Shown here: positions 1 to 64,000 of the stretch, one piece after another
Layout of the letters: every line of letters starts with the position of its first letter
How positions within the stretch are numbered: the stretch's first letter is position 1
Virus record (IMG/VR): IMGVR_UViG_3300045988_132703
Source of the DNA: a virus
Direction: 5' to 3' (one strand)
DNA: 64,000 nucleotides
Translations under genes and position numbers: made by a program
Notes under the pieces: generated by a model
What the model saw: the letters and a program-made list of their open reading frames with translations, nothing else
What the model was told of the DNA's origin: nothing
The model's database searches: none

Positions 1-312
1 TGTACAATATATTATTTGCATAATAGTTTTGTTAATTTAGCGCTGAATCGTTTTGGCAAAGAGATTGGTAAAAATCTTGATATGCCATTGAGTGCGACAA
101 TAGATAATGCGACATTTGCACTTGATGATAATAAAAGAATTGTTGTTTAGACAATTAAAGGTTTATCTCGTGGCTCAATGGCGAGTTGCAGGTCAACTTA
201 TGCTATTGTTGAAGGCGCACTTATAACACCAGAAACAGTGGATATTTACAATCAGTTGGCCCAAACAACGGATGAAATATTCCTTTGGGAAGAAAGAGAG
301 TTGCAGGAGTAA
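1..312 (+). CDS. hypothetical protein (3' part; 5' end outside window)
   Basis: Frame 1 open from window edge to TAA 310-312 when TAG 148-150 is read through. Confidence 0.5.
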
Positions 313-320
313 TAATGTAA

Positions 321-1391
321 ATGGTAATTTTGTTCTCTGTGATAGGAGCACTCGTTGGCGCAATTATAGTTTATATTATAATGCGCGGGCGCCAAGAGGA
401 AGTTAAACAAATCAATAGAGCGCAATTAGAAGCGTTTGATAAAGAAGTTCAAGAGAAAAAGGTAGTTACTTAGCGTTTAATAGATTCTTATAATGAATCG
501 CTTGAGCGTGCGAAACAAGAAAATAATAAGGCATTAGAACACGCGAGACGATATAATCAAGAACAATTAAAGCAAGTTCAATCAGATTATTATAATAAAG
601 TTCAAGATTATACAGATAAAGCAGAAGAACAAAAGACTTTTCTAAACAGGGATATTGCTGAGCTTCAAGCTAAGATTGTTGCTCTTGAAAAAGACTATGA
701 CCATAAGATTGCTGATTTTGATAGGCAATGGTAGTCTTTGATGAAAGAACGCCGTGAAGCGATGGATAAATTAGAAGAAGAGAATTTGGACGATTATCTT
801 GATTAGCAAATGTCTCTTGAATCTCAATATCAAAAGGACAAAGTAAAACTTTAGTCTGAGATTAATAATTTGTCTGCTTTGCGCGCGAGTCTTATTGAAG
901 CGCAAATTCGTGAACAAAAGCTCAAAGATGAACAAGACTTTTATCGTATTCATCTCTCTGTTGATGCTCAAGAGGATATTGATAAATTACTTCGTTTCGC
1001 TAAAGAGTGTCACAGTCAACAACCTTTGCGCAAATTGATTTGGAGTGAGTATTTCTTAAAACCTTTTGGTGAAATGGCTGGACGCATCCTTGGCAAAGAT
1101 AAAATTTCTGGTATTTACAAAATTACTAATATTAAAGATGGCAAGATATATATTGGACAGAGTACTGATGTAAAAACTCGTTGGTCCAATCATATCAAAG
1201 CCGCGCTCAAAATAGATTCAATAGCTCATTCAAGAGTCCACGATGCGATGGGTGAAGAAGGTATTTGGAACTTTACTTTTGAGTTATTGGAGCAATGCCC
1301 AAAGGAGAAGCTAAATGAGCGAGAGAAATATTATATAGAATTTTATCAATCAAATATCTATGGATATAATAAGACTATTGGTGGAGCTTAA
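321..1391 (+). CDS. membrane-anchored coiled-coil protein with C-terminal GIY-YIG/T5orf172-like domain
   Basis: ATG 321; hydrophobic N-terminus VILFSVIGALVGAIIVYII; Q/E/K-rich middle; GIYKITN..GKIYIGQS..R.SNH near C-terminus; 4 in-frame TAG (471, 732, 804, 852); track ORF 870-1391 is its 3' part. Confidence 0.7.
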
Positions 1392-1717
1392 TGGATATTC
1401 TTAATAAAATGTATTTTCAAAGTGGGACTGCGAGATTAAGAAATGACGGACTTATTGATTTGTCTCTTAATTATATATACAATAATGGAAAAGAAGATAA
1501 GTCTTTTAGTTTAAAAGGAGTTGTCGATAATCCAGTTGTTACAATCGAGAATGCCTATCGCGGCCCGAAAGAAAGAACCACAGAAATGTTGACTGATAAC
1601 CGTAATTATAAACTAAACGGAATTGTTTCCTTTGAATTTATAGCAGATGAAGGTACAGGTAATCTTTATATGCTTGAAATAGCAGATATTCAAAAAATAG
1701 AGGGAATTGATAAATGA
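1391..1717 (+). CDS. hypothetical protein
   Basis: Track ORF; ATG overlaps upstream TAA (TAATG). Confidence 0.6.
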   Translation: MDILNKMYFQSGTARLRNDGLIDLSLNYIYNNGKEDKSFSLKGVVDNPVVTIENAYRGPKERTTEMLTDNRNYKLNGIVSFEFIADEGTGNLYMLEIADIQKIEGIDK

Positions 1718-2043
1718 CTTATTCTGATATATTGGAAGAAATGGGACGTCATGGCATGGACGAGTTTTATATCGAGCGTTACGAAGTTGAAACTATTGCA
1801 CCCAATAAATATCTTATTCATATTATTTTCGATGGCAAAAAGAAAAAGATGTATTTGACCGCGCGGGCAACTGACGTAATTGAATCTCATACTTTTGAAA
1901 CAACTTCTGCTTTTGGTGGAATTAATGCTCAAAAAGTAATTGAGTATAAAGGGCCGATTGTTAAACTTGGGCTAAATACTTTTATTGATTTTAATAAAGA
2001 TACCCCCGTCACGTTTTATTTCGTTGACAAGGAGAAAAACTAA
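1714..2043 (+). CDS. hypothetical protein
   Basis: Track ORF; ATGA overlap with upstream gene. Confidence 0.6.
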   Translation: MTYSDILEEMGRHGMDEFYIERYEVETIAPNKYLIHIIFDGKKKKMYLTARATDVIESHTFETTSAFGGINAQKVIEYKGPIVKLGLNTFIDFNKDTPVTFYFVDKEKN

Positions 2044-2876
2044 TGCAATTTGATAATACGAGAACTTTTAATTGGGAAGGTGCTTTTCACGGTATGAGAG
2101 CGCCACTTGAGTCTTGGACAAAATCAGACAGTACTTTTGGTTATTGTTATGAAGATAATGAAGAAGATTTTGAGATTCTAAATACTTGGCGCGAATATGA
2201 TAAGTATGATGAAATGACTGAAGCCGAAAGGATGAAATATGATGAAGAAAAGTTGGCTTGGCTGGATAATAATGGTTGTATCTACTATGACGTTGGCTCT
2301 CGCGTTATGGAATATGCTTTTCTTGGACCGGCGGACTTGGATCTCGCTCAGCGATTGATTAAAGCTGGGCCAGAGCATAGGAAATTTTTGCGCCAAATTT
2401 TCGTTTCAGCTTATATTAGTTTGCCTTTGTCTATATGGAAATAGCTTGATACTTATAAAATTGGTACTGTAACCAATTCTACTTCTACTATGCATAAAAT
2501 TCAGTCTAAACCGCTCACAAGAGAAAGTTTCGAGATTGAGCAAATTCCTTATGAGGAACAGGAAGAAATGGAACAGCGCGATGGTATTTATTGTGCGGGT
2601 GAATTGGATGATTTGTTCAATGAAACAATCCAGACTTGTGAAGATTTGCGTAGAGCATTTAATCAGACAAAAGACAAGCGTTATTGGCGTAAGTTAATTG
2701 AATTGCTTCCTGAGTCTTATCTTCAAGCGCGTGAATATACCTTAAACTATGAGGTTCTTCGTTCTATTGTCCATCAACGCAAAGGGCATAAATTAGGCGA
2801 ATGGCAGAAATTTATTCATTGGGTTCATACTTTACCTTATGCAGAGGAGTTAATTTTCTATGATGGAGACAAGTAA
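2043..2876 (+). CDS. hypothetical protein with weak ThyX-like pattern (tentative)
   Basis: Track ORFs 2043-2444 and 2490-2876 share a frame and join through TAG 2442-2444; EHRKFLRQIFVS..LPLSIWKQLDTYK..NSTSTMH loosely resembles the ThyX core but has no RHR motif. Confidence 0.55.
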
Positions 2877-2877
2877 T

Positions 2878-3219
2878 ATGAATTATGAGGAACGTTCTTT
2901 GAACACTTCTAAAGCTATTGGGCAATGTGTTAATTAGATTTCATTGCTTGATCCTATTCAAGAGGATTCTGACAATGAACTTCACGAAGTTCCTAATGAT
3001 ATGATAGATCATCCTAACCATTATCAAGCTGGCGGTCTTGAGTGTATTGATGTTATGGAGCAACTTTATGGACGCGAAGCCGTTGAATCTTGGATTAAAT
3101 TAACTATTTTCAAGTATATCTGGCGCGCAGATAAAAAGGATGGCGCACAAGATGTTGATAAGATTCGTTGGTATTCCGAAAAATTGGTTAAAATGTTGAA
3201 AGAGGATGGTAAATATTGA
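2878..3219 (+). CDS. DUF3310-like phage protein
   Basis: ATG 2878; in-frame TAG 2935-2937; HPNHYQAGGLECIDVME...FKYIWRADKK pattern typical of DUF3310. Confidence 0.7.
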
Positions 3220-3422
3220 GCCGAAAAAGATTTATTAAGTTAATGATGTCAATTGGTTGGCAGCGTAATGAAGCTAATGATTATGTCCGATTGAAACCAG
3301 ATTATCTTTCTTATAAACGCTATTGGGATATTTATTGTCAATGGATTAAAAAGATGAAATATGCACTTGAAAATGATTCAACTGAGAAATTTATAAGAGA
3401 GTATTATCTTGTCACAGATTAA
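3216..3422 (+). CDS. hypothetical protein
   Basis: Track ORF; TTG start overlapping upstream TGA. Confidence 0.5.
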   Translation: MSRKRFIKLMMSIGWQRNEANDYVRLKPDYLSYKRYWDIYCQWIKKMKYALENDSTEKFIREYYLVTD

Positions 3423-3623
3423 ACCAATTTAGCAAAATGATTCAATTAAAGTTGAACTTGACGAAAAGACGCACAAACCTATAGAAGGCCTTTTTGGAGT
3501 AAAAATAGAATAAATTATTTAATTGCGTCGGATTTTATATCTGGCGCATTTTTATTTAATACTTATAATTAATGCCCAAAATTCTTACTTTACCATTAGA
3601 TAACTTCAATAGGAGGGAGAGGT

Positions 3624-3971
3624 ATGCTTTCTACACAAGGAACAAACATCACAATCACTCGTGGAGATAGTGCTTACATCACAGTTTCCATCACTGATTC
3701 CAAGGGCAACCCTTATACTCCAGGTCCCGACGATAAGATTCGCGCGCAAGTAAGACAGGATGCTTCTGCCACAAAAATATTGTTTGAGAGTCAAATTCCT
3801 TATGATACTCTTGTTTGGCATATAAAACCAGAAGATACCGCTCAAGCACAAATGGGCAAATCTTATGTTTACGACATGGAGATTGAGACTGCCGAAGGCG
3901 ATGTTTTTACTTTTATTCCTTTGTCTAGTTTCACTGTAAGTAAGGAAGTGACTAGAATTGGAACAGAATGA
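3624..3971 (+). CDS. putative virion structural protein
   Basis: Track ORF; GGAGGGAG SD upstream; first gene after a 200-nt non-coding gap. Confidence 0.6.
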   Translation: MLSTQGTNITITRGDSAYITVSITDSKGNPYTPGPDDKIRAQVRQDASATKILFESQIPYDTLVWHIKPEDTAQAQMGKSYVYDMEIETAEGDVFTFIPLSSFTVSKEVTRIGTE

Positions 3972-4032
3972 AATTTTATATGGAGCAATAAAGAATTAGT
4001 CTTCTCTTGAAGGCGTACTTGATGCCGGGGCG

Positions 4033-4545
4033 TTGAGCGGCGATATTGCTTGTTATTCAACGCTTTCTGGCGCGCTTGCCGAGGATGGTAGTATATCGGG
4101 CGCACTATCCAATCCTATTTTGCGCGGCTACTCTGCCTATGCTATTGCAGTTATGCATGGCTTTAAAGGCACAGAGAAAGAATGGCTAGATAGCTTAAAG
4201 CCCGTAAATGGAGTCGATTACTTCATTGATGAAGACAAAATCGTCGAAACAGTTAAAGCCGATTTAAAAGATACTTTTGTTGTAAGACGAGATGGCTATT
4301 CTTTAATCTCTTTAATTGATATTGCTAAATTAACTAATATTGCTGATAGAGCGACTCGCGTAGAACCATCTACTATTAATGGTAATATTATTATCAATGG
4401 TAAAGAAACAAAGGTTTATCGCGGGCTTCCTCTTGATGATTCTGAATATATAAAGAAACAAGATGAGGTTCGATTGTGCTCTGGTGGCGCCGCAGATGAT
4501 TATGGCTTCGGTAAAGAGGACGATACATTCATCTTTGAGGGGTGA
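4033..4545 (+). CDS. tail-fibre-associated protein (start uncertain)
   Basis: SAYAIAVMHGFKGTEKEWLDSLK motif shared with 21262-21540; frame is open upstream to 3970 (TAG 3997) but has no ATG there. Confidence 0.55.
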   Translation: MSGDIACYSTLSGALAEDGSISGALSNPILRGYSAYAIAVMHGFKGTEKEWLDSLKPVNGVDYFIDEDKIVETVKADLKDTFVVRRDGYSLISLIDIAKLTNIADRATRVEPSTINGNIIINGKETKVYRGLPLDDSEYIKKQDEVRLCSGGAADDYGFGKEDDTFIFEG

Positions 4546-4550
4546 GATAA

Positions 4551-6392
4551 ATGCCGGGTAAAACACTAAAAACTAGAATACAAAACAAAGTTGATTCATT
4601 AGCTAACTTACAAGCTAACAATCCCTATATCCTTGCGGGCGAGCTTGTAACTGCTTACACTACCGTTGGAGTTAAGCAAGAGGATGGTAACGTAGTTCAA
4701 AAGAGAGTCGCTTATATCTATGTAGGTCCGGGCAACTTTAACGATTTGTATCCTATTGTAGGACCTTCTGCCGATGTTAAGGCTTGGGCTAAGGTTGATA
4801 ATTTCGTTGATGTCGTCATTGAAAAATTAACTAAGACTGACGAGAAAGGCGACATTGCCGAGAATGATACAGTTAATACAATGATTAACCGTATCAATAA
4901 TAATTTCGCGCAAATTAAAACTGATATGCCATCTAAGACTTCCGATTTAACCAATGATGGCGAAGGTGCTGAAATCCCTATTAAGGATTTTATTACTGGA
5001 TATGAATCTTATTAGTTTGTAAGTCGGGATTCAGTTAAAAATTATATTGACACTTTTGGTTTGCAAGATCTAACGGAAATCAAAAAGAAACTTGCTGAAC
5101 TCGAAAAGAAAGTCGATGATAATTTAAAGGCGATTGATGAACGCTTTAAGTTATATTATACTAAGACTGAAATTAACGATTTACTTGCCGGTTATCTTAA
5201 AGGCGTTCAGATTGGCGATAAAGACGGTGGAGTTGTACTTAGTCCTGCTTCTACTGTGGTTACTTCTGAACAGATTTGGACTTAGATTAAAGATACTTCT
5301 CAAACAGATATTGAGAAGATTGCAGATGCAGCTGCTTCTACTGCTCTTAGCCAAGCCAAGACTTATACTGATACTAAGTTAAGTGAGTTTATCACTATTT
5401 CTTATAAAGGCCCTTATGATTCTTATGCAGCTTTACTTGCGGATAATGTTGATGGTGGCAAAGCTGGCATTATTTATCTTGTAAATCATAATCATAATGA
5501 TAATGACAGTTATGATTCAACAGATAGCGATATATTTGATGAGTACATTTGGGTTACACGTCAAGATGGCGGACAGCCTGGCTTTGAAAAAGTTGGTAAC
5601 ACAGATGTCAAGTTAAGCAACTATCTTCAGGCTGCGCTTAAAGAAGATAAAACTGGCGTTCTTGAAGGCGACGAAGGCTCTGTCTCTAAGATTGAGGTTG
5701 TTGAAGACCCAGTTGGTAGCGGCAACAAGTTCTTTAAAGTAACTTATAAGACTTTAATCAAGAGCGAGACATTTGATGCAGGTAAAGTTGCTGTTGGCTT
5801 TGGCAATGGAGCATTAAAGTCATCTGCTTTAGTTAATATTCCTTTAGCCGGTATCGCAGCAGGTAGTACAGAATCTGATATTAACGAAACTACTACACTT
5901 GGTGGAGCAATCAGAAACTTAGAAACTAAGATTGATGATGCAAAAGCCGACGGTGTTAAAGAAGTTGATATTGCTACTGATGGTGGTGTTGATGTTAGTG
6001 GTGGCCCGATTACCAATAAGGGCACATTAAAGGTTAGTCACTCTTTAAGAGCAACTGCAACTTCTGCTGTTAGTGATACTGTTGGTTCTGCGGATGAGCG
6101 CACTTATGTTAAAGAAATTGCGCTCGATAAATATGGTCATATTGTTAGTGTTACTACTGGTAAAGAAACTAATGTTGATAGTTATGCTACTGGTGGTTCA
6201 TTTGCCGCGGACAATACAAAAATTGAATTAACCGTTACTGGTACTGGTCCTAATTTTAAGACATTCAAAGCAGGACTTAATAAATTGCCTGCTATGTTAT
6301 TATCTCAAACTGATGCCGAAGATGATTTCTTAGTACTTTATTGCGGCACTAGTAACATTTTAGCTTCAACAGAGCAAGTCAATTATACCTAA
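4551..6392 (+). CDS. tail fibre protein
   Basis: Track ORFs 4551-5015 and 5061-5285 plus 1.1 kb of Met-free open frame are one frame; TAG at 5013 and 5283; TAA 6390-6392; coiled-coil segment then G/T/S-rich repeats. Confidence 0.7.
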
Positions 6393-6407
6393 TAAGGTGG
6401 TGAGTTG

Positions 6408-6809
6408 ATGCTCAAGGCTAGAATACAACTTAAAAAAGACACCAGCAAGGCTTGGCGCATCAATAATCCTGTTCTATTGGATGGCGAAGCTGGTTATGAA
6501 TCAGATACAAATCTAATGAAAGTTGGCGATGGAATCCATCGTTGGCTTGAATTAGACTATACAAACTCTGGCGCGACTGCAATAGCAAGCACAGCTAACT
6601 ATGCTATTAACGCAGGTGCACTAGGCGGAACTTCTGCGGCTGATTGGGCTAAGAAGTTCGATAATTATGTTTTAAATACTCGAATTGAAGCCGTTATGTC
6701 AACTGCTTCAGCCGCGGACAAAATACCAACTTCAATAGCAGTTACTAATTGGGTTAAGTCGCAAAATTTCGCGGGTGCTGGTGATATTACTACTTGGGAG
6801 GACTTTTAA
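6408..6809 (+). CDS. tail-fibre N-terminal-domain-like protein
   Basis: KKDTSKAW..NPVLLDGEAGYESDTNLMKVGDG pattern common at N-termini of phage fibre proteins; SD AAGGTGGTGA. Confidence 0.6.
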   Translation: MLKARIQLKKDTSKAWRINNPVLLDGEAGYESDTNLMKVGDGIHRWLELDYTNSGATAIASTANYAINAGALGGTSAADWAKKFDNYVLNTRIEAVMSTASAADKIPTSIAVTNWVKSQNFAGAGDITTWEDF

Positions 6810-9800
6810 TGGCTAATAAATTATTAAAACCAAAGAGAGGTAGAGTAGAGAACCTGCCAAAATTGGCTGTTGAGGATGGTTCTCTTATTTTTGCTTATGA
6901 TACTAAGTCTCCAACTAGTACTGTTTTAGTTGATGTTGGAGAAACTAGATATGAGTTATCTGCTGCAACGGCGAAGAAAGCAGATGATTCTAACGCTCTT
7001 GGCGGCAGTAGTCTTCAAAATATTGTTGATAAGATTGACAATGCGACAGGTGATGGAACTGCTTTTACTGGTTTAGACACTACTACTAATAATAAAGTAA
7101 AGCTAACAAGAGCTAATGGAACCACAGTCGAAAAAACGGTTAATAATGTCTCCAATGCTTCGACTGCTGATTACGCAAAAGTGAGTAATAAAATTGGAAC
7201 AGGAACTGTTGGTTCATCAACTAAGCCAGTTTATATTAATGCTGGTACTCCTACTGCGATTAGTTCTATTCCATCTACTTTTGTTACAGCGCAGCAAATA
7301 AATGGTATTAATCTTGATACTTTGCGCACGCCAGGCAGATATTTTGCAAACGGGAGTAATACCAATACTGGTAAGCCAACTGGTGTTGATGCTTTTGCGC
7401 TGGAGATTCTTTAGAGTGCGGCCGGATGGTATACTCAAATTTGCTATGCTTCTGATGATTAGGAGAAGCAATTTGTTCGTTATTATAATTCCGGTACTTC
7501 TTCTTGGAGCGATTGGGTTGAACAAAATCGTTTAAACACTAAGACTCAAAGTGGTTATGCTCCCGCGCCAAATGCAGCAAATAAAGTTTATCGAACTGAC
7601 GCAAGTGGTAATCCTGGTTGGGGCACATTGAACGATGGTTCTATTGGTAAACTTGCGTCTACTGTTACTCTTGGTTACGGTAATGGTGCAATGATTGACT
7701 AGAATAGCGATACTTATCGTCAGCGTATCAATATTTTTGATAATGCAACAGCTAATGATGCAGTATTTAGTTTCTAGCAATCAACAGACGCCGGAAAAAC
7801 CTATAAAGATTTATTTGTTATTAATGATAATGGTACTGTAGTCGCATCAACATTCCAAGGTGCGCTTAAAGGAACAGCAGATTATTCGAAGAACTCTGGT
7901 GCTCTTGGTGGCAGTAGTCTTTAGAACATTGTTGATAAAATTAATAACTCTACTGGTGATGGAACTGCTTTTACTGGTTTAGATACAACTACAAACAATA
8001 AGGTTAAATTAACTAGAGCCAATGGCGGCACAGTTGAAAAGACAATTAATAATGTATCTAATGCTTCAACTGCGGATTATGCAAAAGATTCAGATAAATT
8101 AGATGGATACCATGAAACAGATTTTCTTCGTTATCGTGGCGCGACGGGTACATCTGCGGACTCTTTATGGAATCAAATTGGAATTAAAGAATTTGATAAT
8201 TGTTATCCAGATGGATTAAACGGTATCTATCCTTACGGAGCAGTAGTTTCTTTACCAACTCCAAATGTTCGTTTTGATATTTGGGTAAATCGTCAGTCGT
8301 CTAATGGCGTAACAAATGGCTTACAATATCGTTCTGGTTGGACTACTGATAAAAGGCCTTGGAGAATGTTATTAGATAGTGTTAATTTTACACAATATGC
8401 AGCAAATAAAAACGCTTACAATAGTGCATCAGTTTCCAATGCAACTATTACTCTTGGTCGTTCTGATGGTTCAACTGGTACAACTTTAACTGTCAACAAT
8501 GTAGCTCATGCAACCAACGCTGATCTAGCTAAAAATTCTAACGCTCTTGGCGGTTCTTCACTCAAGAATATTACTGATAGAATTGATTCCTCTATTGCTG
8601 CTAATGACGCCATGCACTACATGGGCACTCTTGGTGCAACAGCTCAAAAACCAACCATTACAGCTTTACCTACAACTGCACGAATTGGCGATGCTTATAA
8701 GGTTATAACTGCCGGAACTTATTCTTCAATAGCAGCTGAAGTAGGAGATTTATTTATTTACTCTGGCTCTTGGACATTAATTCCATCCGGTGATGATGGC
8801 AATGTTTATGTTGGAGATTCAAAGAGTTCAAAATTTGCTGCAAAGAGCAATAATATTGTTGTTGCAGTTGGTGATTAGAAAGTAGCGAGTGCAGCAAATG
8901 TAAGTGCCAATGCAGGTACAATTAGCGCATTATAGAGTACTATGACGTAGTTGAAAGCTAATCAAGGTACTGTTACAACTTTAAATGGTAGTAAAGCTAC
9001 TTTTAGTACAGTTAATGGTTATTTAAATGGTAATGCAGATAGTGCAACTAGATTAAAATCACAAGGAAAATTAACCACTGCTTTATCTGGCACAATGATG
9101 GATACCCAGAAAGGACTTTGGATGACCGAAGCATATGCAACTACTAATGCAAATCCTTGTACTTATGGAAATGTGCTTCATCTATCAGGCGTAAATGCTG
9201 GTGGGCAAAATGAAATTTTCTTCGGTTGGCAGGGCGGAGGTTCTGTAATGCCGGGAGTTTTTGTACGTAGCCATAGAAATTTTGTAGGCTCAGCAGATGA
9301 CACTTGGTCAGCTTGGACCAAATTAATTAGTGGTGCAGACGCTCTTCAAACTTCAGCTTCTGCTATTGCTTCTACTAATAATTACTTTACTGCTGGGGCG
9401 ACTACTGCTTATGTTGCAGCAAAAACCGCAAGTGCAGTTGGTAATTATTTGCCCTTATCTGGTGGAACAATGAATGGAACTGCAATAATTAGTTGGGCAG
9501 ATTCTGGTACTTGGGGAAATACCACAACTTTTCCAGTTAAACGAGGAGGTTTATCTTGGACTGGTTAGTCAGATGGCGTTGAATTATTTGCGGAAGAAAC
9601 TGGCGGTGACAATCTCGAGCTAATTGCAAAATTTACTGATGATAATTCAAACGGTTTTACAATTCGTAATGCTAGTAATAATCAAGTAATTCGTTTGGCT
9701 GCTTCTGGCGCGATTACAGGTGGAAGTTTAGATGTCTCTGGAGGAATTTCGGGCAGTAACTTATCCCTTTCCGGCAGAGGCGTTCAATTAAATAGAAAAA

Positions 9801-10279
9801 GCGGGGCGGCCAATGGGCGAATTTCATGGTGGGATTCAGGTTATCATACTTGGGTTAGTTATATGTCAGTTCCAATTGATGGCGCAGCGCCAACGGGTGG
9901 AAAACCATCTGTTTTTGGAGATGTAATATCTTGGGCATAGAGAAGTTTAATTTAGAATAGTCCTGGTTTCGGATGGATTTGGGAGTCTGCGACAGAAGGA
10001 ACAATGACTTCTACTTTAGCCGTTACTCCTTTAATGTCTCTTGGCTCTGCTACCGGTAATTTAAAGGTTAAGGGTACTGTTACTGCTACTACCGTAAATG
10101 CTTATTTAAATGGAACTGCTAAAAATGCCGATACAGTAGATGGTTTCCACGCAGTCGATTCCAATAGTTTGACAGCATCGGCAACTAGTGCTAAAATAGT
10201 ATTAGCAAAGAATGTAGTATCCTATATTAGTTCATTAGGCTTGGCTACAACATCTCAACTCGAATGGATTGAATTTTAA
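6809..10279 (+). CDS. giant tail fibre protein (1156 codons)
   Basis: GGAGG then ATG 6809; five track ORFs (6794-7414, 8366-8878, 8951-9568, 9695-9940, 10004-10279) all in frame 2, joined by 11 in-frame TAG (7412, 7460, 7700, 7775, 7922, 8876, 8933, 8948, 9566, 9938, 9953); no TAA/TGA in frame. Confidence 0.75.
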
Positions 10280-10293
10280 AAGGAGGGAGTCAC

Positions 10294-12432
10294 ATGAGTC
10301 GTTTCAAGATGAAAAGAGGTCAGGAGAGCAAAGTAAATTCACTGGCTAAGGAGGACGGCTCCCTCATTTTTTCATTAAATGGAGCTAATAATAGCACAGT
10401 TAGATTAGATCAAACAGTTAATGGAACTGTGCAGAGATTGGGAATTGCGGTTGATAAAGCAAAAGATGCCGATGGCGTTATTGATTATAATGAACCAACT
10501 AGGCATATTAAAATTGGTTATGCTGGTGCAGGGCTAAGTACTTCTAATTTAAATTATATTGCTGGATATACTAATAACGGTACGCAAATTAAAGATGTAT
10601 CGAAAGATGTTCTTAAAAACTGGTTAGGCACAATGGGTAGTGCAGATAGCGCGAAAGTTATTGAGCCTTTTGAAAATGCAACTGCCAATGCTTCGCGCAA
10701 TGTATGGTTTAGTGATTCAGAGGTTAGAAATAAGCCTGTTTATAACGATAATTTTAAATATAATCCTATAACTCAAATTTTAACTACTAACATTAGTGGT
10801 TCAGCTGAATTTGCTAATCTAATAAAATATTATCAATCGGATAGCCAGTTTTATGCTTCTGGAGATACTCATATTATGGAATTGGGTTATCTGAAATGTG
10901 ATGGCAGTTATTAGAATTTAACTCTTTATATTACGAGTGCTTTTTGGGGTAATTAGCGCGGTTCTGCAGATTTTATTAATATTTAGTAGGATACTAATAC
11001 AAATAGTTCTGCAACTGTTCAATCTTATGTTCATGCAATTAGGATTGGCGGAAATTATGATAGAACTTTTTACGCTTATAAAGATTAGACTAATAAAAGA
11101 CTTTATCTTTATGTCCAAGTCATTGGTGGAAATTCTTACGGCAAATGGAACGTATCTGTTATTCAATGTTCAAGTGGATATAATGCTTGGGTATCCGAAT
11201 TTGGTTTTAATAAAACTTTACCAATGGGCTATGAAACCGTTTCAAAAACATTTTTAGGTACGGCTGATAATTCTAACGCTCTTGGAGGTTCCTCTCTAAG
11301 CCAAGTCCTCGCTTCTGCTGGTGGCGGCAATGCCTTTACGGGTTTAGACACAATCACTAATAACAAAATCAAACTCACTCGCGCGAACGGTCAAACAGCA
11401 GAAAAAACCATCAACAATGTTTCTAATGCATCTTCTGCTGGTTTCGCATCAACAGCAACCCTAACTGCTTATCCTCAAGGTTTCGATTCTCACACAACTT
11501 CTGCTACTTGGGGCAACACAACGGGTACTTTTTTGACTGGTTGGCATACTTCGTCTGGCGGCGATGTTGCCTTCATGGATAATAATCCGTCAAGTGGAAA
11601 AGTTTCAATGAAGCTTGATGGTTATTTCTATCAAAACGAAGGCGCGAATAGGGTTCTTGATACCAGTGACGCGGCCAATTATGTTAAAAAATCTGGCGAC
11701 ACCATGACTGGCGCACTCAATTTTGCAAATAATACATGGAATAAAGTTGGCGACGATGTTAAAATTGGAGATCATAATATCGCGGGTAGCTTAGGCGTTA
11801 TTGGTGCTAATGGACAAACTCGTATTGATTGGTGTCAATATGATAATGCTAGCAAATATCAAGGCATTGTTTATGATGGCACAAAACTAGCAACTAGCGG
11901 CACATTCAAAGCTGATTATTTTGAGGGTACTATCGCTAATGCAACCAGCGCGGAAAATGCTTCTCATCTAGGTGGCAAACCATCTTCTGATTATGCTTTA
12001 AAGGCTGAATTATCAGGAGATATTAACGTTTTATCTGCTAAGCGCTTGCCGTCTTATCAATCAGTCTCCGTAGCTAACTCTTTCTTTTATCGCTATGGTA
12101 CAGCTGGCAATACTTCTGATGGCGGAGCTTGGACTGGATTTCCTTCAGCAACTCTCTATTCTGAAGCCTCGACAGCAAATGGTTTTGGTAGCGCACTCTT
12201 CCAAAAGAAAGTTGGTGTTCTTCATCTTGCTTCTGGTTCTTCTGCGCATGACCTTGTATTCCAAGCCGGTGGCACCAATGGCGGTATTGCTTATGTTGCA
12301 ACTGGACGCAATCCCGCTTACATTCTCGATACTCTTAACTACAAAGATAAAGCATACACATTCAACAAATTAACTGCATCAAGTACATTTACTGCAACTA
12401 GTGGTGTAGTTATCGACGGAGGAAGTTATTAA
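10294..12432 (+). CDS. tail fibre protein
   Basis: Track ORFs 10294-10914 and 11224-12432 share a frame; joined via TAG 10912, 10954, 10984, 10987, 11086; carries a third copy of the GGSSL..FTGLDT.TNNK.KLTRANG module. Confidence 0.7.
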
Positions 12433-13235
12433 TGGCTTTACAATTAATGGGTGCAGCGCCTTCAGTAAAAGAAATCGGAAGCTATTTGGACTTCCACGTA
12501 GATGCGAATAAAGGTGCAAAAGATTATGATGTAAGACTTCAAGCCAAAGATAGTGAACTTGATATTCTTGGTTCAAAAGGTGATTCAAGCACTGTTCTCA
12601 AAGTGGGCAATAATTTCATGGCTTGGACAGATTCCGAAGGTGGCAATATCCGTATTTATTCTCCATCTCAAGCCTATTTTTATGAGATGGATGCATATAA
12701 TCATAGTTTAAGAGTTGGTGGTAAACAAGTAAGCAATGGTACTTTTAAAAGTATTACGCTCCTTGACACTAATGGTTATTCGACCTTTAATCGTGCCTAT
12801 AATGCCGTCTATAACGATTATGCTGAATTTTTCCCACGTGGAGAGGATACAGAGCCTGGCGACATCATCGCTCTTGATGATTCTGTTGACCAAGAACAAT
12901 ACATCAAGGCTACTATTAATTCTTGTCGAGTTGTTGGAATTCATTCTAATGAATACGCTTTTTTGATTGGCGGTGAAAATCCACCAGAAGGGCAAGACTT
13001 TTATTCCTACAACATTTCTAAGTACATTCCGATTGGTTTAGCAGGACGTTGTAGAGTTAAAGTTCTTGGCCCTATTTATAAAGGTTAGGATATAATTCCT
13101 ACTTCTATCCCTGGTATTGGGCGTGCGTTCAATAGAGAAAAAGACAATCCGTCACTTCTTTATTTATCGGTTGGTTTTGCTGTTGAAAACTCAACAGACG
13201 AATCAATTAAACTAGTCCGCGCGAAATTAAAGTGA
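12432..13235 (+). CDS. fibre-associated protein, peptidase-G2/intramolecular-chaperone-like C-terminus (tentative)
   Basis: TAATG overlap; TAG 13086 read through to TGA 13233; GDIIALDD...VVGIHS..YAFLIGG...IPIGLAGRCRVKVLGPI..G pattern. Confidence 0.55.
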
Positions 13236-13246
13236 GGTAAAAATCA

Positions 13247-14185
13247 ATGGCTATTCAAATGAAACGCCAAGGCGGAGGGGCGTCAAATAATGCAGCTGCG
13301 ACTATTCCTACTGCTCTTGCCTATGGTGAGATTGGTATTGATAGTGCAGGGAATATTTATTGCGGCAATGGTAAAGCTCAAGTCACCTCACAAGTTAAAA
13401 ATGCTGCTAACGTTCTTTTCTTGTACAAAGGGACTTATAAGAAAGACGGATGGGTTGAGAATAGTGCAAATAGTACTTGGTCTTAGACGGTCGCAATTAC
13501 CGCTCAAGATGGTGGTCCTGCAATTAAAGCAGATTTTACATTATCTGCGCCTATGGCCGCGCAAACGGATAATCGCACGACAAATGAATAGCGCCAAAAT
13601 GCTCTTGGTATAATTTCAGTAGGAAAATGTACTCCGAATGATAGTGGTCAAATTACTTGCTTAGTATTTGAAAAACCATCAATAGACCTTGATGTTTATT
13701 GGTATGCGCGATTGTCTGGCGGTTATGATTCAATGGTAGATGCGCAAGGCGTTGGTACTATCGTTGATTCGGCTGTAAACAAAGCAATAGATGATTTAAA
13801 ATCAAACATTACTTCTATTGTCAATGATGCAATTAACGATAACAATATTTATACTAAAATTAATAGTGTCTGTGCAGTTTATCGCGCGAAGTATTTAGCT
13901 TCAGGTTGGACAGCGGTATCTTCTAATGGTTATAGTTATTACCAAGAAGTAACTACTTCTAAAGTGTCTGACGGCAATGCCAATTTAAATGCGTCAAGTA
14001 TATTCTTGACTCCTGGTTTCTTTTTGCCAAGTGGCGCAGCATCAACTGATGCAGCTTACGCGCGAGCAATGGGCATTATTAATGACGGTTATTCAACAAG
14101 CGGTACAAATAAAATTATGACCTATACTACAACTAAACCAACTAGTGACATATGGGTCTATTGGGTGGTTAGAGAAGCAGTATGA
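13247..14185 (+). CDS. hypothetical virion protein
   Basis: Track ORFs 13247-13486 and 13712-14185 share a frame; TAG 13484 and 13589. Confidence 0.6.
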
Positions 14186-14754
14186 TTTATGACGAATTAA
14201 CTGGCGAAGTAATTGAGAATCCAGACCTTACAAAAGGCAAAGTTTATACTGAAGAAAAAGTTATTGGGCATAAAGAAGCTCAACGAGTTCTTCTTGAAGG
14301 TAGTATAACTAATTTTGACCCAGAGGGCTGTTGGATGGAGATACCTGCCGAGGATATAACTGAAACTATTGAGAAATATCACAAGTATACTATCGACGAA
14401 TTGATTGAATAGTAGTAGACTGCGATTAAACCAAATGATACTTCAATTTCTCAAGAAAAAAAACTTGAGCTATTGCTTAATGCTATACCTACTGCCACAT
14501 ATCCAACTGAATCACCCAAGGCAGGCTATAAATGGTCTCCAACGTATAATAGCGAAGCGGGATTTGGTTGGGAAATGGTAATTGATCCTGACGCTTTTGG
14601 CACCCAAGAAAGACCTTTATATTGGAAAGAGGGTATGGAAGTTAAAGCTGGATATTATTATAAAGATGAAAGTGGGCGACTGATGTTTGCTGTTGAGAAT
14701 GGAGTACCTGATTATTTTGGTTAGTACACTTTTATGGAAGAAATATTTAGTTAA
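14182..14754 (+). CDS. hypothetical virion protein
   Basis: Track ORFs 14182-14412 and 14473-14724 share a frame; three consecutive TAG 14410-14418 and TAG 14722; TAA 14752. Confidence 0.55.
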
Positions 14755-14767
14755 GAGATATAAGTTT

Positions 14768-15216
14768 ATGGGTACTTTATCTAGGTGGGGCTATAATGCC
14801 CTTACCTCGTTGGAGATATTTATATAAAGATTCGAAGTGAAAATTCTTCGAATCTTTGGTAGGGGACAACTTGGGAGAAACTTGGGAGCGGACGGGCGTT
14901 AATGAGTGCAGATAGTAGCCATGGAGTTGGAACTACGGTTGATAGTGGATTGCCGGATATTCAAGGTACTCATAAGATTGGCTGGGGAGATAAAAGTGGC
15001 GGCGGTGTCATTATATCTTCTAATTCAACTACTGGTGCTTTTTATTCCGCGCGTGATGGCAGTGCTATTTTTAGTGCGGGAACTTATGAATCGACTAGTG
15101 ACAACCATAGAAATTAGGTTGGTTTTAAAGCTAGTAATTATAATTCTATCTATAACAAAAGCTCTATAGTTCAACCTCCTGCTTTCTTCTGTTATTTTTG
15201 GAAACGATTAAGTTAA
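14768..15216 (+). CDS. tail-collar-domain paralog 1 (frame-disrupted)
   Basis: ATG 14768 frame stops at 14825; the paralog-like sequence PYLVGDIYI..WQGTTWEKLGSGR continues in the -1 frame from 14797 (CCC run 14799-14801); TAG 14860 and 15115; TAA 15214. Confidence 0.45.
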
Positions 15217-15229
15217 GGAGTATAATATT

Positions 15230-15721
15230 ATGGCATCTTTAGCACGGGGAGGGCTAGATTTAGATAAAATCTGGCCTATTGGTTCAGTCTATATAAGTGT
15301 CAATTCGACTAACCCTAGTAGTTTATTCGGCGGGAAATGGGAGCAGCTAAGTGGAAGATTTTTAATAGGAGTTGGAACTGGAACAGCTAACACTACCAAC
15401 TTTTGGGGTGATGATAGCTGGGATCATCTAATTGGAACAGTAGAAGAAAAAGGCGGATAGGCCTGGCATACATTAACTGAAGCAGAGTTACCAGTTATTG
15501 ATGGTTCTTTTCGTACTCCAGTTGTAGCAAACCACAATACTTATGGCGTTAGAGGTCATGCTTATGGTTCGAATTGGTCTGATAATAGAACTACTAATGA
15601 ATATTCAAGTGGTAGTGGAGCTGTTATGAATTGGGGCTATGGCTATAAGTTTGGCGGAGGTCAAGCCCATAATAATATGCCTCCCTATCTTGCCGTTTAT
15701 ATGTGGAAAAGAGTGTCATAA
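15230..15721 (+). CDS. tail-collar domain protein
   Basis: PIGSVYISV..LFGGKWEQLSGRFLIG...HTLTEAELP...GGGQAHNNMPPYLAVYMWKR; TAG 15458. Confidence 0.75.
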
Positions 15722-15742
15722 TATGTTCTAAGGAGCATTATT

Positions 15743-16187
15743 ATGTCAAATGTAGGAAAGATGAGTCAAGTGCTTAATGCTTATCCAGTTGGCTCGATTT
15801 ATATGAGTGTGAATAGTACGAATCCTGGTGAGTTATTTGGTGGTACTTGGGAACAGATTCAAGGAAGATTTTTACTTGGATAGGGTTCGGGTTATTCTGC
15901 GGGCGCGACTAGCAGAGAAGTGAATCATGTTTTGAGCATAAATGAAATGTCAGAGTGTAATCACTGGGTTCATATCCTTGCTAAAGGTTATAGCAGATGG
16001 GGCAGTGATGGCTATTCAAATGGCGAATATTCAACAAACTAGCTGGAGTAACCCGCCAGCTTATGTCGGTTCTTATACAAATACCACTCATATTTTAATG
16101 GGACAAACTGGGAAAGATGGTGGTAGTCAATCTCATAATAATATGCCGCCTTATCTTGTAGTATATATCTGGAAACGAATAGCTTAA
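15743..16187 (+). CDS. tail-collar-domain paralog 3 (frame-disrupted)
   Basis: N-terminal part (YPVGSIYMSV..FGGTWEQIQGRFLLG) in frame 2 ends at TAA 16049; C-terminal motif GGSQSHNNMPPYLVVYIWKR is in the +1 frame (track ORF 15942-16187). Confidence 0.45.
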
Positions 16188-16195
16188 TCATTAAT

Positions 16196-16224
16196 TTGAC
16201 TTTTCTTTCTACTGATGATATAAT
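16196..16224 (+). promoter_or_regulatory. sigma70-type promoter, early-cassette-like, inside the late module
   Basis: TTGACT-17 nt-TATAAT with TGa extension. Confidence 0.55.
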
Positions 16225-16256
16225 AAAATAGTAATCAAGTATTAAGGATGATTTTT

Positions 16257-16611
16257 ATGGGGTAAATTCCTAATTTTAGTGCCCCCCCCCCCAGATAGTA
16301 GTTTAACGGTATCTGGTAAGGCAGCTGATGCCAAAGTGGTGGGCGATAAAATTAACATAATTAATTAGATACTTTCTTCTTTGCAAACAACAAAAATTAC
16401 GTCTGGAGATTGGACTTGTATTACTCTTGATTGTGGAATAAAAATGTGTTTTTTCAAAGGACAATATGGAAATACTGATATAACAAGATCTGAGGGTTCT
16501 CTTTATTGGGCGTCTTTTTCAAAGGCTCTTCCAGCTGGATTTTTTCTGAATACTCTTGTGTTTAGTGTCAGTGTGAAGTAGAATCTGGTTGGGCTTTATA
16601 GTTAGTTTTAA
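16257..16611 (+). CDS. small fibre-like protein containing a poly-C tract (start frame uncertain)
   Basis: Frame 1 open 16252-16611 (TAG 16366, 16579, 16603); LTVSGKAADAKVVGDKI motif; ATG 16257 is one nt out of frame (GGGG run); C11 at 16282-16292 encodes PPPP. Confidence 0.4.
16282..16292 (+). repeat. homopolymeric C11 tract
   Basis: Eleven consecutive C read directly in the sequence. Confidence 0.9.
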
Positions 16612-16755
16612 ATCCTAATAGTTCAACTAGCACATTAAATGGTTGGTTTTATACAAGCTAACCTAAAACAGTTAATCCTTATATTCATATTTTTTGTATA
16701 GGAATTTAATTTTATTAAAATTCTTAAATTTATTTCATATAAAATTCTTAATGTT

Positions 16756-16788
16756 AGTGCTCTCCATATTGGAGAGCACTTTTATTTT
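16756..16788 (+). terminator. rho-independent terminator
   Basis: AGTGCTCTCCA-tat-TGGAGAGCACT then TTTATTTT. Confidence 0.65.
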
Positions 16789-16818
16789 AGAACAGAATTT
16801 TTATAGGAGGAAATCGCA

Positions 16819-19176
16819 ATGGACATACTCCTTTTCGGGACTCTTCGAAAATATATTGACGACACTCTTCAAGGTGCTGGTGCGCTTAAAGGTGAAAAAG
16901 GCGACCGCGGAGAAAAAGGTGTTCAAGGTCCAAAAGGTGATAAAGGTGATAAGGGAGACACCGGCCCGCAAGGACTTCGTGGTATTCAGGGCTTAACTGG
17001 CGCTACTGGTGCGAAAGGCGAGCGTGGTGCGCAAGGTGTCCAAGGATTGACTGGACCTCAAGGTATTCCTGGCGTACAAGGTATCCAAGGTCCAAAGGGC
17101 GAGAAAGGTGACAAAGGCGAAACCGGTCCCATTGGCAAACGCGGTGTTCCTGGAGTCAATTATAATATTAAATATTTTTTGTCTACTCTTAACGAATTAA
17201 ATGCCATCACTCCTGCTACTGGTTATGACGAAGCTATTTTTGCTTACGTAGCAGAAAACAAATCAATCTACTATTCTTATGAAAGCTCTCCTTGGACTTT
17301 TTTCTCTGATGCGTCTAATCTTTAGTTTGCGCGCGGAGAGCAAGGTGAGCAGGGTCCAAAAGGTGAGAAAGGCGACAAGGGTGACCGAGGCATTCAAGGT
17401 ATCCAAGGACCTCAAGGTATCCAAGGTCCTCAAGGTCTTCAGGGCATTCAAGGTCCAAAGGGTGATAAAGGTGACAAAGGCGACAAAGGCGACTCGCTTA
17501 CTTGGAATGAAGTTCCAGAAGCTGCGCGTAAAGAACTTAAAGGTGAAAAAGGCGATAAAGGCGATACTGGCGATTCTGGTGTTTATTATGGTCCAACTGA
17601 GCCAGAAATTAATCAAGAAAAACTTGTTTGGATTGATTCATCAGTAGAAGAACCGGCTACTACAATTGACATTGCTAACATTCCTGGACTTCAAAAGGAA
17701 CTTGATTCTAAAGTTCAACTCCCCTCTAAAATTGAAAATGGTACTCAGCTATTTCCCGTTGCAACTTCAAAAGGTACGTCATGGGTCGCTCTTGAAGAAA
17801 CTGTCAACGGAATTGTTAGTGAATGTGTAAATATCATTGTGCGTGGCACAGATAATGCAACTCTTAAAGGCACTGAAATTTATCTTCATGACGTAACAGC
17901 TAACACTATATCTACTTTTGAATGGAATGGGACCAGTTTGACTGTTTATGTTTTAAATGGACATAAATATTTTATCAGTGGCGCCGAAGTTGAAGGATAT
18001 GAGCCTGTTGCGGATAGTTTACAATATATTGCGCGAGCTGCATAGACTCGTACAATCATTTTATCTTATCCTTGCTCAGAAGAAGCAGAGTATGGTATTC
18101 GATTCTTAATTGAATCATCAGATCCGTCATGCGAGCGCGTTGTAATTAAGAATAATATTACAACTTATGGTGAAGATACTGGTTTAGTGGCTGCTATTGG
18201 TAGTAAACTCGTTATGCCCAAGAATAGTTTTGATGATATTTATCCTTGGTCAGATATTCGCATTGTAACCGACTCTGATAATGCTGCCGAGGCCGCGCAA
18301 ATAATGGTTAAAATTCCAAAGTATTATGTCAAGGTTACTGTTGATGATACCTATGAAACTTGGATGATTAGTCGCTACAAAAAAGCAGGTTATCGTGTCG
18401 CAAAAATGTTTGCTCGTCCTGACGGAACCGAAGCAGACTATTATGAATATGCTCGTTACGAGACTAGTGATACCAATCGTTCTCAAACTGGCGTTACTCC
18501 TCAAAATTCAACCACTATTGAAGCATTTAGAACTGCCGCTCTTGAGTTAGGTGATAATTGGCATCTAGCTGGACTTGCAGACCGTACTGATGGACTTCAG
18601 ATGCTAATGACTATTGAATTTGCTACTCGCAATATCCAGTCAATAGCAGAAGGTTTGGTTAATTCTAGGACTGTTTCTGATTGCGGTTTGACTGATGGTT
18701 TAACCATTACCGAAGATTCAAAGGGAATTAAGCCTTATTCTGGTATTGTTAAAAATGCTTTTTCTTATCGTGGAATTGAAAATCCTTACGGTAATTTACT
18801 TGAATACGCTGATGGTATTATTTTGAACAATTCTCGTGTGTACTATTGCGACGATTGGACTCGTTGGAGTAATTCAATTAATTCAAGTTACGTTCAAGCT
18901 GTTGGCACGATCCCAACTTTAAGCGGATTTATTACTAAATTGAATTATAATGAAGCTAATCCTTGGATGCGTTTGCCTAGCGAAGTAATTACTGCTGGCG
19001 ATAGCGATAGTAATTATAGCGACTATTATAATGCTCCAACCGCAGATTATACCTTGCCAGTTTATGGTGGCGGTTATTCTACCAATTTGCGCGCGGGCTT
19101 ATTCCACTGGAATTGTACTCGTACTTTTAGTGAAACAAATAGAGATATTGGTTCTCGTTTGGCTCGTAGTTTTTAA
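16819..19176 (+). CDS. collagen-like tail fibre protein
   Basis: Track ORFs 16819-17325, 17839-18045 and 18187-19176 share a frame; TAG 17323 and 18043; two Gly-X-Y tracts ([19 protein letters not shown]...). Confidence 0.75.
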
Positions 19177-19188
19177 GAGGTGATTGAA

Positions 19189-19512
19189 ATGAGAATATCA
19201 AAAGCAGCAAGCGAAATTCGTCCTCAAAATACTATTGAGCAATTATCAGCTAATCGTTTTTCTTGTCGCATTTGCGCGGACGTTGTTGAAACTGTTGATG
19301 GTTTTAATTTCACTAGTTATCGAGATTCATTCAGCGCATCTTCTTATCCAGAATTACTTGCGAATATCATTCATACTCGTTATACTTATGATGACGAAAA
19401 TAATTTTATTAACGATTATATTGCGGAAGGCATGACTAAAAAATATAAAGACTACCGTGATTTTGTTGCTTGGGCTAAATCCCAAGCAAAATCTTATTTT
19501 AAGGAGGACTAA
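19189..19512 (+). CDS. hypothetical protein
   Basis: Track ORF; ATG 19189 lies 7 nt after AAGAGG. Confidence 0.55.
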   Translation: MRISKAASEIRPQNTIEQLSANRFSCRICADVVETVDGFNFTSYRDSFSASSYPELLANIIHTRYTYDDENNFINDYIAEGMTKKYKDYRDFVAWAKSQAKSYFKED

Positions 19513-19515
19513 CCT

Positions 19516-20175
19516 ATGCCTATAATGCAGTTATATGATAAAAATACAAGCACTTGGCAAGAAGTTCCTGCTTTAAAAGGTAGTGCCGCGAAAGTAGAAA
19601 TTGGCGCAGTAAAAACCGTACCAGCTACAGAACAAGCAAAAGTAACCAATGTTGGCACAAATACTAATGCAATTTTTGATTTCCAACTTCCTCGCGGCAT
19701 GGATGGTATTACTCCCATTCGTGGTACTGATTACTGGACAACCGCGGACCAATAGCAAATCATTAAGGACGTATCTGATAAAATGAATTATCAATTTACA
19801 GATTTGATGAATGCTATTCAAAATAAACCAATCACTTACATTTTTGATGATAAGACTTCTCTTGATGGGGCACTTAATTTAGCTGATAATACTGTCACTT
19901 ATAACGGAAAAGAGTGTAAGTTAAATCCAGGTGATATGTTCCTTTTGGTTTCGATTAATGAACCAGACTATTGGTTTGGAGAGGATTCTAATGGCGAGAA
20001 ACTCCATGAGCTTGACGCGCGTAAAATAGAATTAACTGAATATGTTAAATCAAGTCAATTTCAAGTGATGGATATTGATGCTTATAATGCTATTGCTACA
20101 AAAGATCCAAATACTTTTTATTTCATCATTGAAAAATCAGATTCGACTTCAAATGACGGGGAGGCAACAATCTAA
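19516..20175 (+). CDS. hypothetical virion protein
   Basis: Track ORFs 19516-19755 and 19783-20175 share a frame, joined by TAG 19753; shares ITPIRGTDYWT motif with 21262-21540. Confidence 0.6.
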
Positions 20176-21008
20176 TGCCTATCTTCATTGACAATAAACG
20201 AGTTTAGCTTATCTACAAAGGTGAAACTCCTATTGAGGAAATTCATACTCAAAATGCGACTATTTGGACTCCAAAAGCAGATTTTTCTACTGCTTCGTGG
20301 GCTGAAATTAAAAAGTGGATTGAAAAGGGTACTTGGAAAGAATAGAATTGGAGCGAAGGAGATACTCATACTATTCATATGAAGGATGGCCATATTCTCA
20401 CCGCTCGAATTCTTGCAATATATGATGGCCGCGAGGAAAAAGCAACTTACAAAGGTCAGATTGATAGAGATGAGAATAATGCAAAACCGCACATGGTTCT
20501 TGAACTAGTCACTTGCTTGCCGGATTCTTATCCTATTAATTCAGAGCCAGAAGTAGAAAACACTCATCAATCTTGGGGTACTTCAAACCTTTACAAGTTA
20601 ATGTCTCCTGGCGGCGAAATATATGATAATCTGCCAAATGAACTCCAATCAATGATGATTCCTGTAATGAAAAAATCTGGCATTAGTGGCAAGATCCAAA
20701 ATTCAAGTCCTGAAATCACCAAATCCTATCTTTTCCCGCTCTCAATTCGAGAGTATGTCGCAAAAGACAATATTACAAGCGAAATTAATAATAGCGAGGG
20801 TTCTCAATATCAATACTATATTGATCATCCTAGTCACGTTGTTAAAAAAGAATATGCTGGCGATAAAAATATCGTCTATTACACTCGTTCCGCGATGCAA
20901 GCTGAAAATGAACTTTATGAATACTTTTGGGCTATTGGCGGTGCGAATAATTATGCAACTTATCCATCCTATATTAGTTTGGGAACAAGTTTTGCATTTT
21001 GTATTTAA
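20175..21008 (+). CDS. hypothetical virion protein
   Basis: TAATG overlap; TAG 20205 and 20343 read through into track ORF 20379-21008. Confidence 0.6.
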
Positions 21009-21018
21009 GGAGGTTCTT

Positions 21019-21195
21019 ATGGCTTTTAGCACTTTTAAACAAAAAGCAGATAGTTATTATGAGTTTCTTTGTGATGAAGAAACTGACTTATAGAACTTGC
21101 CAACCGATTGTGCTCCGGGGTCTGTTGCCTTCGTAGTGAATGGTGCGCTTGTTTATATACTTAATAATAAAGAATAGTGGGTCTCATTATTGTGA
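21019..21195 (+). CDS. hypothetical small protein
   Basis: AAGGAGG then ATG 21019; TAG 21091 and 21175; TGA 21193; followed by a hairpin terminator. Confidence 0.4.
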
Positions 21196-21202
21196 TGATT
21201 AG

Positions 21203-21250
21203 GCCGCAATCAAAAAAATAGGTTCTTTCTCTTGATTGCGGCTTTATGTT
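21203..21250 (+). terminator. hairpin terminator (long loop)
   Basis: GCCGCAATCAA...TTGATTGCGGC then TTTATGTTT. Confidence 0.45.
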
Positions 21251-21261
21251 TGGTGATATGA

Positions 21262-21540
21262 ATGAAGTTATCTGGAAATATTACTAGTGAAAGTTCTATA
21301 AGCGGTTCTATTATGTCTGGAGATATTTCTGGGGCGCTTTCTAATCCTTTAGCTATTGGACCATCAGCTTACGAAGTTGCAGTTGCTAATGGATTCGATG
21401 GAACTGAACAAGAATGGCTTAAAAGTCTAAAAGGATATACTCCAATAAGAGGGGTAGATTATTGGACAAAAGCCGACATAGAAAAAATAAAAATGGAACT
21501 TGAAGATTATATTAACGCTTTATTAAAAGACAAGGAGTGA
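21262..21540 (+). CDS. tail-fibre-associated protein
   Basis: Track ORF; SAYEVAVANGFDGTEQEWLKSLKG motif, paralogous to 4033-4545. Confidence 0.6.
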   Translation: MKLSGNITSESSISGSIMSGDISGALSNPLAIGPSAYEVAVANGFDGTEQEWLKSLKGYTPIRGVDYWTKADIEKIKMELEDYINALLKDKE

Positions 21541-21544
21541 AGAT

Positions 21545-23560
21545 ATGGATTTAATAAATTTAGCCCTTGTGTAGAAAGCTGTTCGAGATGCTCACGTTGA
21601 TCACATCGGTCCTCAGGGTCCAAAAGGTGATAAAGGAGATAAGGGAGATTCGCTTACATGGGATGACTTAACCGAAGAACAAAAAGCATCACTAAAGGGC
21701 GAGAAAGGCGATAAAGGAGATAAAGGTGATCAAGGTCCTCAAGGAATCCAAGGAATCCAAGGAATCCAAGGAATCCAAGGAGAGAAAGGCGATACTGGCC
21801 CCCAAGGAGAGAAAGGTATTAATGGCACTAATGGTCTTTCTGCTTTTGAAGTATGGCTTGAAACCAATCCCGGAAAAACCGAAGCTGATTTCTTTTTAGC
21901 AATAAAAGGAGATAAAGGCGATAAAGGCGATAAGGGAGATACTGGTGAACAAGGAATCCAAGGAGAAATTGGACCTCAAGGTATCCAAGGAATCCAAGGA
22001 GAGAAAGGTGAGAAAGGTGAAACTGGCGAACAAGGACCTAAAGGCGAATAGGGACCACAAGGCATTCAAGGCATATAGGGTATCCAAGGCGAGAAAGGTG
22101 AAACTGGTGATACTGGACCACAAGGAGAAATTGGACCTCAAGGACCTCAAGGAGTCCAAGGAGAACGTGGAGAGCCTTTCTCAATAAAGAAAATCTACTA
22201 TTCTATTGGTGAGATGAATTCGGATTTTAGTAATACTGATGTTAATATTGGAGAATTTGTACTTATCAATACAGGAAATGTAGAAGACGAGGATAACGCT
22301 AAGTTATTTGTTAAAACCGAGACAGAATATTCTTTTATAACTGATTTATCTGGCACTGCTGGTATTCAAGGTCCTCAAGGAATCCAAGGTATTCAAGGTC
22401 CTCAAGGAATCCAAGGTATCCAAGGAATCCAAAGAGAGAAAGGAGATACCGGTCCGCGGGGAGAAACTGGGCCCGCCGGTTCTGACGGTAAAACCCCGGA
22501 ATACGGCGTTGACTACGGCACGCCGGAGCAGATTGCCGGGATTGCCCAGCAGGCGTCGGAGATTTTGAAACCGGATGTTAATCAGATAAAGGATGATATT
22601 GCTGGGCTGAAAGACTCCAAACAGGACAAGCTTATTGCCGGTACTGGAATCACGATTGCAGAGGATGGGAAGACCATTTCAGCGTCTGGAGGCGAAATCC
22701 TGATTGCGCACAAAGTGTGGGCAGACTGCTACATTGAATTAACCCCAGTGGAAATCGACTACGAAAACTATACAATTACTGTAGCCGATGCATCTGGTGT
22801 GCCGCTGGAAATATCCGGAAGTTGTGTTGATTATATATCTATTACAGACTGGTCCGGGAAAAATGCAACACTTGATATTGCTCCAGTCGAATTGTTTCCA
22901 GTTCAGCTTTTTGCTATCCATGTCGGTGATAACAGGTTACAGTTTTACAATTCGCAGAAAGCGCTAATCCGATTTACAGCCAATGACAACGTTGATATCA
23001 ATCGGTTCAAGATTTATGTTAAGAAGCAAAATGCAACTAGATTATCAGTAGCAAATCTTTATCAAAATCACGCATATCGCATTGTGATGGTTAAACGCGG
23101 ATTTAATCATTTTGTAAGTGGATTCAGTATCAATAATAGTAATAATCGTGATTGGGGCTATTCGTATGGCAATAAGGGTGGAGTTAAATCGTTTGGACTT
23201 GGTTCCAACAACGCAGGCAATTCGTTTTCCTCTACTCAGGTAAATCTCTACGAAACATTTTCTTTTCGTAGTATACCTTATGGTGACACTGTTACGTGTT
23301 CGTTTTTTCCATCCATCATCGATGTCGAAATAGTACCGTCTAAAAACGGAAGTGTATTCGAGCATTGGCTTCATTGGAGAATGTCGTATGTGCAGAGAGG
23401 CAGTAGCACCGTTAAAGAAATAGAATACAGATATACTACAGGAACGCTATTTATGCCATATGAAATTGGATCGATTGTGTCACAATCTGGCAATGCAGGC
23501 AATTATTTTGGGAATGGTACGGAAATGTTAGTGTTTGATAAGGGGGAATGGGTTGAATGA
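21545..23560 (+). CDS. collagen-like tail fibre, chimeric (AT-rich recoded N-part, GC-richer C-terminal domain)
   Basis: ATG 21545 in the same frame as track ORF 22214-23560; TAG 21572, 22049, 22076; long GIQ/GEK Gly-X-Y tracts; composition shifts at about 22440. Confidence 0.75.
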
Positions 23561-23742
23561 TTGTCGAACAGATTGATGCAAGAACAGGCAACGTGGCACT
23601 TTTTGAACAGCCTGACAAGCCTGTTATTGAATGCGATATGGAAGTAATTCCGAAACCCACCCCGGAGGAACGGCTGGACGCGCTGGAAACTACCACGGAT
23701 GACATGATTCTGCTGATGGCAGAACTGATTGGAGGGAACTGA
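23557..23742 (+). CDS. hypothetical protein
   Basis: Track ORF; ATGA overlap; inside the GC-richer segment. Confidence 0.5.
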   Translation: MIVEQIDARTGNVALFEQPDKPVIECDMEVIPKPTPEERLDALETTTDDMILLMAELIGGN

Positions 23743-23744
23743 TT

Positions 23745-23900
23745 ATGAAAACACTTTCCGCGCTGAAACTGAAAATCATGGTGCGGGCGTTCCGCATCCG
23801 CATCAAAAACGGTGAGGATTTTGCTGACATCGCCGCAGACTATCCGGCTCTGACTGCTGACGATTTGGAATCCATCCGGGAAGCTCTGAACGTGGCTTAA
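23745..23900 (+). CDS. hypothetical small protein
   Basis: 51-codon ORF MKTLSALKLKIMVRAF...; GC-richer segment; below the track length cut-off. Confidence 0.4.
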   Translation: MKTLSALKLKIMVRAFRIRIKNGEDFADIAADYPALTADDLESIREALNVA

Positions 23901-23938
23901 TCCGATAAAGCAGACTTTATGTGATTAAGGAGTAAACC

Positions 23939-24088
23939 ATGGCAGACACCGCCCATTATCAAACGGACTTAAAACTGGAAGAAATGGAAAAGCGGCTGTC
24001 TGCCATTTATTCCAGGGCGGAAAAGGAAATCGGGAAACGATGGAAAGAGTATTTGGCGGAATCGCAGGAAGAAATTAACGAACTTTAA
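23939..24088 (+). CDS. 49-codon ORF resembling the N-terminus of a head-morphogenesis (SPP1 gp7-like) protein; probably a truncated remnant
   Basis: MADTAHYQTDLKLEEMEKRLSAIYSRAEKEIGKRWKEYL...; ends where GC-richer sequence ends, just before terminator 24110. Confidence 0.3.
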   Translation: MADTAHYQTDLKLEEMEKRLSAIYSRAEKEIGKRWKEYLAESQEEINEL

Positions 24089-24109
24089 AAAGCTTATAAA
24101 CTGGCAAAA

Positions 24110-24140
24110 AGAGCCTAGAATAAAATCTAGGCTCTTTTTC
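24110..24140 (+). terminator. rho-independent terminator fused to cassette promoter
   Basis: AGAGCCTAG-aataaaat-CTAGGCTCT then TTTTC. Confidence 0.7.
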
Positions 24141-24142
24141 TA

Positions 24143-24171
24143 TTGACTTTTTAATGACCTTATGATATAAT
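24143..24171 (+). promoter_or_regulatory. early cassette promoter
   Basis: TTGACT-17-TATAAT, TGa extension, then ATTTATAGAAAA leader. Confidence 0.7.
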
Positions 24172-24204
24172 ATTTATAGAAAATAAAGAAAGGAAGAATG
24201 AGTA

Positions 24205-24513
24205 TTGGGTTTTGATTTTATTATCTACGATTATGACAATCAAGAGACTGTTTGTCATGTTGAAGGGTACGATATATCCGATATTAAAGAAATTTTTATT
24301 TGGATTATAACTGGTGATGAAACTGGCAGTCTAACAATGCAAGATGGTACCGTTTATAATTTTGACGCTTCGGATAATCGTTTTGAAGATTTTAATGATG
24401 GCTCCTATACTGTTGAGGGAAAGGAAAACATCGAGAAATGGCTTAATTTTCAGCCGACTGAAAAGGAGTCTCATCTCACTTTTTCTTATGTGCGCCAAGA
24501 GAAATGGGGTTAA
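24205..24513 (+). CDS. hypothetical protein
   Basis: Track ORF; TTG start 8 nt after AGGAAG of the cassette leader. Confidence 0.55.
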   Translation: MGFDFIIYDYDNQETVCHVEGYDISDIKEIFIWIITGDETGSLTMQDGTVYNFDASDNRFEDFNDGSYTVEGKENIEKWLNFQPTEKESHLTFSYVRQEKWG

Positions 24514-24722
24514 TGTTTATGTGGCTTGTTCGTTATAAAGCAAAAGCAGATACTAGCTGGGCGACTTTCATTTCCAATGCTGCTTTGATGAATTTTGCTG
24601 CACAGGATTTTATTGATTACTGGTTTAAACAGCATGATAAAACTCCGCCGCAGATTAAAGATTTCCACGAAGCCCGTAAAGTTATGTGGAATGAAGGTAT
24701 AGATTTTTATATCACCTTGTGA
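24504..24722 (+). CDS. hypothetical protein
   Basis: Track ORF. Confidence 0.5.
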   Translation: MGLMFMWLVRYKAKADTSWATFISNAALMNFAAQDFIDYWFKQHDKTPPQIKDFHEARKVMWNEGIDFYITL

Positions 24723-24737
24723 GAAAGGAAGATTATT

Positions 24738-25187
24738 TTGATTGTTTCTGAGATTGAAATGAATATGAAAGCCGCGCTGAAACAGGATAGAATGGAAGAT
24801 AAAAATGATTATTCTTATCTTTTGTCTCGCTTTCGCGCGAAAGAAGTTGAGCTTCGCCGTGAATTGACTGATGATGAAGCCATTGACGTCATTCGCAAGG
24901 AAGTCAAACAGATGCAGAAAGACTATAATGCAATGTCTGGTGATTTGCTCAACACCCATTATGCTAAGGGCCTGAAGCGTCAGATTGACCTTTATTCAAT
25001 CTATTTGCCTAAAATGATGTCTTATGATGAGGTTTTGGATTATTTGCGCGGAATGGATACTGAGTGCATGCTCCCGACTGCTTTTGGCGCAGCTATGAAA
25101 GCCGTTCGTGCGGAAATTGGTACTAAAGCAGATGGCAAGACTATCTCTCAGGCGTTGAAAAATTATATGGCTCAGGAGAAAAATTAA
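24738..25187 (+). CDS. GatB/YqeY-domain protein
   Basis: Length and pattern match YqeY: N-terminal ..MKAALK.., ELTDDEAIDVIRKEVKQ, YLPK..S.DEV, G.KADGKTISQALK. Confidence 0.65.
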   Translation: MIVSEIEMNMKAALKQDRMEDKNDYSYLLSRFRAKEVELRRELTDDEAIDVIRKEVKQMQKDYNAMSGDLLNTHYAKGLKRQIDLYSIYLPKMMSYDEVLDYLRGMDTECMLPTAFGAAMKAVRAEIGTKADGKTISQALKNYMAQEKN

Positions 25188-25559
25188 ATGAAGATTTTTA
25201 GAATGAAACGTGGAGAAGGCAAAACCTCTCGTTTAATTGAGGAGAGTGCAAATTCTGGCGTTCCTATTTTTGCTATTAACGATCATCGACGACACGTTTT
25301 GATGGAAAAGGCAAATGTGATGGGTTACAAAATTCCTTCGCCCGTTACTTTCGAGGACTTGTCGACTGCAACGAATGTACATTTTGATAGAATTATTGTT
25401 GACGATGCAGAGTATACTTTGCCTGCTATTCTCAATTATTTTCTCGGTATTACAATTGCAGCTGAAGCATTTTCCACCAATACTCTTGAAGATAGATTAA
25501 TTGACTTCAGAACGATTTTATGTGATAATATTTATAGAAAATCAAGAAAGGATATTTGA
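25188..25559 (+). CDS. small P-loop-like protein (tentative)
   Basis: RGEGKTSRLI (Walker-A-like) and RIIVDDAEY (Walker-B-like). Confidence 0.45.
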   Translation: MKIFRMKRGEGKTSRLIEESANSGVPIFAINDHRRHVLMEKANVMGYKIPSPVTFEDLSTATNVHFDRIIVDDAEYTLPAILNYFLGITIAAEAFSTNTLEDRLIDFRTILCDNIYRKSRKDI

Positions 25560-25562
25560 ATT

Positions 25563-26093
25563 ATGATTAAGTTTATTCCTGCTGTTTCTCGTTATACTGC
25601 TAAGTCCAAGGACGATTATGTTTATGAGAAGCCAAGTTTTTCATATTTTATTGATCGAGATAAGACCGGTTGTATCAATGGTCGGCTGTACCATGGCGTT
25701 GTAGTAGCTAAGCTGAGTGGTGGTGCTCGCGACTTGGCAAATATCTGGACTAAGCGTGACGCTTTCAAGATTCGTGAGCTAGAGGATATTGCTTCTCTGC
25801 TTCATGTTAATTCCGATCTTGGTTCTGCTTATCTTGAGTTTGAAGGCAAGGCTTACTGTTCGGTTGATGATAAGTGGGACGAGGATGAGGGTATGAAGAT
25901 TGCTCGTCGCAAGGCTTGGACTCAGTATTATCATGCTCTGGCGAATTACACTTATGACTATCAGAAGCGTGTCGCCGCGCTGTATGAGCAGATTACTAAG
26001 TATGCTGATTTCGCTGCAAAGCGTAGTCACGAGCTGGATATGGAGAATACCGAAGTCCAGAAGATGATTGAGGAAATGTCGGGAACTGTTTAA
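25563..26093 (+). CDS. hypothetical protein
   Basis: Track ORF. Confidence 0.6.
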   Translation: MIKFIPAVSRYTAKSKDDYVYEKPSFSYFIDRDKTGCINGRLYHGVVVAKLSGGARDLANIWTKRDAFKIRELEDIASLLHVNSDLGSAYLEFEGKAYCSVDDKWDEDEGMKIARRKAWTQYYHALANYTYDYQKRVAALYEQITKYADFAAKRSHELDMENTEVQKMIEEMSGTV

Positions 26094-26122
26094 TTGACTT
26101 TTTTTAAAAATCGTGATATAAT
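26094..26122 (+). promoter_or_regulatory. early cassette promoter (tRNA operon)
   Basis: TTGACT-17-TATAAT, TGa extension. Confidence 0.7.
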
Positions 26123-26204
26123 ATTTATAGAGTTTGGGAATTGATTCCTACTCTTTTTATACATACCTCTTTCTTTTAGGGAGAAGCAATTCTCCCTTTA
26201 ATAT

Positions 26205-26288
26205 GCGACTGTGGCCCAGTGGACAAAGGCGGGTGCCTGCAAAGTACTTAATTTTTTATCGTTGGTTCAAATCCAACCAGTCGCTCCA
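26205..26288 (+). tRNA. tRNA-Cys (GCA), unusual 12-nt AT-rich variable region
   Basis: Acceptor GCGACTG/CAGTCGC; anticodon arm GGTGC-CTGCAAA-GTACT (two G.U); T arm GTTGG-TTCAAAT-CCAAC; encoded CCA. Confidence 0.7.
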
Positions 26289-26409
26289 GAACGGAGTTCC
26301 CTACTAGATTCCCAATGGGAATTGAACTTCACGGTTTGGTTGAGTTAGTCCGTCGTCCTCGGTATTGAGTAGACAATCAAGAGGGAAAGATACGAAAACT
26401 CTTTATTAT

Positions 26410-26485
26410 GCGCGAGTAGTCGAATGGCATAGACACTACGCTAAGGACGTAGGATTTGTGGGTTCAAATCCCACCTTGCGCACCA
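26410..26485 (+). tRNA. class I tRNA, anticodon AAG by canonical numbering (identity uncertain)
   Basis: Acceptor GCGCGAG/CTTGCGC, A73, CCA; anticodon arm CTACG-CTAAGGA-CGTAG; T arm GTGGG-TTCAAAT-CCCAC; 5-nt variable loop. Confidence 0.65.
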
Positions 26486-26503
26486 ATAGAAAGGAAAGTT
26501 GCT

Positions 26504-26734
26504 ATGGGCAAATTAAAAATGACCAAGATAGTTTATGGTCGGGCAATGGTTGGAACTGATGCTTATAAAAAGAATTTATCTAGTAAGCGTTCAAAGTGTA
26601 ATGACCAGAAGAGAAAACGAAACTATCGTTCAGCCACAATCAAAACCAATCTGACTTGGGAACAGAAATTGATTCGATGGTTTGAAAAAGTTGAGAAATG
26701 GTTTTTAGATTATTTTGAAAGGTTTTTCGATTGA
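26504..26734 (+). CDS. hypothetical basic protein
   Basis: ATG 26504 after GAAAGGAAAG; upstream part of track ORF 26456-26734 overlaps a tRNA. Confidence 0.5.
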   Translation: MGKLKMTKIVYGRAMVGTDAYKKNLSSKRSKCNDQKRKRNYRSATIKTNLTWEQKLIRWFEKVEKWFLDYFERFFD

Positions 26735-27024
26735 TGAAAATTTTGACTGCACCAGTTATTGATTATGGAGTTCTTGAGGACGAGCTAGTTGACGCTGGTA
26801 TTCTCAAGAGAGAAGATGTTGAAGAAGATTATTCATACATTCTCGGTTTGCTTTTTGCAGATAATTGGAGTTACGATTGTTATTTGAAACTTTATCTCAA
26901 TGACAAGCCTATTCCAAAGAATCTTGACATAAGTGCGACTGTTTATCTGAAAAAGTGCAATGAGATTTATGCTTATTTGCGCGAGAAGGCTCCAGGTTAT
27001 CCGTTCATTTTGATTGAAACTTAA
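26731..27024 (+). CDS. hypothetical protein
   Basis: Track ORF; overlapping start. Confidence 0.55.
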   Translation: MMKILTAPVIDYGVLEDELVDAGILKREDVEEDYSYILGLLFADNWSYDCYLKLYLNDKPIPKNLDISATVYLKKCNEIYAYLREKAPGYPFILIET

Positions 27025-27037
27025 AGAAAGGATTAAA

Positions 27038-27448
27038 ATGAGTAAGAAGAAAAAGAATACTCCTGTAAGTGATTGGGTCTATGACGACTTAATGGAATTT
27101 TACGAGTTTTGCTTTGGCGGCACCCACGTTTTTCGTTCAAACAAAGCTAAAAAGTACCTTTTTGAGATTCTTACTCACGATTCTAATTGGACTGTTGAAA
27201 ATGTTCATAATGAATATTATGTTCTTTATCACAATCCAGTTTATCAACCTCGTGCGAAAATTCATATTCAAGCAAAAGATACTAATTTGATTTGGCTTTT
27301 GTGGATTGCATATACGCATGATTTCTACAAGTATAACAAACTTCCTTTTGAAAAAGGAAAAGGCAAAGACTATTGGCGTTTCGTTGAAGATTTTAAACGT
27401 TATCTTACTTATAAAGGTCTTCATTGGACAGAAGATGACTTTCAATGA
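27038..27448 (+). CDS. hypothetical protein
   Basis: ATG 27038 after AAAGGA; track ORF 27014-27448. Confidence 0.55.
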   Translation: MSKKKKNTPVSDWVYDDLMEFYEFCFGGTHVFRSNKAKKYLFEILTHDSNWTVENVHNEYYVLYHNPVYQPRAKIHIQAKDTNLIWLLWIAYTHDFYKYNKLPFEKGKGKDYWRFVEDFKRYLTYKGLHWTEDDFQ

Positions 27449-27449
27449 T

Positions 27450-27478
27450 TTGACTTTTGATAGATAATATGCTATAAT
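27450..27478 (+). promoter_or_regulatory. early cassette promoter
   Basis: TTGACT-17-TATAAT, TGc extension. Confidence 0.7.
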
Positions 27479-27484
27479 ATTTAT

Positions 27485-27635
27485 AGAAAATGAGATTTAT
27501 TCGTAGATAAGAATTAAAAATCGCTAAAGACAATAATGTTGCTCTAATGTGGGAACGTGAAGGTTACGGTATATCCGATACTGTTAAACGAAATCCCTAT
27601 GAGCTTGCGTGAGATTGAAACTGCTCACCGAATGA
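27485..27635 (+). ncRNA. candidate promoter-driven non-coding transcript
   Basis: Full cassette promoter 27450-27478 is followed by only 6- to 20-codon ORFs until the next cassette. Confidence 0.3.
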
Positions 27636-27636
27636 A

Positions 27637-27665
27637 TTGACTTTTTATGATTTCTATGATATAAT
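27637..27665 (+). promoter_or_regulatory. early cassette promoter
   Basis: TTGACT-17-TATAAT, TGa extension. Confidence 0.7.
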
Positions 27666-27671
27666 ATTTAT

Positions 27672-27853
27672 AGAAAATGAAAGACAGAAGCAGCAAATAC
27701 TTCTAACAACTTGAACTTAAAATTCAAATATTGGTAAGAAGCTGTCTTGATGTGGGTTGAAATGAGATTCTAAGACGATTTCTGCAAACTTTTAATGTTT
27801 TGATTGAATTATTAGATGATAAAAACGAAAAAGTCGTCTTGATTTTTTATTAT
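27672..27853 (+). ncRNA. candidate leader or small RNA upstream of tRNA-Asn
   Basis: Cassette promoter 27637-27665, no ORF over 9 codons; paired segments AGACAG/CTGTCT and AAGACGA/TCGTCTT. Confidence 0.3.
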
Positions 27854-27928
27854 GGATGGTTCGTACAACGGTTAGTACAAGAGACTGTTAATCTCCTAAT
27901 GGGGTTTCGACTACCTCACCGTCCGCCA
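27854..27928 (+). tRNA. tRNA-Asn (GTT)
   Basis: Acceptor GGATGGT/ACCGTCC; D arm GTAC-AACGGTTA-GTAC; loop CTGTTAA; T arm GGGGT-TTCGACT-ACCTC; CCA. Confidence 0.8.
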
Positions 27929-27963
27929 AAAGCGATAACAGAACGCTTCTTAATATCCCATTG

Positions 27964-28027
27964 CCAATAGGGGAGCATTGAGTAGCTATCAATGAGATTA
28001 AGGTGCCTCCACACCGGCCTTATATTT
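27964..28027 (+). repeat. conserved structured leader upstream of GIY-YIG gene, copy 1
   Basis: CCAATAGGGGAGCATTGAgTaGCtATCAATGAGATTAAGGTgCcTCC..ACCGGCCTTATATTT; nested stems GGAG/CTCC and CATTGA/TCAATG. Confidence 0.7.
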
Positions 28028-28043
28028 AATTATTCTGGAGGGA

Positions 28044-28961
28044 ATGGTTATGAAAGTTATTTGCGGGATTTATAAAATTACTAATCAAGTTAATGGTAAA
28101 TGTTACATTGGACAGAGCGTAAATATCGCTCGTCGATGGAGAGACCATAAAAAGACAAGTTCTGATGCAAGCTATAATGCTTATGATAGTGTGTTGCATA
28201 AAGCATTTAGAAAATATGGAATAGAAAATTTTTCTTTTGAAGTATTAGAAGAATGTTCTCAAGAAAGTTTAAATGCTAAAGAAATTTATTGGATAAATTA
28301 TTTTAATTCAGATGATTCTTAGAGAGGATATAATTTAACTCCTGGTGGAGATAATGTTGGTTAGAAATGTCGAAAATTAACTGACGAGCAGCTTTAGGAA
28401 TTAAAGCGTCTTTTAAAAACTACATTAATATCTCAAACTGATTTAGCAAAGTAGTTTAATATTAGCCAAATGGCAGTTAGTGATATTAATAGAGGAATAA
28501 GTTATCCAGATTTAAATGAAGATTATCCTTTAAGAGATTCTAATGCAATTCGAGGTTGGAATTTGCATCCAGAGAAGAACGGATTAAAAACAGAATCAAA
28601 AGTTGATAAATCTAATAAGTCTAGTAAATCTGAAGAGTTTATTAAAAGTAAAGATAAAGATAAACCTTTTCCAAAAGTAAAAATTAAAAATATAAAAATT
28701 TGTCCTGTTTGTGGAAAGGAATACGATAGTAAAGCAAAAACTTGTTCTGTTAAATGCGGAAGAATTCGTGTTAAAAAAGTTAAAATTGTTCCTAAACGGA
28801 GTGCTTTAAAGTACTTAATTCGCAATTACTCGTTCGAATGGATTGGTCGTTAGTTTGGTGTAACTGGAAATGCAATAAAGAAATATTGTGATAAATTTGA
28901 TTTACCAAGAACTAAAAAAGAAATTAATTCTTACTCGAATGAAGAATGGAAAAAGATTTAA
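28044..28961 (+). CDS. GIY-YIG homing endonuclease (Seg/I-TevI-like) with Zn-ribbon and HTH tail
   Basis: CGIYKITNQVNGKCYIGQS..RWRDHK, GYNLTPGG; 5 in-frame TAG (28320, 28362, 28395, 28452, 28851) join track ORFs 28044-28322 and 28470-28853; TAA 28959. Confidence 0.8.
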
Positions 28962-28985
28962 AATTTGCCGGCTTGCCGGCTTTAT

Positions 28986-29060
28986 GCATCTGTAGTTCAA
29001 TGATAGAATAACAAACTTTTAATTTGTATGATGCCAGTTTGACTCTGACCAGATGCACCA
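28986..29060 (+). tRNA. tRNA-Lys (TTT)
   Basis: Acceptor GCATCTG/CAGATGC; anticodon arm ACAAA-CTTTTAA-TTTGT; T loop TTTGACT; CCA. Confidence 0.75.
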
Positions 29061-29121
29061 TTAGCTCGTCTATCATGTGTAGAAAGAGTCTCTGAAACCG
29101 TTTATACGGTTTCTATTTTAT

Positions 29122-29207
29122 CCCTCATTAGACCATAAGGATTGGGGCTGGACTGTAAATCCAGTGTGTTTTACGCCGGGATGGTTCGATACCATCATGA
29201 GGGACCA
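29122..29207 (+). tRNA. tRNA-Tyr (GTA), class II
   Basis: Acceptor CCCTCAT/ATGAGGG; anticodon arm CTGGA-CTGTAAA-TCCAG; long variable arm; T arm GATGG-TTCGATA-CCATC; CCA. Confidence 0.85.
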
Positions 29208-29230
29208 TTTATTTTAAGAAAGGATATATT

Positions 29231-29515
29231 ATGGACTTTTTTGTTGGAAATTTTGCTGACTGGTTCAATAGTTATGCTAGGAATAAGTTATTTCGTCTTT
29301 GGTATAAGGAGGATGAAAAACTTGGTCTGGATGATGGCTATGATGGAGTTTGTCAGTATGTTTATCTGCGACAAGCGATCAATCTTGGTAACGATTGGTT
29401 GATTGGTTATGCTGTATTTGATGAACGAGAAAAAGATAATATGTATCCTAGTTTGAATTGGGCTAGATTGAGTGAAATTGATTTGGCCTGGTACAAAGAT
29501 GATGAGGAAAAGTAA
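29231..29515 (+). CDS. hypothetical protein
   Basis: Track ORF between tRNA-Tyr and tRNA-Asp. Confidence 0.55.
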   Translation: MDFFVGNFADWFNSYARNKLFRLWYKEDEKLGLDDGYDGVCQYVYLRQAINLGNDWLIGYAVFDEREKDNMYPSLNWARLSEIDLAWYKDDEEK

Positions 29516-29530
29516 TTTTCCTCTTTATAA

Positions 29531-29614
29531 TGTCCTGTAGCGCAAATGGATAGAGCGCCACCCTGTCACGGTGGAGGTATATTATTGCCGGTTCGAACCC
29601 GGTCAGGACAGCCA
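29531..29614 (+). tRNA. tRNA-Asp (GTC), unusual 12-nt AT-rich variable region
   Basis: Acceptor TGTCCTG/CAGGACA; anticodon arm CCACC-CTGTCAC-GGTGG; T arm GCCGG-TTCGAAC-CCGGT; CCA. Confidence 0.75.
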
Positions 29615-29904
29615 GATGCAATTCGGAAGGATTGCGAGTCTTGCGCCTAGGAGATAAGGCGTCAAATTGGATGATTTGTGACCTAAGCAGGTCGTTAAAA
29701 GGCTCAGTTTGGTAAAGACTGTAAAAAATTACCAGCCGAGAGAGGATGGATTTGAGGTAAACTACCACCGGCGCTTAGCGATATGTGGCTTAGTCATTTG
29801 TATTCGGCTTAATACAAAGAAAACGAAAGTAACCTTGAACGCATAGGAGTTCTAAAACTCTATGGACTAGACGTGAGGGATAGTCTGAAAACTCCCTCTT
29901 ATAT
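29615..29904 (+). ncRNA. structured non-coding spacer between tRNA-Asp and tRNA-Gly
   Basis: 290 nt with no plausible ORF; many local hairpins (GCGCC/GGCGT, GACC/GGTC, TGGTAA/TTACCA, GAGGG/CCCTC). Confidence 0.3.
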
Positions 29905-29979
29905 GTGCGAGTGGTATAACGACAATTATCCTTGCCTTCCAAGCAAGGGACGAGGGTTTAACTCCCTTCTCGCACACCA
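29905..29979 (+). tRNA. tRNA-Gly (TCC)
   Basis: Acceptor GTGCGAG/CTCGCAC; anticodon arm CTTGC-CTTCCAA-GCAAG; T arm GAGGG-TTTAACT-CCCTT; CCA; D loop lacks GG. Confidence 0.65.
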
Positions 29980-30464
29980 TTAATCAAAGTTTCTAATTAG
30001 GTTCAATCCTCCCAGAGGATTATAGCTGAAGTGGAGCAATGCCTGGGCTAGACACGCATTGTACGGTACACTGAAACACCAAATAGACCGCGGTATAATA
30101 GGTGTTATAATGCCGAATACTTAATTAAAGTAAAAGAACACCAATCTTTGATTAAATTGGGCTGGAGTTTATCTCCTTGGTCCACCAATCCAGTGGAATT
30201 TCTACTGGCGGCTTTATGACAGGCACGTAAGAAATCTGTCCCTCTGAATAGATACTTGCATAACAGCAAACTTTTCTAGTTGGAAGAATAAAAGTATTAC
30301 TTGATAATACTTTGATCGCTCGCGCATTCAAACTAGAGGTATCTAGTAATAAAAGAGGTCTGGAATGAATGTGTGAGTGTAGATTCTCAGTAATTACAGA
30401 ATGAGGATCGGTTCTTCACCGCCTAAGAGTGAACCCTCGCGGGAGTGGGTATCTCCCGTTTCAT
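29980..30464 (+). ncRNA. structured non-coding region downstream of tRNA-Gly
   Basis: 485 nt with no plausible ORF; composition less AT-rich than flanks; hairpins e.g. AATCCTC-CCA-GAGGATT. Confidence 0.3.
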
Positions 30465-30537
30465 GTCTCCTGAGCTGGGAACTCACGGATGTTTCATAAG
30501 CAACCTATGCACAGTTCAATTCTGTGAGGAGACACCA
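30465..30537 (+). tRNA. tRNA-like element, possible CAT anticodon (non-canonical D region)
   Basis: Acceptor GTCTCCT/AGGAGAC, A73, CCA; T arm CACAG-TTCAATT-CTGTG; candidate anticodon arm GATGT-TTCATAA-GCAAC; D arm does not fold canonically. Confidence 0.35.
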
Positions 30538-30587
30538 TTTACAGTTATAGCGGTGGCTGTAACAGAAATTTTTATCGTTTTAACAAA

Positions 30588-30617
30588 GGCCTCGGAGTAA
30601 AATCTGAGGTCTTTTTT
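30588..30617 (+). terminator. terminator fused to cassette promoter
   Basis: GGCCTCGGA-gtaaaa-TCTGAGGTC then TTTTTT. Confidence 0.7.
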
Positions 30618-30618
30618 A

Positions 30619-30647
30619 TTGACTTTAAGACAAATTTATGATATAAT
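30619..30647 (+). promoter_or_regulatory. early cassette promoter
   Basis: TTGACT-17-TATAAT, TGa extension. Confidence 0.7.
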
Positions 30648-30678
30648 ATTTATAGAAATCAAGAAAGGAAGTTGGAGA

Positions 30679-30912
30679 ATGACAGTTAAAGATTTGCTCA
30701 ATGTACTGTGCAAGTATCAGTGGATTGAGATTGCTGGCGATTTTTATAGTGAAAGTCCTCATTTCACGGGAACTGTAAAAGATTTAATGGGCGAAGATGA
30801 ATATGAGTTCCTTTGCGCGCAGAAAGTTAATGGAATATTTTCTGAAGCTGAAGATAAAAGCCATTATATTCTTGTTTATTATAATGATTCTGAGTTAGGA
30901 CAGGTGTGGTAA
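30679..30912 (+). CDS. hypothetical protein
   Basis: ATG 30679 after AAAGGAAGTTGGAG of the cassette leader. Confidence 0.55.
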   Translation: MTVKDLLNVLCKYQWIEIAGDFYSESPHFTGTVKDLMGEDEYEFLCAQKVNGIFSEAEDKSHYILVYYNDSELGQVW

Positions 30913-31130
30913 TGATTTTTAATGGAAAAGAAGTTGGAGAACTTCATCATCTAACCTTTCGCCATAGTAATTTTCCTAATAAGCAAAATTTTGCTCCAAC
31001 TGATTTATTTGGCGTAAAGAAATTCTTACGCGATCATCCAAAAGTTAATGTGCTTGATTTTTCGCAATTCTGCTCGGATAACACAGTCTATACCACTGTC
31101 TGGTATACTGTCCCGCGCAATCAAAATTAA
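30912..31130 (+). CDS. hypothetical protein
   Basis: TAATG overlap; track ORF 30906-31130. Confidence 0.5.
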   Translation: MIFNGKEVGELHHLTFRHSNFPNKQNFAPTDLFGVKKFLRDHPKVNVLDFSQFCSDNTVYTTVWYTVPRNQN

Positions 31131-31149
31131 ACTCAAAAGGAGGAGCATT

Positions 31150-31341
31150 ATGGAAATGTTTGCTTGGACTTTGTATTACACTTATACCAAGGATGGTAAA
31201 TCTACTCGACGAGTTTCTACCATTAATGCCCCTACTCTTGGACGAGCATTTCAGATCTTACGTCATTATATGATTAAAAATTCTGACGAATATATTACTG
31301 ATCTTTGCGCAGAGCGCAAGAAAATTAAGAAAGAGGATTAA
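31150..31341 (+). CDS. hypothetical protein
   Basis: AAAGGAGGAG then ATG 31150. Confidence 0.55.
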   Translation: MEMFAWTLYYTYTKDGKSTRRVSTINAPTLGRAFQILRHYMIKNSDEYITDLCAERKKIKKED

Positions 31342-31342
31342 A

Positions 31343-31852
31343 GTGAAAGAATTTTTAAAAACGGCAATAGCAGTTATTTTGTCAGCTATAATTATTTTTG
31401 GATGCTGTTTTTATACTTATGCTGACAAAGAATTGCCTGGTAAGGAAAAACAAATTACTGTCACGTCAGAATATAATGACAATGTGACTATTAAGAAGTT
31501 GGCTGAGCAATATCGAGGAGCATGGCAAGAGGGAACAGATTTTTCTCCTATCGCGCGGCGAATGGATTTAAAATTCGAAGGCAAAATTCAGGCTGACCAA
31601 ATTTCTGTCTCTGAAGATGGACGATTGATTGCTTCTACCAAAGATTTTTATTGGGACTATGGTAAAATCCCTGGATTTTATGCTATCTGTAATACCGAAA
31701 GTGATCCTTCTCCCTATGGCGCAAAGATTGTAATTTATCTCAATAGCACTAATCAAAAAAAGTTCAGTACAGGGCAGACTATTAAATTTAAAGCTGACTT
31801 TTGGAGGATGGATGGACGTACAATGGTTTTAACGAATGGAGTACTTGAATAA
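31343..31852 (+). CDS. membrane-anchored or secreted protein
   Basis: GTG start; N-terminal hydrophobic segment AIAVILSAIIIFGCCFY. Confidence 0.55.
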   Translation: MKEFLKTAIAVILSAIIIFGCCFYTYADKELPGKEKQITVTSEYNDNVTIKKLAEQYRGAWQEGTDFSPIARRMDLKFEGKIQADQISVSEDGRLIASTKDFYWDYGKIPGFYAICNTESDPSPYGAKIVIYLNSTNQKKFSTGQTIKFKADFWRMDGRTMVLTNGVLE

Positions 31853-32481
31853 TGCTTTTGCTTTTGATTGTCCACATTATAATTTTTATTATAATGGGTT
31901 TTATTTCTTCTTTGTGCGGCGTAACATATGACGAAGATGAACTTATAGGTATGATATGTCCTTTTATTGGAATTGCAACAACTATTTATGCTATTCAAAC
32001 AGCAATAGAAAAGAAATTAGATAAATATGATTTGATTGATGTTGATTTTAAAGATGTAAATGATAATATTATTCGAGAAGATGACAGGTCGATTCATATA
32101 GACCATAAAGTATGCTTGTCTTACAAACAGTTTGTCGATTTTTATTCTATTAATCCAGCGCGTTGGAACATTGTCAAGCAAACATATCCTGAAAGGCGCT
32201 ATTTGAGATTTAAAGACGGCGAAACTTGGTACTGGGTTTATTTTAAAACTGCTAAGGAATATAGAGCCGCAGTAAAATATTATTATATGCGAGAAGAAGT
32301 AAGAAATGGTCCTCGCGCAGTTAATTATAACCCGCAAGAAAAAGAAAAACTCGACAAAGATACGGCTGCTTTACTTCGTTGTGTTCAAGCTGACATCAAT
32401 AAAATTAAATTCCAAGCAGAATCTGAGATCAATGAAGCTACCGATGGTATCAAAAAAATTTCAGAACGTCTAAATAATTAA
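31852..32481 (+). CDS. membrane protein
   Basis: Two N-terminal hydrophobic helices; TAATG overlap. Confidence 0.55.
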   Translation: MLLLLIVHIIIFIIMGFISSLCGVTYDEDELIGMICPFIGIATTIYAIQTAIEKKLDKYDLIDVDFKDVNDNIIREDDRSIHIDHKVCLSYKQFVDFYSINPARWNIVKQTYPERRYLRFKDGETWYWVYFKTAKEYRAAVKYYYMREEVRNGPRAVNYNPQEKEKLDKDTAALLRCVQADINKIKFQAESEINEATDGIKKISERLNN

Positions 32482-32488
32482 TTTTAAG

Positions 32489-32519
32489 TCAATAGGTATC
32501 TAGCCTATTGACTTTTTTA
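32489..32519 (+). terminator. terminator overlapping -35
   Basis: TCAATAGG-tatctag-CCTATTGA then CTTTTTT. Confidence 0.55.
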
Positions 32520-32536
32520 TTTATATATGGTATAAT
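32508..32536 (+). promoter_or_regulatory. early cassette promoter
   Basis: TTGACT-17-TATAAT, TGg extension; -35 overlaps the terminator stem. Confidence 0.7.
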
Positions 32537-32569
32537 ATTTATAGAAAATGAGAAAGGAAGAATGATGAG

Positions 32570-33394
32570 ATGATAATGAAAGAACTTGCTACTTTTGATG
32601 AAAAAGTTTTTAATCAGATGATGCGCCATGTCAAGTTTGCAGAATCAAAAGGTTATGATGTTATTTTGGCGTCAGTTTATGGTTCTCAGAATTATGCTCT
32701 TGAGACTAAGGAATCTGATGTTGATTCTTATTTGATTGTCATGCCTTCTCTTGAAGATTTAGCTTTGAATCGTAAACCTATTTCAAAAGAATTGATGTAC
32801 GTTGACGAAAAGGGTGTTCCTAATGATGAACACGTTGTTATCAAAGATTTTCGCGTTTTCGTTGAAGCATTGATGAATGCAGATTTTCATGCTCTTGAAG
32901 TTGTAAGTTCTAAATATACTACTACCATTCGTTGGACTGATTTAGATGAAAAAGTAAATCCTTTCGAGGATATGGATTGTTTTACTGCCGTCTTACCTAA
33001 ATTTTATTGGCGCGTAGTGAATTGTTTTGAGAGCGCGCTTAAGAGTAGAAAGTTGGAATGTTTAGATTGGAATAAGAAAGGCGACCGCAAAACTTTGGTT
33101 GATATTGTTTTGCATTATTTCGTTTTTCTTCATGCTTTTGAGCGCGATAAATATCCTTATTCGACTTATTCTAAAAATTTGCGTGACACTCTTCTTGAGA
33201 TTAAAAATGGTTCAATGTCTAAAGAAGATGCTCTTGCGATGTTTGATTTGAATACCATGCTCTACAATGTGCGCGACCGCTGGGAACATGACCAGCCCGC
33301 AGATAAAGGAAAAACTGAAAACCAGCTTCATAAAGAGTTAAATCAAATGTTAATTGAACAATTTGAAGTTAAATTTGAGGAGCAATGTTTATGA
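32570..33394 (+). CDS. Pol-beta-superfamily nucleotidyltransferase (RNA-repair-associated Nuc-transf/RlaP-like, tentative)
   Basis: VYGSQNYALETKESDVDSYLIV = G[SG]-x(n)-D.D nucleotidyltransferase signature near the N-terminus; about 270 aa. Confidence 0.6.
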   Translation: MIMKELATFDEKVFNQMMRHVKFAESKGYDVILASVYGSQNYALETKESDVDSYLIVMPSLEDLALNRKPISKELMYVDEKGVPNDEHVVIKDFRVFVEALMNADFHALEVVSSKYTTTIRWTDLDEKVNPFEDMDCFTAVLPKFYWRVVNCFESALKSRKLECLDWNKKGDRKTLVDIVLHYFVFLHAFERDKYPYSTYSKNLRDTLLEIKNGSMSKEDALAMFDLNTMLYNVRDRWEHDQPADKGKTENQLHKELNQMLIEQFEVKFEEQCL

Positions 33395-33771
33395 ATCATC
33401 CTCGTACTCGTGCAGAACGTCGAATCGCGAAGAAAAAAGAGTTCAATAGAAAGTATTTTTTGAGCCAGAATGCTGACTATCCAGCACCTTATTTTTTAAC
33501 TTATGCTCGGAACAAAGGGCGGCGTCGGACTTTACATACTAAACTTCCTGTTGATTATGATTTTAAAGTACCTGGAGAATATAGAAATTATCATTCTTGG
33601 CGCGGAAAGTACAGAGTTGAAAAAATTTATTTTCGTCAGCTTGGTCATGCTAGTCGTTATCATTATTTCAAGAGGAAAGCAAATCAAGCCGTACGTAGGA
33701 ACAAGAATTTTTCGACTCGGAAAAGTAATGATTATCGTAGAGTTTATGAATATGCTTGGATGGTGGATTAA
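33385..33771 (+). CDS. highly basic protein
   Basis: Track ORF; R/K/Y-rich throughout. Confidence 0.5.
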   Translation: MFMNHPRTRAERRIAKKKEFNRKYFLSQNADYPAPYFLTYARNKGRRRTLHTKLPVDYDFKVPGEYRNYHSWRGKYRVEKIYFRQLGHASRYHYFKRKANQAVRRNKNFSTRKSNDYRRVYEYAWMVD

Positions 33772-34067
33772 TGGATAATTATATTGTAAGTGTTTCACTT
33801 CCCGCTGCGCCGGCAATGACTCCTCAAGGACCGATTTTGCCAACTGACAGCTTGGTAACTTTCTTTTGTTCTTGCGGCGGGCGCATTGATTTTAATGATA
33901 TGAATATTGCTAGTGAAGCAATTAATGAGGATAGGGTCATTTGTCCGCAATGTCACCAAAAGCATAAAAGAAAAGATTATATGTGGCTATTTGGCGGAAA
34001 AGGGCAAATCATCGCTTTGCCGCAATCAATGTATAAAGAGGTAGAAAATGAAAATGAAGAAGGATAA
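33771..34067 (+). CDS. zinc-ribbon protein
   Basis: CSCGG...CPQC; TAATG overlap. Confidence 0.5.
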   Translation: MDNYIVSVSLPAAPAMTPQGPILPTDSLVTFFCSCGGRIDFNDMNIASEAINEDRVICPQCHQKHKRKDYMWLFGGKGQIIALPQSMYKEVENENEEG

Positions 34068-34245
34068 TAATCTTCAGTTGACTCCTGATGGAGAAAGATT
34101 TAAAAATTATTTGCAAGATATGTTGAACGGTGAACAGTATAGAGTAGCCCTTTTTGAAGAAAATATTAAAGAGTTGGGCGACAAAATGGGACTTGAGCGT
34201 ATGGATATGATTAAGGCTTTTCTGGTAGTAATGGAGGAACTTTAA
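34048..34245 (+). CDS. hypothetical protein
   Basis: Track ORF. Confidence 0.5.
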   Translation: MKMKKDNNLQLTPDGERFKNYLQDMLNGEQYRVALFEENIKELGDKMGLERMDMIKAFLVVMEEL

Positions 34246-34634
34246 TGGCTTATTTGATTTTGTTTTCGATGCTGTTTCTTCATTTGATTGCTGATTATAA
34301 CCTTCAAGGCATTCTCGCGCAATTCAAGCAAAAGGAATGGTGGAAGAAAAATTATCCTCAGCCAAAATATAAACACGACTGGATAATTGCCCTTATTGAA
34401 CACTCTTTTATGTGGAGTTTTTTAGTTTACCTACCTGTGTTTGCGTATATGGGTATGACTAGCGATTGGGAAACAGCTAGTTATTTATTCATTTATTGCA
34501 TTATATTAAATACTGGAATTCATGCGGTGGTAGACAATGAGAAAGCCAATGATGGAAGTCTTAGTTTGTTTGGTGACCAGTTTTTACATTTTGTGCAGAT
34601 TTTTGCAACTTGGCTATGCCTTTTGATTAAATGA
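34245..34634 (+). CDS. DUF3307-like membrane protein
   Basis: FLHLIADYNLQG motif and several hydrophobic helices. Confidence 0.55.
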   Translation: MAYLILFSMLFLHLIADYNLQGILAQFKQKEWWKKNYPQPKYKHDWIIALIEHSFMWSFLVYLPVFAYMGMTSDWETASYLFIYCIILNTGIHAVVDNEKANDGSLSLFGDQFLHFVQIFATWLCLLIK

Positions 34635-34663
34635 TTTACTTTTCTCCAATCTTATGCTATAAT
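34635..34663 (+). promoter_or_regulatory. early cassette promoter (variant -35 TTTACT)
   Basis: TTTACT-17-TATAAT, TGc extension. Confidence 0.6.
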
Positions 34664-34674
34664 TATTATAGAAA

Positions 34675-34995
34675 ATGAGGAAAGGAAATGAGATTATGAG
34701 TGAAAAGAATTATGAGACTAAATGGCATACTGTTCGTGAATCTTATCTTCGAATGCTTATTGGTAAAGCTATGAAATACGACATTCTTATGGATGAAGAT
34801 TCTAAAATTGAAATCAATAGCGAAGATTTCTATGGTGAAATTTATCGAGGTCTAACTGGTGAGGAACTCACTATTCCCAATGATCAAGCTCACTTTATCA
34901 AGCGCGTAAATTCCGTCAACAGCGAAATCATCAAGCAGACTGATGAGACTCTTGAAAAACTTGATCTTGCCGTTAAGAAACATGGATTTGAATAA
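34675..34995 (+). CDS. hypothetical protein
   Basis: Track ORF directly after cassette promoter 34635. Confidence 0.55.
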   Translation: MRKGNEIMSEKNYETKWHTVRESYLRMLIGKAMKYDILMDEDSKIEINSEDFYGEIYRGLTGEELTIPNDQAHFIKRVNSVNSEIIKQTDETLEKLDLAVKKHGFE

Positions 34996-35024
34996 TTGAC
35001 TTTTCTTCAAATCTATGCTATAAT
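34996..35024 (+). promoter_or_regulatory. early cassette promoter (tRNA/HNH unit)
   Basis: TTGACT-17-TATAAT, TGc extension. Confidence 0.7.
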
Positions 35025-35031
35025 ATTTATA

Positions 35032-35506
35032 GAAAGTTAAGGAAAGATTACTTAATTTTTACGACAGTTTTGTTGGCAGACACTTCACTGAGTAAAAATG
35101 TGAGCTGCTAGGTTTACGAGAGGGGTCACAGGCTACCAGAAATGGAGCTGAACCGAGCCAAACCTCCTAACGCAGAAGTTGCGTTCATAAATTACTTGCA
35201 ATCTTAGCTTAAAGTGACAGGGCGCTAAAAGATTGTTTTGCCACTCTTAATTGAGTGGTAAGGTTCACTATAATTGATACCTCCACGCGGTGTGAACTGG
35301 ACAATCTGATGAACTTGGAAGTCAGATTGACGAAAATCAATAGACATGAAAGACGAAATGAATACAAGCTCTCTTTCGTCGGTTAAATTGCACCAGCTTC
35401 GATGGTAGAATGAATTAACGTTCTGATAATTGTCGGCGCAATGCGCATCTACGGCACGGGTAAAGACGTCCCCTGCAAAAGCAATTAGACCATGTCGTTT
35501 TATTAT
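35032..35506 (+). ncRNA. promoter-driven non-coding region upstream of tRNA-Glu-like gene
   Basis: Starts at cassette promoter 34996-35024; no + strand ORF; only a - strand ORF (35225-35632) that overlaps the tRNA-like gene. Confidence 0.3.
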
Positions 35507-35583
35507 GACCCCTTCGTCTAAAGGTGAGGATAGGAGATTTTCAATCTCCCGATGCATTGGGTTCAAGTCCCGCAGGGGGGCCA
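35507..35583 (+). tRNA. tRNA-Glu (TTC)-like, irregular acceptor end
   Basis: GACCCCTTCGTCTAAAGG.. resembles bacterial tRNA-Glu 5' half; anticodon arm GGAGA-TTTTCAA-TCTCC; T loop TTCAAGT; only 5 of 7 acceptor pairs. Confidence 0.5.
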
Positions 35584-35606
35584 CCACTTTTAATTGAGGA
35601 TAACTT

Positions 35607-36344
35607 ATGGATTCTTTGGTAGATAAATACACTTAGCAAGAGTTAGAATAGATAGTTTAGCTATCTACATCTTATAAAGATTTAGCTCAAAAGTTAGGTT
35701 ATACTGCATTTTCCAGTGATTTAAAATATTTTTTAGAAAATAAATTTTCTGATTTTGATACTTCGCATTTTCAAACAAGAGTTTCAAAAGAAAAGCGGGT
35801 AGAAAGAACAGAGGAAAATGTTTTTATAGAAGATTCTACAGCTTCTCAGCAAACTTTAAGAAGATGGTATCGAAAAGGTAATTATACTCCTTATTAGTGT
35901 TCTATTTGCCATCTTGAACCAATCTGGCAAGGTAAGCCATTGACTTTAATCCTTGACCATATTAATGGCATCAATAATGACGACAGATTAGAAAATCTTC
36001 GATGGGTTTGCCCAAATTGTAACCAATAGCTTGAAACAACTAATGGTAAGAATCGAAAAAATTATTCTAAAAAATATTATTGCATTGATTGTGGAAAAGA
36101 ACTTTCTGGGGATTTCCAAAGATGTAAAAGTTGCGCTGGGAAAATTAGAATTGTTCCTGTTACAGAAATGAGTGTTTCAAGAGATGAATTGAAATCTTTA
36201 ATCCGAAATAAAACTTTTGTTGAGATAGGAAAAGATTTTGGAGTTTCCGATAATGCTGTTCGAAAATGGTGTGATAAGTTAAATTTGCCAAGAACCAAAT
36301 CTTTAATTAAAACCTATTCTGATGAAGAATGGGATAAGCTATGA
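35607..36344 (+). CDS. HNH homing endonuclease with Zn-ribbon and HTH tail
   Basis: LDHINGINNDDRLENLRWVCPNCN; GAGGA then ATG 35607; 5 in-frame TAG (35634, 35649, 35658, 35895, 36027); no standard-code ORF in the track. Confidence 0.75.
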
Positions 36345-36358
36345 AAGTAGCTTTATTT

Positions 36359-36435
36359 ACTCCGATAGTTTAATTGGTGAAAATTTTCGACTGATAATCG
36401 AAAGAGTGCCTGTTCGATTCAGGCTCGGAGTACCA
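36359..36435 (+). tRNA. tRNA-Ile (GAT)
   Basis: Acceptor ACTCCGA/TCGGAGT; anticodon arm TTCGA-CTGATAA-TCGAA; T arm GCCTG-TTCGATT-CAGGC; CCA. Confidence 0.8.
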
Positions 36436-36568
36436 GTTGCGTGACAGTCGTAGAACTCCTATCGGCTGTCTAAAGAACTAGGGTAAGGCTTATGAGTGGA
36501 GTTCGCTCATAAGACGCGCGAGAAAACGTTGCCCAGAGTTTTGCTTCAAAGTCACTCGCGCATTATAG
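36436..36568 (+). ncRNA. structured spacer between tRNA-Ile and the class II tRNA
   Basis: Stems GACAG/CTGTC, CTTATGAG/CTCATAAG, GCGCGAG/CTCGCGC. Confidence 0.3.
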
Positions 36569-36660
36569 CGGCCACTGGAAGAAGCGGTTAAATTCGCCTG
36601 GCCCTCAACCAGGAGTTCTCGTAAGAGATATTGCCAGTTCAAATCTGGCGTGGTCGACCA
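36569..36660 (+). tRNA. class II tRNA with non-canonical anticodon loop CCCTCAA (CTC by numbering; Leu-CAA if the U-turn is shifted)
   Basis: Acceptor CGGCCAC/GTGGTCG, A73, CCA; 3-bp D stem; anticodon stem CCTGG/CCAGG; variable arm TCTC-GTAA-GAGA; T arm GCCAG-TTCAAAT-CTGGC. Confidence 0.6.
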
Positions 36661-36842
36661 AAGTATTGATACCTTCAAGCCTCAAGAAACAGTTTAATAG
36701 AATACTAGTTGCCTATTGAATTAAAGTATTGAGAAACTATAAATCAAAAGATATGTTGTGGAACGGGAATGATACTAACCGGAAAGCGTAAATCGTATTA
36801 GAGAAAAATGGTCTGGAACTCTTTAAATTATCGGACTACCGT

Positions 36843-36928
36843 GCCGGAGTCGTATAGTGGTCGATTACAACGGTTTTGTAAGCCGTCAGCATATGCTCGC
36901 GGGAGTCCGAATCTCCCCTCCGGCTCCA
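36843..36928 (+). tRNA. tRNA-Thr (TGT) with 14-nt variable arm
   Basis: Acceptor GCCGGAG/CTCCGGC; anticodon arm ACGGT-TTTGTAA-GCCGT; variable CAGCATATGCTCGC; T arm GGGAG-TCCGAAT-CTCCC; CCA. Confidence 0.6.
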
Positions 36929-36932
36929 TTAT

Positions 36933-37007
36933 GCGTTTGTAGTTCAATGGAAGAATCGCAGACTCTTAATCTGTCAGATGCAGGTTCAAGTCCTGTCAAA
37001 CGCACCA
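36933..37007 (+). tRNA. tRNA-Lys (CTT)
   Basis: Acceptor GCGTTTG/CAAACGC; anticodon arm GCAGA-CTCTTAA-TCTGT; T arm GCAGG-TTCAAGT-CCTGT; CCA. Confidence 0.8.
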
Positions 37008-37135
37008 TTTAAAGACCATCACAGCATCTGAAATTGGCTTATAACCCGTTGATTCCAGTTCGAATCTGGTGGTTCTATCTTAAAAAGAGGAACTTAGCTC
37101 AATGGTAGAGCAGCGTATTGTTGGTCTTGTTTTAT

Positions 37136-37212
37136 GCGCTCATGGCTCAATTGGAAAGAGTACTCGGCTACGAACCGAGAGATTAAGAGTTCAAGTCTCT
37201 TTGAGCGTACCA
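37136..37212 (+). tRNA. tRNA-Arg (ACG)
   Basis: Acceptor GCGCTCA/TGAGCGT; anticodon arm CTCGG-CTACGAA-CCGAG; T arm AAGAG-TTCAAGT-CTCTT; CCA. Confidence 0.85.
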
Positions 37213-37286
37213 CTTGTAATTTCTACGAATCTTATACAAATCTCCTTGTCGTTCGCGGCTCGACGCTAATAAAGCCGCACTCCTAT

Positions 37287-37363
37287 GCGGCTGTAATTCA
37301 GTTGGATAGAATATCGGACTTCTAATCCGAAAGTCAAGAGTTTGAGTCTCTTCAGCCGCCCCA
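37287..37363 (+). tRNA. tRNA-Arg (TCT)
   Basis: Acceptor GCGGCTG/CAGCCGC; anticodon arm TCGGA-CTTCTAA-TCCGA; T arm AAGAG-TTTGAGT-CTCTT; CCA. Confidence 0.85.
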
Positions 37364-37427
37364 ATAGGGGAGCATTGATTCGCGATCAATGAGATTAAGG
37401 TACTCCTAATACCGGCCTTATATTTTA
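37361..37427 (+). repeat. conserved structured leader upstream of GIY-YIG gene, copy 2
   Basis: Same about 64-nt sequence as 27964-28027 with loop differences; begins at the CCA of tRNA-Arg(TCT). Confidence 0.7.
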
Positions 37428-37450
37428 TTTATCATTTAGGAGTGATAGAT

Positions 37451-38296
37451 ATGCCTATTTGTGGTATTTATAAAATTACTAATTAGATCAATGGGAAATG
37501 TTATATTGGACAAAGTATAAACATTAAACAAAGATGGAGAGCGCATAAAACAAAAGCCTTTAGTCCCTCTAATTCATAGTATGAATGTCCTTTATATAGA
37601 GCCATTCGAAAATATGGCTTAGAGAATTTTTCTTTTGAGGTTTTAGAAGAATGCCCAGCAGAAGAATTGAATCAAAAAGAATAGCAGAATGTTTCTTTCT
37701 TTTAGTCTAATAATCCATCTTTTGGTTATAACTTAACTCCAGGCGGCGATGCCTAGGGAGATAAATGTAGAAAATTAACTGAATTACAAGTTAAAGAAGT
37801 TCAAGATTTGCTACTTTTTAGTTTATTATCTCAAGAAGAAATAAGTAAAAAATTTGGAGTTACTCAAAGAACTATCAGTTCAATAAATACTGGAGAATGT
37901 TATTTTGATCCAAAAATAAATTACCCAATCCGTTCTCACCAAGAAGGAGCGAGAGTCTCCTTTTTGAAAAAGGGACAAGAAATTTCTCCAGACAATTATA
38001 TAACAAAATTATCTGATTCTTTATTTAAAAAATGTGAATATTGTGGTAAAAATATTTAGCATTCTGACAATAAACGCTTTTGTAGTTAGAAGTGCGCACA
38101 AATGGCAAGTCGAATTGTAGAAAGACCAAGTAGAGAAATTTTAAAAAGTGAAATTCGAGAGTAGCCTTTTACGTCTTTAGGTAAAAAATATAGTGTCTCA
38201 GATAATGCAGTTAGGCGCTGGTGTAAAACTTATAATTTACCATTTAAAAAATCAGAAATTAAATCCTATTCAGATGAGCAATGGGATAAAATATAA
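37451..38296 (+). CDS. GIY-YIG homing endonuclease with Zn-ribbon and HTH tail
   Basis: CGIYKITN[TAG]INGKCYIGQS..RWRAHK, GYNLTPGG; 8 in-frame TAG; track ORF 37808-38059 is an internal piece; TAA 38294. Confidence 0.75.
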
Positions 38297-38332
38297 ATTC
38301 TAAGTTTCTGGCTTTGATAAAGCCAGATTTTA

Positions 38333-38408
38333 TGCGCGGATAGTTCAATTGGATAGAACACGTTCCTCCTAAGAATGAAATGTGGTTTCAAGTACCGCTC
38401 GGCGTACC
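38333..38408 (+). tRNA. tRNA-Arg (CCT)
   Basis: Acceptor GCGCGGA/TCGGCGT (one G/G mismatch); anticodon arm CGTTC-CTCCTAA-GAATG; T arm GTGGT-TTCAAGT-ACCGC; CCA. Confidence 0.7.
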
Positions 38409-38447
38409 ACGATTAACTAATAAGTGTCTCCTTTCTTTTCTCATCTT

Positions 38448-38479
38448 GGAGCCTAGTCTGTAATGGACTAGGCTCTTTT
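38448..38479 (+). terminator. terminator fused to cassette promoter
   Basis: GAGCCTAGTC-tgtaatg-GACTAGGCTC then TTTTC. Confidence 0.7.
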
Positions 38480-38482
38480 CTA

Positions 38483-38511
38483 TTGACTTATGCGAAAAGA
38501 TATGATATAAT
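38483..38511 (+). promoter_or_regulatory. early cassette promoter
   Basis: TTGACT-17-TATAAT, TGa extension. Confidence 0.7.
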
Positions 38512-38540
38512 ATTTATAGTAAATGAAAAGGAGAAATAAA

Positions 38541-38795
38541 ATGACCATTCGAGAATTTGTTGAAAAATGCTCAGTTGTCACTGAGATTGGCATTACCAAC
38601 TGCGGCGATAAAGATGCCATTTATCCCTACGAAATTGAAGACTTTGATGCTATTGGTTTCAATAGACAAATTCTTGAGGGTAAGCGCGGAAAGTATGTTT
38701 GTGATAATGGTATCTTGGATAAAGAAGTTTGTGCTTTTCGAGATACAATGGATTTGAACGATCCATTTCGCGGTATTATTGTTTTTTATAAATAA
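38541..38795 (+). CDS. hypothetical protein
   Basis: ATG 38541 after AAAGGAGAAATAAA. Confidence 0.55.
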   Translation: MTIREFVEKCSVVTEIGITNCGDKDAIYPYEIEDFDAIGFNRQILEGKRGKYVCDNGILDKEVCAFRDTMDLNDPFRGIIVFYK

Positions 38796-38801
38796 GAAAG
38801 G

Positions 38802-39137
38802 ATGAAGATAATGAAACCTATTAAATGGAGTGGTGATAATTTTCTTGAAGCTTTTGATAGCGGCTATAAATTTTCAGAATTTGAGCTATCTGAGCTTGCT
38901 TATGAAAATAGTATTGAAACTACCTATGGAGAGAATGAACGTTGGGTTCGACCCGTAACAACGATTATAGAATTTAATGGTCGTTATTTTCAAATTGATT
39001 GGTGTGAAGGATTGACAGAAATACAGCCTAATGAATTTTTTGACTAGCCGTTTGAAGTAAAAAAGGAATCGCATGAAGAGACTATTACTGTTACTGTAAC
39101 TAATTGGATTCCTCTGGAGAAGGATAAAAATAATTAA
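38802..39137 (+). CDS. hypothetical protein (TAG read-through extension)
   Basis: Track ORF ends at TAG 39045; frame stays open for 29 more codons (PFEVKKESHEETITVTVTNWIPLEKDKNN) to TAA 39135. Confidence 0.5.
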
Positions 39138-39161
39138 GCCCGTTTATAACTTTAAAGCTAA

Positions 39162-39190
39162 TTGACTTTTGAACGAAATTATGCTATAAT
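39162..39190 (+). promoter_or_regulatory. early cassette promoter
   Basis: TTGACT-17-TATAAT, TGc extension. Confidence 0.7.
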
Positions 39191-39220
39191 TATTATAGAA
39201 AATGAGAAAGGGGATTAGAT

Positions 39221-39619
39221 ATGAGTTTCAAGTTGAGAAAAGCCACTCAGCGAAAGTTCAATGCTGATATGCGTTTTGTCAATCGAGTCATTGAAAATGA
39301 TGATTTGTGGCAAGGGCGTTTTGTAGTCCATCAAAAGAAAGCTGATTGGCATTCTTTCGATGATGGGAGTGGTGGCATACTTTTCACTATTGTTGATTTC
39401 TATGACAAGAAAACTAAGAAGCATACCACTCGTATGTATGAGAAACTTGCGGGCGAGCCTTTTAATTTCTGTGTGAGCAAGTTGCTCCGAGATATGAATA
39501 CTTTTATCGTTGAGGATTTGGATGTTTGGAAAAACGAAAAACCTTACGATGAAAAGCAAGATTGGCGAAATGTCCCTTATGAGAGAGAAGGAGAAGTGAT
39601 TTATCCTTGGCGCGCCTAA
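39221..39619 (+). CDS. hypothetical protein
   Basis: Track ORF after cassette promoter 39162. Confidence 0.6.
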   Translation: MSFKLRKATQRKFNADMRFVNRVIENDDLWQGRFVVHQKKADWHSFDDGSGGILFTIVDFYDKKTKKHTTRMYEKLAGEPFNFCVSKLLRDMNTFIVEDLDVWKNEKPYDEKQDWRNVPYEREGEVIYPWRA

Positions 39620-39933
39620 GTGAAGAAAAAATTAAGCAGATTCAAGAGGAATATGCTAAAGATCCTGTATATAGTCACGTCGCAAAGAAGTGTGGAACAA
39701 CCGCGGCAACCGTAAAGAAATATGTATCTGGTGAAGTACCAGCTCCCGCAAAGAAAAAGAAAGATGCCGATCTCATTTATTTTGAAGACATTTCTAAACG
39801 GCTTCTTGAAGATGGCCCTATTGAGCCGCTTCCAGTCGACCAGATTAAACTCCCCGATAATTTCAAGTCGTGGACTATCCTCACCGATGCTGAACGCGCA
39901 GCGATGAATCTTAACTATATTTCAAAATATTAA
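39607..39933 (+). CDS. putative HTH DNA-binding protein
   Basis: SHVAKKCGTTAATVKKYVSG helix-turn-helix-like segment. Confidence 0.45.
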   Translation: MARLSEEKIKQIQEEYAKDPVYSHVAKKCGTTAATVKKYVSGEVPAPAKKKKDADLIYFEDISKRLLEDGPIEPLPVDQIKLPDNFKSWTILTDAERAAMNLNYISKY

Positions 39934-39948
39934 GAAAGCGAGTAAGCA

Positions 39949-40248
39949 ATGAAATATTTTCAGTGTATTGAGCATCCTTGCGACCTCTCTAAATACACTT
40001 ATGCTGTAACTGATGACTTATGTAAAGAGTTTGGTCCTCTTTGCGGTACTTATCGGATTCTTCCCGCGCGATTGCTTGGTTTGAGTTATGAGAACTATGT
40101 CGCTTATTTGTTTAAGCGATTTGGTAAAGAAATTTGCCTTCCTCATTATCTCGGTGGTCCAATGTTTAATAAGCGCGAGGATGCGATGAAAATGGCAGAA
40201 ATGCTTGAAAATAGATTTGTTTATCTCTTGGAGAATAAAAATGATTGA
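39949..40248 (+). CDS. hypothetical protein
   Basis: Track ORF. Confidence 0.55.
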   Translation: MKYFQCIEHPCDLSKYTYAVTDDLCKEFGPLCGTYRILPARLLGLSYENYVAYLFKRFGKEICLPHYLGGPMFNKREDAMKMAEMLENRFVYLLENKND

Positions 40249-40567
40249 CCCAAAGTATTATGGTGATGAACCTTTCTATGTGTGTAAAGACGAATTTGCG
40301 CCTGGCAAGTTCCGTATTAAAGAAAGTGTTATCGCTGAGAAAAAACTAGATCCAAATGGAGACCTCGGTTTTATGGACGTCGCTCAAGCACGAGTTCTCG
40401 GTTTGGACTATCCGGTATATATGAAGTTTTGTGAGAAAAATTATAGTGGGCGCGCGAATGAATCAAAGCATGGATGGACTTCACCTGTTATCCGTTTTGA
40501 AAATGAAACGCTTGCTAATTCACTATGTTTGCTCTTGAATAAGAGGTGGGGTGAATTATTTGGTTAA
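40241..40567 (+). CDS. hypothetical protein
   Basis: ATG 40241 after GGAGAATAAAA. Confidence 0.55.
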   Translation: MIDPKYYGDEPFYVCKDEFAPGKFRIKESVIAEKKLDPNGDLGFMDVAQARVLGLDYPVYMKFCEKNYSGRANESKHGWTSPVIRFENETLANSLCLLLNKRWGELFG

Positions 40568-42068
40568 TGAATTTTTTATTACAGTTCAGTTCAAGAGAAA
40601 TAAAGGTGATTTTGGCGGAAAGAACTATGTTTATAAACTAATTTCGCCAATGTATATTGGTAAACATGATGAACTGTTAATTCTTAAAGACCCAGTAAAT
40701 GAAAAAGGTTACAGTTACAATAACGAGATACTTGTTACTGGCGTCTTCGACAATTATGAAGCATATCAGAAGTATTGTAAGTTAAAGAATGTTTTTGCTT
40801 GCGCTTATGAAGATATTCTTTTCTTGCAGTATTTTAAAATTAAATATTCTGATGATATTGATTTAGTATATGAGGATCAAAATAAAACTGGGACAGTATT
40901 TTATCCTAAGATTAGTGCAATTTGGAACAATGATAAAAAATTAGCTATCATGGCTTGGCGTCCAGAGGATCAAGATATTTTAATCGATCATCAGACAATG
41001 AGTAAATTGATTGCTGATAGAACTATAAGCTGCGGACATTGCCTCCATAATTCTTATTGTGAAGAAGATTGCAAGTCTTGTTTTAATTTTGATTCTAAAA
41101 TGCCTTTTGCTTATCAGCCAAAATGTGGTCATGGCGATCTTGGTCCTATTGATACAACTAAGCAGCTTTTGAAAGTTACCGCTAAAACAGATGGAACTAT
41201 TACGAATTCTATCTCTATTGGTTCTGATTGGGTGCATAAAATGATTGCTGACCTAAAAGACCAAGTAAATAAAGAAGTTGCTGATGCATTTAACGAAAAA
41301 GAAAAAGAAAAAGAAAAGGAGTCCAAAATGGATTTTTCTAAGATGCTAAATATTGATTTTGGTAAGGTTCCTCATACTGCTGAACTTAAACCGTCTATTT
41401 ATGGCGTTGCAGTTCTTGGTTTTGATAACCGCTACCGTGCATATGATAAGATTAATGATAAGGTCATGGATGTTACTGGTATGACCTTTGATACCGATAT
41501 GTTGTTCAAGATTCCCGTGGCGGTATCTCAGGTGCGTGTTGGTGATGTCATTATTAATGCCAGTAACTATGTAACTGTTACCAATGTTCATCCCGATGGT
41601 ACTTTTACTGTTGTTGATCCCAAAGCAAGTGAACAGAAGATTGCCATTCCTGCAAAGAATATGTTTGGTTTTGATTTCGTAACTAAAATCATGTATCCTT
41701 TTGAGAATATGGTTCAGCCGAGTGACGATAATCCGTTTGGTCTGAATCCGATGACTATGATGATGCTTTCTGATGGCGCAGATATGGATATGTCTACTAT
41801 TCTGGCTCTGTCTATGATGAATGGTAATAGCGGCATGATGGATCAGAATATGCTCGTTCCGCTTATGTTGATGGGCAATAGTAAAGGCGGTAGCAAGGAT
41901 TCTCTGATTCTTGCTCTAGCAATGATGAATCAGTCTCGCCCAACTAAGAAAATCAAGCAAGAAATTCAGTCTAATGCTTTTGCAGCCCTTGAATCTTGTC
42001 CTGTCCCTCCTGAAGCTGATGAAAAGGAACCGCCCGTAGGAGTAACCGCTTGCGAAGATGACGACTAA
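40551..42068 (+). CDS. large hypothetical protein with Cys cluster and Met-rich C-terminal region
   Basis: 505-aa track ORF; CGHCLHNSYCEEDCKSC; NPMTMMMLSDGADMDMS..MMNGNSGMMDQNMLVPLMLMG. Confidence 0.65.
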   Translation: MNYLVNEFFITVQFKRNKGDFGGKNYVYKLISPMYIGKHDELLILKDPVNEKGYSYNNEILVTGVFDNYEAYQKYCKLKNVFACAYEDILFLQYFKIKYSDDIDLVYEDQNKTGTVFYPKISAIWNNDKKLAIMAWRPEDQDILIDHQTMSKLIADRTISCGHCLHNSYCEEDCKSCFNFDSKMPFAYQPKCGHGDLGPIDTTKQLLKVTAKTDGTITNSISIGSDWVHKMIADLKDQVNKEVADAFNEKEKEKEKESKMDFSKMLNIDFGKVPHTAELKPSIYGVAVLGFDNRYRAYDKINDKVMDVTGMTFDTDMLFKIPVAVSQVRVGDVIINASNYVTVTNVHPDGTFTVVDPKASEQKIAIPAKNMFGFDFVTKIMYPFENMVQPSDDNPFGLNPMTMMMLSDGADMDMSTILALSMMNGNSGMMDQNMLVPLMLMGNSKGGSKDSLILALAMMNQSRPTKKIKQEIQSNAFAALESCPVPPEADEKEPPVGVTACEDDD

Positions 42069-42078
42069 TTAAAATCTA

Positions 42079-42108
42079 GCCAGTAGATAGAAAATCTACT
42101 GGCTTTTC
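42079..42108 (+). terminator. terminator fused to cassette promoter
   Basis: GCCAGTAGAT-agaaa-ATCTACTGGC then TTTTC. Confidence 0.7.
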
Positions 42109-42110
42109 TA

Positions 42111-42139
42111 TTGACTTTTTAGCATAAGTATGCTATAAT
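42111..42139 (+). promoter_or_regulatory. early cassette promoter
   Basis: TTGACT-17-TATAAT, TGc extension. Confidence 0.7.
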
Positions 42140-42169
42140 TATTATAGAAAATGAGAGAGGAGATAAGGA

Positions 42170-42460
42170 ATGGAGAACTTTGATAGTGTAATTGAGGTTA
42201 TTCACGAAGCAATTAGTGGTTATCTTGAAGTTTTTACTACAAAAGAAGATGTCGAGCGCGCAATCAAGGAAGATATGAGTGTTATGGAAATTCCTTACAC
42301 TCTCTTTTGGAAACAGGATTATATTTCTAATTATGATGATTTAGCTGATCATGAAGCTGATGTTGTCCATATTCCGAAGTTGATCGTGCGCGGGAAGTAT
42401 CTTGGTACTTGTTTCTTTATGGAATTTTATTTTAAAAATGCAAAGGAGTTTAACTTTTAA
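42170..42460 (+). CDS. hypothetical protein
   Basis: Track ORF after cassette promoter 42111. Confidence 0.55.
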   Translation: MENFDSVIEVIHEAISGYLEVFTTKEDVERAIKEDMSVMEIPYTLFWKQDYISNYDDLADHEADVVHIPKLIVRGKYLGTCFFMEFYFKNAKEFNF

Positions 42461-42721
42461 ATGATTCTTGGTACTGCTGTTTCTCTCCAGGGTGCTCACT
42501 GGGTTCTTATCACTTTGACGACAAAGAAAGCAAAAGGCGTAGTTACGTCTAAGGTTTTTCGTCGTTTGAATCCACGCCCGAACATGAATATTAAGGAGAA
42601 GCCTTATACTCATGCCCGCGAGGCGCTATGCGAAGTGATTAATCTGAGTGAACTAAACAAACAGGAAACCGCTGATTATCAGCAATTGAAGAATTGGTGT
42701 TTTAATGTAAGGGAAAACTAA
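42461..42721 (+). CDS. hypothetical protein
   Basis: Track ORF. Confidence 0.5.
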   Translation: MILGTAVSLQGAHWVLITLTTKKAKGVVTSKVFRRLNPRPNMNIKEKPYTHAREALCEVINLSELNKQETADYQQLKNWCFNVREN

Positions 42722-42889
42722 ATGAGTAAAGCAAAATTGTTATCGCCTGAATGGTCTTCTATTGCCAAATGGTGCGAAGAAGTTGGGGTAAATCAATCAT
42801 CCGAACTGTTAAAATCAATGAGGACATGACAGATATTTATATGGATTTGCTTTCTGATGAATGGTTTGATGAAGAGAAAGGAAAAGAAT

Positions 42890-43555
42890 ATGGATTTTAA
42901 TAAGTATCCGAAAATCGAGACTTGTTTTCAGCGTTCTCTTGAGACTAAAAAACTGCTTAATGATGTCTGGCGCTCGGATGAGCTTCAGTACCTCAAGGAT
43001 TGTGAGTGGATTTGGACTGAGAAGGTCGATGGCACCAATATCCAGATTCATTGGGATGGGCATCGAGTTGAGTTCGGTGGTCGTACTGAGCGTGCGAACA
43101 TTCCTCAGCCGCTGATGGATTATCTTGAGACTACTTTTGGCGGAGAGGTTAATGAGGAGATTTTCGAGCAGCTCTTTGGCGAGACTGAGGTTGTCCTCTT
43201 TGGTGAGGGTTACGGTCCGAAGATTCAGAGTGGTGGCGGCTATCGTAAAGATGTTAGCTTTATTCTGTTCGATGTGAAGATTGGCAACTTCTGGCTTCTG
43301 CGTGACAAGGTTGAGGAGATTGCTAAGCAGCTTAACATTGATGTGGTTCCGCTGATTGGCTATGGGCCTATCCAGTTTGCTATTGATTTTGTCGAGGAGC
43401 ATCCAATGTCGCGGGTTGCACAGAATAATGGCGGCAGTGGTTGTTATATGGAGGGTTTGGTTGGCACTCCGACTGTGGGACTACTTCGCCGTAATGGTGA
43501 GCGCATCCAGGTGAAAATTAAGTGGAATGATTTTAAAGAGTTTGTAGAGGAGTAA
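42890..43555 (+). CDS. ATP-dependent RNA ligase-like nucleotidyltransferase
   Basis: Motif I EKVDGTN (KxDGxN), FGEGYG, EGLVG, QVKIKW; ATG 42890 inside track ORF 42857-43555. Confidence 0.7.
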   Translation: MDFNKYPKIETCFQRSLETKKLLNDVWRSDELQYLKDCEWIWTEKVDGTNIQIHWDGHRVEFGGRTERANIPQPLMDYLETTFGGEVNEEIFEQLFGETEVVLFGEGYGPKIQSGGGYRKDVSFILFDVKIGNFWLLRDKVEEIAKQLNIDVVPLIGYGPIQFAIDFVEEHPMSRVAQNNGGSGCYMEGLVGTPTVGLLRRNGERIQVKIKWNDFKEFVEE

Positions 43556-43558
43556 AAA

Positions 43559-44503
43559 TTGATTAATTTTATTTTTATTATTGGGCTGGCAGTGCTGGTT
43601 ATCGGCGCAATTGTTGCGTTCAATAAGGAATCGGTGATTGGAGCTATTACCTCGGTCATCCTTGGTGCAGCAATTGCCTTGTTTGGTATGTCGTTTGTTA
43701 TCATTCCTTCTGGCTATACTGGTGTAAAAACCACTTTTGGTCAGATTGCAGAAGAGACTTTGCCAAATGGTTTCAATTGGAAAGCTCCTTTCATTGAATC
43801 TATTGAGATTGTAAATAACAAGCAACAGGATGTTGGCTTCGCGCAGAAAGATTCCAAAATTTGGGGCGAGACCTCTGAAAAGGTTCCTGTTTATATGGCA
43901 GACGTAACTGTTACTTATCAGATTGATAATGAAAAGTCTGCATGGATTTATGCTAACGTCAGTGACTACAAGAGTCAGCTGATTAGTGACGCAATGGTTG
44001 CGAGCGCTCTAAAGAATGCTGCTGTTCAGTTTACTGCTGAACAGGTAACTATTCGCTCTAATATTGAGCCTACCGCGCAGAAAGAGCTTCAGGAATCCCT
44101 TAATAATAAATATGGCGAAAATGTTGTTCATATCCTCAAAGTTGTGATTAATAATATGGATTTTGAGGATAGTTACAACGAAGCTATCAATCAGAAGAAC
44201 CTTGCCGCGAAGCAGGCAGAAGCTCAGGCTATTCAGAACCAGATTGAGATTGATAAAGCAACTAAGGATGCTGAGACTCAGCGTATTGCCGCTGAAGCTC
44301 AGGCAACCGCAGAAACCGCAAAAGCACAGGGCGAAGCTGACGCAATTCGTATTAAGGTAGAAGCCGAAGCTGAAGCAAACCGTAAGCTGTCTGAAAGTTT
44401 AACTGATAATGTTTTGCGAAACAAACTGTACGATAAGTGGAACGGTGAACTTCCCAAAGTTAGCAATGATTCTGCGCCGCTTGTAAGCATTCCTCTTGAA
44501 TAA
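43559..44503 (+). CDS. SPFH/band-7 (prohibitin/HflC-like) membrane protein
   Basis: N-terminal TM helices, GYTGVKTTFGQI start of the SPFH fold, C-terminal AEAQA/EAEA coiled-coil. Confidence 0.7.
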   Translation: MINFIFIIGLAVLVIGAIVAFNKESVIGAITSVILGAAIALFGMSFVIIPSGYTGVKTTFGQIAEETLPNGFNWKAPFIESIEIVNNKQQDVGFAQKDSKIWGETSEKVPVYMADVTVTYQIDNEKSAWIYANVSDYKSQLISDAMVASALKNAAVQFTAEQVTIRSNIEPTAQKELQESLNNKYGENVVHILKVVINNMDFEDSYNEAINQKNLAAKQAEAQAIQNQIEIDKATKDAETQRIAAEAQATAETAKAQGEADAIRIKVEAEAEANRKLSESLTDNVLRNKLYDKWNGELPKVSNDSAPLVSIPLE

Positions 44504-44510
44504 AAATGAA

Positions 44511-44539
44511 AGGGTTGGAGTAAAATCCAACCCTTTTTC
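44511..44539 (+). terminator. terminator fused to cassette promoter
   Basis: AGGGTTGGA-gtaaaa-TCCAACCCT then TTTTTC. Confidence 0.7.
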
Positions 44540-44541
44540 TA

Positions 44542-44570
44542 TTGACTTTTTAAGATATATATGATATAAT
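44542..44570 (+). promoter_or_regulatory. early cassette promoter
   Basis: TTGACT-17-TATAAT, TGa extension. Confidence 0.7.
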
Positions 44571-44600
44571 TATTATAGAAAATGAAGGAGGAAGTTGAAG

Positions 44601-44834
44601 ATGATTAATTGGATTATTTGGATTATTGCACTATTAACTACTTTCATGGCGTTGGATTTTTTCTTTATTACAGTTAGATTAACGTTGTCGGAAATTCATC
44701 GCGCGCGAGCAGCAAAGAATCCATTGTGGTTAAATTTTATTATTGCGGCATTGATGCTTATGCTTTGGGGTACAGCTATTTTTATTCTTGGCGCGACAGC
44801 AAGTCTTCTTTTTCATTTGATGATTGGAGTTTAA
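44601..44834 (+). CDS. small membrane protein
   Basis: Two to three hydrophobic helices. Confidence 0.55.
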   Translation: MINWIIWIIALLTTFMALDFFFITVRLTLSEIHRARAAKNPLWLNFIIAALMLMLWGTAIFILGATASLLFHLMIGV

Positions 44835-44835
44835 A

Positions 44836-45474
44836 ATGGATTGGTTTTTCTTGGAATTAGTTATTTTTGGTAGTGTTTTGGGTTGGGCAAAGGAATCCGA
44901 ACGTGTTCTTGGGCAACATGCAGTTCAAGAGGTAACAAAAGAAAAGGTTGGCCGTTTGATGATTACTGGCGGCTGGAGTGGATTACTTTTGTATGCTGCC
45001 AATGTATATGAAAAACCAGGAGTTGGCATTCCTTCAGTTGTATTTTTGATTATTCTTTATTCTTTTTTCTATTTCGGAGCCATGGGTGTAGAATTCAACG
45101 ATAAAAATACAGTAATTCGCAATTATAAAAATCAACGTTTGTTTTCTCAAAATTATGATTGTATTTCCTACAAAGTTGTACACAATATGTATCTAATGCA
45201 TCCTGAATTATTCAAATGGGATTACAATAGTATCTATCCTGCATTTAAAGGATTAGAATTTAGAATGACTTATTTTGACTTACTCCTTTTCTCGCTTTTG
45301 TATGATAGTCCAAAAATAAAGAAGAATGGTGTTGTCTCTCAAATGATGCTTGAGCAACTTGATAAAGACATGGCGCGCATTCAAAAGGAAAAAGAGAAAT
45401 CCATTCAAGAAATAAATCATGCTTCTACCGAATTAGCTGATATTATGGCTTCAATGAAAGGAGAAATGAAGTAA
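44836..45474 (+). CDS. membrane protein, paralog A
   Basis: N-terminal TM helices; C-terminal part alignable with 45474-46118 (..MHPELFKW.. / ..LHPDKFHF.., QKEKE coiled coil). Confidence 0.6.
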   Translation: MDWFFLELVIFGSVLGWAKESERVLGQHAVQEVTKEKVGRLMITGGWSGLLLYAANVYEKPGVGIPSVVFLIILYSFFYFGAMGVEFNDKNTVIRNYKNQRLFSQNYDCISYKVVHNMYLMHPELFKWDYNSIYPAFKGLEFRMTYFDLLLFSLLYDSPKIKKNGVVSQMMLEQLDKDMARIQKEKEKSIQEINHASTELADIMASMKGEMK

Positions 45475-46118
45475 TGATTGGCTGGACGATTTTTAACTGT
45501 CTTTGTTTGGGAGCTTGCTTAATTTTTATGTTTGGCTGTGATAAGAGTTATTTGTCTAAGTTATTAAAATATGACACTGCGATGGCTGCTTATATTTTTT
45601 CTTTTATTAATGCTTGGCGAGATATACCGTGGGAAAGTAATTTAACTAATTCTTCATTCCTCTGTATGGTTGTAATTTGCGGCTCTATTGTTGCTTATGC
45701 TTGCTCGATGCTTGTAATGATACTAAATGATGGTTTGCCCAATATTAATTTTGTTAAGAAATATTTCGGAATTGATAGAGATAACCCACGAATTAATTAC
45801 AAGTTGTTTAAGCAGATGTATACCCTTCATCCTGATAAATTTCATTTTTATTCCTCTAGTTGGTCTTACAATTTCATTAACTTTAGTTTAAACTTTTTTG
45901 ATTATTTGCGCGCCTCACTTCTGGTTGAATCCAAAGAACATAGTTCTAAAAGTAAAGACCGCCAAAAAGATTATCAGCGATTGGTTTCTGAAATGCAAGC
46001 TGATCTTGAAAAAGATTTGTTGGCCGTGCAGAAAGAAAAAGAACAAGCTTTTCAAGAAATAGAAGATGCAGCAAAAGACGCACATGAGCTTTTTAAAGCT
46101 CTTTCAAAATATAATTAA
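45474..46118 (+). CDS. membrane protein, paralog B
   Basis: TAATG overlap; paralog of 44836-45474. Confidence 0.6.
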   Translation: MIGWTIFNCLCLGACLIFMFGCDKSYLSKLLKYDTAMAAYIFSFINAWRDIPWESNLTNSSFLCMVVICGSIVAYACSMLVMILNDGLPNINFVKKYFGIDRDNPRINYKLFKQMYTLHPDKFHFYSSSWSYNFINFSLNFFDYLRASLLVESKEHSSKSKDRQKDYQRLVSEMQADLEKDLLAVQKEKEQAFQEIEDAAKDAHELFKALSKYN

Positions 46119-46126
46119 TTGATTTT

Positions 46127-46159
46127 CCGCTCAGATTAAAAATCTGGGCGGTTTCTTTT
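46127..46159 (+). terminator. terminator fused to cassette promoter
   Basis: CCGCTCAGATT-aaa-AATCTGGGCGG then TTTCTTTT. Confidence 0.7.
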
Positions 46160-46188
46160 ATTGACTTTTGAACAAAATTATGCTATAA
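46160..46188 (+). promoter_or_regulatory. early cassette promoter
   Basis: TTGACT-17-TATAAT, TGc extension. Confidence 0.7.
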
Positions 46189-46221
46189 TATTTATAGAAA
46201 ATGAAGAAAGGAGATTAGAAA

Positions 46222-46713
46222 ATGAAGATTAAAGTTCTTCCGCGTGCTGAGTGTTTTGCCGCGGCACATGGTTGGGGAATCGAGTACGGTATTGCAGATT
46301 TTGATATTCCTACTTTGATTATTTCAATTTCTAGTTATGATACTCCTATTCCCAATGCTCTTGCTATTGATGCTAAGAAAAAGCCCGACATTATTAAGCA
46401 CGTTGAGTATTGTCAGTTTGACGATATTGATTGCAAAGAGCCTGTAAAAGGTCTGATTCCTATGCGCGATGTGGACGCGCAAAGAATTATTCGTGCAGTT
46501 GAGCAATGGAAAGACAAAGTTGAGCAGATTGTGGTTCATTGTGATGCTGGTTATTCTCGTAGTCCTGCTGTTGCAGCGGCTTTGGCTCTTGCTTTAAATG
46601 GCAAGGGCGCAGATGATGAGTTCTTTGTTAAAGGCAACTATTGCCCGAATATGCACGTTTACAATACAATGTTGAAAGAACTGGATGCGCGAGGTTATTT
46701 CAATGACCTATGA
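46222..46713 (+). CDS. Cys-X5-Arg phosphatase-like protein
   Basis: VHCDAGYSRS = HCxxGxxR(S/T) P-loop of Cys-based phosphatases. Confidence 0.6.
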   Translation: MKIKVLPRAECFAAAHGWGIEYGIADFDIPTLIISISSYDTPIPNALAIDAKKKPDIIKHVEYCQFDDIDCKEPVKGLIPMRDVDAQRIIRAVEQWKDKVEQIVVHCDAGYSRSPAVAAALALALNGKGADDEFFVKGNYCPNMHVYNTMLKELDARGYFNDL

Positions 46714-46753
46714 AGACCTTTAGTTATATGTAAATAATCAATATACAAACGCA

Positions 46754-47074
46754 ATGCAAGTTGGAATGTTAGGTACTGACGTTGTGATTTCAAAAGAAGA
46801 TTACTTTTCTCTTTTGGAAATTTGTAATGAATGGGATATACGATGTACGCCAGTTATTCTTGGTTTTAATTCTGTTACATATATTGAGAAAGATGGAAAA
46901 TTAGACCCAAAACCTCATTGCACATTTCTTGAAGGTATTCAAAATGCTTGTGATAAATATCTAAGAGTAATTCTTGAATGGGACGAAGATAATGCTAGTG
47001 AAGATGAAGTTTTTGAAATCATCTGGTATCCCGAAGATGAAAGCGAGGACGAAAATGACGAGGAAGAGATTTGA
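46754..47074 (+). CDS. hypothetical acidic protein
   Basis: Track ORF; DESEDENDEEEI tail. Confidence 0.5.
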   Translation: MQVGMLGTDVVISKEDYFSLLEICNEWDIRCTPVILGFNSVTYIEKDGKLDPKPHCTFLEGIQNACDKYLRVILEWDEDNASEDEVFEIIWYPEDESEDENDEEEI

Positions 47075-47240
47075 AAAATTGCTCCGTGCTGAATATACTT
47101 GGCTTTGGATGCGCGCTCCGCTTAGTTTTAGTGACTCGATGCCCATTTCGCGGATGTATCGTGACATCCCTAAGATGAGCGCGTTTGCTCGAAAAATGGG
47201 TAGATATGATACTCTTTATGACTATATGACTAATAGCTAA
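47055..47240 (+). CDS. hypothetical protein
   Basis: ATG 47055 within track ORF 46974-47240. Confidence 0.45.
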   Translation: MTRKRFEKLLRAEYTWLWMRAPLSFSDSMPISRMYRDIPKMSAFARKMGRYDTLYDYMTNS

Positions 47241-47258
47241 GAAAGGTTGGTAATTTAA

Positions 47259-47546
47259 ATGTATATGAAGTCTATGCGCGTTAAAGACGTGAATGGTAAT
47301 GAAGTTGTGGTTGGTGGCGAAGAGATTTTCCGTGCTTATAAAGATTTGGTTCAGTGGTTTATGGAGACTCGTTTTGTTTGGATTTTCAATAATTTTGGCG
47401 AACGATTTAACAGAACTGCAATCAAGCATTGCGCGCGGAAATGTACCGAAGTCGTAACTATCAATCCTGAAACGACTTCTACTTCTGAGCCAGATGATTT
47501 TGAAATGGCTGTATTTAATAAATACAGAAATGGTGATTTTGATTGA
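47259..47546 (+). CDS. hypothetical protein
   Basis: Track ORF. Confidence 0.5.
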   Translation: MYMKSMRVKDVNGNEVVVGGEEIFRAYKDLVQWFMETRFVWIFNNFGERFNRTAIKHCARKCTEVVTINPETTSTSEPDDFEMAVFNKYRNGDFD

Positions 47547-47621
47547 CTTAAAGATTGGGAACTGGAAACTAAAGTGATTGTTATTAAAGAAGATAATAAG
47601 TCTCAGGAGGACTAAAAACAT

Positions 47622-47852
47622 ATGACTCAGATTAAGACTAAAATTCGTGAAGCTCTTGACCCCAATGGCAAGAAAATTTATATTGAGCAGACTTATGTGT
47701 TGCCGCGCAAGATTCAGCGTGAGAAGGCTCGCCAGAAGCTAAAGGCAATGGGCGTACAGCATCCTAATAAGAAGCGCTGGAATGCTTATACTAGAGAGTT
47801 TGACCCGTCTCCGCTTGCAGAGCATTGGCGTGAGTATGGCGTGGAAGTTTAA
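47622..47852 (+). CDS. hypothetical basic protein
   Basis: AGGAGG then ATG 47622. Confidence 0.55.
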   Translation: MTQIKTKIREALDPNGKKIYIEQTYVLPRKIQREKARQKLKAMGVQHPNKKRWNAYTREFDPSPLAEHWREYGVEV

Positions 47853-47860
47853 TTGATTTT

Positions 47861-47886
47861 GCTGGGTAGTAATACCCAGCTTTTTC
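47861..47886 (+). terminator. terminator fused to cassette promoter
   Basis: GCTGGGTA-gtaa-TACCCAGC then TTTTTC. Confidence 0.7.
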
Positions 47887-47893
47887 TATTATA

Positions 47894-47922
47894 TTGACAA
47901 ATGAATAAAAGTATGATATAAT
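47894..47922 (+). promoter_or_regulatory. early cassette promoter
   Basis: TTGACA-17-TATAAT, TGa extension. Confidence 0.7.
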
Positions 47923-47970
47923 ATATATAGAAAATCAAAAGAAAAGAAATAAAAGGTGGTATGATATTGA

Positions 47971-48126
47971 ATGGTTTTTGCAAGTGTTCTTTTGATTGCG
48001 GCATTGATTATGAATGTACTTGCATTTGCAGTTTATGGTTTTTTATGGTTTAATTTTATTGTTTGTATTGTAGATGCAATTTTGTTAATTGTAAATTTTG
48101 TATTCTTTTTCTTTAGGGAAAAATAA
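47971..48126 (+). CDS. small membrane protein (51 aa)
   Basis: MVFASVLLIAALIMNVLAFAVYGFLWFNFIVCIVDAILLIVNFVFFFF; below the track cut-off. Confidence 0.45.
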   Translation: MVFASVLLIAALIMNVLAFAVYGFLWFNFIVCIVDAILLIVNFVFFFFREK

Positions 48127-48563
48127 TGGCGCAAAAGAATTTCTACCCGAAAAAAATTTTATATAGCTAGAAGCCACGAAAACATATTGTTTTCAACGAA
48201 AAAGATGGCTCTCTTGGAGAACAACGGATTCGAAAAATCCTTACGCAAAATCTATGTAATTTTGTCGAATAGAAGACTTTCGACGGATTGAAAGATTAGA
48301 AGCCGCTTAGATTTGATTTTTCGTTAGAGTTTAATGGTAAGGTTGTATGCTTAATTGAGTATCAAGGAGAACAGCATTTTAAAGCTGTTGAACATTTCGG
48401 TGGAATGGAAGGATTTTAGTTGCGCCAAAAGCATGATGCGATGAAATTTCAATATTGCCAATAGCATAAGATTCCGTTGTTTTATATAAGATATGATGAA
48501 GATTTAGATTAGCGGCTCGCGCAAATAATTCAATGGTATACAGTTTTTAAATGGATGGTGTAA
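48126..48563 (+). CDS. PD-(D/E)xK-like endonuclease (probable free-standing homing endonuclease)
   Basis: RFDFSLEFNGKVVCLIEYQGEQHF core; 6 in-frame TAG; no standard-code ORF in the track; TAA 48561. Confidence 0.55.
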
Positions 48564-48828
48564 ATGATGATTAAGTATATTGAAGATTTGTTTTATCCAA
48601 TTGAATATCGTTTTTTTGAGTGCCTTTTGGCCTTGTAAAAAGTTTGAAGTAAATAAAGTAATTGATAAAGCGACGAAATATTGCCAGCAACATCATGTAA
48701 AATATAATGTAGGGAAAATTCAGAATATAGACATGAAAACTTATTATATAGTTTTCAATTATATCAAGCCTGAAAATGGAGAGATTCAGGGTCATGTAGT
48801 ATGGTGCGAAAATGAAAACAATCGTTAA
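48564..48828 (+). CDS. hypothetical protein (frame break in T7 run)
   Basis: ATG 48564 frame stops at 48636; track ORF 48580-48828 continues in the +1 frame; switch point is T7 at 48611-48617. Confidence 0.4.
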
Positions 48829-49105
48829 TCCTTTTTTGAGAAAGATTTGTAGATTAGACAGTTTTGATAAGATTCAGCAGAACATTAAGGATTATTACAA
48901 GAAATGGTTAGCTTTGGTTAAAGTTTACGATCCTGATGCTGATAACTATTACGATGATATTTGTGACTATCTTGAAAAACAACGGGTGCCTTATATGGAT
49001 TTCTCTTGTGATGAAGGAGATTACATTGAACGCACTTTGTTTACTTGGACCGATGGGAAGAGAATTTATGATGCTTACTTTGCGAGGGAGAAATTGCAGA
49101 CGTGA
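48812..49105 (+). CDS. hypothetical protein
   Basis: Track ORF; its 3' end is the left copy of the 42-bp direct repeat. Confidence 0.55.
   Translation: MKTIVNPFLRKICRLDSFDKIQQNIKDYYKKWLALVKVYDPDADNYYDDICDYLEKQRVPYMDFSCDEGDYIERTLFTWTDGKRIYDAYFAREKLQT
49055..49097 (+). repeat. direct repeat, left copy, flanking the GC-richer cassette
   Basis: GGGAAGAGAATTTATGATGCTTACTTTGCGAGGGAGAAATTGC. Confidence 0.8.
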
Positions 49106-49224
49106 TGCTTTGCGTGAGCGAATATCTTGATTGTAAAGGGCCTGATTATCTTGATCGCGTCATGCTGATGAAGCTCAAAAATCATGAGCGCTGGAAACAG
49201 CGATTGAAGGAGGATGGCAAATGA
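49105..49224 (+). CDS. hypothetical small protein
   Basis: 39-codon ORF; TGATG and ATGA overlaps; first gene of the GC-richer cassette. Confidence 0.4.
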   Translation: MLCVSEYLDCKGPDYLDRVMLMKLKNHERWKQRLKEDGK

Positions 49225-49436
49225 ACAACATACGATTTGATACCGAAAACAGCAAATGCGTTTCCGCCGAACAGATGATGCCGGACGAATTGCGCCAGCT
49301 GCACCGTCTGGCAATTGAGCGCCGCCTCGAAGCCTGTTTGGGCTGCGGGCTGGAACATAATTGCTCCGTGCATGGATGTGCCGTCATCCGCAAAGCATTG
49401 CGACTGTTAGGAGGTGAGGCGGATGCCTGTCTTTGA
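49221..49436 (+). CDS. hypothetical Cys-rich protein
   Basis: Track ORF; GC-richer. Confidence 0.5.
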   Translation: MNNIRFDTENSKCVSAEQMMPDELRQLHRLAIERRLEACLGCGLEHNCSVHGCAVIRKALRLLGGEADACL

Positions 49437-49689
49437 TTCTAACTGTATTTACGTCATTAAGTGCCTGGCCCTTGTGTTTGTTGTGGCCCCATGCGTGCTC
49501 TTTGCGGGCGGTATGCTGATCTGTGGGCTGATGTGGTGCGGATTGCGCATCACCCGTGCGATGCATCTGCGGCTGCTGGGACTGCCGCGGTGTGAGCGCT
49601 GCCGTTACTGGGGCACCGTCCAGTGCCCGCTGCATGGCCGCAACACGCCGGATGATTTTTGTAGTCGCGGTGAAAGGTGGGGTGACTGA
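49423..49689 (+). CDS. membrane protein with Cys-rich tail
   Basis: Track ORF 49414-49689; hydrophobic CLALVFVVAPCVLFAGGMLICGLMW. Confidence 0.5.
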   Translation: MPVFDSNCIYVIKCLALVFVVAPCVLFAGGMLICGLMWCGLRITRAMHLRLLGLPRCERCRYWGTVQCPLHGRNTPDDFCSRGERWGD

Positions 49690-49847
49690 TGGATATTCTG
49701 CTTTTGATCATCGGCAGTGCCGTTCTGGCCGCGCTGCTAGCCGCCGCCTACACCGCCGGGCTATGCGCCGGAAAAGCCGCTGCCCACATGGACGAGGACG
49801 ACGAACCGAAGATCTACATGGATCGCACGTATGGAGGTAAGGATTGA
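49689..49847 (+). CDS. small membrane protein
   Basis: 52-codon ORF MDILLLIIGSAVLAALLAAAY... Confidence 0.4.
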   Translation: MDILLLIIGSAVLAALLAAAYTAGLCAGKAAAHMDEDDEPKIYMDRTYGGKD

Positions 49848-50233
49848 TGGATGTTAGGGAAAAGCTGGTGGAGTTGCTTGATGATATGCAGAGAAGCGGA
49901 ACAGGTTATTTTGGCAGTGCTATCGAAAATAAAAAAATTGCCGACTATCTTATTCGACACGGCGTAACGGTGCAGGATTGGGTTTCGGTCAAGGATAGAT
50001 TGCCTGACGAGCACGAATCGTTATTTGCACGTTATAAGGACACAGACAAATGGCGCAATGCAATGTTCACAACGATTTCTGACCGTGTTATTGTATGCGC
50101 AGAGTATGAAAACGGAAAGCGTATAGTAAAAACGGCTAATACGGTTGATGGTGTTTGGAAGGTAAAAGATATTTTTCACCCGTGTAAAGTAACCCACTGG
50201 ATGCCAATGCCATATCCGCCGAAAGGAGAATGA
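49847..50233 (+). CDS. DUF551-like phage protein
   Basis: WVSVKDRLPDE ... VTHWMPMPYPP. Confidence 0.65.
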   Translation: MDVREKLVELLDDMQRSGTGYFGSAIENKKIADYLIRHGVTVQDWVSVKDRLPDEHESLFARYKDTDKWRNAMFTTISDRVIVCAEYENGKRIVKTANTVDGVWKVKDIFHPCKVTHWMPMPYPPKGE

Positions 50234-50239
50234 TTAAAT

Positions 50240-50482
50240 ATGGTTGAAAATGTTTGTGCTACTGTGAGCAATTACGCAACAGAAGCATTGCAAGACACCT
50301 TGAATTTCTATGGGAAAGAAGGTTTTTCTTTGGTTTCAACTCAAATGGCATCGGATAAATATGGGAGCCAAGTGATGTATTTGTTCTTTGTTCGGAACAC
50401 TGGAACAAATTGTATCCGCCGGAAGAAGAATGATTATGGACTTCAACAGCAAAGAGTGCCTATATCGGATTTTGTTTGCTAA
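50240..50482 (+). CDS. hypothetical protein
   Basis: Track ORF. Confidence 0.45.
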   Translation: MVENVCATVSNYATEALQDTLNFYGKEGFSLVSTQMASDKYGSQVMYLFFVRNTGTNCIRRKKNDYGLQQQRVPISDFVC

Positions 50483-50572
50483 AAAGTTTGATGTTCACGT
50501 TTGGAAAGAGGACTGCGACAGATATGAAACTGATTATTGCAAGAAACAGAAATCTCAGAAAGGAAAATAACA

Positions 50573-50848
50573 ATGGATGAGTATATCAATCGGGAATCGG
50601 TTTATGAAGATTTTGAGAAGTGCAATAGTGAAAATCCAAAATGGACACCGAGTAGGGTTAAGACGCTTATATCTCGTCAAAAAGCCGCAGACGTTGCCCC
50701 GGTGCGTCATGGGCGATGGGAATGTGGAAAGCCATGCCCCGTTTGCGGAGAGAACAGATTTAAGGGGCTTGATGCCGATATATGGGCTGATTGGGAGCCA
50801 CCTTATTGTCCAAATTGCGGCGCAAAAATGGATAGAGATGCTGACTGA
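50573..50848 (+). CDS. zinc-ribbon protein
   Basis: CPVCG...CPNCG; ATG 50573 within track ORF 50537-50848. Confidence 0.55.
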   Translation: MDEYINRESVYEDFEKCNSENPKWTPSRVKTLISRQKAADVAPVRHGRWECGKPCPVCGENRFKGLDADIWADWEPPYCPNCGAKMDRDAD

Positions 50849-51165
50849 TGGGTGTTAGAGGAAAGCTGATTGATTTGATTCTGGATGCAAAGAGAACAGA
50901 CCACGAAACAGGAAGCTTTACTGAATATCTTGCAGACTATCTTATCAGCAATGGCGTAACGGTGAAGGAGTGGATTTCGATTAAAGATAGGATGCCGGAA
51001 TATCCAGGGCATTATCTCATATGCACCAGTATCAATTACTGGTATGGCGGGTGCATGGAAATAAATGAAAACCATAAATATTATCCAAACGGTACGCCAG
51101 CTGGTTATGATGGCTCTACAATGAGTGTGATTAATTGTTACTACGATTGGGAAGAGAATTTATGA
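50848..51165 (+). CDS. DUF551-like paralog, C-terminus replaced at the cassette junction
   Basis: N-terminal 60 aa alignable with 49847-50233 (GVTVKEWISIKDRMPE); 3' end runs into the right direct repeat. Confidence 0.55.
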   Translation: MGVRGKLIDLILDAKRTDHETGSFTEYLADYLISNGVTVKEWISIKDRMPEYPGHYLICTSINYWYGGCMEINENHKYYPNGTPAGYDGSTMSVINCYYDWEENL

Positions 51166-51190
51166 TACTTACTTTGCATGGGAGATTTGC
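51149..51190 (+). repeat. direct repeat, right copy
   Basis: GGGAAGAGAATTTATGATACTTACTTTGCATGGGAGATTTGC; about 37 of 43 positions identical to the left copy. Confidence 0.8.
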
Positions 51191-51192
51191 TA

Positions 51193-51375
51193 ATGAATTG
51201 GCTAATTTTGATTGTAGGATATGTAATTATTCTTGGAGTATTTCTTAGCGCGAATGCGAATGCGAAAGCCTATAAAGACGAAGATGATGATGCTCCTTGG
51301 GTAGGAAATATGCTGTTAATGATGATTTTTGAATTGTTGTGGATTATTATTTGGGCCAATGCTTTTGGGATATAA
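51193..51375 (+). CDS. small membrane protein
   Basis: ATG 51193; two hydrophobic helices. Confidence 0.5.
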   Translation: MNWLILIVGYVIILGVFLSANANAKAYKDEDDDAPWVGNMLLMMIFELLWIIIWANAFGI

Positions 51376-51376
51376 A

Positions 51377-51679
51377 ATGAAAAATGGATTAATTCATATT
51401 GACGATTTGCGCGAAATGGATAAAATCGCGGCAAGCATGGATAAAGATTATACTCTTGAAGATTTGATTCAAGCGGTTGAATGCAAAGGAGAGTTTACTC
51501 GTCCGCATTCATTTGTTGTTAGAGCAAAAGCAGAAAAAATATGCTCTGCGCGAGAAAATGAACAGTATCTTGAGTGCGACCATTGTAAGCATAAAGTTGA
51601 TTGGAATAAATGGAACTCTGAATGGAATTATTGTCCATTCTGTGGGTTCCCAATTATTCGATGGACGGAGGAAGATTGA
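51377..51679 (+). CDS. zinc-ribbon protein
   Basis: CDHCKH...CPFCG; ATG 51377. Confidence 0.5.
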   Translation: MKNGLIHIDDLREMDKIAASMDKDYTLEDLIQAVECKGEFTRPHSFVVRAKAEKICSARENEQYLECDHCKHKVDWNKWNSEWNYCPFCGFPIIRWTEED

Positions 51680-51870
51680 TGACTGCTTTAGAAGCTAAAA
51701 GAGCCGCGGACAATTTTAATCAAACTTATTCAAAAGAATGACGGAAAAACAGCAGAGTACTTGAATAAGAAAATTGAGGAAGCTGCTTATCAAGGTAATT
51801 AATTGGGACATTCTCAAAAAGAGCAACCAAAAGAAGAGAAAAAGAAATGGTTTTGGTAGAAAGGTTGATT
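51679..51870 (+). pseudogene. decayed copy of the 51874-53377 paralog family
   Basis: MTALEAKRAADNF.. start resembles 51874 gene (MISAKEAKSFADEV); frame break at A4 run near 51735, in-frame TAA 51800, ends ..KKWFW like the family. Confidence 0.35.
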
Positions 51871-51873
51871 TGA

Positions 51874-52248
51874 ATGATTAGTGCAAAAGAAGCTAAAAGT
51901 TTTGCTGACGAAGTGACCATTGCCGCACGCCAGCGCAAAGAATATCCGATTTTGATTGGTGACATCGAACGAGAGATTACTCGTGCGGCAAAGATGGGTA
52001 GATACTCTATTCATTATTGGTTGACTGATGTTTCTTTTGGTATGATGGAGAGTTCTTTGAATTTGAATGATCCAGTAGTGAGCGCGCAGTTTAATAATAG
52101 ATCGGATTCTTCTTTGTATGCAAAGATTAAAAATGATTTAATTGAAGCTGGTTACGAAGTTGATGAAGATTTTGGTCCTGCTTCGATGTATTACTGGACT
52201 ATTAAGTGGGATAAAGAGGATGATGGTTATGATTTTATTCGGATCTGA
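51874..52248 (+). CDS. paralog family member 1 (..EAGYEV..W)
   Basis: Track ORF; LIEAGYEVDEDFGP..YYWTIKW. Confidence 0.6.
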   Translation: MISAKEAKSFADEVTIAARQRKEYPILIGDIEREITRAAKMGRYSIHYWLTDVSFGMMESSLNLNDPVVSAQFNNRSDSSLYAKIKNDLIEAGYEVDEDFGPASMYYWTIKWDKEDDGYDFIRI

Positions 52249-52525
52249 AGATGCTATTGGAGTTTCTCAACTCAATAGAGAGATTATGGATTTTCTCGCT
52301 ATTGCAGAACCAGCAGTAATGATGAAGATTAAAGAAGCAGCTAATCGTGGAGAGTTTGGCTTTTGGTGGTCGAGTAAGAAGAATAAAAAGGTTGCTGATA
52401 TTCTTTTTTCTGATAAGATAGGTGTTGAACCTGATAGTAAGTTTATGGCAGCTTTGTTCCATTCGTTGAAAGAAGCAGGTTATAAAGTTAAAACTGATTG
52501 TATAGGTGATTTAAATGAATATTGA
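52223..52525 (+). CDS. paralog family member 2
   Basis: LKEAGYKVKTD; start chosen after AAAGAGGA (track ORF 52142-52525). Confidence 0.55.
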   Translation: MVMILFGSEDAIGVSQLNREIMDFLAIAEPAVMMKIKEAANRGEFGFWWSSKKNKKVADILFSDKIGVEPDSKFMAALFHSLKEAGYKVKTDCIGDLNEY

Positions 52526-52811
52526 TGCCACCACTGCGGACAGAATTGCTTATGTAATAAATAATAATTATATTGAAGAATTTTCAGGTGAAGATACCGG
52601 AGAAGCAGTATCAACAATTGATTTTATAATGAAACAAATTATTAAAGCCGCGCTCCATGGGGAATATAGTTTGGAAATTATTTGGACTCGTAATGATAAT
52701 AATGAACAACTAACTCAAGAAGTTGAGGATTACTTAATTTACAAAATGGGTTATAACATTGAAGAACGATTTCCCGATGGTCCTAACGGTAGTATTGTGA
52801 TTAAATGGTAA
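52515..52811 (+). CDS. paralog family member 3
   Basis: YKMGYNIEERF..IVIKW. Confidence 0.55.
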   Translation: MNIDATTADRIAYVINNNYIEEFSGEDTGEAVSTIDFIMKQIIKAALHGEYSLEIIWTRNDNNEQLTQEVEDYLIYKMGYNIEERFPDGPNGSIVIKW

Positions 52812-52829
52812 ATCAAAAGGAGAATTAAT

Positions 52830-53084
52830 ATGTATTTTAGTGCTAAACGAGCAGATTGGTTGAGAGAGAATGGTTACTGTCCTGAAGTAGGTTCTTTCAA
52901 AGAAGCTCAGCGAGTTCTTGATTGGCTGATGGCTGATATTTATGTAGCTGCGATAGCCGGAGATACGAAAATTGAAATGTATTGCCCAGATAAACATTCG
53001 ATTGAAATTGAGGATAAGTTGAAGGATTTGGGGTATGAAGTTGAATATGATGGCGGTGCCGAAGTGCTGAAGGTTCAATGGTGA
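52830..53084 (+). CDS. paralog family member 4
   Basis: LKDLGYEVEYDGGAEVLKVQW. Confidence 0.6.
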   Translation: MYFSAKRADWLRENGYCPEVGSFKEAQRVLDWLMADIYVAAIAGDTKIEMYCPDKHSIEIEDKLKDLGYEVEYDGGAEVLKVQW

Positions 53085-53089
53085 GTTAA

Positions 53090-53377
53090 ATGAAATTTGA
53101 TTGCAGAATTCCTCGTGCTCTTATGATGCCTAGGGTGTCTAATTTCCCCTTTAAAGAAGCTCAAGAAATTTATTGTCAGCAAAGAATCTTGGATGATATA
53201 ATGGAAAGAATTTATGACAATTCTTGCCGTAAAATCGGTTGTGCAAAATTTAAGATGCGTGACGGTAAGACTTTTTCAGTCATTTATAATGAATTGAAAA
53301 GTCTCGGGTATGACGTAGAGTATGAGAAAGAACCGCTTGAAGACGGAGTTTTAGTAAAAATGAAGATAATGTGGTAA
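53090..53377 (+). CDS. paralog family member 5
   Basis: LKSLGYDVEYEKEPLEDGVLVKMKIMW. Confidence 0.6.
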   Translation: MKFDCRIPRALMMPRVSNFPFKEAQEIYCQQRILDDIMERIYDNSCRKIGCAKFKMRDGKTFSVIYNELKSLGYDVEYEKEPLEDGVLVKMKIMW

Positions 53378-53382
53378 CTTCA

Positions 53383-53407
53383 AGAGAGGAAAATCCTCTC
53401 TTTTTTA
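53383..53407 (+). terminator. terminator closing the + strand early region
   Basis: AGAGAGGA-aaa-TCCTCTCT then TTTTT. Confidence 0.65.
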
Positions 53408-53498
53408 TTGCGCGGGAAGATGAAAATTTTTAGAATTTCCTTTTATGCTTACTACTCTTTAAATGATTCTGAGGGAAATTCCTATCTAAATTATAATT

Positions 53499-54130
53499 AA
53501 AAGAGAAAATTAAGAGAAAGAAAGAAAGAAAGAAAGGACGAAGCCTTAACCATCGGGGATAATGCAGCGCTAGTGAGCGAGATTGGGCTTGCCGCAAGCG
53601 CAGCGGGAGGCAAGGCGAATAACGAAGCGAACGGTGCGAGCGACAGCGAGCGCTCAAATGAAATAATAAATTAGAAAAGAAAAAGAGAACCCTATCGCTG
53701 CACTAAAAAGCGATAGGGTTCAATTTATATAATTAAGAAATTAAATAAAGAGAAAGAGAGAGAAAAAGAGGGAGGTGGGAGAGGGAGAAGAAAGAGGGAG
53801 AGGGAAGGGAAGAGAAGAAGAGAAAAGAAGAAAGAGGGAGAGGAAAATGGGATAAGAAGGAGAGAAAAAGAAGGAGAGAAAATGAAAAATGAAAATAAAA
53901 TGAGAGGGAGAGGGGTACAATTCGGGCTAAAGAGAGAAAATCAAAGCAATCCAAAATCCAAAAATTAGAAAAAAATGACACTTAGAGGGAGAGGGAGAGG
54001 GATTGAAGTTAAGAAATTAAATAGAAAGAGAAGGAAAAAGAAAGAAAGAAAAGAAAAATGAAAAAGAGGGAGAGGGAAAAAGAAGGATAAAGAGAGAGAG
54101 AAAAAGAGGAAGAACGAGAAAACTCCCCGC
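53499..54130 (+). repeat. polypurine (A/G) tract on the + strand with AGAGGGAGAGG iterons
   Basis: 53733-54130 is over 90 percent purine by eye; AGAGGGAGAGG at 53793, 53833, 53903, 53983 (tandem) and 54065; TTAAGAAATTAAATA at 53732 and 54008. Confidence 0.85.
53687..53721. other. 13-bp perfect hairpin inside the purine-rich region
   Basis: GAACCCTATCGCT-gcactaaaa-AGCGATAGGGTTC. Confidence 0.6.
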
Positions 54131-54332
54131 CCGACCACCGACGGAGAAACCCAACGTCACCATCCATCCCGTGGCTCCGGCTAATTATATAATGATTTTT
54201 AATGGGCCGAAAAGTAAAACCCGCCCACCTAAAATTTTTGGTAGCGGGATTGATTGGGATGGATGGGAATCCTCTGAAATGAGCTAGTCCACAACTCTTT
54301 ACAAAAGTCAAGTATTAAACTCAATAAAAAAT

Positions 54333-54365
54333 ATAAAAAAAAGAGCCACGAATCCCGTGGCTCCG
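54333..54365 (-). terminator. terminator of the leftward unit ending at 54374
   Basis: Minus strand GAGCCACG-ggatt-CGTGGCTC then T8. Confidence 0.7.
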
Positions 54366-54373
54366 GATCATAA

Positions 54374-54613
54374 TTATTGCGCGGAACGCATTTTCAGCTT
54401 ATCATTCCAATCCTCAACCGCATCATCAATGTCGAAGTTCTTCTTGGCAGTGAGCGAAAAGACAACCCAAATTTCCTCTCCGTTGACTTCCTCAAGAGAA
54501 GCCCATTTATAATCGTCAATCTGGATGCAATCGCTGACAAAATCTTTGCATCGTTCCTTTGTTAAATCCTTGGCGGCTTTGAGTTTTTGCTGCTGATTCA
54601 TCTTATTTTTCAT
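54374..54613 (-). CDS. small protein related to the basic-tail family
   Basis: ATG at 54613 after AAAGGAAAAA; N-terminal KLKAAK stretch; track ORF 54374-54658. Confidence 0.5.
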   Translation of the reverse strand: MKNKMNQQQKLKAAKDLTKERCKDFVSDCIQIDDYKWASLEEVNGEEIWVVFSLTAKKNFDIDDAVEDWNDKLKMRSAQ

Positions 54614-54797
54614 TGGTTTTTCCTTTCTTTGCGCGCGGAGTATAGTCATTTCTGCCACAAATCGCGCATGGAAAAACAGAAATGTAGCCTTCGCTATTGG
54701 TAAAAGTGTTCAAAACTGTATTGAATTTGAGACATTTTTTTGCCCCGAACTGAAGACTAGTACAGCCGTTGCAAATTTCGTCGCGTGAAATCTTCAT
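54603..54797 (-). CDS. zinc-ribbon protein
   Basis: AGGAGA then ATG at 54797; CNGC...CAIC. Confidence 0.5.
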   Translation of the reverse strand: MKISRDEICNGCTSLQFGAKKCLKFNTVLNTFTNSEGYISVFPCAICGRNDYTPRAKKGKTNEK

Positions 54798-54830
54798 TTT
54801 CGATTCTCCTTTTATCTTCTTTATAATTAT

Positions 54831-54859
54831 ATTATACCACAAAGTTGCGCTTTTGTCAA
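54831..54859 (-). promoter_or_regulatory. sigma70-type promoter
   Basis: Minus strand TTGACA-17-TATAAT, TGg extension. Confidence 0.6.
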
Positions 54860-54894
54860 TATTTGGCGCTGATTTAAAAAAGTTTTTTTTGCTT

Positions 54895-54923
54895 ATTATA
54901 TCATACTTTTGAGTAAAAGTCAA
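54895..54923 (-). promoter_or_regulatory. sigma70-type promoter (tandem, cassette-like)
   Basis: Minus strand TTGACT-17-TATAAT, TGa extension. Confidence 0.6.
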
Positions 54924-54943
54924 GTTTTTGAGTTCGGCGCGAA

Positions 54944-54980
54944 TAAAAAAAGATGCGCAGAATCATCCGCGCATCCTTTT
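54944..54980. terminator. bidirectional hairpin terminator
   Basis: A7-GATGCGC-(10 nt)-GCGCATC-CTTTT. Confidence 0.45.
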
Positions 54981-55293
54981 GATGTACTACTCGATCTTTT
55001 TAAACTCAATCAGCTGAGATTCTAATTGAGTTATGCCATTTTGAATTTGATTTGTACTTTTGAGTTGATCATTTTGATTGAAAACTCTTGACTTTGGCTG
55101 GCTTTTGGAGCTTAAAACTCCAGAATTTTGAGCACCTTCGCTCTCAAAACCCTACCAGTCAAGTAGAAAATGAGCGCCAAACTGATTTGACGATACTACG
55201 CACTTTTTATTTGGCGTAGCTACGTCGATTTTTTCAACGCTGGAACGCGATTTATTTTCATCGTTCCTATGTCTTTTCTCATTTTCTATAAAT

Positions 55294-55322
55294 ATTATAT
55301 CATATATTTGCTCTTGAGTCAA
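55294..55322 (-). promoter_or_regulatory. early cassette promoter copy on the minus strand
   Basis: Minus strand TTGACT-17-TATAAT followed by ATTTATAGAAAATGAGAAAAG leader; no convincing ORF downstream. Confidence 0.6.
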
Positions 55323-55408
55323 TAATTTGACGTAGCAGCGTTATTTTTGGCTTGAAAAGTTACGATTTAGGTACAATTTTGCGCATTTTTATTCATTTGT
55401 GCGCCCGA

Positions 55409-55430
55409 TTGTTAAATTTTTAACAAAGTT
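55409..55430. repeat. module A (AT-rich palindrome)
   Basis: TTGTTAAATTTTTAACAAAGTT. Confidence 0.6.
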
Positions 55431-55538
55431 CGCGCTAAAAAATAACGATAAGACGCGAAAAATTGCTGGAAATAACTGGAAAATTGAATTTTTGAATAAA
55501 TATTCAAGAAAAAAGTTTTATTTTACTCGAAAAAATAC

Positions 55539-55567
55539 TTGACATATTGCAAAAAGTATGGTAAAAT
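55539..55567 (+). promoter_or_regulatory. sigma70-type promoter facing the repeat array
   Basis: TTGACA-17-TAAAAT, TGg extension. Confidence 0.55.
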
Positions 55568-55596
55568 GGTATTGTGGAAGAGTGTTGACTATTTTT

Positions 55597-55702
55597 GGCC
55601 CGGTTAGTTAGCTATGACTAACTTTGCCCGGGTGAAACTAGTTAATCATGCCTAACCTCTTGCCCGGGTAAAATTGCCGGGACGAGTTAGTTATAACTAA
55701 CC
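55597..55702. repeat. array of three C-type palindromes interleaved with four (G)CCCGG(G) boxes
   Basis: GGCCCGG-GTTAGTTAGCTATGACTAAC..GCCCGGG..AGTTAATCATGCCTAAC..GCCCGGG..GCCGGG..AGTTAGTTATAACTAAC. Confidence 0.75.
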
Positions 55703-55723
55703 ATAGAGTTCTCCTCCCCTTTT

Positions 55724-55752
55724 ATTATAACATAAAAGATAGGACTTGTCAA
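55724..55752 (-). promoter_or_regulatory. sigma70-type promoter facing the repeat array
   Basis: Minus strand TTGACA-17-TATAAT, then GGAGGAG and a 5-codon ORF. Confidence 0.55.
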
Positions 55753-55755
55753 GCC

Positions 55756-55805
55756 TGTTATTTATTTAACAATGTTTTGCCCGGGCAAGTTAGGCATGAC
55801 TAACT
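55756..55805. repeat. A-B-C intergenic module
   Basis: TGTTATTTATTTAACAATG / GCCCGGGC / AGTTAGGCATGACTAACT. Confidence 0.75.
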
Positions 55806-55811
55806 TCGAGT

Positions 55812-55843
55812 CAAAAGAAAAGAGGGTGAATCACTTCACCCTC
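55812..55843 (-). terminator. terminator of 55851-56171
   Basis: Minus strand GAGGGTGAA-gtga-TTCACCCTC then TTTTCTTTT. Confidence 0.65.
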
Positions 55844-55850
55844 GATTCTG

Positions 55851-56171
55851 TCAAGCCTTCTTCTTGGCGGCACGCTCCTGAGCCTTGCGTTCCTTTTCAG
55901 CGGCCTTTTCCACGGCTACGCGCTCCTTTTCCTCGCGCTCAAATTCCCAATCACCGCAAGCCTGCTCAATGTCGAACGCAGGCACCTTGTCAGTGGCAAT
56001 AGGGTTGGCGCAAGTAAACGCAATCTTTACCCAGCAGGTCACACCGTCAACCTCAGTAGGCAGTGCAAAAGTCGATGCGCCAATCTGACGCGCACTCTCA
56101 GGCAGAATCATGCCGATGATGTTAGACTTAGCAGTGGACAGAATCTCGGACTTCTTCATAGTGGTAGCCAT
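55851..56171 (-). CDS. small protein with Lys/Ala/Glu-rich basic tail, paralog 1
   Basis: MATTMKKSEILS.. N-domain; tail EKERVAVEKAAEKERKAQERAAKKKA; GC-richer. Confidence 0.65.
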   Translation of the reverse strand: MATTMKKSEILSTAKSNIIGMILPESARQIGASTFALPTEVDGVTCWVKIAFTCANPIATDKVPAFDIEQACGDWEFEREEKERVAVEKAAEKERKAQERAAKKKA

Positions 56172-56245
56172 AGTAAACCTCTTTCTCCTACACTTTCGGC
56201 AGTAGGCGCTCTGTTTTAAGTTCTGCTCTCTTTGAGAACATATTC

Positions 56246-56274
56246 ATTATACCATAGGTTGCGAAGTTTGTCAA
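56246..56274 (-). promoter_or_regulatory. promoter of 55851-56171
   Basis: Minus strand TTGACA-17-TATAAT, TGg extension. Confidence 0.65.
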
Positions 56275-56380
56275 GAGTTTTTTGAATTTTTCCTGTTGCT
56301 CTGTCGTTGAGTTATTCGCTCTCTTGAAGTTTCCGTTCCCTTTGGAGTGATTATAGTATATCATACTCTCAGGAAAATAG

Positions 56381-56430
56381 ACATAGACAAATCAATCAAG
56401 AATATGGACAAACGTTGCACCGCGCCCGGG
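56381..56430. repeat. about 50-bp intergenic repeat, copy 1
   Basis: ACATAGACAAATCAATCAAGAATATGGACAAACGTTGCACCGCGCCCGGG. Confidence 0.7.
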
Positions 56431-56456
56431 CGCGCTTCGTTAAATTTTTAACAAAG
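56424..56456. repeat. B-A module
   Basis: GCCCGGGC then CGTTAAATTTTTAACAAAG. Confidence 0.7.
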
Positions 56457-56464
56457 TAGAATAT

Positions 56465-56492
56465 AAGAAAAGGGGCAAGATTTTCTTGCCCC
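56465..56492 (-). terminator. terminator of 56499-56903
   Basis: Minus strand GGGGCAAG-aaaat-CTTGCCCC then TTTTCTT. Confidence 0.7.
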
Positions 56493-56498
56493 AATTCA

Positions 56499-56903
56499 TT
56501 ACTGCTCGACAGAATCGCCCTCGGCGTCAGTGTTTGCGGCTTCACGCTTGGCCTTCTTGGCGGCTTTTACCGCGTCACGCTGGGCTTTCGCGCGTGCCTT
56601 TTCAGCGTCTTTACGCGCCTTTTCAGCAAGGCGTGCCTGCTTTGCGTCCTCACGCGCCTTAACAGTGAAGTCATACTCCTCCGAGGCAGCGGCAAGATCA
56701 TAAGCCTTTGCCTTTTCAGTATCCGCATAGCGGTGTGCGGCAACCTTAACGGTCATCGGCACATCAATCTCGGTCTCACCGTCTTTGACGGTGACATACA
56801 TACCGAACTCTGCACCATCAACCTGATACGGCAGGTCTGCCAGCTTCAGCTGGGCGATAATCTGCTGACGGGCGGCTTCCATAATTTCAAACTGCTTCAT
56901 CAT
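56499..56903 (-). CDS. small protein with basic tail, paralog 2
   Basis: ATG at 56903 after AAAGAGG; tail AKQARLAEKARKDAEKARAKAQRDAVKAAKKAKREA. Confidence 0.65.
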   Translation of the reverse strand: MMKQFEIMEAARQQIIAQLKLADLPYQVDGAEFGMYVTVKDGETEIDVPMTVKVAAHRYADTEKAKAYDLAAASEEYDFTVKAREDAKQARLAEKARKDAEKARAKAQRDAVKAAKKAKREAANTDAEGDSVEQ

Positions 56904-56969
56904 AAGTGTACCTCTTTCTCTCACTCTTGGCTGTGAGCGCCTTGTTCTGTACCCCTTTGGAGTATCTTT

Positions 56970-56998
56970 ATTATATCACAGTCAGTGGAATTTGTCAA
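56970..56998 (-). promoter_or_regulatory. promoter of 56499-56903
   Basis: Minus strand TTGACA-17-TATAAT, TGa extension. Confidence 0.65.
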
Positions 56999-57085
56999 GC
57001 GTTTTTTTAGAATTTCTTTTGAAGTTCTTCGCTTGCTTTCCTCTCTTGACTGTATATATAGTATACCATAGCAATGCATAAATGA

Positions 57086-57134
57086 ACATAGACAAATCAT
57101 GCAAGAACATGGATAAATGTTGCAGGCGCCCGGG
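57086..57134. repeat. about 50-bp intergenic repeat, copy 2
   Basis: ACATAGACAAATCATGCAAGAACATGGATAAATGTTGCAGGCGCCCGGG. Confidence 0.7.
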
Positions 57135-57156
57135 CGCGAGTTAGGTATGACTAACT
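57128..57156. repeat. B-C module
   Basis: GCCCGGGC then AGTTAGGTATGACTAACT. Confidence 0.7.
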
Positions 57157-57160
57157 CAAA

Positions 57161-57197
57161 AGAAAAAGAAAAGAGCCGTTCTGATTTTGAACGGCTC
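57161..57197 (-). terminator. terminator of 57204-58004
   Basis: Minus strand GAGCCGTTC-aaaatca-GAACGGCTC then TTTTCTTTTT. Confidence 0.7.
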
Positions 57198-57203
57198 AAT
57201 TTT

Positions 57204-58004
57204 TTATAGTGCGGCCAACTTTTTACGCAGTTCCTTCAACTCTTTTTCGAGTTCTTCAATTTCGGACTGAATCTCAATTTTCTTCGCGGCAACTTTCTTT
57301 TGATTGCGGCGATTGATTTTTTGCGCCTTCTGCCATACGCCACCACGCGGAGTTTTGTCCAGCTTTTTGTGCATAGCTAAGCACTTTTTCAAAATTAACG
57401 CTTCTATGTTGGAATCGTCAATGCCTTTGTGCTGTTCGACAAACTCAAAATTTCCAGTCAAAAAACGGTAGGCACATTCCGCATTTGTAAGAATGTTTCC
57501 CTTTTCAGATACCCAGCCCTGCGCAATAGCGGTCTTATAGTAGTCATTACCAGCAAGGAACGCACAAGCGGCCATATTCCAAATACAGTACAGCCGAACG
57601 CCCTTTTTCCAAAACCATTTATAACGACCGTCCGTTGAAAAATTCATGAGATTGTTAAGAGCGCGGCGGTCAAAAGCCATGTTGTAAGCGTAGCACTCTT
57701 TGCAATTAAACTGCGCTAAATCGTCGAAAAAAGTCTTTCGCGCGAAATATGCGCTGACAAGTTGTTTTTTGCCTGCCCAAATATCCTCCCAATAAGAAGG
57801 AACCTTTTGAACGTAATAGGCCGAATCCATCAGCGTATTATCGAGAAAAATTTCTTTAATAACAAAAGAACGGCGGCAAATCTCGCGCATCTCTGCGCCC
57901 TCGTACAAAATGTAAGAGAAGTCATAAGGGAGGGGCTTATTCAAACCCCCTGCAGTTTCAGTATCGAGAACGCAACGAATCTTTTTTTTACTCAATGGGT
58001 GCAA
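57204..58004 (-). CDS. DEDDh (DnaQ-like) 3'-5' exonuclease with C-terminal coiled coil
   Basis: VLDTETAG (ExoI), YNMAFDRRAL (ExoII), HKGIDDSNIEAL (ExoIII, H-x4-D). Confidence 0.7.
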   Translation of the reverse strand: MHPLSKKKIRCVLDTETAGGLNKPLPYDFSYILYEGAEMREICRRSFVIKEIFLDNTLMDSAYYVQKVPSYWEDIWAGKKQLVSAYFARKTFFDDLAQFNCKECYAYNMAFDRRALNNLMNFSTDGRYKWFWKKGVRLYCIWNMAACAFLAGNDYYKTAIAQGWVSEKGNILTNAECAYRFLTGNFEFVEQHKGIDDSNIEALILKKCLAMHKKLDKTPRGGVWQKAQKINRRNQKKVAAKKIEIQSEIEELEKELKELRKKLAAL

Positions 58005-58035
58005 CCTCTTTCTGTTAATTTTTTAGAACATTATT

Positions 58036-58064
58036 ATTATAACAGACTGTATACAATTTGTCAA
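58036..58064 (-). promoter_or_regulatory. promoter of 57204-58004
   Basis: Minus strand TTGACA-17-TATAAT. Confidence 0.6.
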
Positions 58065-58118
58065 GTCAAAAGACAAAAGAATTTTCAAATGAATTTTATG
58101 CAATATGCCGAAAATGAG

Positions 58119-58172
58119 AGTTAGGCTTGACTAACCGCGTCCGGGCAGCCGCTTGTTAAATTTTTCACAAAG
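58119..58172. repeat. C-B-A module
   Basis: AGTTAGGCTTGACTAACC / TCCGGGC / TTGTTAAATTTTTCACAAAG. Confidence 0.7.
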
Positions 58173-58217
58173 TTGGGTCAAAAGAAAAGAGAGCGCATTT
58201 CTGCGCCCTCAATTCTA

Positions 58218-58586
58218 TCAAGCCTTTTCGGCGTCACGAGCCGCCTTTTCTGCGGCACGCTTGGCACGGCGGTCAGCGTCAGCCTTGACCTTATCGTCAT
58301 GCTTGCGCTTGCGCTCTGCGGCCTTTGCGGCGGATTCCGCCAGCTCTGCCTGATACTTCTCGACCGCATCGTCAAGGTCGAACGCGGCGACCTTTTCGGT
58401 GGCAATGGGGTTCGCGGCAGTCACCGCAATCTTGGTGTAGGTCTGGTTGCCCTCATAGTCGATAGAGGGGATAGCCCACAGGCCAGAGCCAATCTGGACA
58501 GCACCGAGGGCTTCCAGATTCAGCTTTGCAAGGGTGTCAGCCTTGATAGCGGAAAGCAGGTCGGACTTCTTCATAGTGTTAGCCAT
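58218..58586 (-). CDS. small protein with basic tail, paralog 3
   Basis: MANTMKKSDLLS.. N-domain closely matches 55851-56171; tail AAERKRKHDDKVKADADRRAKRAAEKAARDAEKA. Confidence 0.65.
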   Translation of the reverse strand: MANTMKKSDLLSAIKADTLAKLNLEALGAVQIGSGLWAIPSIDYEGNQTYTKIAVTAANPIATEKVAAFDLDDAVEKYQAELAESAAKAAERKRKHDDKVKADADRRAKRAAEKAARDAEKA

Positions 58587-58654
58587 AAGATACCTCTTTC
58601 TCTTGCAGTCAGTCGCAAGTCACTTTGTTTTTCTGTTCCTCTTGGAACATCTTT

Positions 58655-58683
58655 ATTATAGCACAGTCGAGAGCGTTTGTCAA
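58655..58683 (-). promoter_or_regulatory. promoter of 58218-58586
   Basis: Minus strand TTGACA-17-TATAAT, TGc extension. Confidence 0.65.
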
Positions 58684-58778
58684 GAATTTTTTTTATTTTT
58701 TTTTGAACTCTTTGTGAGTGATTTCTTATTCCGTTCCCTTGACTGTATATATAGTATAGCACAACTAAACGCTAATGG

Positions 58779-58826
58779 ACATAGACAAATCGTGCAAGAA
58801 CATGGATAAATGTTGCGCCGTGCCCG
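58779..58826. repeat. about 50-bp intergenic repeat, copy 3
   Basis: ACATAGACAAATCGTGCAAGAACATGGATAAATGTTGCGCCGTGCCCGG. Confidence 0.7.
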
Positions 58827-58830
58827 GACG

Positions 58831-58856
58831 AAAAAGAAGTCCCATAAAAGGGACTC
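58831..58856 (-). terminator. terminator of 58864-59268
   Basis: Minus strand AGTCCC-ttttat-GGGACT then TCTTTTT. Confidence 0.55.
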
Positions 58857-58863
58857 CAATTTG

Positions 58864-59268
58864 TTACACCAAAGAGTAGTAAGCATTTGTATTTTTAACA
58901 ACCAGCTTTGTGTGGTCGCTATTAAATTTACATCTATTACCACAAGCCTGGCAATTTCTGGTATCCGCTGAATAGCTACACCAATCTTCAAGGGGAATTT
59001 CCAGCGTGCCTTCGTCAACTTCTTCACGCTTAACAAGTCCCATCTTGACGAGCCGCCGACAACAAGCAGCAATCATCTCAACAGTAACACCGCGAGGGAA
59101 ACCAACATTATCATTGACCCACTGGCGAATTTCTTTGCATCGTACAGGGCGATTCATATCTTGAAGCGCGTGATAAACGCAATCAGTGCACATGAGCTGC
59201 CACGCAGGAGCGGACAGCATAGGGAAAGCGCGAAGAATGTTTTCGTTGCAATCAATAACAATAGACAT
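58864..59268 (-). CDS. putative winged-helix protein with C-terminal Cys cluster
   Basis: ATG at 59268 after GAAAGAGG; ..RRLVKMGLVKRE.. then C..CQACGNRC. Confidence 0.5.
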   Translation of the reverse strand: MSIVIDCNENILRAFPMLSAPAWQLMCTDCVYHALQDMNRPVRCKEIRQWVNDNVGFPRGVTVEMIAACCRRLVKMGLVKREEVDEGTLEIPLEDWCSYSADTRNCQACGNRCKFNSDHTKLVVKNTNAYYSLV

Positions 59269-59310
59269 ATTAGTTACCTCTTTCTTTCTTTTCTCTCTTG
59301 GTGTACCTAT

Positions 59311-59339
59311 ATTATATATCATTTGCTCTTGAATGTCAA
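59311..59339 (-). promoter_or_regulatory. promoter of 58864-59268
   Basis: Minus strand TTGACA-17-TATAAT. Confidence 0.6.
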
Positions 59340-59353
59340 TAGGTAAAGTGAAA

Positions 59354-59403
59354 GTTATTTATTTAACAATGTCTTGCCCGGGCGCAGTTAGGCTTAACTA
59401 ACT
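59354..59403. repeat. A-B-C module between divergent promoters
   Basis: GTTATTTATTTAACAATG / GCCCGGGC / AGTTAGGCTTAACTAACT. Confidence 0.75.
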
Positions 59404-59421
59404 ATTTTGCAAAAATAATGC

Positions 59422-59450
59422 TTGACTTTTGAACGCGGCTGTGCTATACT
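59422..59450 (+). promoter_or_regulatory. promoter of kinase-like gene
   Basis: TTGACT-17-TATACT, TGc extension. Confidence 0.6.
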
Positions 59451-59475
59451 AATAATAAAGAAAGCGAGGTACGCA

Positions 59476-60111
59476 ATGAAAATCACAAAACTCAAATTTG
59501 AAACCGATTTTCCTATCGACTTTTTCTTGGTCCTCAATACTTGCCCTCGGAATAAAGAGAAACGTTATTGGTGGGCAATCAATTTTGCTAAAGAATGGGG
59601 GCTTGAAGTTCACAGCGGCATGACGCGCGTTGCTTTTGTGTTTGATGATTTTGCAATCAAACTTGATATTAACTCTACCACTAACGGTTGTGAGGAAGAA
59701 TACAAGCGTTTCCAGGTTGCACGCGAATATGGAATTGAACGAATCCTTTTGACCATTGAAAAATGGTACACCTCGCCGCGTGGTGTTACTTTTTACATTC
59801 AGCCCAAATGCGGCGAATTGGTGTACGATTATGATGCCGATGAATATACAGACACCTTTAATGCAGTAGCAAGCACTTTGGAACATCAAGGTTATTGCAG
59901 GCGTAAAATTAGACGCTATATCGATAAAATGCCTTACGAAATCGAGGAGATGGAATGGGTAGGTCGTTGTGTGCAATATTACGGTTGGAAATTTATGCAC
60001 CGTCTGATGGACTGGATGCAAGATTATAACATCACGGATTTGCACGGCGGGAATATTGGCTTTGTAGCGCACAATCGCCCTGTAATTTTTGATTACGCAG
60101 GCGTGAGATAG
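59476..60111 (+). CDS. protein-kinase-fold protein
   Basis: FAIKLD (beta3 Lys), EEEYKRF (helix C Glu), TDLHGGNIG (catalytic loop), IFDYAG (DFG-like); ends at TAG 60109, next in-frame TAA 60127. Confidence 0.6.
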   Translation: MKITKLKFETDFPIDFFLVLNTCPRNKEKRYWWAINFAKEWGLEVHSGMTRVAFVFDDFAIKLDINSTTNGCEEEYKRFQVAREYGIERILLTIEKWYTSPRGVTFYIQPKCGELVYDYDADEYTDTFNAVASTLEHQGYCRRKIRRYIDKMPYEIEEMEWVGRCVQYYGWKFMHRLMDWMQDYNITDLHGGNIGFVAHNRPVIFDYAGVR

Positions 60112-60117
60112 TCAGCT

Positions 60118-60149
60118 GGGTCACATTAAATGTGACCCTTTTATTTTTT
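60118..60149 (+). terminator. terminator of kinase-like gene
   Basis: GGGTCACAT-taa-ATGTGACCC then TTTTATTTTTT. Confidence 0.7.
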
Positions 60150-60155
60150 ATGCAG

Positions 60156-60202
60156 AGTTAGGTGCAACTAACTGTGCCCGGGTGGATTAGGTACGACTAA
60201 CT
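60156..60202. repeat. C-B-C module
   Basis: AGTTAGGTGCAACTAACT / GCCCGGG / ATTAGGTACGACTAACT. Confidence 0.7.
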
Positions 60203-60212
60203 ACACACAAAA

Positions 60213-60233
60213 TAAAAACCCGCCGAAGCGGGC
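60213..60233 (-). terminator. terminator of 60238-60456
   Basis: Minus strand CCCGC-ttcg-GCGGG then TTTTT. Confidence 0.6.
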
Positions 60234-60237
60234 AAAT

Positions 60238-60456
60238 TCATTCCTTAAACTTTACATTCATAAAGACTTCTACTTTTTCATCAGCCGTGAAGAATACGGG
60301 CAAACCATTCGAGAGCATCACGGCATTATACAGTCGATTCTGCGCGATAAAACGCGGAACAACCAAACACAGTCTACCGTGAGGATAACGAACATAATCA
60401 CCCACCTCTGTATTACCAAACAGAGATAAAGTTTTTTCGGTAAGGTTAATCTGCAT
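60238..60456 (-). CDS. small beta-rich protein, family member
   Basis: Track ORF; FGNTEVGDYV...NAVMLSNG..VFF pattern shared with 62491, 63388 and 63633 genes. Confidence 0.55.
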   Translation of the reverse strand: MQINLTEKTLSLFGNTEVGDYVRYPHGRLCLVVPRFIAQNRLYNAVMLSNGLPVFFTADEKVEVFMNVKFKE

Positions 60457-60556
60457 AGATACCAGCTCCTATTGATAAATTAAAATGCTTGACGGGAGTT
60501 TTCTGGCTTGACTATTGCCTTGCCTACCCGTTAGTTCATTTCCTTTTGATGTATTT

Positions 60557-60585
60557 ATCATATCATACTTAATCCCGATTGTCAA
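60557..60585 (-). promoter_or_regulatory. promoter of 60238-60456
   Basis: Minus strand TTGACA-17-TATGAT, TGa extension. Confidence 0.55.
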
Positions 60586-60742
60586 GAGCTTTGCGGCAAA
60601 TTTCTTTGTTGATTTTGCGCATCTTACGCGTACAGTCATGCTTATCTTGACGGATAGAGTTTAACCGCGCGTGCTGACAGTAAAAGTGACGCGCAAACTT
60701 ATCCTCAAAGGTCAGTTTCTTTTTCTCGTTTTTTGCAGCCAT
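60569..60742 (-). CDS. hypothetical small basic protein
   Basis: 57-codon ORF MAAKNEKKKLTFEDKF..; AAAGGAGA SD; own promoter 60764-60792. Confidence 0.4.
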   Translation of the reverse strand: MAAKNEKKKLTFEDKFARHFYCQHARLNSIRQDKHDCTRKMRKINKEICRKALDNRD

Positions 60743-60763
60743 ACTATCGTCTCCTTTTTCTAT

Positions 60764-60792
60764 ATTATACTATATATAAAGTAAAATGTTAA
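60764..60792 (-). promoter_or_regulatory. promoter of 60569-60742
   Basis: Minus strand TTAACA-17-TATAAT. Confidence 0.5.
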
Positions 60793-60794
60793 GC

Positions 60795-60844
60795 GTTATT
60801 TATTTAACAAAGTTCGCCCGGCGGATGGTTAGGCATAACTAACT
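60795..60844. repeat. A-B-C module between divergent promoters
   Basis: GTTATTTATTTAACAAAG / GCCCGGC / GGTTAGGCATAACTAACT. Confidence 0.75.
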
Positions 60845-60857
60845 TTAAAAATAATGC

Positions 60858-60886
60858 TTGACATTTCGGGATAATTATGCTATAAT
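60858..60886 (+). promoter_or_regulatory. promoter of 60907-61251
   Basis: TTGACA-17-TATAAT, TGc extension. Confidence 0.65.
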
Positions 60887-60906
60887 AAATACATCAAAAG
60901 GAGGTA

Positions 60907-61251
60907 ATGAATATGAAGAAAATGATCGAAATGGATTGCTGCGATGTTTGCGGCAAACCGATATATATGTCGCCTAAGTATATTAACAGCTATGCTTTCA
61001 AGAACGGCAATGGACAGCAATTTGATGCAGTTCTTTGTGAGGATTGTTTAGAAAATAACAAAGTCTTTGAGTGCGCAGGTTGCGGTTGCTATCTGCGTAA
61101 TGAAGATGCTTTCCATGTAGATTGCTACGACTACTGTGAGCAGTGTGCTGAAGAAGTGCTCGAAGATAAGCGTCAGGAAATCAAAGATCTGGAGGGTAAT
61201 TTGAAAAACGCAAGAGAAGCGTTCGAACGCCGTAAGGTAGAGAGGGAGTAA
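60907..61251 (+). CDS. Cys-rich zinc-binding protein
   Basis: CCDVCG...CEDC...CAGCGC...CEQC; GGAGG SD. Confidence 0.6.
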   Translation: MNMKKMIEMDCCDVCGKPIYMSPKYINSYAFKNGNGQQFDAVLCEDCLENNKVFECAGCGCYLRNEDAFHVDCYDYCEQCAEEVLEDKRQEIKDLEGNLKNAREAFERRKVERE

Positions 61252-61268
61252 TCCCTCTTTTTTATTTT
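61241..61268 (+). terminator. terminator of 60907-61251
   Basis: AGAGGGA-gtaa-TCCCTCT then TTTTTATTTT. Confidence 0.65.
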
Positions 61269-61269
61269 G

Positions 61270-61320
61270 ATTAGTTAGTCATAACTAATTTGCCCGGGTA
61301 GCAGTTAGCTTTAACTAACT
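61270..61320. repeat. C-B-C module
   Basis: ATTAGTTAGTCATAACTAAT / GCCCGGG / AGTTAGCTTTAACTAACT. Confidence 0.7.
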
Positions 61321-61329
61321 CTTGATATT

Positions 61330-61353
61330 AAAAAAGAGGGCTTTTCAGCCCTC
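61330..61353 (-). terminator. terminator of 61358-61648
   Basis: Minus strand GAGGGCT-gaaa-AGCCCTC then TTTTTT. Confidence 0.65.
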
Positions 61354-61357
61354 AAAA

Positions 61358-61648
61358 TTATTTTGACTTAATCGAGATACCTCCGCGAAGCAAAGCGAAA
61401 GCAATATAAATGCCCCAGAAATTAAGCTCTGGAATTGCTGGCAGAAATGTAAACCACGGTAAGAGCATTAGCACATAAAAGGCATACCATAAATGCGCAC
61501 TAAGCAACAAAAGTGCGATGCAAAGTCCAAGGGCGCTCAGCATCAAGCCCATGCTGTCTTTATTTTCATTTAAGGCTTGTAACAGCTCAACAAAAACCAA
61601 CAGCCCGACAAAGTACGCAATCAGCAAAAACCAAAACATTAGATACAC
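61358..61648 (-). CDS. membrane protein (3 TM)
   Basis: Track ORF; almost entirely hydrophobic. Confidence 0.55.
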   Translation of the reverse strand: MYLMFWFLLIAYFVGLLVFVELLQALNENKDSMGLMLSALGLCIALLLLSAHLWYAFYVLMLLPWFTFLPAIPELNFWGIYIAFALLRGGISIKSK

Positions 61649-61827
61649 CCCTTTACCTTGTATGTCATAATGTAATTACGGCGATTCTTGCACTTTTCGT
61701 AGCGCTGGCGTTCCTTTGCTTGGCGATAGGCAATTTCGGGATTGCCCTTAAACTCGATAGGGTCGAGCTTACCACAATTTAGGACAAAGCCATAGTTTTC
61801 ATCAACTTCATAACCGAAAACCTGCAT
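61639..61827 (-). CDS. hypothetical protein
   Basis: Track ORF behind promoter 61860-61888. Confidence 0.5.
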   Translation of the reverse strand: MQVFGYEVDENYGFVLNCGKLDPIEFKGNPEIAYRQAKERQRYEKCKNRRNYIMTYKVKGCI

Positions 61828-61859
61828 TTTATTTTACCTCTCTTTCAGTTTCTATAATT

Positions 61860-61888
61860 ATTATACCATACATTCGCACCATTGTCAA
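61860..61888 (-). promoter_or_regulatory. promoter of 61827-61358 unit
   Basis: Minus strand TTGACA-17-TATAAT, TGg extension. Confidence 0.65.
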
Positions 61889-61891
61889 GAG

Positions 61892-62314
61892 TTATTTCCA
61901 TTCAATATCTTGCGATTCAATCTCTTGCACATCGTAATTTTCATCGAGGGTAAACATTTTGTCTGCGGTCATGAACATCAAACTATAAGGTCCGATGTCA
62001 TTGTCTGCGGCAACAAGCCAAACCTCTTTACCTTTTGCCTTTGCATAACCAATCTCCCACGCCGCACCGTCATCGGATTTATAACCATAGGAGATACACA
62101 CGACAAGGTCAGCCGCATCAAGCTGTTTATGGTCTTCCTCAAAGATTTTCTTTGCCCAAACATGGTTGGGCAGTTCCCATGCATTGGGCACTTGAAAATC
62201 CTGCGGGCAGTAGATAGTTGCGCCGCGGAAAATGGTTTTCAGCCACTTTTCAATGTGCTTAACATTTCTCTGTTCCCATTTGTGAAAAAGCGGACTTGCG
62301 ATGTAGATATTCAT
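61892..62314 (-). CDS. nucleoside 2-deoxyribosyltransferase-like protein
   Basis: MNIYIASPLF N-terminus and DDGAAWEIGYAKAKGK typical of the NDT/Rcl fold. Confidence 0.6.
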   Translation of the reverse strand: MNIYIASPLFHKWEQRNVKHIEKWLKTIFRGATIYCPQDFQVPNAWELPNHVWAKKIFEEDHKQLDAADLVVCISYGYKSDDGAAWEIGYAKAKGKEVWLVAADNDIGPYSLMFMTADKMFTLDENYDVQEIESQDIEWK

Positions 62315-62347
62315 TTTCTTTGTTCCTTTCTCTCTTGGTGTAATTAT

Positions 62348-62376
62348 ATTATACAGTATTGAACGCGAAATATCAA
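62348..62376 (-). promoter_or_regulatory. promoter of 61892-62314
   Basis: Minus strand TTGATA-17-TATAAT. Confidence 0.55.
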
Positions 62377-62428
62377 GGATTATTTTATGAAGATTTGTAT
62401 TATTGATTTGTACTTTTGATGCGCGGCA

Positions 62429-62454
62429 CCCGGGCGAGTTAGATATAACTAACT
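62429..62454. repeat. B-C module
   Basis: CCCGGG then AGTTAGATATAACTAACT. Confidence 0.7.
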
Positions 62455-62461
62455 CTCAATC

Positions 62462-62484
62462 AAAAGAAAACCGCCCGAAGGCGG
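62462..62484 (-). terminator. terminator of 62491-62700
   Basis: Minus strand CCGCC-ttcg-GGCGG then TTTTCTTTT. Confidence 0.6.
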
Positions 62485-62490
62485 ATAGAA

Positions 62491-62700
62491 TCAAAGAACT
62501 TTTAATTCTATTTCAGTATCTTCAACCTCTTGATCAGAATCAAAATATGTTGTTTTTTCTCCTTTCAAAAGGTCAATGACGTCATTGGCACTAATTTTAA
62601 TATAAACTCTTCCTTCATACTGAAAAAATTCACCGAGTTTAAAAGTACCAAACGGAAGAAATACTTTAGAGGATATCAATTTTGCAAAAGACATAATCAA
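62491..62700 (-). CDS. small beta-rich protein, family member
   Basis: FGTFKLGEFFQYEGRVYIKI. Confidence 0.55.
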   Translation of the reverse strand: MIMSFAKLISSKVFLPFGTFKLGEFFQYEGRVYIKISANDVIDLLKGEKTTYFDSDQEVEDTEIELKVL

Positions 62701-63155
62701 AAACCACCTTTCTTAATCAGCTCAAAAAGTTTTTCAGCCGTTACGGCCTTGCCACCGTGTTTTTCCCACGCAGACAAATTCTGTTCTTCGTCATCAAAAA
62801 GAATCGTATTAGTGCGATTTTCTGGGCGGACAATCGACCATTTGGGAACGCCGTAAGCAACCACATGAATTTCTTCCGCATAGGGGAAAAACTTTGCAAG
62901 CCACGCCTTTTTTACCTTGCGGATTTCAGCGTTGAAACCCTTGTTATTTTCTTTAGAACACCAGCTGATAATGCCGATACCAAAACCCTGAGCCTGCAAA
63001 ATCTGCACGATTTCTGCAAACTGTTCAGTCGTGAACAGCGGCTCTGCCACAGCGTAGGGGCGAGGGTCATGAGCCATCAGACAGTCAAGCCAACCGTCCA
63101 CGCCGTAGAAGTTAGCAATCGTGCCATCCATGTCGAAGTAAGCCATTTTTTTCAT
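62697..63155 (-). CDS. HAD-family 5'(3')-deoxyribonucleotidase-like protein
   Basis: YFDMDGTIANF (DxDGT motif I), ILFDDEEQN (motif IV); ATG at 63155 after AAAGGAACAAACAG. Confidence 0.6.
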   Translation of the reverse strand: MKKMAYFDMDGTIANFYGVDGWLDCLMAHDPRPYAVAEPLFTTEQFAEIVQILQAQGFGIGIISWCSKENNKGFNAEIRKVKKAWLAKFFPYAEEIHVVAYGVPKWSIVRPENRTNTILFDDEEQNLSAWEKHGGKAVTAEKLFELIKKGGF

Positions 63156-63189
63156 ATCTGTTTGTTCCTTTCTCTCTTGGTGTATATAT

Positions 63190-63218
63190 AGTATAGCATA
63201 CCCTGCGGCTTTTGTCAA
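63190..63218 (-). promoter_or_regulatory. promoter of 63155-62491 unit
   Basis: Minus strand TTGACA-17-TATACT, TGc extension. Confidence 0.6.
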
Positions 63219-63269
63219 CAGATTTTTTTATGGACATTTATATTATTGATTTGTACTTTTGACGCAGCG

Positions 63270-63299
63270 GCCCGGGCAGCACTTTGTTAAATAATTAAC
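63270..63299. repeat. B-A module
   Basis: GCCCGGGC then TTTGTTAAATAATTAAC. Confidence 0.65.
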
Positions 63300-63313
63300 T
63301 TTCGTTTTGAGTA

Positions 63314-63342
63314 TTGACAAATGAGGAAAAGTATAGTATAAT
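63314..63342 (+). promoter_or_regulatory. promoter of 63388-63893 unit
   Basis: TTGACA-17-TATAAT. Confidence 0.65.
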
Positions 63343-63387
63343 ATAAGTACACCAAGAGAAAAGGACAAATGAAAGGAAATTTTAGTT

Positions 63388-63624
63388 ATGAAGGTTTCTG
63401 TTATTCCTGAGGATTATATCTCTTACGCCTTTGGAAATGTGAAAATTGGCGATATGTTTCAGGACAATGAAGGAACATGGTTTATGAAAGTTGAGTATGA
63501 GGATGAAAACTGCGATAGACAAGACGTATTTGGATTGAGCCTTGAAGATGGAACACTATACGTTTTTAATGATAAAGAACCTATCATGCGGTTTTTCACG
63601 CCGTCCGCAATCACTGTCCAATAA
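63388..63624 (+). CDS. small beta-rich protein, family member
   Basis: FGNVKIGDMFQDNEGTWFMKV...LEDGTLYVF. Confidence 0.55.
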   Translation: MKVSVIPEDYISYAFGNVKIGDMFQDNEGTWFMKVEYEDENCDRQDVFGLSLEDGTLYVFNDKEPIMRFFTPSAITVQ

Positions 63625-63632
63625 AAGGAGAA

Positions 63633-63893
63633 ATGAATATGAATAAAATTAAATGCGAAATCCCGAGCAACATTTTTGAAAATTTCCCCGTTGGCACTAT
63701 TTTCTCAAATGATGGCGATTTTTACATCAAAATCAATCAAGATGAAATTTTAAATAACCTTGAGTATTCAGAGGAAGTTGACAAGGGCAATATACCGAAT
63801 GCTGTTCGTTTAAGTGACGGTAAGGCTGCGTATTTCAATGATCGAGACAGAATTGACATGATTTATTTTAATACTACGCTATCAATCAGCTGA
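63633..63893 (+). CDS. small beta-rich protein, family member
   Basis: FENFPVGTIFSNDGDFYIKI...LSDGKAAYF. Confidence 0.55.
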   Translation: MNMNKIKCEIPSNIFENFPVGTIFSNDGDFYIKINQDEILNNLEYSEEVDKGNIPNAVRLSDGKAAYFNDRDRIDMIYFNTTLSIS

Positions 63894-63898
63894 ACTTC

Positions 63899-63925
63899 GC
63901 GCCCTTCATGGGCGCATTTTTTTTT
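63899..63925 (+). terminator. terminator of 63388-63893 unit
   Basis: GCGCCC-ttcat-GGGCGC then A-T9. Confidence 0.65.
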
Positions 63926-63933
63926 GTATCAAA

Positions 63934-63979
63934 AGTTAGTTGAGACTAATCCGCCCGGGCAAGTTAATCATGCCTAACT
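63934..63979. repeat. C-B-C module
   Basis: AGTTAGTTGAGACTAAT / GCCCGGGC / AGTTAATCATGCCTAACT. Confidence 0.7.
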
Positions 63980-64000
63980 CAAGGTAAAATTAAAACCGCC

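Follow-up and report, generated by a model that had tools for sequence, protein, structure and literature searches.

In-frame TAG codons read as glutamine in a baseplate and tail-fibre gene cluster and in homing endonuclease genes of a large uncultivated phage

The window analysed here, a 64-kb stretch of viral DNA, opens with a plus-strand block (1-23,560) in which, when TAG is read through, 23 tightly packed ORFs lie between 321 and 23,560, preceded by a partial one at 1-312. Over ~7,100 codons these ORFs are interrupted in frame by 47 TAG codons but never by TAA or TGA; the 23 complete ones terminate in TAA (15) or TGA (8). A small additional ORF at about 16,279-16,632 contributes three more TAGs, giving 47-50 TAGs in 23-25 genes, close to the ~50 TAGs and ~27 genes counted in an earlier note on this DNA. 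The statements of that note that in-frame TAA and TGA are absent and that every delimited gene ends in TAA or TGA both hold in the recount, and the tight TAATG and ATGA junctions that it described are found at six positions (1391, 1714, 2043, 6809, 12432 and 20175). No frameshifts are present in the genes of the block.

The individual genes, all on the plus strand, were compared with seven related IMG/VR contigs that were independently assembled and show ~91% nucleotide identity over the recoded block. The gene truncated at the start of the window (1-312) has one TAG, at 148, which is kept in all seven relatives, and its full 107-aa ORF is present in contigs L007 and L013. The following gene (321-1391) encodes a protein whose N-terminus is hydrophobic, whose middle region is charged and repetitive, and which has a GIY-YIG endonuclease domain at its C-terminus, residues 257-355 matching PHROG homing-endonuclease families; its four TAGs are conserved in the relatives apart from one replacement by CAG. 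The protein encoded at 2043-2876 belongs to phrog_6721, a phage family without known function, and the profile match (residues 4-272) crosses its single TAG at codon 134, a column occupied by Glu or Gln, mostly Glu, in distant TAG-free homologues. A small protein with matches to PHROG "nucleotide kinase" families (2860-3219; one TAG) is followed by a 613-aa protein of no assigned function (4551-6392; two TAGs, the one at 5283 being CAG in two relatives).

The tail-related genes begin with a small TAG-free tail-fibre-like protein (6408-6809), which matches PHROG tail-fibre and tail-spike families. The adjoining gene (6809-10279) encodes a tail-fibre protein of 1156 aa in frame 2 with 11 in-frame TAGs, exactly as the earlier note had reconstructed it. 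An internal repeat of this protein aligns TAG with Gln, the relatives carry TAG, CAG or CAA at these sites, and a phrog_26580 match (residues 870-971) crosses the TAG at codon 920. A 712-aa fibre-like protein (10294-12432; five TAGs) has a repeat in common with it. In the next three genes (12432-13235, 13247-14185 and 14152-14754, with one, two and five TAGs, respectively) the relatives again carry TAG, CAA or CAG at the TAG sites, and the homologue in contig L036 is intact, its sole in-frame stop codon being TAG. Three short genes for baseplate or tail proteins (14902-15216, 15230-15721 and 15743-16051, with one, one and two TAGs) match PHROG tail families, and a Pfam Gp10_C match to the second of these (residues 11-162) crosses the TAG at codon 77. 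The only match to the sigma-A-type promoter consensus inside the block (16196-16224) precedes the small fibre-like ORF at 16279-16632, which contains three in-frame TAGs and an 11-C tract (16282-16292) near its 5' end. In the frame of an upstream ATG its third codon is TAA in place of CAA, and the poly-C tract has one extra C; this ORF does look switched off. The collagen-like tail protein at 16816-19176 has two TAGs, conserved in all seven relatives, and two more upstream if translation starts at 16639; a phrog_819 match (residues 78-316, numbered from 16639) crosses a TAG, and phrog_5302 also matches. Four further genes (19189-19512, 19516-20175, 20175-21008 and 21262-21540, with zero, one, two and zero TAGs) show TAG, CAG or CAA in the relatives at the TAG sites, and the block closes with a 671-aa collagen-like tail protein (21545-23560) in which two of the three TAGs lie inside G-x-y triplets (GE-TAG and GI-TAG).

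Taken as a whole, the PHROGs and Pfam searches located proteins of the baseplate, tail fibre and collagen-like tail types between 6.4 and 23.6 kb, and the GIY-YIG endonuclease-like, phrog_6721 and "nucleotide kinase" family proteins in the first 3.2 kb; capsid, portal, terminase, sheath and tube proteins were not identified in the block. The block had been described as a virion module in which TAG is a sense codon throughout. The sense reading stands, and the description of the module needs narrowing: the profile matches indicate a baseplate and tail-fibre cluster with a few non-structural genes rather than a full virion module.

In-frame TAG is not restricted to this block, as four plus-strand genes, grouped as homing endonucleases, also carry it. 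Two encode GIY-YIG endonucleases, at 28044-28961 (five TAGs; early-type promoter upstream at 27637) and at 37451-38296 (eight TAGs), the latter lying between tRNA-Arg(tct) and tRNA-Arg(cct). An HNH endonuclease gene (35607-36344; five TAGs) lies between tRNA-Glu(ttc) and tRNA-Ile(gat). The spacing of the flanking tRNA genes is 775 nt at the HNH gene and 970 nt at the second GIY-YIG gene, versus 3 nt and 50 nt in contig L001, which indicates that these two genes are insertions relative to the relatives. The fourth gene (48126-48563; six TAGs; promoter upstream at 47894) encodes a 145-aa protein that had no family match and was placed in this group from its sequence only. Early-type promoters precede the four genes, in which TAG is densest, with 24.6 TAGs per 1000 codons versus 6.2 in the block.

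The surrounding region of the plus strand (24100-53400) is compatible with the standard code: 36 genes (5042 codons) use only TAA and TGA as stops and contain no TAG, against 31 expected at the block rate (P ~3e-14). As an exception in this region, the gene at 46685-47074 has a single TAG that is exchanged for TGG among the relatives; the gene may in fact start downstream of it. The region contains 15 consensus promoters and two tRNA arrays (26205-29979 and 35508-38409), and its TAG-free genes stand behind strong sigma-A-like promoters with the consensus TTGACT-N14-TGnTATAAT, which has 27 matches versus 0.11 expected. Codon usage differs as well, CAA/(CAA+CAG) being 0.43 in the TAG-free genes versus 0.82 in the block and TTA/(TTA+TTG) 0.31 versus 0.68. 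Third-position GC is 0.27 and 0.21 in the recoded genes versus 0.33, and the recoded genes are also depleted in CAG.

Greedy ORF calling on 1-23,560 bears out the earlier expectation that a TAG-sense code would be favoured over code 11 and over codes of the 4/25 type. Code 11 yields 43 ORFs with a coding density of 0.759 and a mean length of 139 aa, whereas the TAG-sense code yields 26 ORFs with a density of 0.959 and a mean of 290 aa; reading TGA as sense brings no gain (0.764), and reading TAA as sense gives 0.873 with many spurious minus-strand ORFs. Off-frame stops within the block genes comprise 561 TAA, 450 TGA and 228 TAG. Downstream of the first TAG of each gene, comparison with the relatives gives 5208 substitutions at third, 1393 at first and 809 at second codon positions, with 4680 synonymous and 1774 nonsynonymous differences; upstream of it the figures are 1890, 624 and 313, with 1649 synonymous and 763 nonsynonymous. 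The stretch past the first TAG evolves as coding sequence. Profile matches and distant TAG-free homologues, the latter aligning end to end at 41-49% identity, run across the TAG sites, where the earlier note had raised the prospect of homologues ending at them. An in-frame TAA that seemed to be present in the relatives turned out to result from misalignment. That the block is decaying, non-functional, misassembled or error-ridden, with accumulated nonsense mutations, would agree with the fragmentation of its genes under the standard code and with the switched-off appearance of the ORF at 16,279-16,632, but is for practical purposes refuted by interruptions that are exclusively TAG (47:0:0, P ~3e-35 if stops were random) without frameshifts or a genuine TAA in the relatives, by the same TAGs in seven independently assembled contigs and by the mainly third-position, mostly synonymous substitutions after the first TAG.

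The identity of the amino acid emerges from codon exchange. Of the 239 codons of the seven relatives that align with TAGs of the window, 176 are TAG, 26 CAA, 24 CAG and 13 something else, so that 50 of the 63 non-TAG codons encode Gln. In the reverse direction, opposite in-frame TAGs of the relatives, the window has CAA 16, CAG 12 and other codons 4 times; Gln thus accounts for 28 of 32 sites, and TAG therefore encodes glutamine. As many of the exchanges are between TAG and CAA, which are two substitutions apart, the pattern does not merely reflect mutational neighbourhood. Paralogous repeats within the window likewise place TAG opposite Gln, as in GGSSLQNIVDKI versus GGSSL(TAG)NIVDKI and KITNQVNGKCYIGQS versus KITN(TAG)INGKCYIGQS, and the repeat GIQGI(TAG)GIQ has TAG at a Gln position. 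The reassignment to Gln proposed in the earlier note is supported by both lines of evidence. Together, these comparisons show that TAG is translated, as Gln, in the cluster at 321-23,560 and in the four homing-endonuclease genes, and TAG is never used there as a terminator.

The lineage appears to encode one amber-suppressor tRNA (CUA), observed in the close relatives. In each of the five relatives whose upstream sequence was examined, a tRNA array ~15 kb ahead of window position 1 contains a CTA-anticodon tRNA of identical sequence, and its presence in the genome of the window itself is suggested by the ~91% identity over the recoded block. The 64-kb window encodes no CTA-anticodon tRNA, in either tRNA array or elsewhere, and no release factor or aminoacyl-tRNA synthetase; RF2 and a synthetase were likewise not seen in the ~110 kb comprising the window and the flanks of the relatives. 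A host-type promoter (promoter-like site at 3011-3039 of contig L026) lies 42 nt ahead of the tRNA gene, such that TAG could be read from nearly the onset of infection. The tRNA is atypical, with a weak or bulged T-stem and an Rfam score barely above the gathering score (31.5 versus 29 bits). Its anticodon stem is 5 bp long and its variable loop 5 nt, and it carries U1-A72, G2-C71 and G73; the last three are GlnRS identity elements in E. coli, and we take U1-A72 to be a tRNA-Gln feature and the stem and loop traits to be foreign to the tRNA-Pyl architecture. ARAGORN labels it "tRNA-Pyl" because of the anticodon alone. This label, the minority of TAG sites aligned with TAT, AAA/AAG, TGG, CGG or CCA (13 of 239) and the predominance of Glu at the TAG column of the distant phrog_6721 homologues could be taken to mean that TAG stands for pyrrolysine, Tyr, Trp, Lys or Glu. 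Such a reading is very improbable given the preponderance of Gln codons in both directions of the exchange and the structure of the tRNA, and genes of the size of pylS or pylBCD were not seen in the window or the examined flanks.

The window is part of a large uncultivated phage of ~176-180 kb; the relatives' contigs span 111-179 kb, the largest being 176-179 kb. The host is probably a Gram-positive (Bacillota-type) gut bacterium. Genes of the window have strong GGAGG ribosome-binding sites, which are typical of non-Bacteroidota hosts, the relatives encode a TagF-like teichoic-acid enzyme, and there is distant protein similarity to Bacillus jumbo phages. Lysis genes were not identified in the window. 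The absence of a suppressor tRNA and release factor from the window might suggest that TAG is already a sense codon in the host, or that the host has a strong native suppressor, and that the phage mirrors the host code with no switch. We regard this as highly unlikely, as 36 genes contain no TAG where ~31 would be expected, which is difficult to reconcile with TAG as a normal codon during the whole of infection, these genes differ in codon usage and have host-type promoters, the relatives themselves encode the CUA tRNA, and the predicted hosts of recoded phage clades other than those with code 25 are Firmicutes and Bacteroidetes that use the standard code (Borges et al., 10.1101/2021.08.26.457843).

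The survey of TAG-to-Gln (code 15) recoding in uncultivated gut phages by Borges et al. (10.1101/2021.08.26.457843) provides the closest parallels: in-frame TAG concentrated in tail-structural genes, a standard-code-compatible gene subset, a lineage-encoded suppressor tRNA(CUA), no use of TAG as terminator and low GC. The phage differs in the RF2, synthetase and lysis genes, which were not found in the stretches given above, and in having its densest TAGs in free-standing homing endonucleases rather than structural genes. The Agate phages of that survey (154 +/- 27 kb, overlapped by the relatives' contigs) include one with a recoded homing endonuclease in its early region, the likeness being one of size and of this endonuclease. 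Code 15 in crAss-like phages has been validated by metaproteomics (Peters et al., PMC9523058), and there too TAG encodes Gln and late-gene modules are recoded. The present phage, in contrast, has GGAGG sites, a TagF-like enzyme in its relatives and distant similarity to Bacillus jumbo phages, and is not a member of the crAss-like group. Neither nucleotide nor protein comparison matched crAss-like records in GenBank, and similarity to other phages deposited there was not detectable. Because of this and of the strong GGAGG sites, the "crAss-like, Lak" pattern invoked earlier is apt as an analogy and fails as a statement of membership. Babkin et al. (PMC10607447) describe phAss-1 and a proposed Phassvirus group, human-gut phages of ~136 kb in which many ORFs contain in-frame TAG and which have suppressor tRNA genes, three of them versus the one seen here. 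The GenBank relatives that they name, BK046881_ctckW2 and BK025033_ct6IQ4, were not among the window's matches in the phage collection, which may or may not include them. As in classical amber suppression a CUA-anticodon tRNA reads UAG, but here suppression is obligatory, involving dozens of codons per genome and up to 11 per gene, rather than leaky read-through of occasional nonsense mutations.

The alternative with a real, if minor, share of probability accepts TAG as Gln and ascribes its uneven spread to neutral CAG-to-TAG drift in AT-rich or recently acquired genes in the presence of the suppressor, with no regulation. It is favoured by the lower third-position GC and CAG depletion of the recoded genes, by the host-type promoter of the suppressor, which would possibly be present from early infection, and by the free exchange of TAG, CAG and CAA among close relatives. 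In the relatives, single TAGs are found in genes of metabolism as well (NrdD, Dam methylase, radical-SAM genes and a glycosyltransferase), and thus a restriction to late or structural genes is too simple a description. On the other hand, its total absence from 36 genes is highly non-random and goes together with the consensus promoters, a feature independent of it, and its top density in selfish endonucleases within early units is better accommodated by gating.

We consider it very likely that this is a ~176-180 kb phage in which part of the genes use TAG as Gln (code 15) with the help of a suppressor tRNA. We infer that TAG forms a translational gate that is temporal, and the following course of events, including host, charging enzyme and timing, is proposed on the same grounds. 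The host would read the standard code, and after infection its RNA polymerase would use the strong TTGACT-N14-TGnTATAAT promoters to transcribe the genes that lack TAG, along with the tRNA arrays and the suppressor they contain. The suppressor might be charged by the Gln-charging enzyme of the host or by some phage factor and, once abundant, would outcompete release factor 1, allowing full-length translation of TAG-containing messages, namely those for receptor-binding and baseplate proteins and selfish endonucleases. The change of code is real, but of a kind already well described (Borges et al.); in this phage TAG would gate translation, making the production of those proteins late or conditional, and, given that the endonuclease genes lie within early transcription units, may do so independently of transcription.

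Genes of the window, which has a GC content of 38%, are located almost entirely on the + strand from 1 to ~54 kb and are preceded by strong GGAGG ribosome-binding sites. When TAG is read as a sense codon, the + strand between 321 and 23,560 yields 23 closely packed ORFs, in addition to a partial one at 1-312, with several of the junctions formed by TAATG or ATGA overlaps. Together these ORFs contain 47 in-frame TAG codons and not a single in-frame TAA or TGA, the TAG count ranging from 47 to 50 if three more in a small ORF at ~16,279-16,632 are included. The 23 complete ORFs terminate in TAA (15) or TGA (8). Off-frame stops within the same genes comprise 561 TAA, 450 TGA and 228 TAG, and the probability that 47 random interruptions would all be TAG is about 3e-35. 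This pattern of TAG without TAA or TGA had been claimed in the earlier note and is borne out, and the 1156-codon gene with 11 TAGs that it described matches the gene at 6809-10279 exactly. The comparison of coding density and ORF length that it proposed likewise favors TAG as sense (code 15) over the standard code (code 11): greedy ORF calling on 1-23,560 under four stop-codon readings recovered 43 ORFs with a density of 0.759 and a mean length of 139 aa under code 11, and 26 ORFs with a density of 0.959 and a mean length of 290 aa with TAG as sense. The TGA-sense reading (code 4; 45 ORFs, density 0.764, mean 134 aa) offers no gain over code 11, and the gain of the TAA-sense reading (44 ORFs, density 0.873, mean 158 aa) stems largely from spurious minus-strand ORFs. 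A gain for TGA-sense at 54-64 kb is only apparent, the minus-strand genes there being short and intact under the standard code. Nowhere in the window does TAG serve as a terminator: all 63 tabulated + strand genes end in TAA or TGA, with doubt attaching solely to 38802-39137 and to a weak ORF on the minus strand (59449-59886).

The meaning of the codon emerges from comparison with relatives, which were recovered through protein-seeded scans of IMG/VR as contigs of 111-179 kb and shorter fragments, mostly from dataset 3300045988, with ~91% nucleotide identity to the window over the block. A codon-by-codon comparison with seven of these relatives places 176 TAG, 26 CAA, 24 CAG and 13 other codons opposite the TAGs of the window, such that 50 of the 63 non-TAG codons are CAA or CAG. 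In the reverse direction, the window shows CAA (16), CAG (12) or another codon (4) at in-frame TAGs of the relatives, i.e. glutamine at 28 of 32 sites. As an interchange between TAG and CAA needs two substitutions, these replacements point to synonymous exchange within the glutamine codons and not just to mutational proximity. Furthermore, differences from the relatives located after the first TAG of each gene are distributed over codon positions 3, 1 and 2 as 5208, 1393 and 809, with a synonymous to nonsynonymous ratio of 4680:1774, and this substitution pattern is the same as that before the first TAG. The in-frame TAA seen in four relatives at window position 12,723 proved to be an alignment artefact in an indel-rich segment, the orthologue being intact.

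Repeats and paralogs within the window concur with this assignment. In the fibre gene, a paralogous repeat GGSSLQNIVDKI aligns with GGSSL-TAG-NIVDKI, placing TAG opposite glutamine; the collagen repeats include GIQGI-TAG-GIQ, with TAG in the place of glutamine; and between two GIY-YIG endonucleases KITNQVNGKCYIGQS aligns with KITN-TAG-INGKCYIGQS, again with TAG opposite glutamine. Profile matches cross TAG codons in the phrog_6721 protein (residues 4-272, TAG at codon 134), the Gp10_C domain (residues 11-162, codon 77) and the phrog_819 protein (residues 78-316, codon 229), and TAG-free homologs of the phrog_6721 protein with 41-49% identity align over its full length, with E or Q in the TAG column. 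Thus, homologs do not stop where the TAG codons lie, and, judged from these alignments, TAG is a glutamine codon in this window, which upholds the reassignment proposed in the earlier note. A distant homolog of the phrog_6721 protein (41% identity) with 6 in-frame TAGs was also detected on an unrelated contig, L021 (IMGVR_UViG_3300001520_000022, 10001-10642). One of its TAGs shares the TAG column of the window, and the others fall in columns occupied by Glu, Arg or His in the window. The density of this contig rises from 0.71 to 0.86 under TAG-sense, and it probably belongs to an independently recoded phage.

PHROGs and Pfam searches identify the products of the 6.4-23.6 kb region as tail-fibre, tail, baseplate (Gp10 C-terminal domain) and collagen-like tail proteins. 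The first 3.2 kb of the + strand encode three non-structural proteins, namely one with a C-terminal GIY-YIG endonuclease domain, the phrog_6721 protein, which belongs to a family of unknown function, and a small protein with matches to the PHROG "nucleotide kinase" families. These searches found no gene for a capsid, portal, terminase, sheath or tube protein in the block, which is therefore better termed a baseplate and tail-fibre (host-recognition) cluster. Accordingly, of the claim of a recoded virion module at 1-23560 the recoding stands, whereas the block consists of fibre and baseplate genes along with some non-structural ones, and recoding is not confined to it, as homing endonucleases elsewhere in the window are also recoded. 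Outside the block only two ORFs of at least 300 aa are present in the window: a GIY-YIG endonuclease gene on the + strand (28044-28961, 305 aa) and a 472-aa gene without a Pfam match (40650-42068), for whose product an exact look-up returned no hit.

Comparison of TAG content across the window separates two classes of genes. The block (321-23,560) contains 192 CAA, 42 CAG and 44 TAG codons, or 6.2 TAG per 1000 codons, and four endonuclease genes contain 31 CAA, 5 CAG and 24 TAG, or 24.6 per 1000. The 36 other + strand genes between 24 and 54 kb (5042 codons) have 61 CAA, 82 CAG and no TAG (0 per 1000) against 31 expected at the rate of the block, the probability of zero being about 3e-14. In this otherwise TAG-free region, codon 13 of 46685-47074 is TAG in the window and three relatives and TGG in three others, reflecting either a true start at a downstream ATG (~46754) or a rare TAG/Trp exchange. 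The TAG-free genes favor G-ending codons (CAG, TTG) and the TAG-containing genes CAA and TTA: CAA/(CAA+CAG) is 0.43 in the TAG-free set versus 0.82 in the block, and TTA/(TTA+TTG) is 0.31 versus 0.68. This codon usage is compatible with adaptation of the TAG-free genes to the tRNA pool of the host and of the TAG-containing genes to that of the phage. A highly conserved host-type (sigma-A-type) promoter, TTGACT-N14-TGnTATAAT, with an extended -10 element and also written TTGACT(TTT)-N-TGnTATAAT, has 27 matches in the window versus 0.11 expected, allowing up to one mismatch. Fifteen of these are on the + strand at 24.1-47.9 kb, and 11 lie at 54.8-61.9 kb, nine of them on the minus strand, which carries short standard-code genes there (examples of consensus matches are 24143-24171, 26094-26122, 44542-44570 and, on the minus strand, 54895-54923). 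The block holds just one, at 16,196. The promoter recurs at 8 sites on L026, a contig of a relative. These promoters presumably delimit early + strand units at 24-48 kb and a divergent minus-strand set at 54.8-61.9 kb, and from this arrangement we infer early expression of the TAG-free genes.

The uneven distribution of TAG could alternatively be purely neutral, having resulted from CAG-to-TAG drift in AT-rich genes. The third-position GC is 0.27 in TAG-containing genes versus 0.33 in TAG-free ones, and in the relatives single TAGs are also found in the NrdD, Dam methylase, radical-SAM and glycosyltransferase genes. At the same time, three independent features, namely TAG content, consensus host-type promoters and codon usage, give the same two classes. 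We regard a purely neutral origin as unlikely, though deserving of some consideration.

The TAG-rich endonuclease genes, which start at 28044, 35607, 37451 and 48126, are each situated downstream of a consensus promoter or within tRNA arrays. Two of them are insertions relative to the relatives, with tRNA spacings of 775 versus 3 nt and 970 versus 50 nt, and in the free-standing homing endonucleases TAG is four times as dense as in the structural genes.

A separate peculiarity of the block is an 11-C tract at 16282-16292, the only run of C or G of at least 8 in the window. It lies at the 5' end of an ORF for a small fibre-like protein (16243-16632, motif SGKAADAK) close downstream of the sole promoter of the block. 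One relative contig carries this gene as three cassettes in tandem, whose tracts count 10, 12 and 10 C, and poly-C sites in relatives were mapped to L008 16293 and L037 5817, 6271 and 6693. Whether the ATG reads into the ORF depends on the length of the tract; in the window copy the two frames do not agree, and codon 3 is TAA instead of CAA. The tract is a candidate hypermutable, phase-variable element of a receptor-binding gene, and poly-G tracts of a similar kind have been described in Campylobacter phages.

Among the tRNA genes of the 64-kb window (14 by ARAGORN default, 16 by ARAGORN relaxed, 13 by Rfam) there is none with a CTA anticodon, and an additional Rfam hit (35509-35578) is a tRNA-Glu(ttc). 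However, an identical CTA-anticodon tRNA (TGACCTTTCAGATAATGGTTAGTCTAGGTGGCTCTAACCCACCATGTCTCGGTTCGATTCCAGAGAAGGTCAGCCA) is encoded by all five relatives examined upstream, about 15 kb before the point that corresponds to window position 1; the stretch just ahead of the window start codes in the relatives for a UvrD-like helicase, a Dam-like methylase and NrdD and holds another tRNA array. This tRNA has a 5-bp anticodon stem, a 5-nt variable loop, U1-A72, G2-C71, G73 and a weak or bulged T-stem, and scores 31.5 bits against an Rfam gathering score of 29. Its gene is preceded, at a distance of 42 nt, by a promoter-like site, and a separate tRNA-Gln(UUG) is encoded nearby. ARAGORN labels it "Pyl" because of the anticodon alone; pyrrolysine decoding of UAG is rejected, given its ordinary 5-bp anticodon stem and 5-nt variable loop and the alignment of TAG with glutamine, and no pyl genes (pylS/pylBCD) were seen in the window or the examined flanks of the relatives. 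Likewise, the 64-kb window contains no release factor or synthetase gene, neither of the ORFs of at least 300 aa outside the block being one, and no RF2 or synthetase was seen among the ORFs of the upstream flanks of four relatives (L013, L007, L026, L041).

The tRNA arrays display several further oddities. A tRNA-like gene of the relatives located after Arg(tct) has an 8-nt anticodon loop with CCTA (ATTCCTAA), to which ARAGORN assigns 2- or 4-base "anticodons" (L001 2248-2324, L002 6694-6770, L003 6697-6773, L005 5629-5705, L006 6276-6352). It was rejected as a suppressor, as its window ortholog (38334-38409), which adjoins an inserted GIY-YIG endonuclease gene, is a canonical tRNA-Arg(CCT). 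Four normally short-loop tRNAs (Cys, Asp, Glu-CTC and Thr) have long hairpin-like variable arms and lengths of 84-92 nt in the window (26205-26288, 29531-29614, 36569-36660, 36843-36928). Comparison with the relatives L001-L006 shows that the arm comes and goes among close relatives, with Thr at 86 or 76 nt and Glu at 92 or 78 nt; position 33 of the window tRNA-Glu(CTC), moreover, is C and not U. Two below-threshold Rfam hits in the tRNA-array region (35262-35334 and 37027-37139), an HDV-like ribozyme of the F. prausnitzii type (25 bits versus a gathering score of 44) and a YrlA-like Y RNA between two tRNAs (24.8 versus 69), are probably chance or tRNA-like sequence; an upstream protein of the relatives considered as a Ro60/TROVE partner of the latter is DUF2828 plus DUF7788 by Pfam. 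Directly downstream of the suppressor, the relatives encode two radical-SAM proteins (one Pfam-checked) and a 215-aa Cys-rich protein with repeated CxxxC, all three with in-frame TAG. Farther upstream are a TagF-like CDP-glycerol glycerophosphotransferase and a PurA/PurZ-like adenylosuccinate synthetase homolog, the latter hinting at possible cell-wall or DNA-base modification functions (these gene regions span L026 3277-8334 and L041 66-2333 and 7249-8379).

On the whole, the comparisons show that TAG stands for glutamine in a defined subset of genes and that a large other subset is free of it, and the relatives attest to a lineage-encoded suppressor tRNA downstream of a host-type promoter. 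We propose that the TAG-free genes and the tRNAs would be expressed first, under the standard code of the host, and that a host enzyme would next charge the suppressor with glutamine. Full-length synthesis of the endonucleases and of the fibre and baseplate proteins would become possible as soon as the suppressor was plentiful, and with 11 TAGs in one gene the decoding must be efficient. The endonuclease genes would be transcribed with the early units and their translation blocked by TAG, which argues that the gate acts on translation. It is also conceivable, but in our estimation quite improbable, that recoding here mainly contains selfish or conditionally useful genes and is not a generic late-gene switch: endonucleases inserted in early-transcribed tRNA arrays have 4x the TAG density of structural genes, and TAG gating and the candidate hypermutable tract both occur in the receptor-binding cluster, with a single atypical suppressor that would have to receive glutamine in a Gram-positive host possibly devoid of GlnRS. 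Charging there would then call for an as yet undescribed route or for a phage factor.

TAG-to-Gln recoding is present in several clades of gut phages, including Firmicutes-infecting ones, in which structural genes are recoded and early genes fit the standard code; suppressor tRNAs occur in 35-40% of recoded phages, RF2 and synthetases are rare, and in an Agate phage an early gene harbors a recoded homing endonuclease (Borges et al., 10.1101/2021.08.26.457843). In crAss-like phages, code 15 has been validated by metaproteomics (Peters et al., PMC9523058). The window shows the same overall pattern as the phages of the former survey, whereas the optional RF2 or GlnRS of a published minority was not seen in the window or the examined flanks of the relatives. 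Among GenBank phages the block has no megablast hit, and tblastn yields only weak hits to Bacillus jumbo phages. Judging by the GGAGG sites, the TagF-like enzyme of the relatives, the weak similarity to Bacillus jumbo phages and the lack of a GenBank match, the lineage is not crAss-like (Crassvirales), and it probably represents a phage of Bacillota. Megablast and tblastn against the phage collection found no match to the phages named as GenBank relatives of the phAss-1 group (Babkin et al., PMC10607447). The contig sizes of the relatives and the Gram-positive-type signals are compatible with Agate (~154 kb, predicted Firmicutes host), a clade set by large-terminase phylogeny.

When this contig and the related IMG/VR contigs are annotated with code 11, the tail-fibre and endonuclease genes break into pieces, and gene calling should use code 15; full-length receptor-binding proteins, which are relevant to host-range prediction, appear only under the latter. 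The kind of recoding is already known, and the lineage adds a member, with the window being a clean large-phage example from a lineage with more than 30 tRNAs and TAG-rich homing endonucleases inside early transcription units. The case supports, without altering, the published view that recoding acts as a gate on translation that does not depend on transcription, and its main value lies in correct annotation and in a clear illustration of the split between TAG-free early genes and TAG-gated genes.

Follow-up and report, generated by a model that had tools for sequence, protein, structure and literature searches.

The window analysed here is the whole 64-kb stretch of DNA, and its plus strand opens with a tightly packed run of tail genes interrupted by in-frame TAG codons. 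The features used in this analysis were as follows:

16..23560, + strand: late (tail and tail-fibre) module, tightly packed, with 50 TAGs in validated frames (PHROG and Pfam matches)
6809..10279, + strand: tail-fibre gene of 1,156 codons with 11 in-frame TAGs, ending in TAA and open only when TAG is read through
6995..7180, + strand: 62-codon module, copy 1, with the Gln codon CAA at 7016-7018
7901..8086, + strand: 62-codon module, copy 2, with an in-frame TAG at 7922-7924
8543..8586, + strand: partial ALGGSSL copy in the same fibre gene (repeat family D3), with AAG (Lys) at the equivalent position, 8564-8566
10294..12432, + strand: second tail-fibre-like gene with 5 in-frame TAGs and a synonymous fraction of 0.60; its N-terminus and that of gene 6809-10279 are paralogues
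11278..11460, + strand: module copy in this neighbouring fibre gene (family D1, 72% nucleotide identity), with AGC (Ser) at the equivalent position, 11299-11301
22049..22078, + strand: collagen-like Gly-X-Y repeats with TAG at Y (GE-TAG at 22049, GI-TAG at 22076)
26205..38409, + strand: two tRNA clusters, comprising 14 ARAGORN calls and a tRNA-Glu(UUC) at 35509-35578
28044..28961, + strand: GIY-YIG homing-endonuclease-like gene with 5 in-frame TAGs (Pfam GIY-YIG)
321-1391, 35607-36344, 37442-38296 and 48063-48563: further TAG-rich homing-endonuclease-like selfish genes, the first of which matches a PHROG homing endonuclease
30619..53377, + strand: early-type genes (RNA ligase, SPFH, phosphatase and unknowns) with no internal TAG

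The late module was assigned from PHROG tail and tail-fibre matches (16639-19176) and from collagen repeats (Pfam Collagen, 21545-23560); no terminase was found within the 64-kb window. Pfam scanning of the fibre genes gave nothing meaningful. By tblastn, residues 708-907 of the product of gene 6809-10279 were 33-40% identical to annotated tail fibres of P1, P7, Goslar, Gifsy and others, and this homology, together with the place of the gene in the tail gene module, identifies it as a phage tail fibre gene. Its TAGs lie at 7412, 7460, 7700, 7775, 7922, 8876, 8933, 8948, 9566, 9938 and 9953.

Module copies 1 and 2 lie in one frame within a single long ORF (6785-10279) that contains this gene. 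The preliminary description had presented them as near-identical modules in which a CAA is exchanged for TAG, and the codon-by-codon alignment bore this out: both translations were exactly as given there, the alignment was gap-free, and CAA 7016-7018 was positionally equivalent to TAG 7922-7924. The copies were identical at 153 of 186 nucleotides (82%), and the pair was recovered independently by a repeat search as family D2 (187 nt, 82%). At the codon level 33 positions were identical, 24 carried synonymous changes and 5 were non-synonymous, including the CAA/TAG pair; downstream of the TAG there were 21 synonymous and 4 non-synonymous differences. A third copy proposed at about 11275-11460 was also recovered by the repeat search, at 11320-11448 in the adjacent gene (72%).

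It had further been claimed that this paralogous site points to Gln without the need for external homologues, which proved too strong. The N-terminal motif ALGGSSL occurs in four copies, a point the preliminary description overlooked, and the critical position is variable, since it is CAA (7016), TAG (7922), AAG (8564) or AGC (11299); Gln is found only in the closest paralogue. Among the relatives, copy 1 carried CAA in all six whose alignment spans the codon, and the orthologues of site 7922 in copy 2 read TAG (L001), CAG (L002) or AAA (L003, L004 and L005). Because only 242 of 7,498 codons in the late gene module (about 3%) specify Gln, a Gln codon opposite one TAG is mildly improbable by chance (p about 0.03), which is suggestive, yet it is one data point. 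More distant paralogues within the window were considered for residue identity and set aside: in three homing endonucleases 41-47% identical to each other, the residues opposite TAG were K, I, A and Q at similar frequencies, with no clear preference. The tryptic peptide of copy 2, NSGALGGSSL-X-NIVDK, is distinct from the copy 1 peptide ADDSNALGGSSLQNIVDK.

When only TAA and TGA were taken as stops, positions 1-23,560 of the plus strand resolved into abutting long genes, the longest frame having 1,164 codons; the chance of so many random codons without TAA or TGA is about 6e-27. Relatives of the window (IMG/VR contigs of about 111-179 kb) were compared with it at the DNA level, and the share of codon changes that are synonymous was calculated. 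This synonymous fraction was 0.46-0.90 in almost all TAG-containing frames (0.36-0.43 in three short late ORFs); nearly every off-frame gave 0.0-0.25. For the fibre gene 6809-10279 it was 0.53 overall, against 0.02-0.2 for off-frame ORFs, and each inter-TAG segment in which more than about 45 changes could be compared gave 0.37-0.79. These values indicate that purifying selection persists beyond the TAGs, in the fibre gene across the well-sampled inter-TAG segments. Fifty-four TAG sites of the window were likewise TAG in relatives. The validated genes abut or overlap with TAA and TGA as sole stops, and none needs a TAG terminator; the one ambiguous case is an early gene (59422-60111) with a TAG six codons ahead of its TAA. 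Comparative sequence data thus show TAG to be a sense codon in this lineage.

The residue was assessed from codon exchanges, each distinct non-TAG codon being taken once per site. Opposite the TAGs of the window, relatives carried CAG and CAA at 13 sites each, giving 26 of 41 distinct site-codon combinations. The remainder were GAA (3 sites), TGG (2), TTA (2) and nine others (1 site each), and these non-Gln codons were mostly cross-matches between homing-endonuclease paralogues. In the reverse direction, at 66 sites where relatives have TAG, the window had CAA at 26 and CAG at 13 (39/66). The one-step TAG neighbours AAG, GAG, TCG, TAT and TAC never replaced TAG in orthologues; since these are absent and a change between TAG and CAA takes two mutations, the pattern reflects synonymy rather than mutational proximity. 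In total, TAG versus CAA/CAG differed between the window and its relatives at about 50 aligned sites, in proteins 75-97% identical. In a likelihood test of the 20 amino acids on the same alignments, Gln scored -41.0, followed by Trp (-75.6), Met (-79.0), Arg (-83.2) and Lys (-85.7), so that Gln stood about 35 log units above the next residue. The collagen-like repeats lent some support to Gln from within the window: in two collagen-like genes, GI? triplets with a standard codon read GIQ in 21 of 23 cases, with one GI-TAG among them, and relatives carried CAA at 22049 and CAA or CCA at 22076.

The alignments thus show that TAG has the exchange spectrum of a Gln codon, and the proposed decoding as Gln was sustained, with CAA and CAG far the commonest codons opposite window TAGs in relatives and Gln the best of the 20 amino acids; the TAG of module copy 2 is almost certainly read as glutamine. 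The suggested tabulation of residues at TAG across homologues thus bore the assignment out at the DNA level, where Gln codons dominate; database proteins were rejected as circular evidence. The public protein collection already writes TAG as Q for this lineage, one entry (P0001) being identical to the window fibre protein with Q at every TAG, and such residues are not independent evidence, as they come from gene calling under a code in which TAG is sense.

TAG is distributed very unevenly over the gene classes. Late genes outside the homing-endonuclease genes contained 45 TAGs versus 216 CAA+CAG, and early genes contained 1 versus 160 (late versus early, Fisher p = 2e-9); in the homing-endonuclease genes the counts were 22 and 51. 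TAG is thus concentrated in the late tail and homing-endonuclease genes and avoided in early genes, and the separation is very clean. This distribution may serve the timing of expression.

A candidate decoder was found outside the window. Its tRNA clusters hold no CUA anticodon and no tRNA-Gln, and in the 64 kb no tRNA(CUA) was detected by ARAGORN, at Rfam gathering scores or at Rfam E-values up to 5; the permissive Rfam search added only the tRNA-Glu(UUC). In contrast, a tRNA(CUA) is present, 100% identical in all, in five relatives (L017, L019, L022, L023 and L024), and 9 IMG/VR contigs of the lineage contain precisely this sequence. In the five syntenic contigs examined it maps about 19 kb upstream of the position corresponding to the window start, adjoining a cluster that holds tRNA-Gln(UUG), and the window plus the upstream regions of relatives contain about 30 tRNA genes. 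Judging from these relatives, the window's own genome presumably carries this tRNA as well. As a clue to host or origin, an exact match was sought in the bacterial and archaeal genomes of GTDB, and none was found. The 76-nt tRNA forms a canonical cloverleaf, has G18-G19 (AAUGGUUA) in the D loop, a T arm given as GGTTCGATTCC and also as GGUUCGAUUCC, and a bulged A in the T stem; at 31.5 bits it reaches the gathering score of the Rfam tRNA model (RF00005), which is a low score. It is 63% identical to the phage tRNA-Gln(UUG) and no closer to it than to Tyr, Leu or Ile tRNAs, and by sequence it is not recognisably derived from that tRNA-Gln. Similarity to other phage tRNAs was tried as a guide to its isotype and was not discriminating (identities 50-66%). 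It is the codon-exchange data, and only these, that suggest charging of tRNA(CUA) with Gln.

Taken together, we consider it highly probable (about 0.92) that the window comes from an uncultured phage of about 175-183 kb in which TAG means Gln (genetic code 15), with a duplicated fibre domain, a CUA suppressor and late-gene timing. The 62-codon module would be a duplicated tail-fibre domain, and in copy 2 a TAG of equivalent function would have taken the place of the Gln codon, probably via the CAG still found in one relative at this site. TAG would most likely be decoded by the phage-encoded suppressor tRNA with anticodon CUA that lies outside the window. Since TAG is confined to late tail and homing-endonuclease genes, full-length versions of these proteins could be made only after the suppressor has become active, in line with the late-gene timing model previously proposed for recoded phages.

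The origin of the suppressor leaves room for a variant of this scheme. If the tRNA does not derive from tRNA-Gln, an unusual charging route would be needed, because it is no closer to tRNA-Gln than to other tRNAs and its T stem is bulged. Such a tRNA might be charged by host GluRS/GatCAB, or by GlnRS via U1-A72, G2-C71, G73 and U35, and TAG might also act as a 'late-only' switch shared by virion genes and homing endonucleases; we give this variant an outside chance. The tRNA presumably shares U1-A72, G2-C71 and G73 with E. coli tRNA-Gln. In E. coli supE, a tRNA-Gln with a CUA anticodon inserts Gln at UAG; the genome there is standard-code, and suppression is a weak mutant phenotype. The phage differs from supE in that TAG is selected and conserved as a sense codon at dozens of positions, and in that the phage tRNA(CUA) is no obvious anticodon mutant of the phage tRNA-Gln.

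It is also conceivable, if quite unlikely, that TAG is a leaky, suppressor-dependent stop that attenuates or delays expression, so that truncated and read-through products coexist, host RF1 competes with the suppressor and TAG may end some early genes. Gene 59422-60111 would indeed end at its TAG under the standard code, several late genes have a TAG in their last 10 codons, only about 17% of the Gln-type codons of late genes are TAG, and no RF2 or other termination-changing factor was seen in the window or in the inspected upstream stretches. However, a gene with 11 TAGs demands very efficient suppression for any full-length fibre to be made, and no validated gene requires TAG as its terminator; moreover, leaky termination overlaps with the reading of TAG as a suppressed Gln codon instead of replacing it.

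That TAG is a sense codon for another residue (Lys, pyrrolysine, Glu, Trp, Tyr, Leu or Ser) is very improbable. Lys is hinted at by the AAA of three of the five orthologues of site 7922, by the AAG of a paralogous copy, and by the distant homing-endonuclease paralogues, in which K was the residue most often aligned with TAG (7 times), but in the likelihood test Lys lay 45 and Trp 35 log units below Gln, and AAG, GAG, TAT, TAC and TCG were absent in orthologues against CAA/CAG at 26 site-codon combinations. The tRNA(CUA) is not clearly Gln-like by overall sequence, and ARAGORN labels it 'tRNA-Pyl'. A genuine tRNA-Pyl lacks the T-psi-C motif and, in its small D loop, G18-G19; it has a 3-nt variable loop and is accompanied by pylS and pylBCD genes. 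As in pyrrolysine decoding, a dedicated tRNA with a CUA anticodon appears to translate UAG; unlike in pyrrolysine decoding, the phage tRNA has canonical D and T loops that fit the canonical tRNA model, the codon exchanges with Gln rather than Lys codons, and no PylS- or PylB/C/D-like match was found by Pfam in the scanned ORFs (most of those of at least 160 aa in the window).

On another view TAG is an ordinary stop, the phage or prophage is decaying and its fibre and neighbouring genes are fragmented pseudogenes, and the CAA/TAG pair arose when one module copy suffered a nonsense mutation. This view would fit the short ORFs into which the standard code breaks the region (longest stop-free stretch in the window 509 codons), a presumably standard-code host and the lack of a suppressor tRNA within the window, but it is effectively refuted by the mostly synonymous changes beyond the TAGs, the conservation of TAG at 54 sites and its specific swaps with CAA and CAG, the 1,164-codon frame, the same architecture in many related contigs of about 100-180 kb and the tRNA(CUA) conserved in relatives.

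Against GenBank phages, the window gave no nucleotide match (megablast, 24 kb) and only distant protein matches. It has been reported that gut phages recode TAG to Gln in late genes, encode suppressor tRNAs and carry a preferentially recoded intron endonuclease (bioRxiv 10.1101/2021.08.26.457843), and TAG-to-Gln decoding was confirmed by metaproteomics in crAss-like phages (PMC9523058). As in the code 15 gut phages (crAss-like, Lak and those members of the clades of Borges et al. that use TAG), in-frame TAGs in the window occur in structural and late genes and align with Gln, early genes avoid TAG, and a tRNA(CUA) is phage-encoded, here in relatives. The TAG-rich homing-endonuclease genes parallel the intron endonuclease of TGA-recoded Agate phages, and in genome size the phage falls among the large recoded clades (Agate, 154 +/- 27 kb; two larger clades, about 200-210 kb) (bioRxiv 10.1101/2021.08.26.457843). 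A difference from code 15 gut phages is that neither RF2 nor an aminoacyl-tRNA synthetase came to light here, either as a domain in the scanned window ORFs or, on reading by eye, among the upstream ORFs of relatives; these accessory genes have been reported in some recoded phages only and are not strictly defining. Another comparison is phAss-1 of the proposed Phassvirus, which represents 136-kb phages of the human gut that use TAG in 41 ORFs and encode three suppressor tRNAs (PMC10607447). Both are uncultured, come from human-gut-type samples, have in-frame TAG in characteristic phage ORFs and belong to lineages with their own suppressor tRNA, seen here in relatives, but the present genome is about 180 kb rather than 136 kb and one tRNA(CUA) has been found so far instead of three; among GenBank phages no DNA similarity was detectable.

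A Clostridia-like host from the gut is probable. The window needs to be annotated with translation table 15, as the standard code fragments every large tail gene. The use of TAG for Gln here illustrates, clearly but in no unusual way, a phage genetic code already described in gut phages; it opens no new question, and it adds a tRNA-rich lineage of about 180 kb to the catalogue of TAG-to-Gln recoded phages.

The preliminary description had noted that a 62-codon module is repeated, with CAA in one copy exchanged for TAG in the other, and had proposed that TAG is decoded as glutamine. Both copies (copy 1, 6995-7180; copy 2, 7901-8086) translated exactly to the peptides reported there, with a single TAG, in copy 2, and a gap-free codon alignment placed CAA 7016-7018 opposite TAG 7922-7924. 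In this alignment 153 of 186 nucleotides were identical, and 33 codons were identical, 24 differed synonymously and 5 non-synonymously. A repeat search recovered the pair independently (187 nt, 82%) and also a third copy, at 11320-11448 in the next gene (72%). The ALGGSSL motif occurred in four copies in all, and the equivalent codon was CAA, TAG, AAG (8564) and AGC (11299), respectively. Among orthologues in related IMG/VR loci, the copy 1 site was always CAA, while the copy 2 site was TAG (L001), CAG (L002) or AAA (L003-L005). The CAA/TAG exchange is thus real, though the site is variable. Because of this variability, and because Gln codons make up about 3% of codons in this region, the lone paralogous site is only weak evidence for Gln and is insufficient for the conclusion, which is backed instead by independent DNA-level evidence. 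The following features were annotated:

6785-10279, plus strand: long ORF holding both modules in one frame, open only with TAG read through
6809-10279, plus strand: tail-fibre gene with 11 TAGs and annotated fibre matches
16-23,560, plus strand: abutting genes, nearly all with in-frame TAG, with TAA and TGA as sole stops
24 to 54 kb: two tRNA clusters and early-type genes (RNA ligase, SPFH, phosphatase)
54 kb onward, minus strand: genes
321-1391, 28044-28961, 35607-36344, 37442-38296, 48063-48563: five homing-endonuclease-like genes (GIY-YIG, HNH-like, one unassigned)
35509-35578: tRNA-Glu(UUC), Rfam only (30.3 bits), missed by ARAGORN

Given the base composition, a TAA/TGA-free frame of 1,164 codons would arise by chance with a probability of about 6e-27. 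Where the stretches separating one TAG of the fibre gene from the next were well sampled, the coding signature was maintained, and copy 2 past its TAG showed 21 synonymous versus 4 non-synonymous differences. TAG is read through here and is not a stop. Residues 708-907 of the fibre gene product shared 33-40% identity with annotated tail fibres of P1, Goslar, Gifsy and others, and the genes beside it matched PHROG tail and tail-fibre families, a GIY-YIG homing endonuclease and Pfam Collagen. A megablast of 24 kb gave no nucleotide match among GenBank phages; gene 2043-2876 had distant protein homologues in Enterocloster and Clostridium phages and in human-faecal contigs. A public protein collection held many full-length fibre relatives (about 1,145-1,160 aa), many on contigs of ~160-183 kb. 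One database protein (P0001) was identical to the window's fibre protein and gave Q for every TAG, which means that the gene caller had already used a TAG-sense code, and Qs in databases were therefore unusable as evidence. A non-coding gap at 53740-54125 held a polypurine tract of ~400 nt, nearly pure A/G on the plus strand, coinciding exactly with the plus-to-minus gene flip and a change of GC-skew sign; possible roles are a boundary element for replication or transcription, or triplex formation.

The comparison with homologues suggested in the preliminary description was made on DNA: window ORFs were aligned by tblastn to the related loci and the actual codons opposite each window TAG were read. 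Real and spurious frames were first separated by the synonymous fraction of codon differences, which was 0.46-0.90 in almost all real frames (0.36-0.43 in three short late ORFs) and 0.0-0.25 in nearly all off-frames. Within validated genes, TAG was kept as TAG in relatives at 54 window sites. When each distinct non-TAG codon was counted once per site, CAG (13 sites) and CAA (13 sites) were foremost, followed by GAA (3), TGG (2), TTA (2) and nine further codons at one site each; several of the non-Gln replacements were traced to cross-hits between non-orthologous homing endonucleases. In the reverse direction, the window had CAA at 26 and CAG at 13 of 66 sites with TAG in relatives. Since CAA lies two mutations from TAG, and the one-step neighbours AAG, GAG, TCG, TAT and TAC never occurred opposite it, the exchange reflects synonymy and not mutational proximity. 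The CAG:CAA ratio opposite TAG was 1:1 versus a 1:4 background in late genes, an enrichment consistent with mutation along the path TAG-CAG-CAA. When the amino acids were compared by likelihood, using the substitution profile of each in the same alignments, Gln scored -41.0, ahead of Trp (-75.6), Met (-79.0), Arg (-83.2) and Lys (-85.7). In the collagen-like genes of the window, GIQ accounted for 21 of 23 GI? triplets with a standard codon, and one GI-TAG occurred besides. These codon data support the reading of TAG as Gln.

Fourteen tRNAs were called in the window by ARAGORN, with tRNA-Glu(UUC) from Rfam in addition, and neither tool found a CUA anticodon or a tRNA-Gln in the 64 kb. In syntenic relatives, the sequence immediately preceding the window start encodes NrdG and a UvrD-like helicase that contains an intein-like insert, with additional tRNA clusters farther upstream. 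A CUA-anticodon tRNA was present in each of the five contigs examined, where tRNA-Gln(UUG) precedes it by ~1-1.7 kb. In IMGVR_UViG_3300045988_146661 its position is ~66.2 kb and the window start corresponds to ~85.6 kb, which places the tRNA ~19 kb upstream; the window's own genome presumably carries it as well. This tRNA (76 nt including CCA) was identical across all relatives; its exact sequence was found in nine IMG/VR contigs of this lineage and was absent from GTDB genomes. ARAGORN labelled it 'Pyl'. With canonical D and T loops and a single bulged A in its T stem, it scored 31.5 bits in Rfam, enough for the tRNA threshold, and is thus not Pyl-like. Origin from the phage tRNA-Gln was not recognisable either (63% identity, about as with other isoacceptors), the two sharing U1-A72, G2-C71 and the C32-U33...A37-C38 loop context. 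Charging with Gln is therefore inferred from codon exchange rather than from the tRNA.

Several other features were seen in the window and its relatives. In L022, one of the loci carrying tRNA(CUA), a radical-SAM/SPASM-like ORF (5907-7598), which follows the suppressor tRNA by a few kb, adjoins a small Cys-rich ORF ending in CTSCTGTCSGGCSSC; together they resemble a modified-peptide (RiPP-like) cassette. Just upstream of window position 1 in L001, the UvrD-like helicase ORF (95-2302, 735 aa, no TAG) seems to be interrupted by an intein-like element: one contig matches it over 2.2 kb and the others over just 1.1 kb. Unusually long tRNA calls (84-93 nt) were made at window 26205-26288, 29122-29207, 29531-29614, 36569-36660 and 36843-36928 and at 3589-3681 of the related locus L009, and relatives had a tRNA-Ile(tat) of either 93 or 78 nt, a difference suggestive of inserted sequence or introns in the tRNA genes. 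Two of the ARAGORN calls, Tyr 29122-29207 and Glu(ctc) 36569-36660, were not confirmed by Rfam. A weak Rfam match to the Faecalibacterium prausnitzii HDV-like ribozyme at 35262-35334 (25 bits versus gathering 44, E = 1.9) is probably chance.

TAG use differed by gene class. Late genes other than homing endonucleases had 45 TAG versus 216 CAA/CAG, early genes 1 versus 160 (Fisher p = 2e-9) and homing-endonuclease-like genes 22 versus 51. Outside the tail module the only TAG-rich genes were the five homing-endonuclease-like genes, which carried as many as 8 TAGs within 284 codons; three of them sit between tRNA genes, and 35607-36344 was not matched in any of the fetched relatives, in line with what a mobile element would show. 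The sole TAG in a validated early gene (60109-60111, in 59422-60129) stands six codons before TAA, so that the gene ends at this TAG under the standard code and six codons later under code 15 (TAG as Gln); the TAG may still be an effective stop early in infection.

Genetic code 15 is already known in phages: TAG-to-Gln was confirmed by metaproteomics in crAss-like phages (PMC9523058), and phAss-1 represents a further group of gut phages that use TAG and have suppressor tRNAs (PMC10607447). The ~180 kb lineage of the window is apparently undescribed. Its late/early TAG split is the pattern known from recoded gut phages, in which the alternative code singles out late genes for structure and lysis as well as an intron endonuclease, and has been proposed to hold back their translation until the code has changed (bioRxiv 10.1101/2021.08.26.457843). 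Recoding would have such a timing role in this phage as well.

Follow-up and report, generated by a model that had tools for sequence, protein, structure and literature searches.

In-frame TAG codons preserve the Gly-X-Y register of a collagen-like tail-fibre gene in a human-gut phage and are probably read as glutamine

Recoding of TAG to Gln is well described in gut phages, where it is concentrated in structural and lysis genes and accompanied by suppressor tRNAs (bioRxiv 10.1101/2021.08.26.457843; PMC7886860). Borges et al. assigned code 15 to the gut-phage clades Lak, crAss-like, Jade, Sapphire, Agate, Garnet, and Topaz (bioRxiv 10.1101/2021.08.26.457843). Some crAss-like groups are recoded at TAG or TGA (PMC7886860), and for two crAss-like phages LC-MS/MS showed that Gln is inserted at TAG (PMC9523058). 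The Zeta crAss-like phages have genomes of 155-177 kb with many tRNAs, including CTA suppressor tRNAs, show amber suppression in some members, and carry DGRs that target tail-fibre proteins (PMC12386605). Gut phages with an alternative code also make up the phAss-1 group, in which the phAss-1 genome is 136 kb long (PMC10607447).

Here we analyzed a stretch of 64,000 nucleotides from the IMG/VR virus record IMGVR_UViG_3300045988_132703, hereafter the window, with a focus on its collagen-like tail-fibre gene. The close relatives of the window come from human-gut metagenomes, measure ~176-180 kb, and share 86-93% nucleotide identity with it, the fibre block being syntenic. The lineage resembles the phages of Borges et al. 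in the concentration of in-frame TAG in structural genes, the TAA/TGA terminators, a tRNA(CUA), a large tRNA complement, the human-gut origin, and the large genome (~176-180 kb in the relatives). Additionally, the cumulative GC skew turns at ~54 kb in the window, similar to the pattern of bidirectional replication described for Agate (10.1101/2021.08.26.457843). Unlike in those phages, the homing endonucleases, and in the relatives the radical-SAM-like genes, are heavily recoded, and recoding is therefore not confined to late genes. The window shares with the recoded crAss-like phages the reassignment itself, as well as structural proteins that break up under code 11 but become whole again with code 15 (PMC9523058; PMC7886860). 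The lineage also resembles the Zeta group in genome size, in its many tRNAs and CTA suppressor tRNA, and in the DGR that two relatives (L001 and L030) carry on the collagen fibre, all of which are likenesses of genome features and not of sequence; unlike the Zeta phages, the window contains no DGR cassette. The phAss-1 group is similar as human-gut virome phages with TAG within many ORFs, but phAss-1 was not among the megablast or tblastn matches in the phage collection, and its 136 kb compare with ~176-180 kb in the relatives.

A megablast search of 17 kb of the window (6785-23560) against 50,697 phage records returned no match, and tblastn with one conserved gene reached Enterocloster, Clostridium, and Desulfovibrio phages and unclassified gut-virome records at only 28-46% identity. 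Judged by these negative megablast and protein matches, no evidence points to crAss-like membership of the phage. The similarity to cultured phages is weak and limited to proteins, and mostly concerns phages of Clostridia. No capsid, terminase, portal, or RNA-polymerase hallmark gene was found in the window, and the stretches that we examined revealed neither RF2 nor an aminoacyl-tRNA synthetase.

The fibre gene lies at 21545-23560 on the + strand and is preceded by a ribosome-binding site, AAGGAG, at 21532-21537. With TAG as a sense codon, it translates into 671 codons followed by a final TGA at 23558, contains no in-frame TAA or TGA, and reads TAG three times, as codons 10, 169, and 178 (21572, 22049, and 22076). 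Counting tracts of at least 4 triplets, the protein contains 66 Gly-X-Y triplets, which are arranged in two N-terminal tracts (21608-21652, 5 triplets, and 21698-21841, 16 triplets), an uninterrupted 30-triplet tract (21908-22177), and two distal tracts of 9 and 6 triplets (22352-22495), all on the + strand. The protein matches Pfam Collagen PF01391 with E=1e-31 (cutoff 27.2 bits) and PHROG tail and tail-fibre families with E values of 4e-54 to 1e-20, and the neighbours of the gene are large fibre-like proteins. By its tracts, profile match, and module position, the gene product is thus classified as a collagen-like phage tail fibre. It resembles other such fibres (PF01391; PHROG 819, 6320, 5073) in the Gly-X-Y tracts, the short globular spacers, and the non-collagen C-terminal domain, while it differs from them in an orphan C-terminal domain and in Y-position Gln residues of which some are TAG-encoded.

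Both collagen TAGs are located in the 30-triplet tract. Specifically, codon 169 (22049-22051) occupies the Y position of Gly-Glu-TAG in triplet 16, and codon 178 (22076-22078) occupies the Y position of Gly-Ile-TAG in triplet 19. The earlier note had claimed that the Gly register runs through both TAGs, and code-15 translation indeed gives a single tract at 21908-22177, with 14 triplets after the first TAG and 11 after the second in unchanged register. The codons quoted there are also correct, namely GGT GAA CAA at 21944-21952, GGC GAA TAG at 22043-22051, and GGC ATA TAG at 22070-22078 followed by GGT ATC CAA. The TAG at codon 10 (21572-21574), which belongs to a conserved N-terminal segment, had been overlooked. 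After the last TAG, the frame stays free of TAA and TGA for 493 codons, while the two off-frames of the gene contain 17 and 58 TAA+TGA triplets; taking the lower of these two as the background (2.5% per codon), such a run would still occur by chance with only P ~4e-6. Chance is therefore excluded as the source of the open frame through the TAGs.

The same pattern extends over the whole fibre block (82-23560, + strand), which contains 39 in-frame TAGs in 6805 codons and whose ORFs all end in TAA or TGA. We aligned the window at the codon level with four loci from three relative contigs (11,019 codon pairs), and 44 codon pairs have TAG in both partners, so the TAGs are conserved and are not errors. 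The second collagen-like tail-fibre gene (16816-19176, + strand) has in-frame TAGs at 17323 and 18043, both of which are also TAG in L001 and L030. We further surveyed 90 phage loci and the window for Gly-X-Y tracts with 10 or more triplets, which gave 239 tracts. TAG occurs in register 20 times, in 5 sequences, and no other stop triplet does; neither TAA nor TGA was found within the register of any of the 239 tracts.

These observations bear directly on the possibility that the TAGs are real stops, marking a pseudogene, separately translated fragments, or sequencing or assembly errors. The public call under the standard code yields only 448 aa, starting from Met224, and the window has no suppressor tRNA, both of which favour such a reading. 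However, the register and the TAA/TGA-free frame pass the TAGs, with a chance of ~4e-6 or less, the 44 TAG/TAG positions are conserved in independently assembled relatives, and TAG is the sole stop triplet within Gly-X-Y tracts. Real stops would moreover sever essential fibre genes, such as the one at 6809-10279 with its 11 TAGs. We consider the probability of this reading to be close to nil. The claim of the earlier note that the TAGs must be translated is thus upheld by the continuing register and frame, by the number of in-frame TAGs in the block, and by the TAG/TAG pairs with the relatives.

Next, we used the alignment with the relatives to examine which residue replaces TAG. There are 32 one-sided TAG pairings, which are not independent since the same site can be counted in more than one relative, and 24 of them are with CAA or CAG, with Gln codons making up only ~3% of the aligned codons. 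The other eight partners are AAA (2), CGC (2), CGG (1), TGG (1), TTC (1), and TCA (1). Across the 11,019 codon pairs, TAG is never paired with TAT, TAC, AAG, GAG, TTG, or TCG, that is, with no Tyr, Glu, or Leu codon and not with Lys AAG, all of which are one base from TAG; the single-base neighbours otherwise pair at most once each (TGG once; Ser only as TCA). TAG and CAA also interchange at two Y positions between the orthologous collagen fibres of L001 and L030, which are 94.6% identical: GE-TAG in L001 corresponds to GE-CAA in L030, and GV-CAA to GV-TAG. Similar exchanges occur inside the window. The fibre gene at 6809-10279 contains an internal repeat with copies ~90% identical, in which copy 1 has CAA at 7016-7018 (SSLQNIVDKI) and copy 2 has TAG at 7922-7924 on the + strand (SSL*NIVDKI), and the relative L081 has CAG at the latter site. 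Two paralogues of the window likewise read GIYKITNQVNG and GIYKITN*ING, with Q in one and TAG in the other. TAG-site alignments from an all-against-all BLASTP of the window fibre proteins were mostly uninformative because identity was low.

The composition of the collagen tracts points in the same direction. Q is the commonest Y residue of the gene at 21545-23560 (29 of the 66 triplets), and Y is Gln in 15 of the 16 sense triplets in which X is Ile. All 29 Gln codons of the tracts stand at Y, as do both collagen TAGs, and GEQ occurs twice in the same 30-triplet tract as the Gly-Glu-TAG of codon 169. Among the possible residues, Gln, which the earlier note had called the obvious reading, is the one best supported by the comparative data, through the 24 of 32 mismatch pairings with CAA or CAG, the swaps at collagen Y positions, and the internal repeat.

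Decoding of TAG as a residue other than Gln, for example pyrrolysine, Lys, Arg, Trp, Tyr, Leu, or Ser, would agree with the 8 of 32 mismatches that involve non-Gln codons. One of these sites is codon 10 of the gene at 21545-23560, where L001 and L030 have CGC (Arg) and the paralogue at 16816-19176 also has Arg. The 75% share of CAA/CAG among the mismatch partners, the lack of Tyr, Lys-AAG, Glu, and Leu partners in the alignment, and the position of the collagen TAGs where Gln dominates (29/66 at Y overall, 15/16 after Ile) argue against such decoding, as does the Gln found by proteomics in other TAG-recoded gut phages (PMC9523058).

We also examined the tRNA genes. The window carries clusters of tRNA genes at 26205-38409 on the + strand, comprising 14 found by ARAGORN and a tRNA-Glu(UUC) found by Rfam, and none of these 15 tRNAs of the 64-kb window has a CUA anticodon according to ARAGORN and Rfam. 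Two candidates for a suppressor were rejected: the Rfam-only tRNA at 35508-35583 (Rfam match 35509-35578) is the tRNA-Glu(UUC), and a 'cta' candidate at 30395-30467, called by ARAGORN at the ps70 setting only, was not supported by the Rfam tRNA model with a cutoff as loose as E<=10. Relaxed ARAGORN settings produced at least 117 calls, mostly spurious. In the relatives, an identical 76-nt tRNA(CUA) was found by exact match in 9 contigs of IMG/VR and in 8 from metagenomes, assemblies that may overlap; eight of the nine IMG/VR contigs were recovered independently by synteny. The gene is located ~15 kb upstream of the equivalent of the window start in all nine IMG/VR contigs, and every near-complete relative encodes its own copy. 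The radical-SAM-like genes adjoining it are also heavily recoded.

The tRNA(CUA) of the relatives scores 31.5 bits against the Rfam tRNA model (gathering threshold 29) and has a U1-A72 pair, which also occurs in tRNA-Met and tRNA-Asp genes, together with G73 and an encoded CCA. ARAGORN labels it 'tRNA-Pyl' from the anticodon alone. tRNA-Pyl has atypical D- and T-loops, whereas the tRNA(CUA) shows a canonical GG-containing D-loop AAUGGUUA, a canonical T-arm GGTTCGATTCC / GGUUCGAUUCC, and a normal T-loop. Pyrrolysine decoding was rejected on the basis of this D-loop and the T-arm GGUUCGAUUCC, and no pyl genes (pylS, pylBCD) were found among the subset of ORFs scanned. The identity of the amino acid cannot be read from the tRNA(CUA) sequence, which shares 62% identity with the phage tRNA-Gln(UUG) and 60% with tRNA-Met and tRNA-Phe, a marginal difference. 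Taking the anticodon-based label and this ambiguity together with the codon pairings and the canonical D-loop and T-arm, we regard a residue other than Gln as highly improbable.

The usage of TAG differs among the gene classes of the window. TAG accounts for 0.16 of the Gln-type codons (CAA+CAG+TAG) in the fibre block at 82-23560, compared with 0.04 in the remaining + strand genes between 25 and 53 kb, which have 6 TAGs in 5484 codons. In the five TAG-densest genes, of the homing-endonuclease class, TAG makes up 28 of 89 Gln-type codons (0.31). These genes are a GIY-YIG homing endonuclease at 28044-28961 on the + strand (5 in-frame TAGs) and the genes at 37451-38296 (8), 35607-36344 (HNH, 5), 321-1391 (4), and 48126-48563 (6). 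Recoding is thus skewed to structural genes, with the homing endonucleases as an additional recoded class.

This unevenness also matters for the question of whether the host, not the phage, reads TAG, in which case the phage would match a code-15 host or one with a chromosomal amber suppressor. The absence of a tRNA(CUA) from the window is consistent with decoding by the host, and protein similarity, weak at 28-46% identity, gives only a loose pointer to Clostridia phages. We know of no bacterial lineage in which TAG means Gln. Against host decoding, the near-complete relatives all encode their own perfectly conserved tRNA(CUA), and the TAG share of Gln-type codons varies strongly by gene class (16% in the fibre block and 31% in the homing endonucleases, but 4% in the other + strand genes). 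Uneven TAG use is the pattern reported for phages that switch code in standard-code hosts (10.1101/2021.08.26.457843). We therefore rate decoding by the host as highly improbable.

Together, we put a probability of about 0.92 on the reading that the window derives from a human-gut tailed phage of ~176-180 kb that uses code 15, the fibre TAGs being decoded as Gln by a phage tRNA(CUA) encoded outside the window. Under code 15, TAG would be a Gln codon and TAA and TGA the sole terminators, and the gene at 21545-23560 would yield a full-length collagen-like tail fibre of 671 aa with its three TAGs read as Gln. As suggested by the relatives, the genome of the phage itself probably carries the tRNA(CUA) upstream of the window, ~15 kb from position 1, and this tRNA would be charged with Gln. 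By analogy with other recoded phages, late TAG-containing genes may be fully translated only after expression of the suppressor. The TAG-to-Gln recoding described here is code 15 as already known from gut phages, to which it adds one lineage; it extends the established picture and opens no new question.

The C-terminal part of the fibre differs in character from the collagen tracts. From about 22440 onwards, the sequence becomes richer in G+C; the change falls at the junction motif GKTPEYGVDYGTPEQIAG, which is common to other fibres such as P0002 and P0104. The non-collagen C-terminal domain (22496-23557, + strand) is TAG-free and G+C-richer, and is presumably receptor-binding. A search of 5.8 billion proteins found no homologue of the domain past the junction motif other than its own protein; only the short motif recurred elsewhere, and the best non-self match spans only 26% of the query. 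The cassette at 21075-24137 is the exception to the synteny of the fibre block with the relatives.

If the reading is true, the Gly-X-Y register would reveal the reassignment of stop codons without any annotation. The collagen register offers an unusually clean proof of sense TAG from sequence alone, and it flagged other recoded phages among the 90 loci. The public standard-code call of the fibre, P0001 (448 aa), lacks the N-terminal third and all three main collagen tracts, and the standard code breaks the neighbouring fibre genes into up to 12 pieces. Code 15 must therefore be used when host range or receptor binding is analyzed in gut phages of this kind.

Recoding in this lineage is heaviest in the selfish homing endonucleases, which reach 13 TAGs in 223 codons, and this TAG density may mean that the mobile elements depend on the altered code or take their timing from it. 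We offer only tentatively, as a doubtful reading, the wider view of an undescribed human-gut lineage of ~176-180 kb in which TAG would mean Gln beyond the late genes and the endonucleases would be locked to or timed by the code. The DGR template in the relatives itself contains a sense TAG.

The collagen-like tail-fibre gene 21545-23560 (+) translates into 671 codons plus a terminal TGA, with no in-frame TAA or TGA before it. It contains three in-frame TAGs at codons 10, 169 and 178 (nt 21572, 22049 and 22076), the first of which was overlooked in the earlier note. An AAGGAG motif lies 7 nt 5' of the ATG, directly behind the TGA of the previous ORF, and a start at this ATG is credible. The gene encodes five Gly-X-Y tracts of 5, 16, 30, 9 and 6 triplets (66 in total). 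The uninterrupted 30-triplet tract (21908-22177, +) includes the last two TAGs, codon 169 being the Y residue of its triplet 16 and codon 178 that of triplet 19. The codons quoted in the earlier note are correct, namely GGT GAA CAA at 21944-21952, GGC GAA TAG at 22043-22051, and GGC ATA TAG at 22070-22078, followed by GGT ATC CAA; its claim that the Gly register runs through the TAGs also holds, with 14 triplets after the first and 11 after the second, all in register. The two off-frames contain 17 and 58 TAA+TGA triplets, and the calculated probability that 493 codons would follow the last TAG by accident without a TAA or TGA is therefore ~4e-6 or less. The Gly-X-Y continuity through the TAGs is confirmed, and chance is not its cause.

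Close relatives of this phage are found in IMG/VR, mostly as contigs from a single IMG dataset (3300045988). Near-complete contigs are 176-180 kb long. They share 86-93% nucleotide identity with the window and are syntenic over window 1-21 kb and 24-28 kb, with the exception of the window cassette 21075-24137, which includes the fibre gene and in place of which the relatives have a 6.3-kb cassette. That the TAGs are true stops, or the product of a pseudogene or sequencing error, is argued against both by the Gly register and by the conservation of TAGs in independent assemblies. This reading is further opposed by a survey of 239 Gly-X-Y tracts, each 10 triplets or longer, from 90 phage loci and the window: TAG is the sole stop triplet inside the register, occurring 20 times in five sequences, while TAA or TGA occurs there zero times. 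The unbroken register and the TAGs conserved in relatives support the earlier proposal that the TAGs are translated.

To assess which amino acid is read, we aligned the window genes codon by codon with four loci from three relative contigs (11,019 codon pairs). TAG is conserved as TAG in 44 pairs; where it stands on one side only, 24 of the 32 partners are CAA or CAG, Gln codons making up ~3% of aligned codons, and the other eight are AAA and CGC (two each) and CGG, TGG, TTC and TCA (one each). Among the 11,019 pairs, TAG was never paired with its single-base neighbours TAT, TAC, AAG, GAG, TTG or TCG. Despite partial non-independence, as some sites were counted in two relatives, the alignment shows TAG exchanging with Gln codons as a synonymous codon would. 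Evidence is most direct in the relatives' collagen fibre (10315-12738 in loci L001 and L030; mutual identity 94.6%), in which one Y position has TAG in both (GI-TAG) and two others swap, GV-CAA facing GV-TAG, and GE-TAG in L001 facing GE-CAA in L030. Similarly, ~90% identical repeat copies in gene 6809-10279 read SSL-CAA-NIVDKI at 7016 and SSL-TAG-NIVDKI at 7922, and two GIY-YIG paralogues within the window read GIYKITN-Q-VNG and GIYKITN-TAG-ING. In the tracts of 21545-23560, Gln is the commonest Y residue (29/66 triplets) and, where X is Ile, occupies Y in 15 of the 16 sense triplets; each of the 29 CAA/CAG codons, and likewise each of the two tract TAGs, is at Y. The gene's single discordant datum is the codon-10 TAG, which aligns with Arg (CGC) in the relatives, an unremarkable difference. 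An amino acid other than Gln is opposed by the range of codons paired with TAG, by the context at the Y positions and by the canonical shape of the candidate TAG-reading tRNA(CUA). On these comparative grounds, TAG is established as a sense codon in the lineage that evolutionarily behaves as a Gln codon, and the one-sided pairs and Y-position swaps bear out the Gln reading favoured earlier.

The gene closes a tail-fibre-type block (82-23560, +) with PHROG tail and tail-fibre family matches (E down to 4e-54) and a Pfam Collagen match (E=1e-31). With TAA/TGA alone as stops, this block resolves into long contiguous ORFs with 39 in-frame TAGs, for example 11 in 6809-10279 and 5 in 10294-12432. We compared TAG as a fraction of Gln-type codons (CAA+CAG+TAG) among gene classes: it is 16% in the block, 31% in five homing-endonuclease-like genes, and just 4% in all other + strand genes at 25-53 kb. 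Four of the five are GIY-YIG or HNH genes (321-1391, 28044-28961, 35607-36344 and 37451-38296); the fifth (48126-48563) is unassigned to a family. These most TAG-dense genes (28/89 Gln-type codons in the window) are scattered among tRNA genes, and a relative's GIY-YIG gene (locus L083, 1482-2153) has 13 TAGs in 223 codons, a pattern suggestive of selfish elements that have adapted to the altered code or are confined by it. Two radical-SAM-like ORFs of L083 with CxxxCxxC motifs (4131-5498 and 7054-8334), just downstream of its tRNA(CUA) (3081-3156), carry 3 and 7 in-frame TAGs; the lineage's recoding therefore extends past virion genes. Gln codon preference inverts from CAA 168/CAG 43 in the fibre block to CAA 64/CAG 92 in 25188-53377, so that the TAG-rich block is also CAG-poor. 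G+C over the whole window is 38%. Cumulative GC skew peaks at ~54 kb, with gene orientation mostly + before and mixed or - beyond, and replication of the phage genome probably starts or ends at this point.

None of the window's 15 tRNAs has a CUA anticodon. Walking upstream in the relatives, we observed an identical 76-nt tRNA(CUA) gene in all eight syntenic loci examined, ~15 kb ahead of the point matching window position 1, and exact-match scans found it in 9 IMG/VR and 8 metagenome contigs, including human-gut ones. Its score against the Rfam tRNA model is 31.5 bits (gathering threshold 29). The D-loop and T-arm are normal, the T-stem has a one-base bulge, and U1-A72, G73 and an encoded CCA are present. 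ARAGORN's 'Pyl' label derives from the anticodon alone. From its uniform conservation in the relatives, we infer that this tRNA is present in the window phage's own genome. A suppressor supplied by the host, or a code-15 host, is unlikely, since each relative has a phage-borne tRNA(CUA) and TAG use is biased by gene class. Host enzymes would charge the phage tRNA(CUA) with Gln, and this tRNA would compete with RF1, so that full-length fibre would be made only after its expression. Such a timing model has been proposed for recoded gut phages, in which alternative coding is concentrated in structural and lysis genes (10.1101/2021.08.26.457843), and Gln at TAG was demonstrated by LC-MS/MS in two crAss-like phages (PMC9523058). 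Differences in TAG use among gene classes fit this model; set against it, the homing endonucleases and, in relatives, the radical-SAM-like genes beside tRNA(CUA) are also recoded.

All window tRNAs encode their CCA end. Several unusually long ones (84-92 nt; 26205-26288, 29531-29614, 36843-36928 and 36569-36660) have extended variable regions, although their assignments are Cys, Asp and Thr. A 92-nt 'tRNA-Glu(CUC)', whose variable arm is long and class-II-like and whose position 33 is C, was not recovered by Rfam. tRNA-Glu(UUC) at 35508-35583 was missed by default ARAGORN and found by Rfam (30.3 bits) and relaxed-threshold ARAGORN. Directly behind tRNA-Gly(UCC), an ORF-free stretch of ~650 nt (29980-30640) contains several strong local hairpins, closes with a terminator-like hairpin and T-run (30588-30620), and matches no Rfam family at significance; the stretch may encode a structured RNA of an unclassified type.

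The fibre protein begins with a conserved segment of ~20 aa that includes codon 10, followed in order by collagen tracts with short spacers, a ~58-aa globular insert (67% identity to the relatives' fibre), two further collagen tracts, the junction motif GKTPEYGVDYGTPEQIAG and a presumed receptor-binding C-terminal domain of ~350 aa (22496-23557). Among 5.8 billion proteins searched, this domain has no detectable homologue except its own protein; of the distal fibre, only GKTPEYGVDYGTPEQIAG recurs elsewhere, in the unrelated fibres P0002 and P0104, and likely marks a recombination joint. G+C climbs from ~22440, at this junction, and the 3' part of the gene is TAG-free, which fits modular exchange of receptor-binding domains there. 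Relatives L001 and L030 carry a diversity-generating retroelement (VR 12576-12722, TR 13079-13225, RT ORF 13412-14722) whose target is the C-terminal end of the collagen fibre, itself TAG-recoded. Of the TR-to-VR mismatches, 11/11 (L001) and 15/16 (L030) lie at adenines of the TR. TR and VR each include an in-frame sense TAG, and its adenine is unmutated in both genomes. This cassette is absent from the window, where 21075-24137 stands in its place.

The TAG use is that of genetic code 15, already described in human and animal gut phages (10.1101/2021.08.26.457843; PMC7886860; PMC10607447; PMC12386605). The window contains no capsid or terminase gene, megablast of 17 kb of it against 50,697 phage records gave no match, and the matches of one conserved gene, most of them to Enterocloster and Clostridium phages, are all distant (28-46% identity); we therefore count the lineage as an addition to the known code-15 phages. 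As an internal proof that TAG is sense, the collagen register is elegant, but it reveals no new biology. Its practical point is annotation, the public standard-code call for this fibre (P0001) being a 448-aa fragment from Met224. TAGs also occur in collagen Gly-X-Y tracts of two unrelated IMG/VR contigs, L006 (11 in 10067-15508) and L076 (three in 1711-2139, at X positions), which are probably independent TAG-recoded phages caught by the register test.
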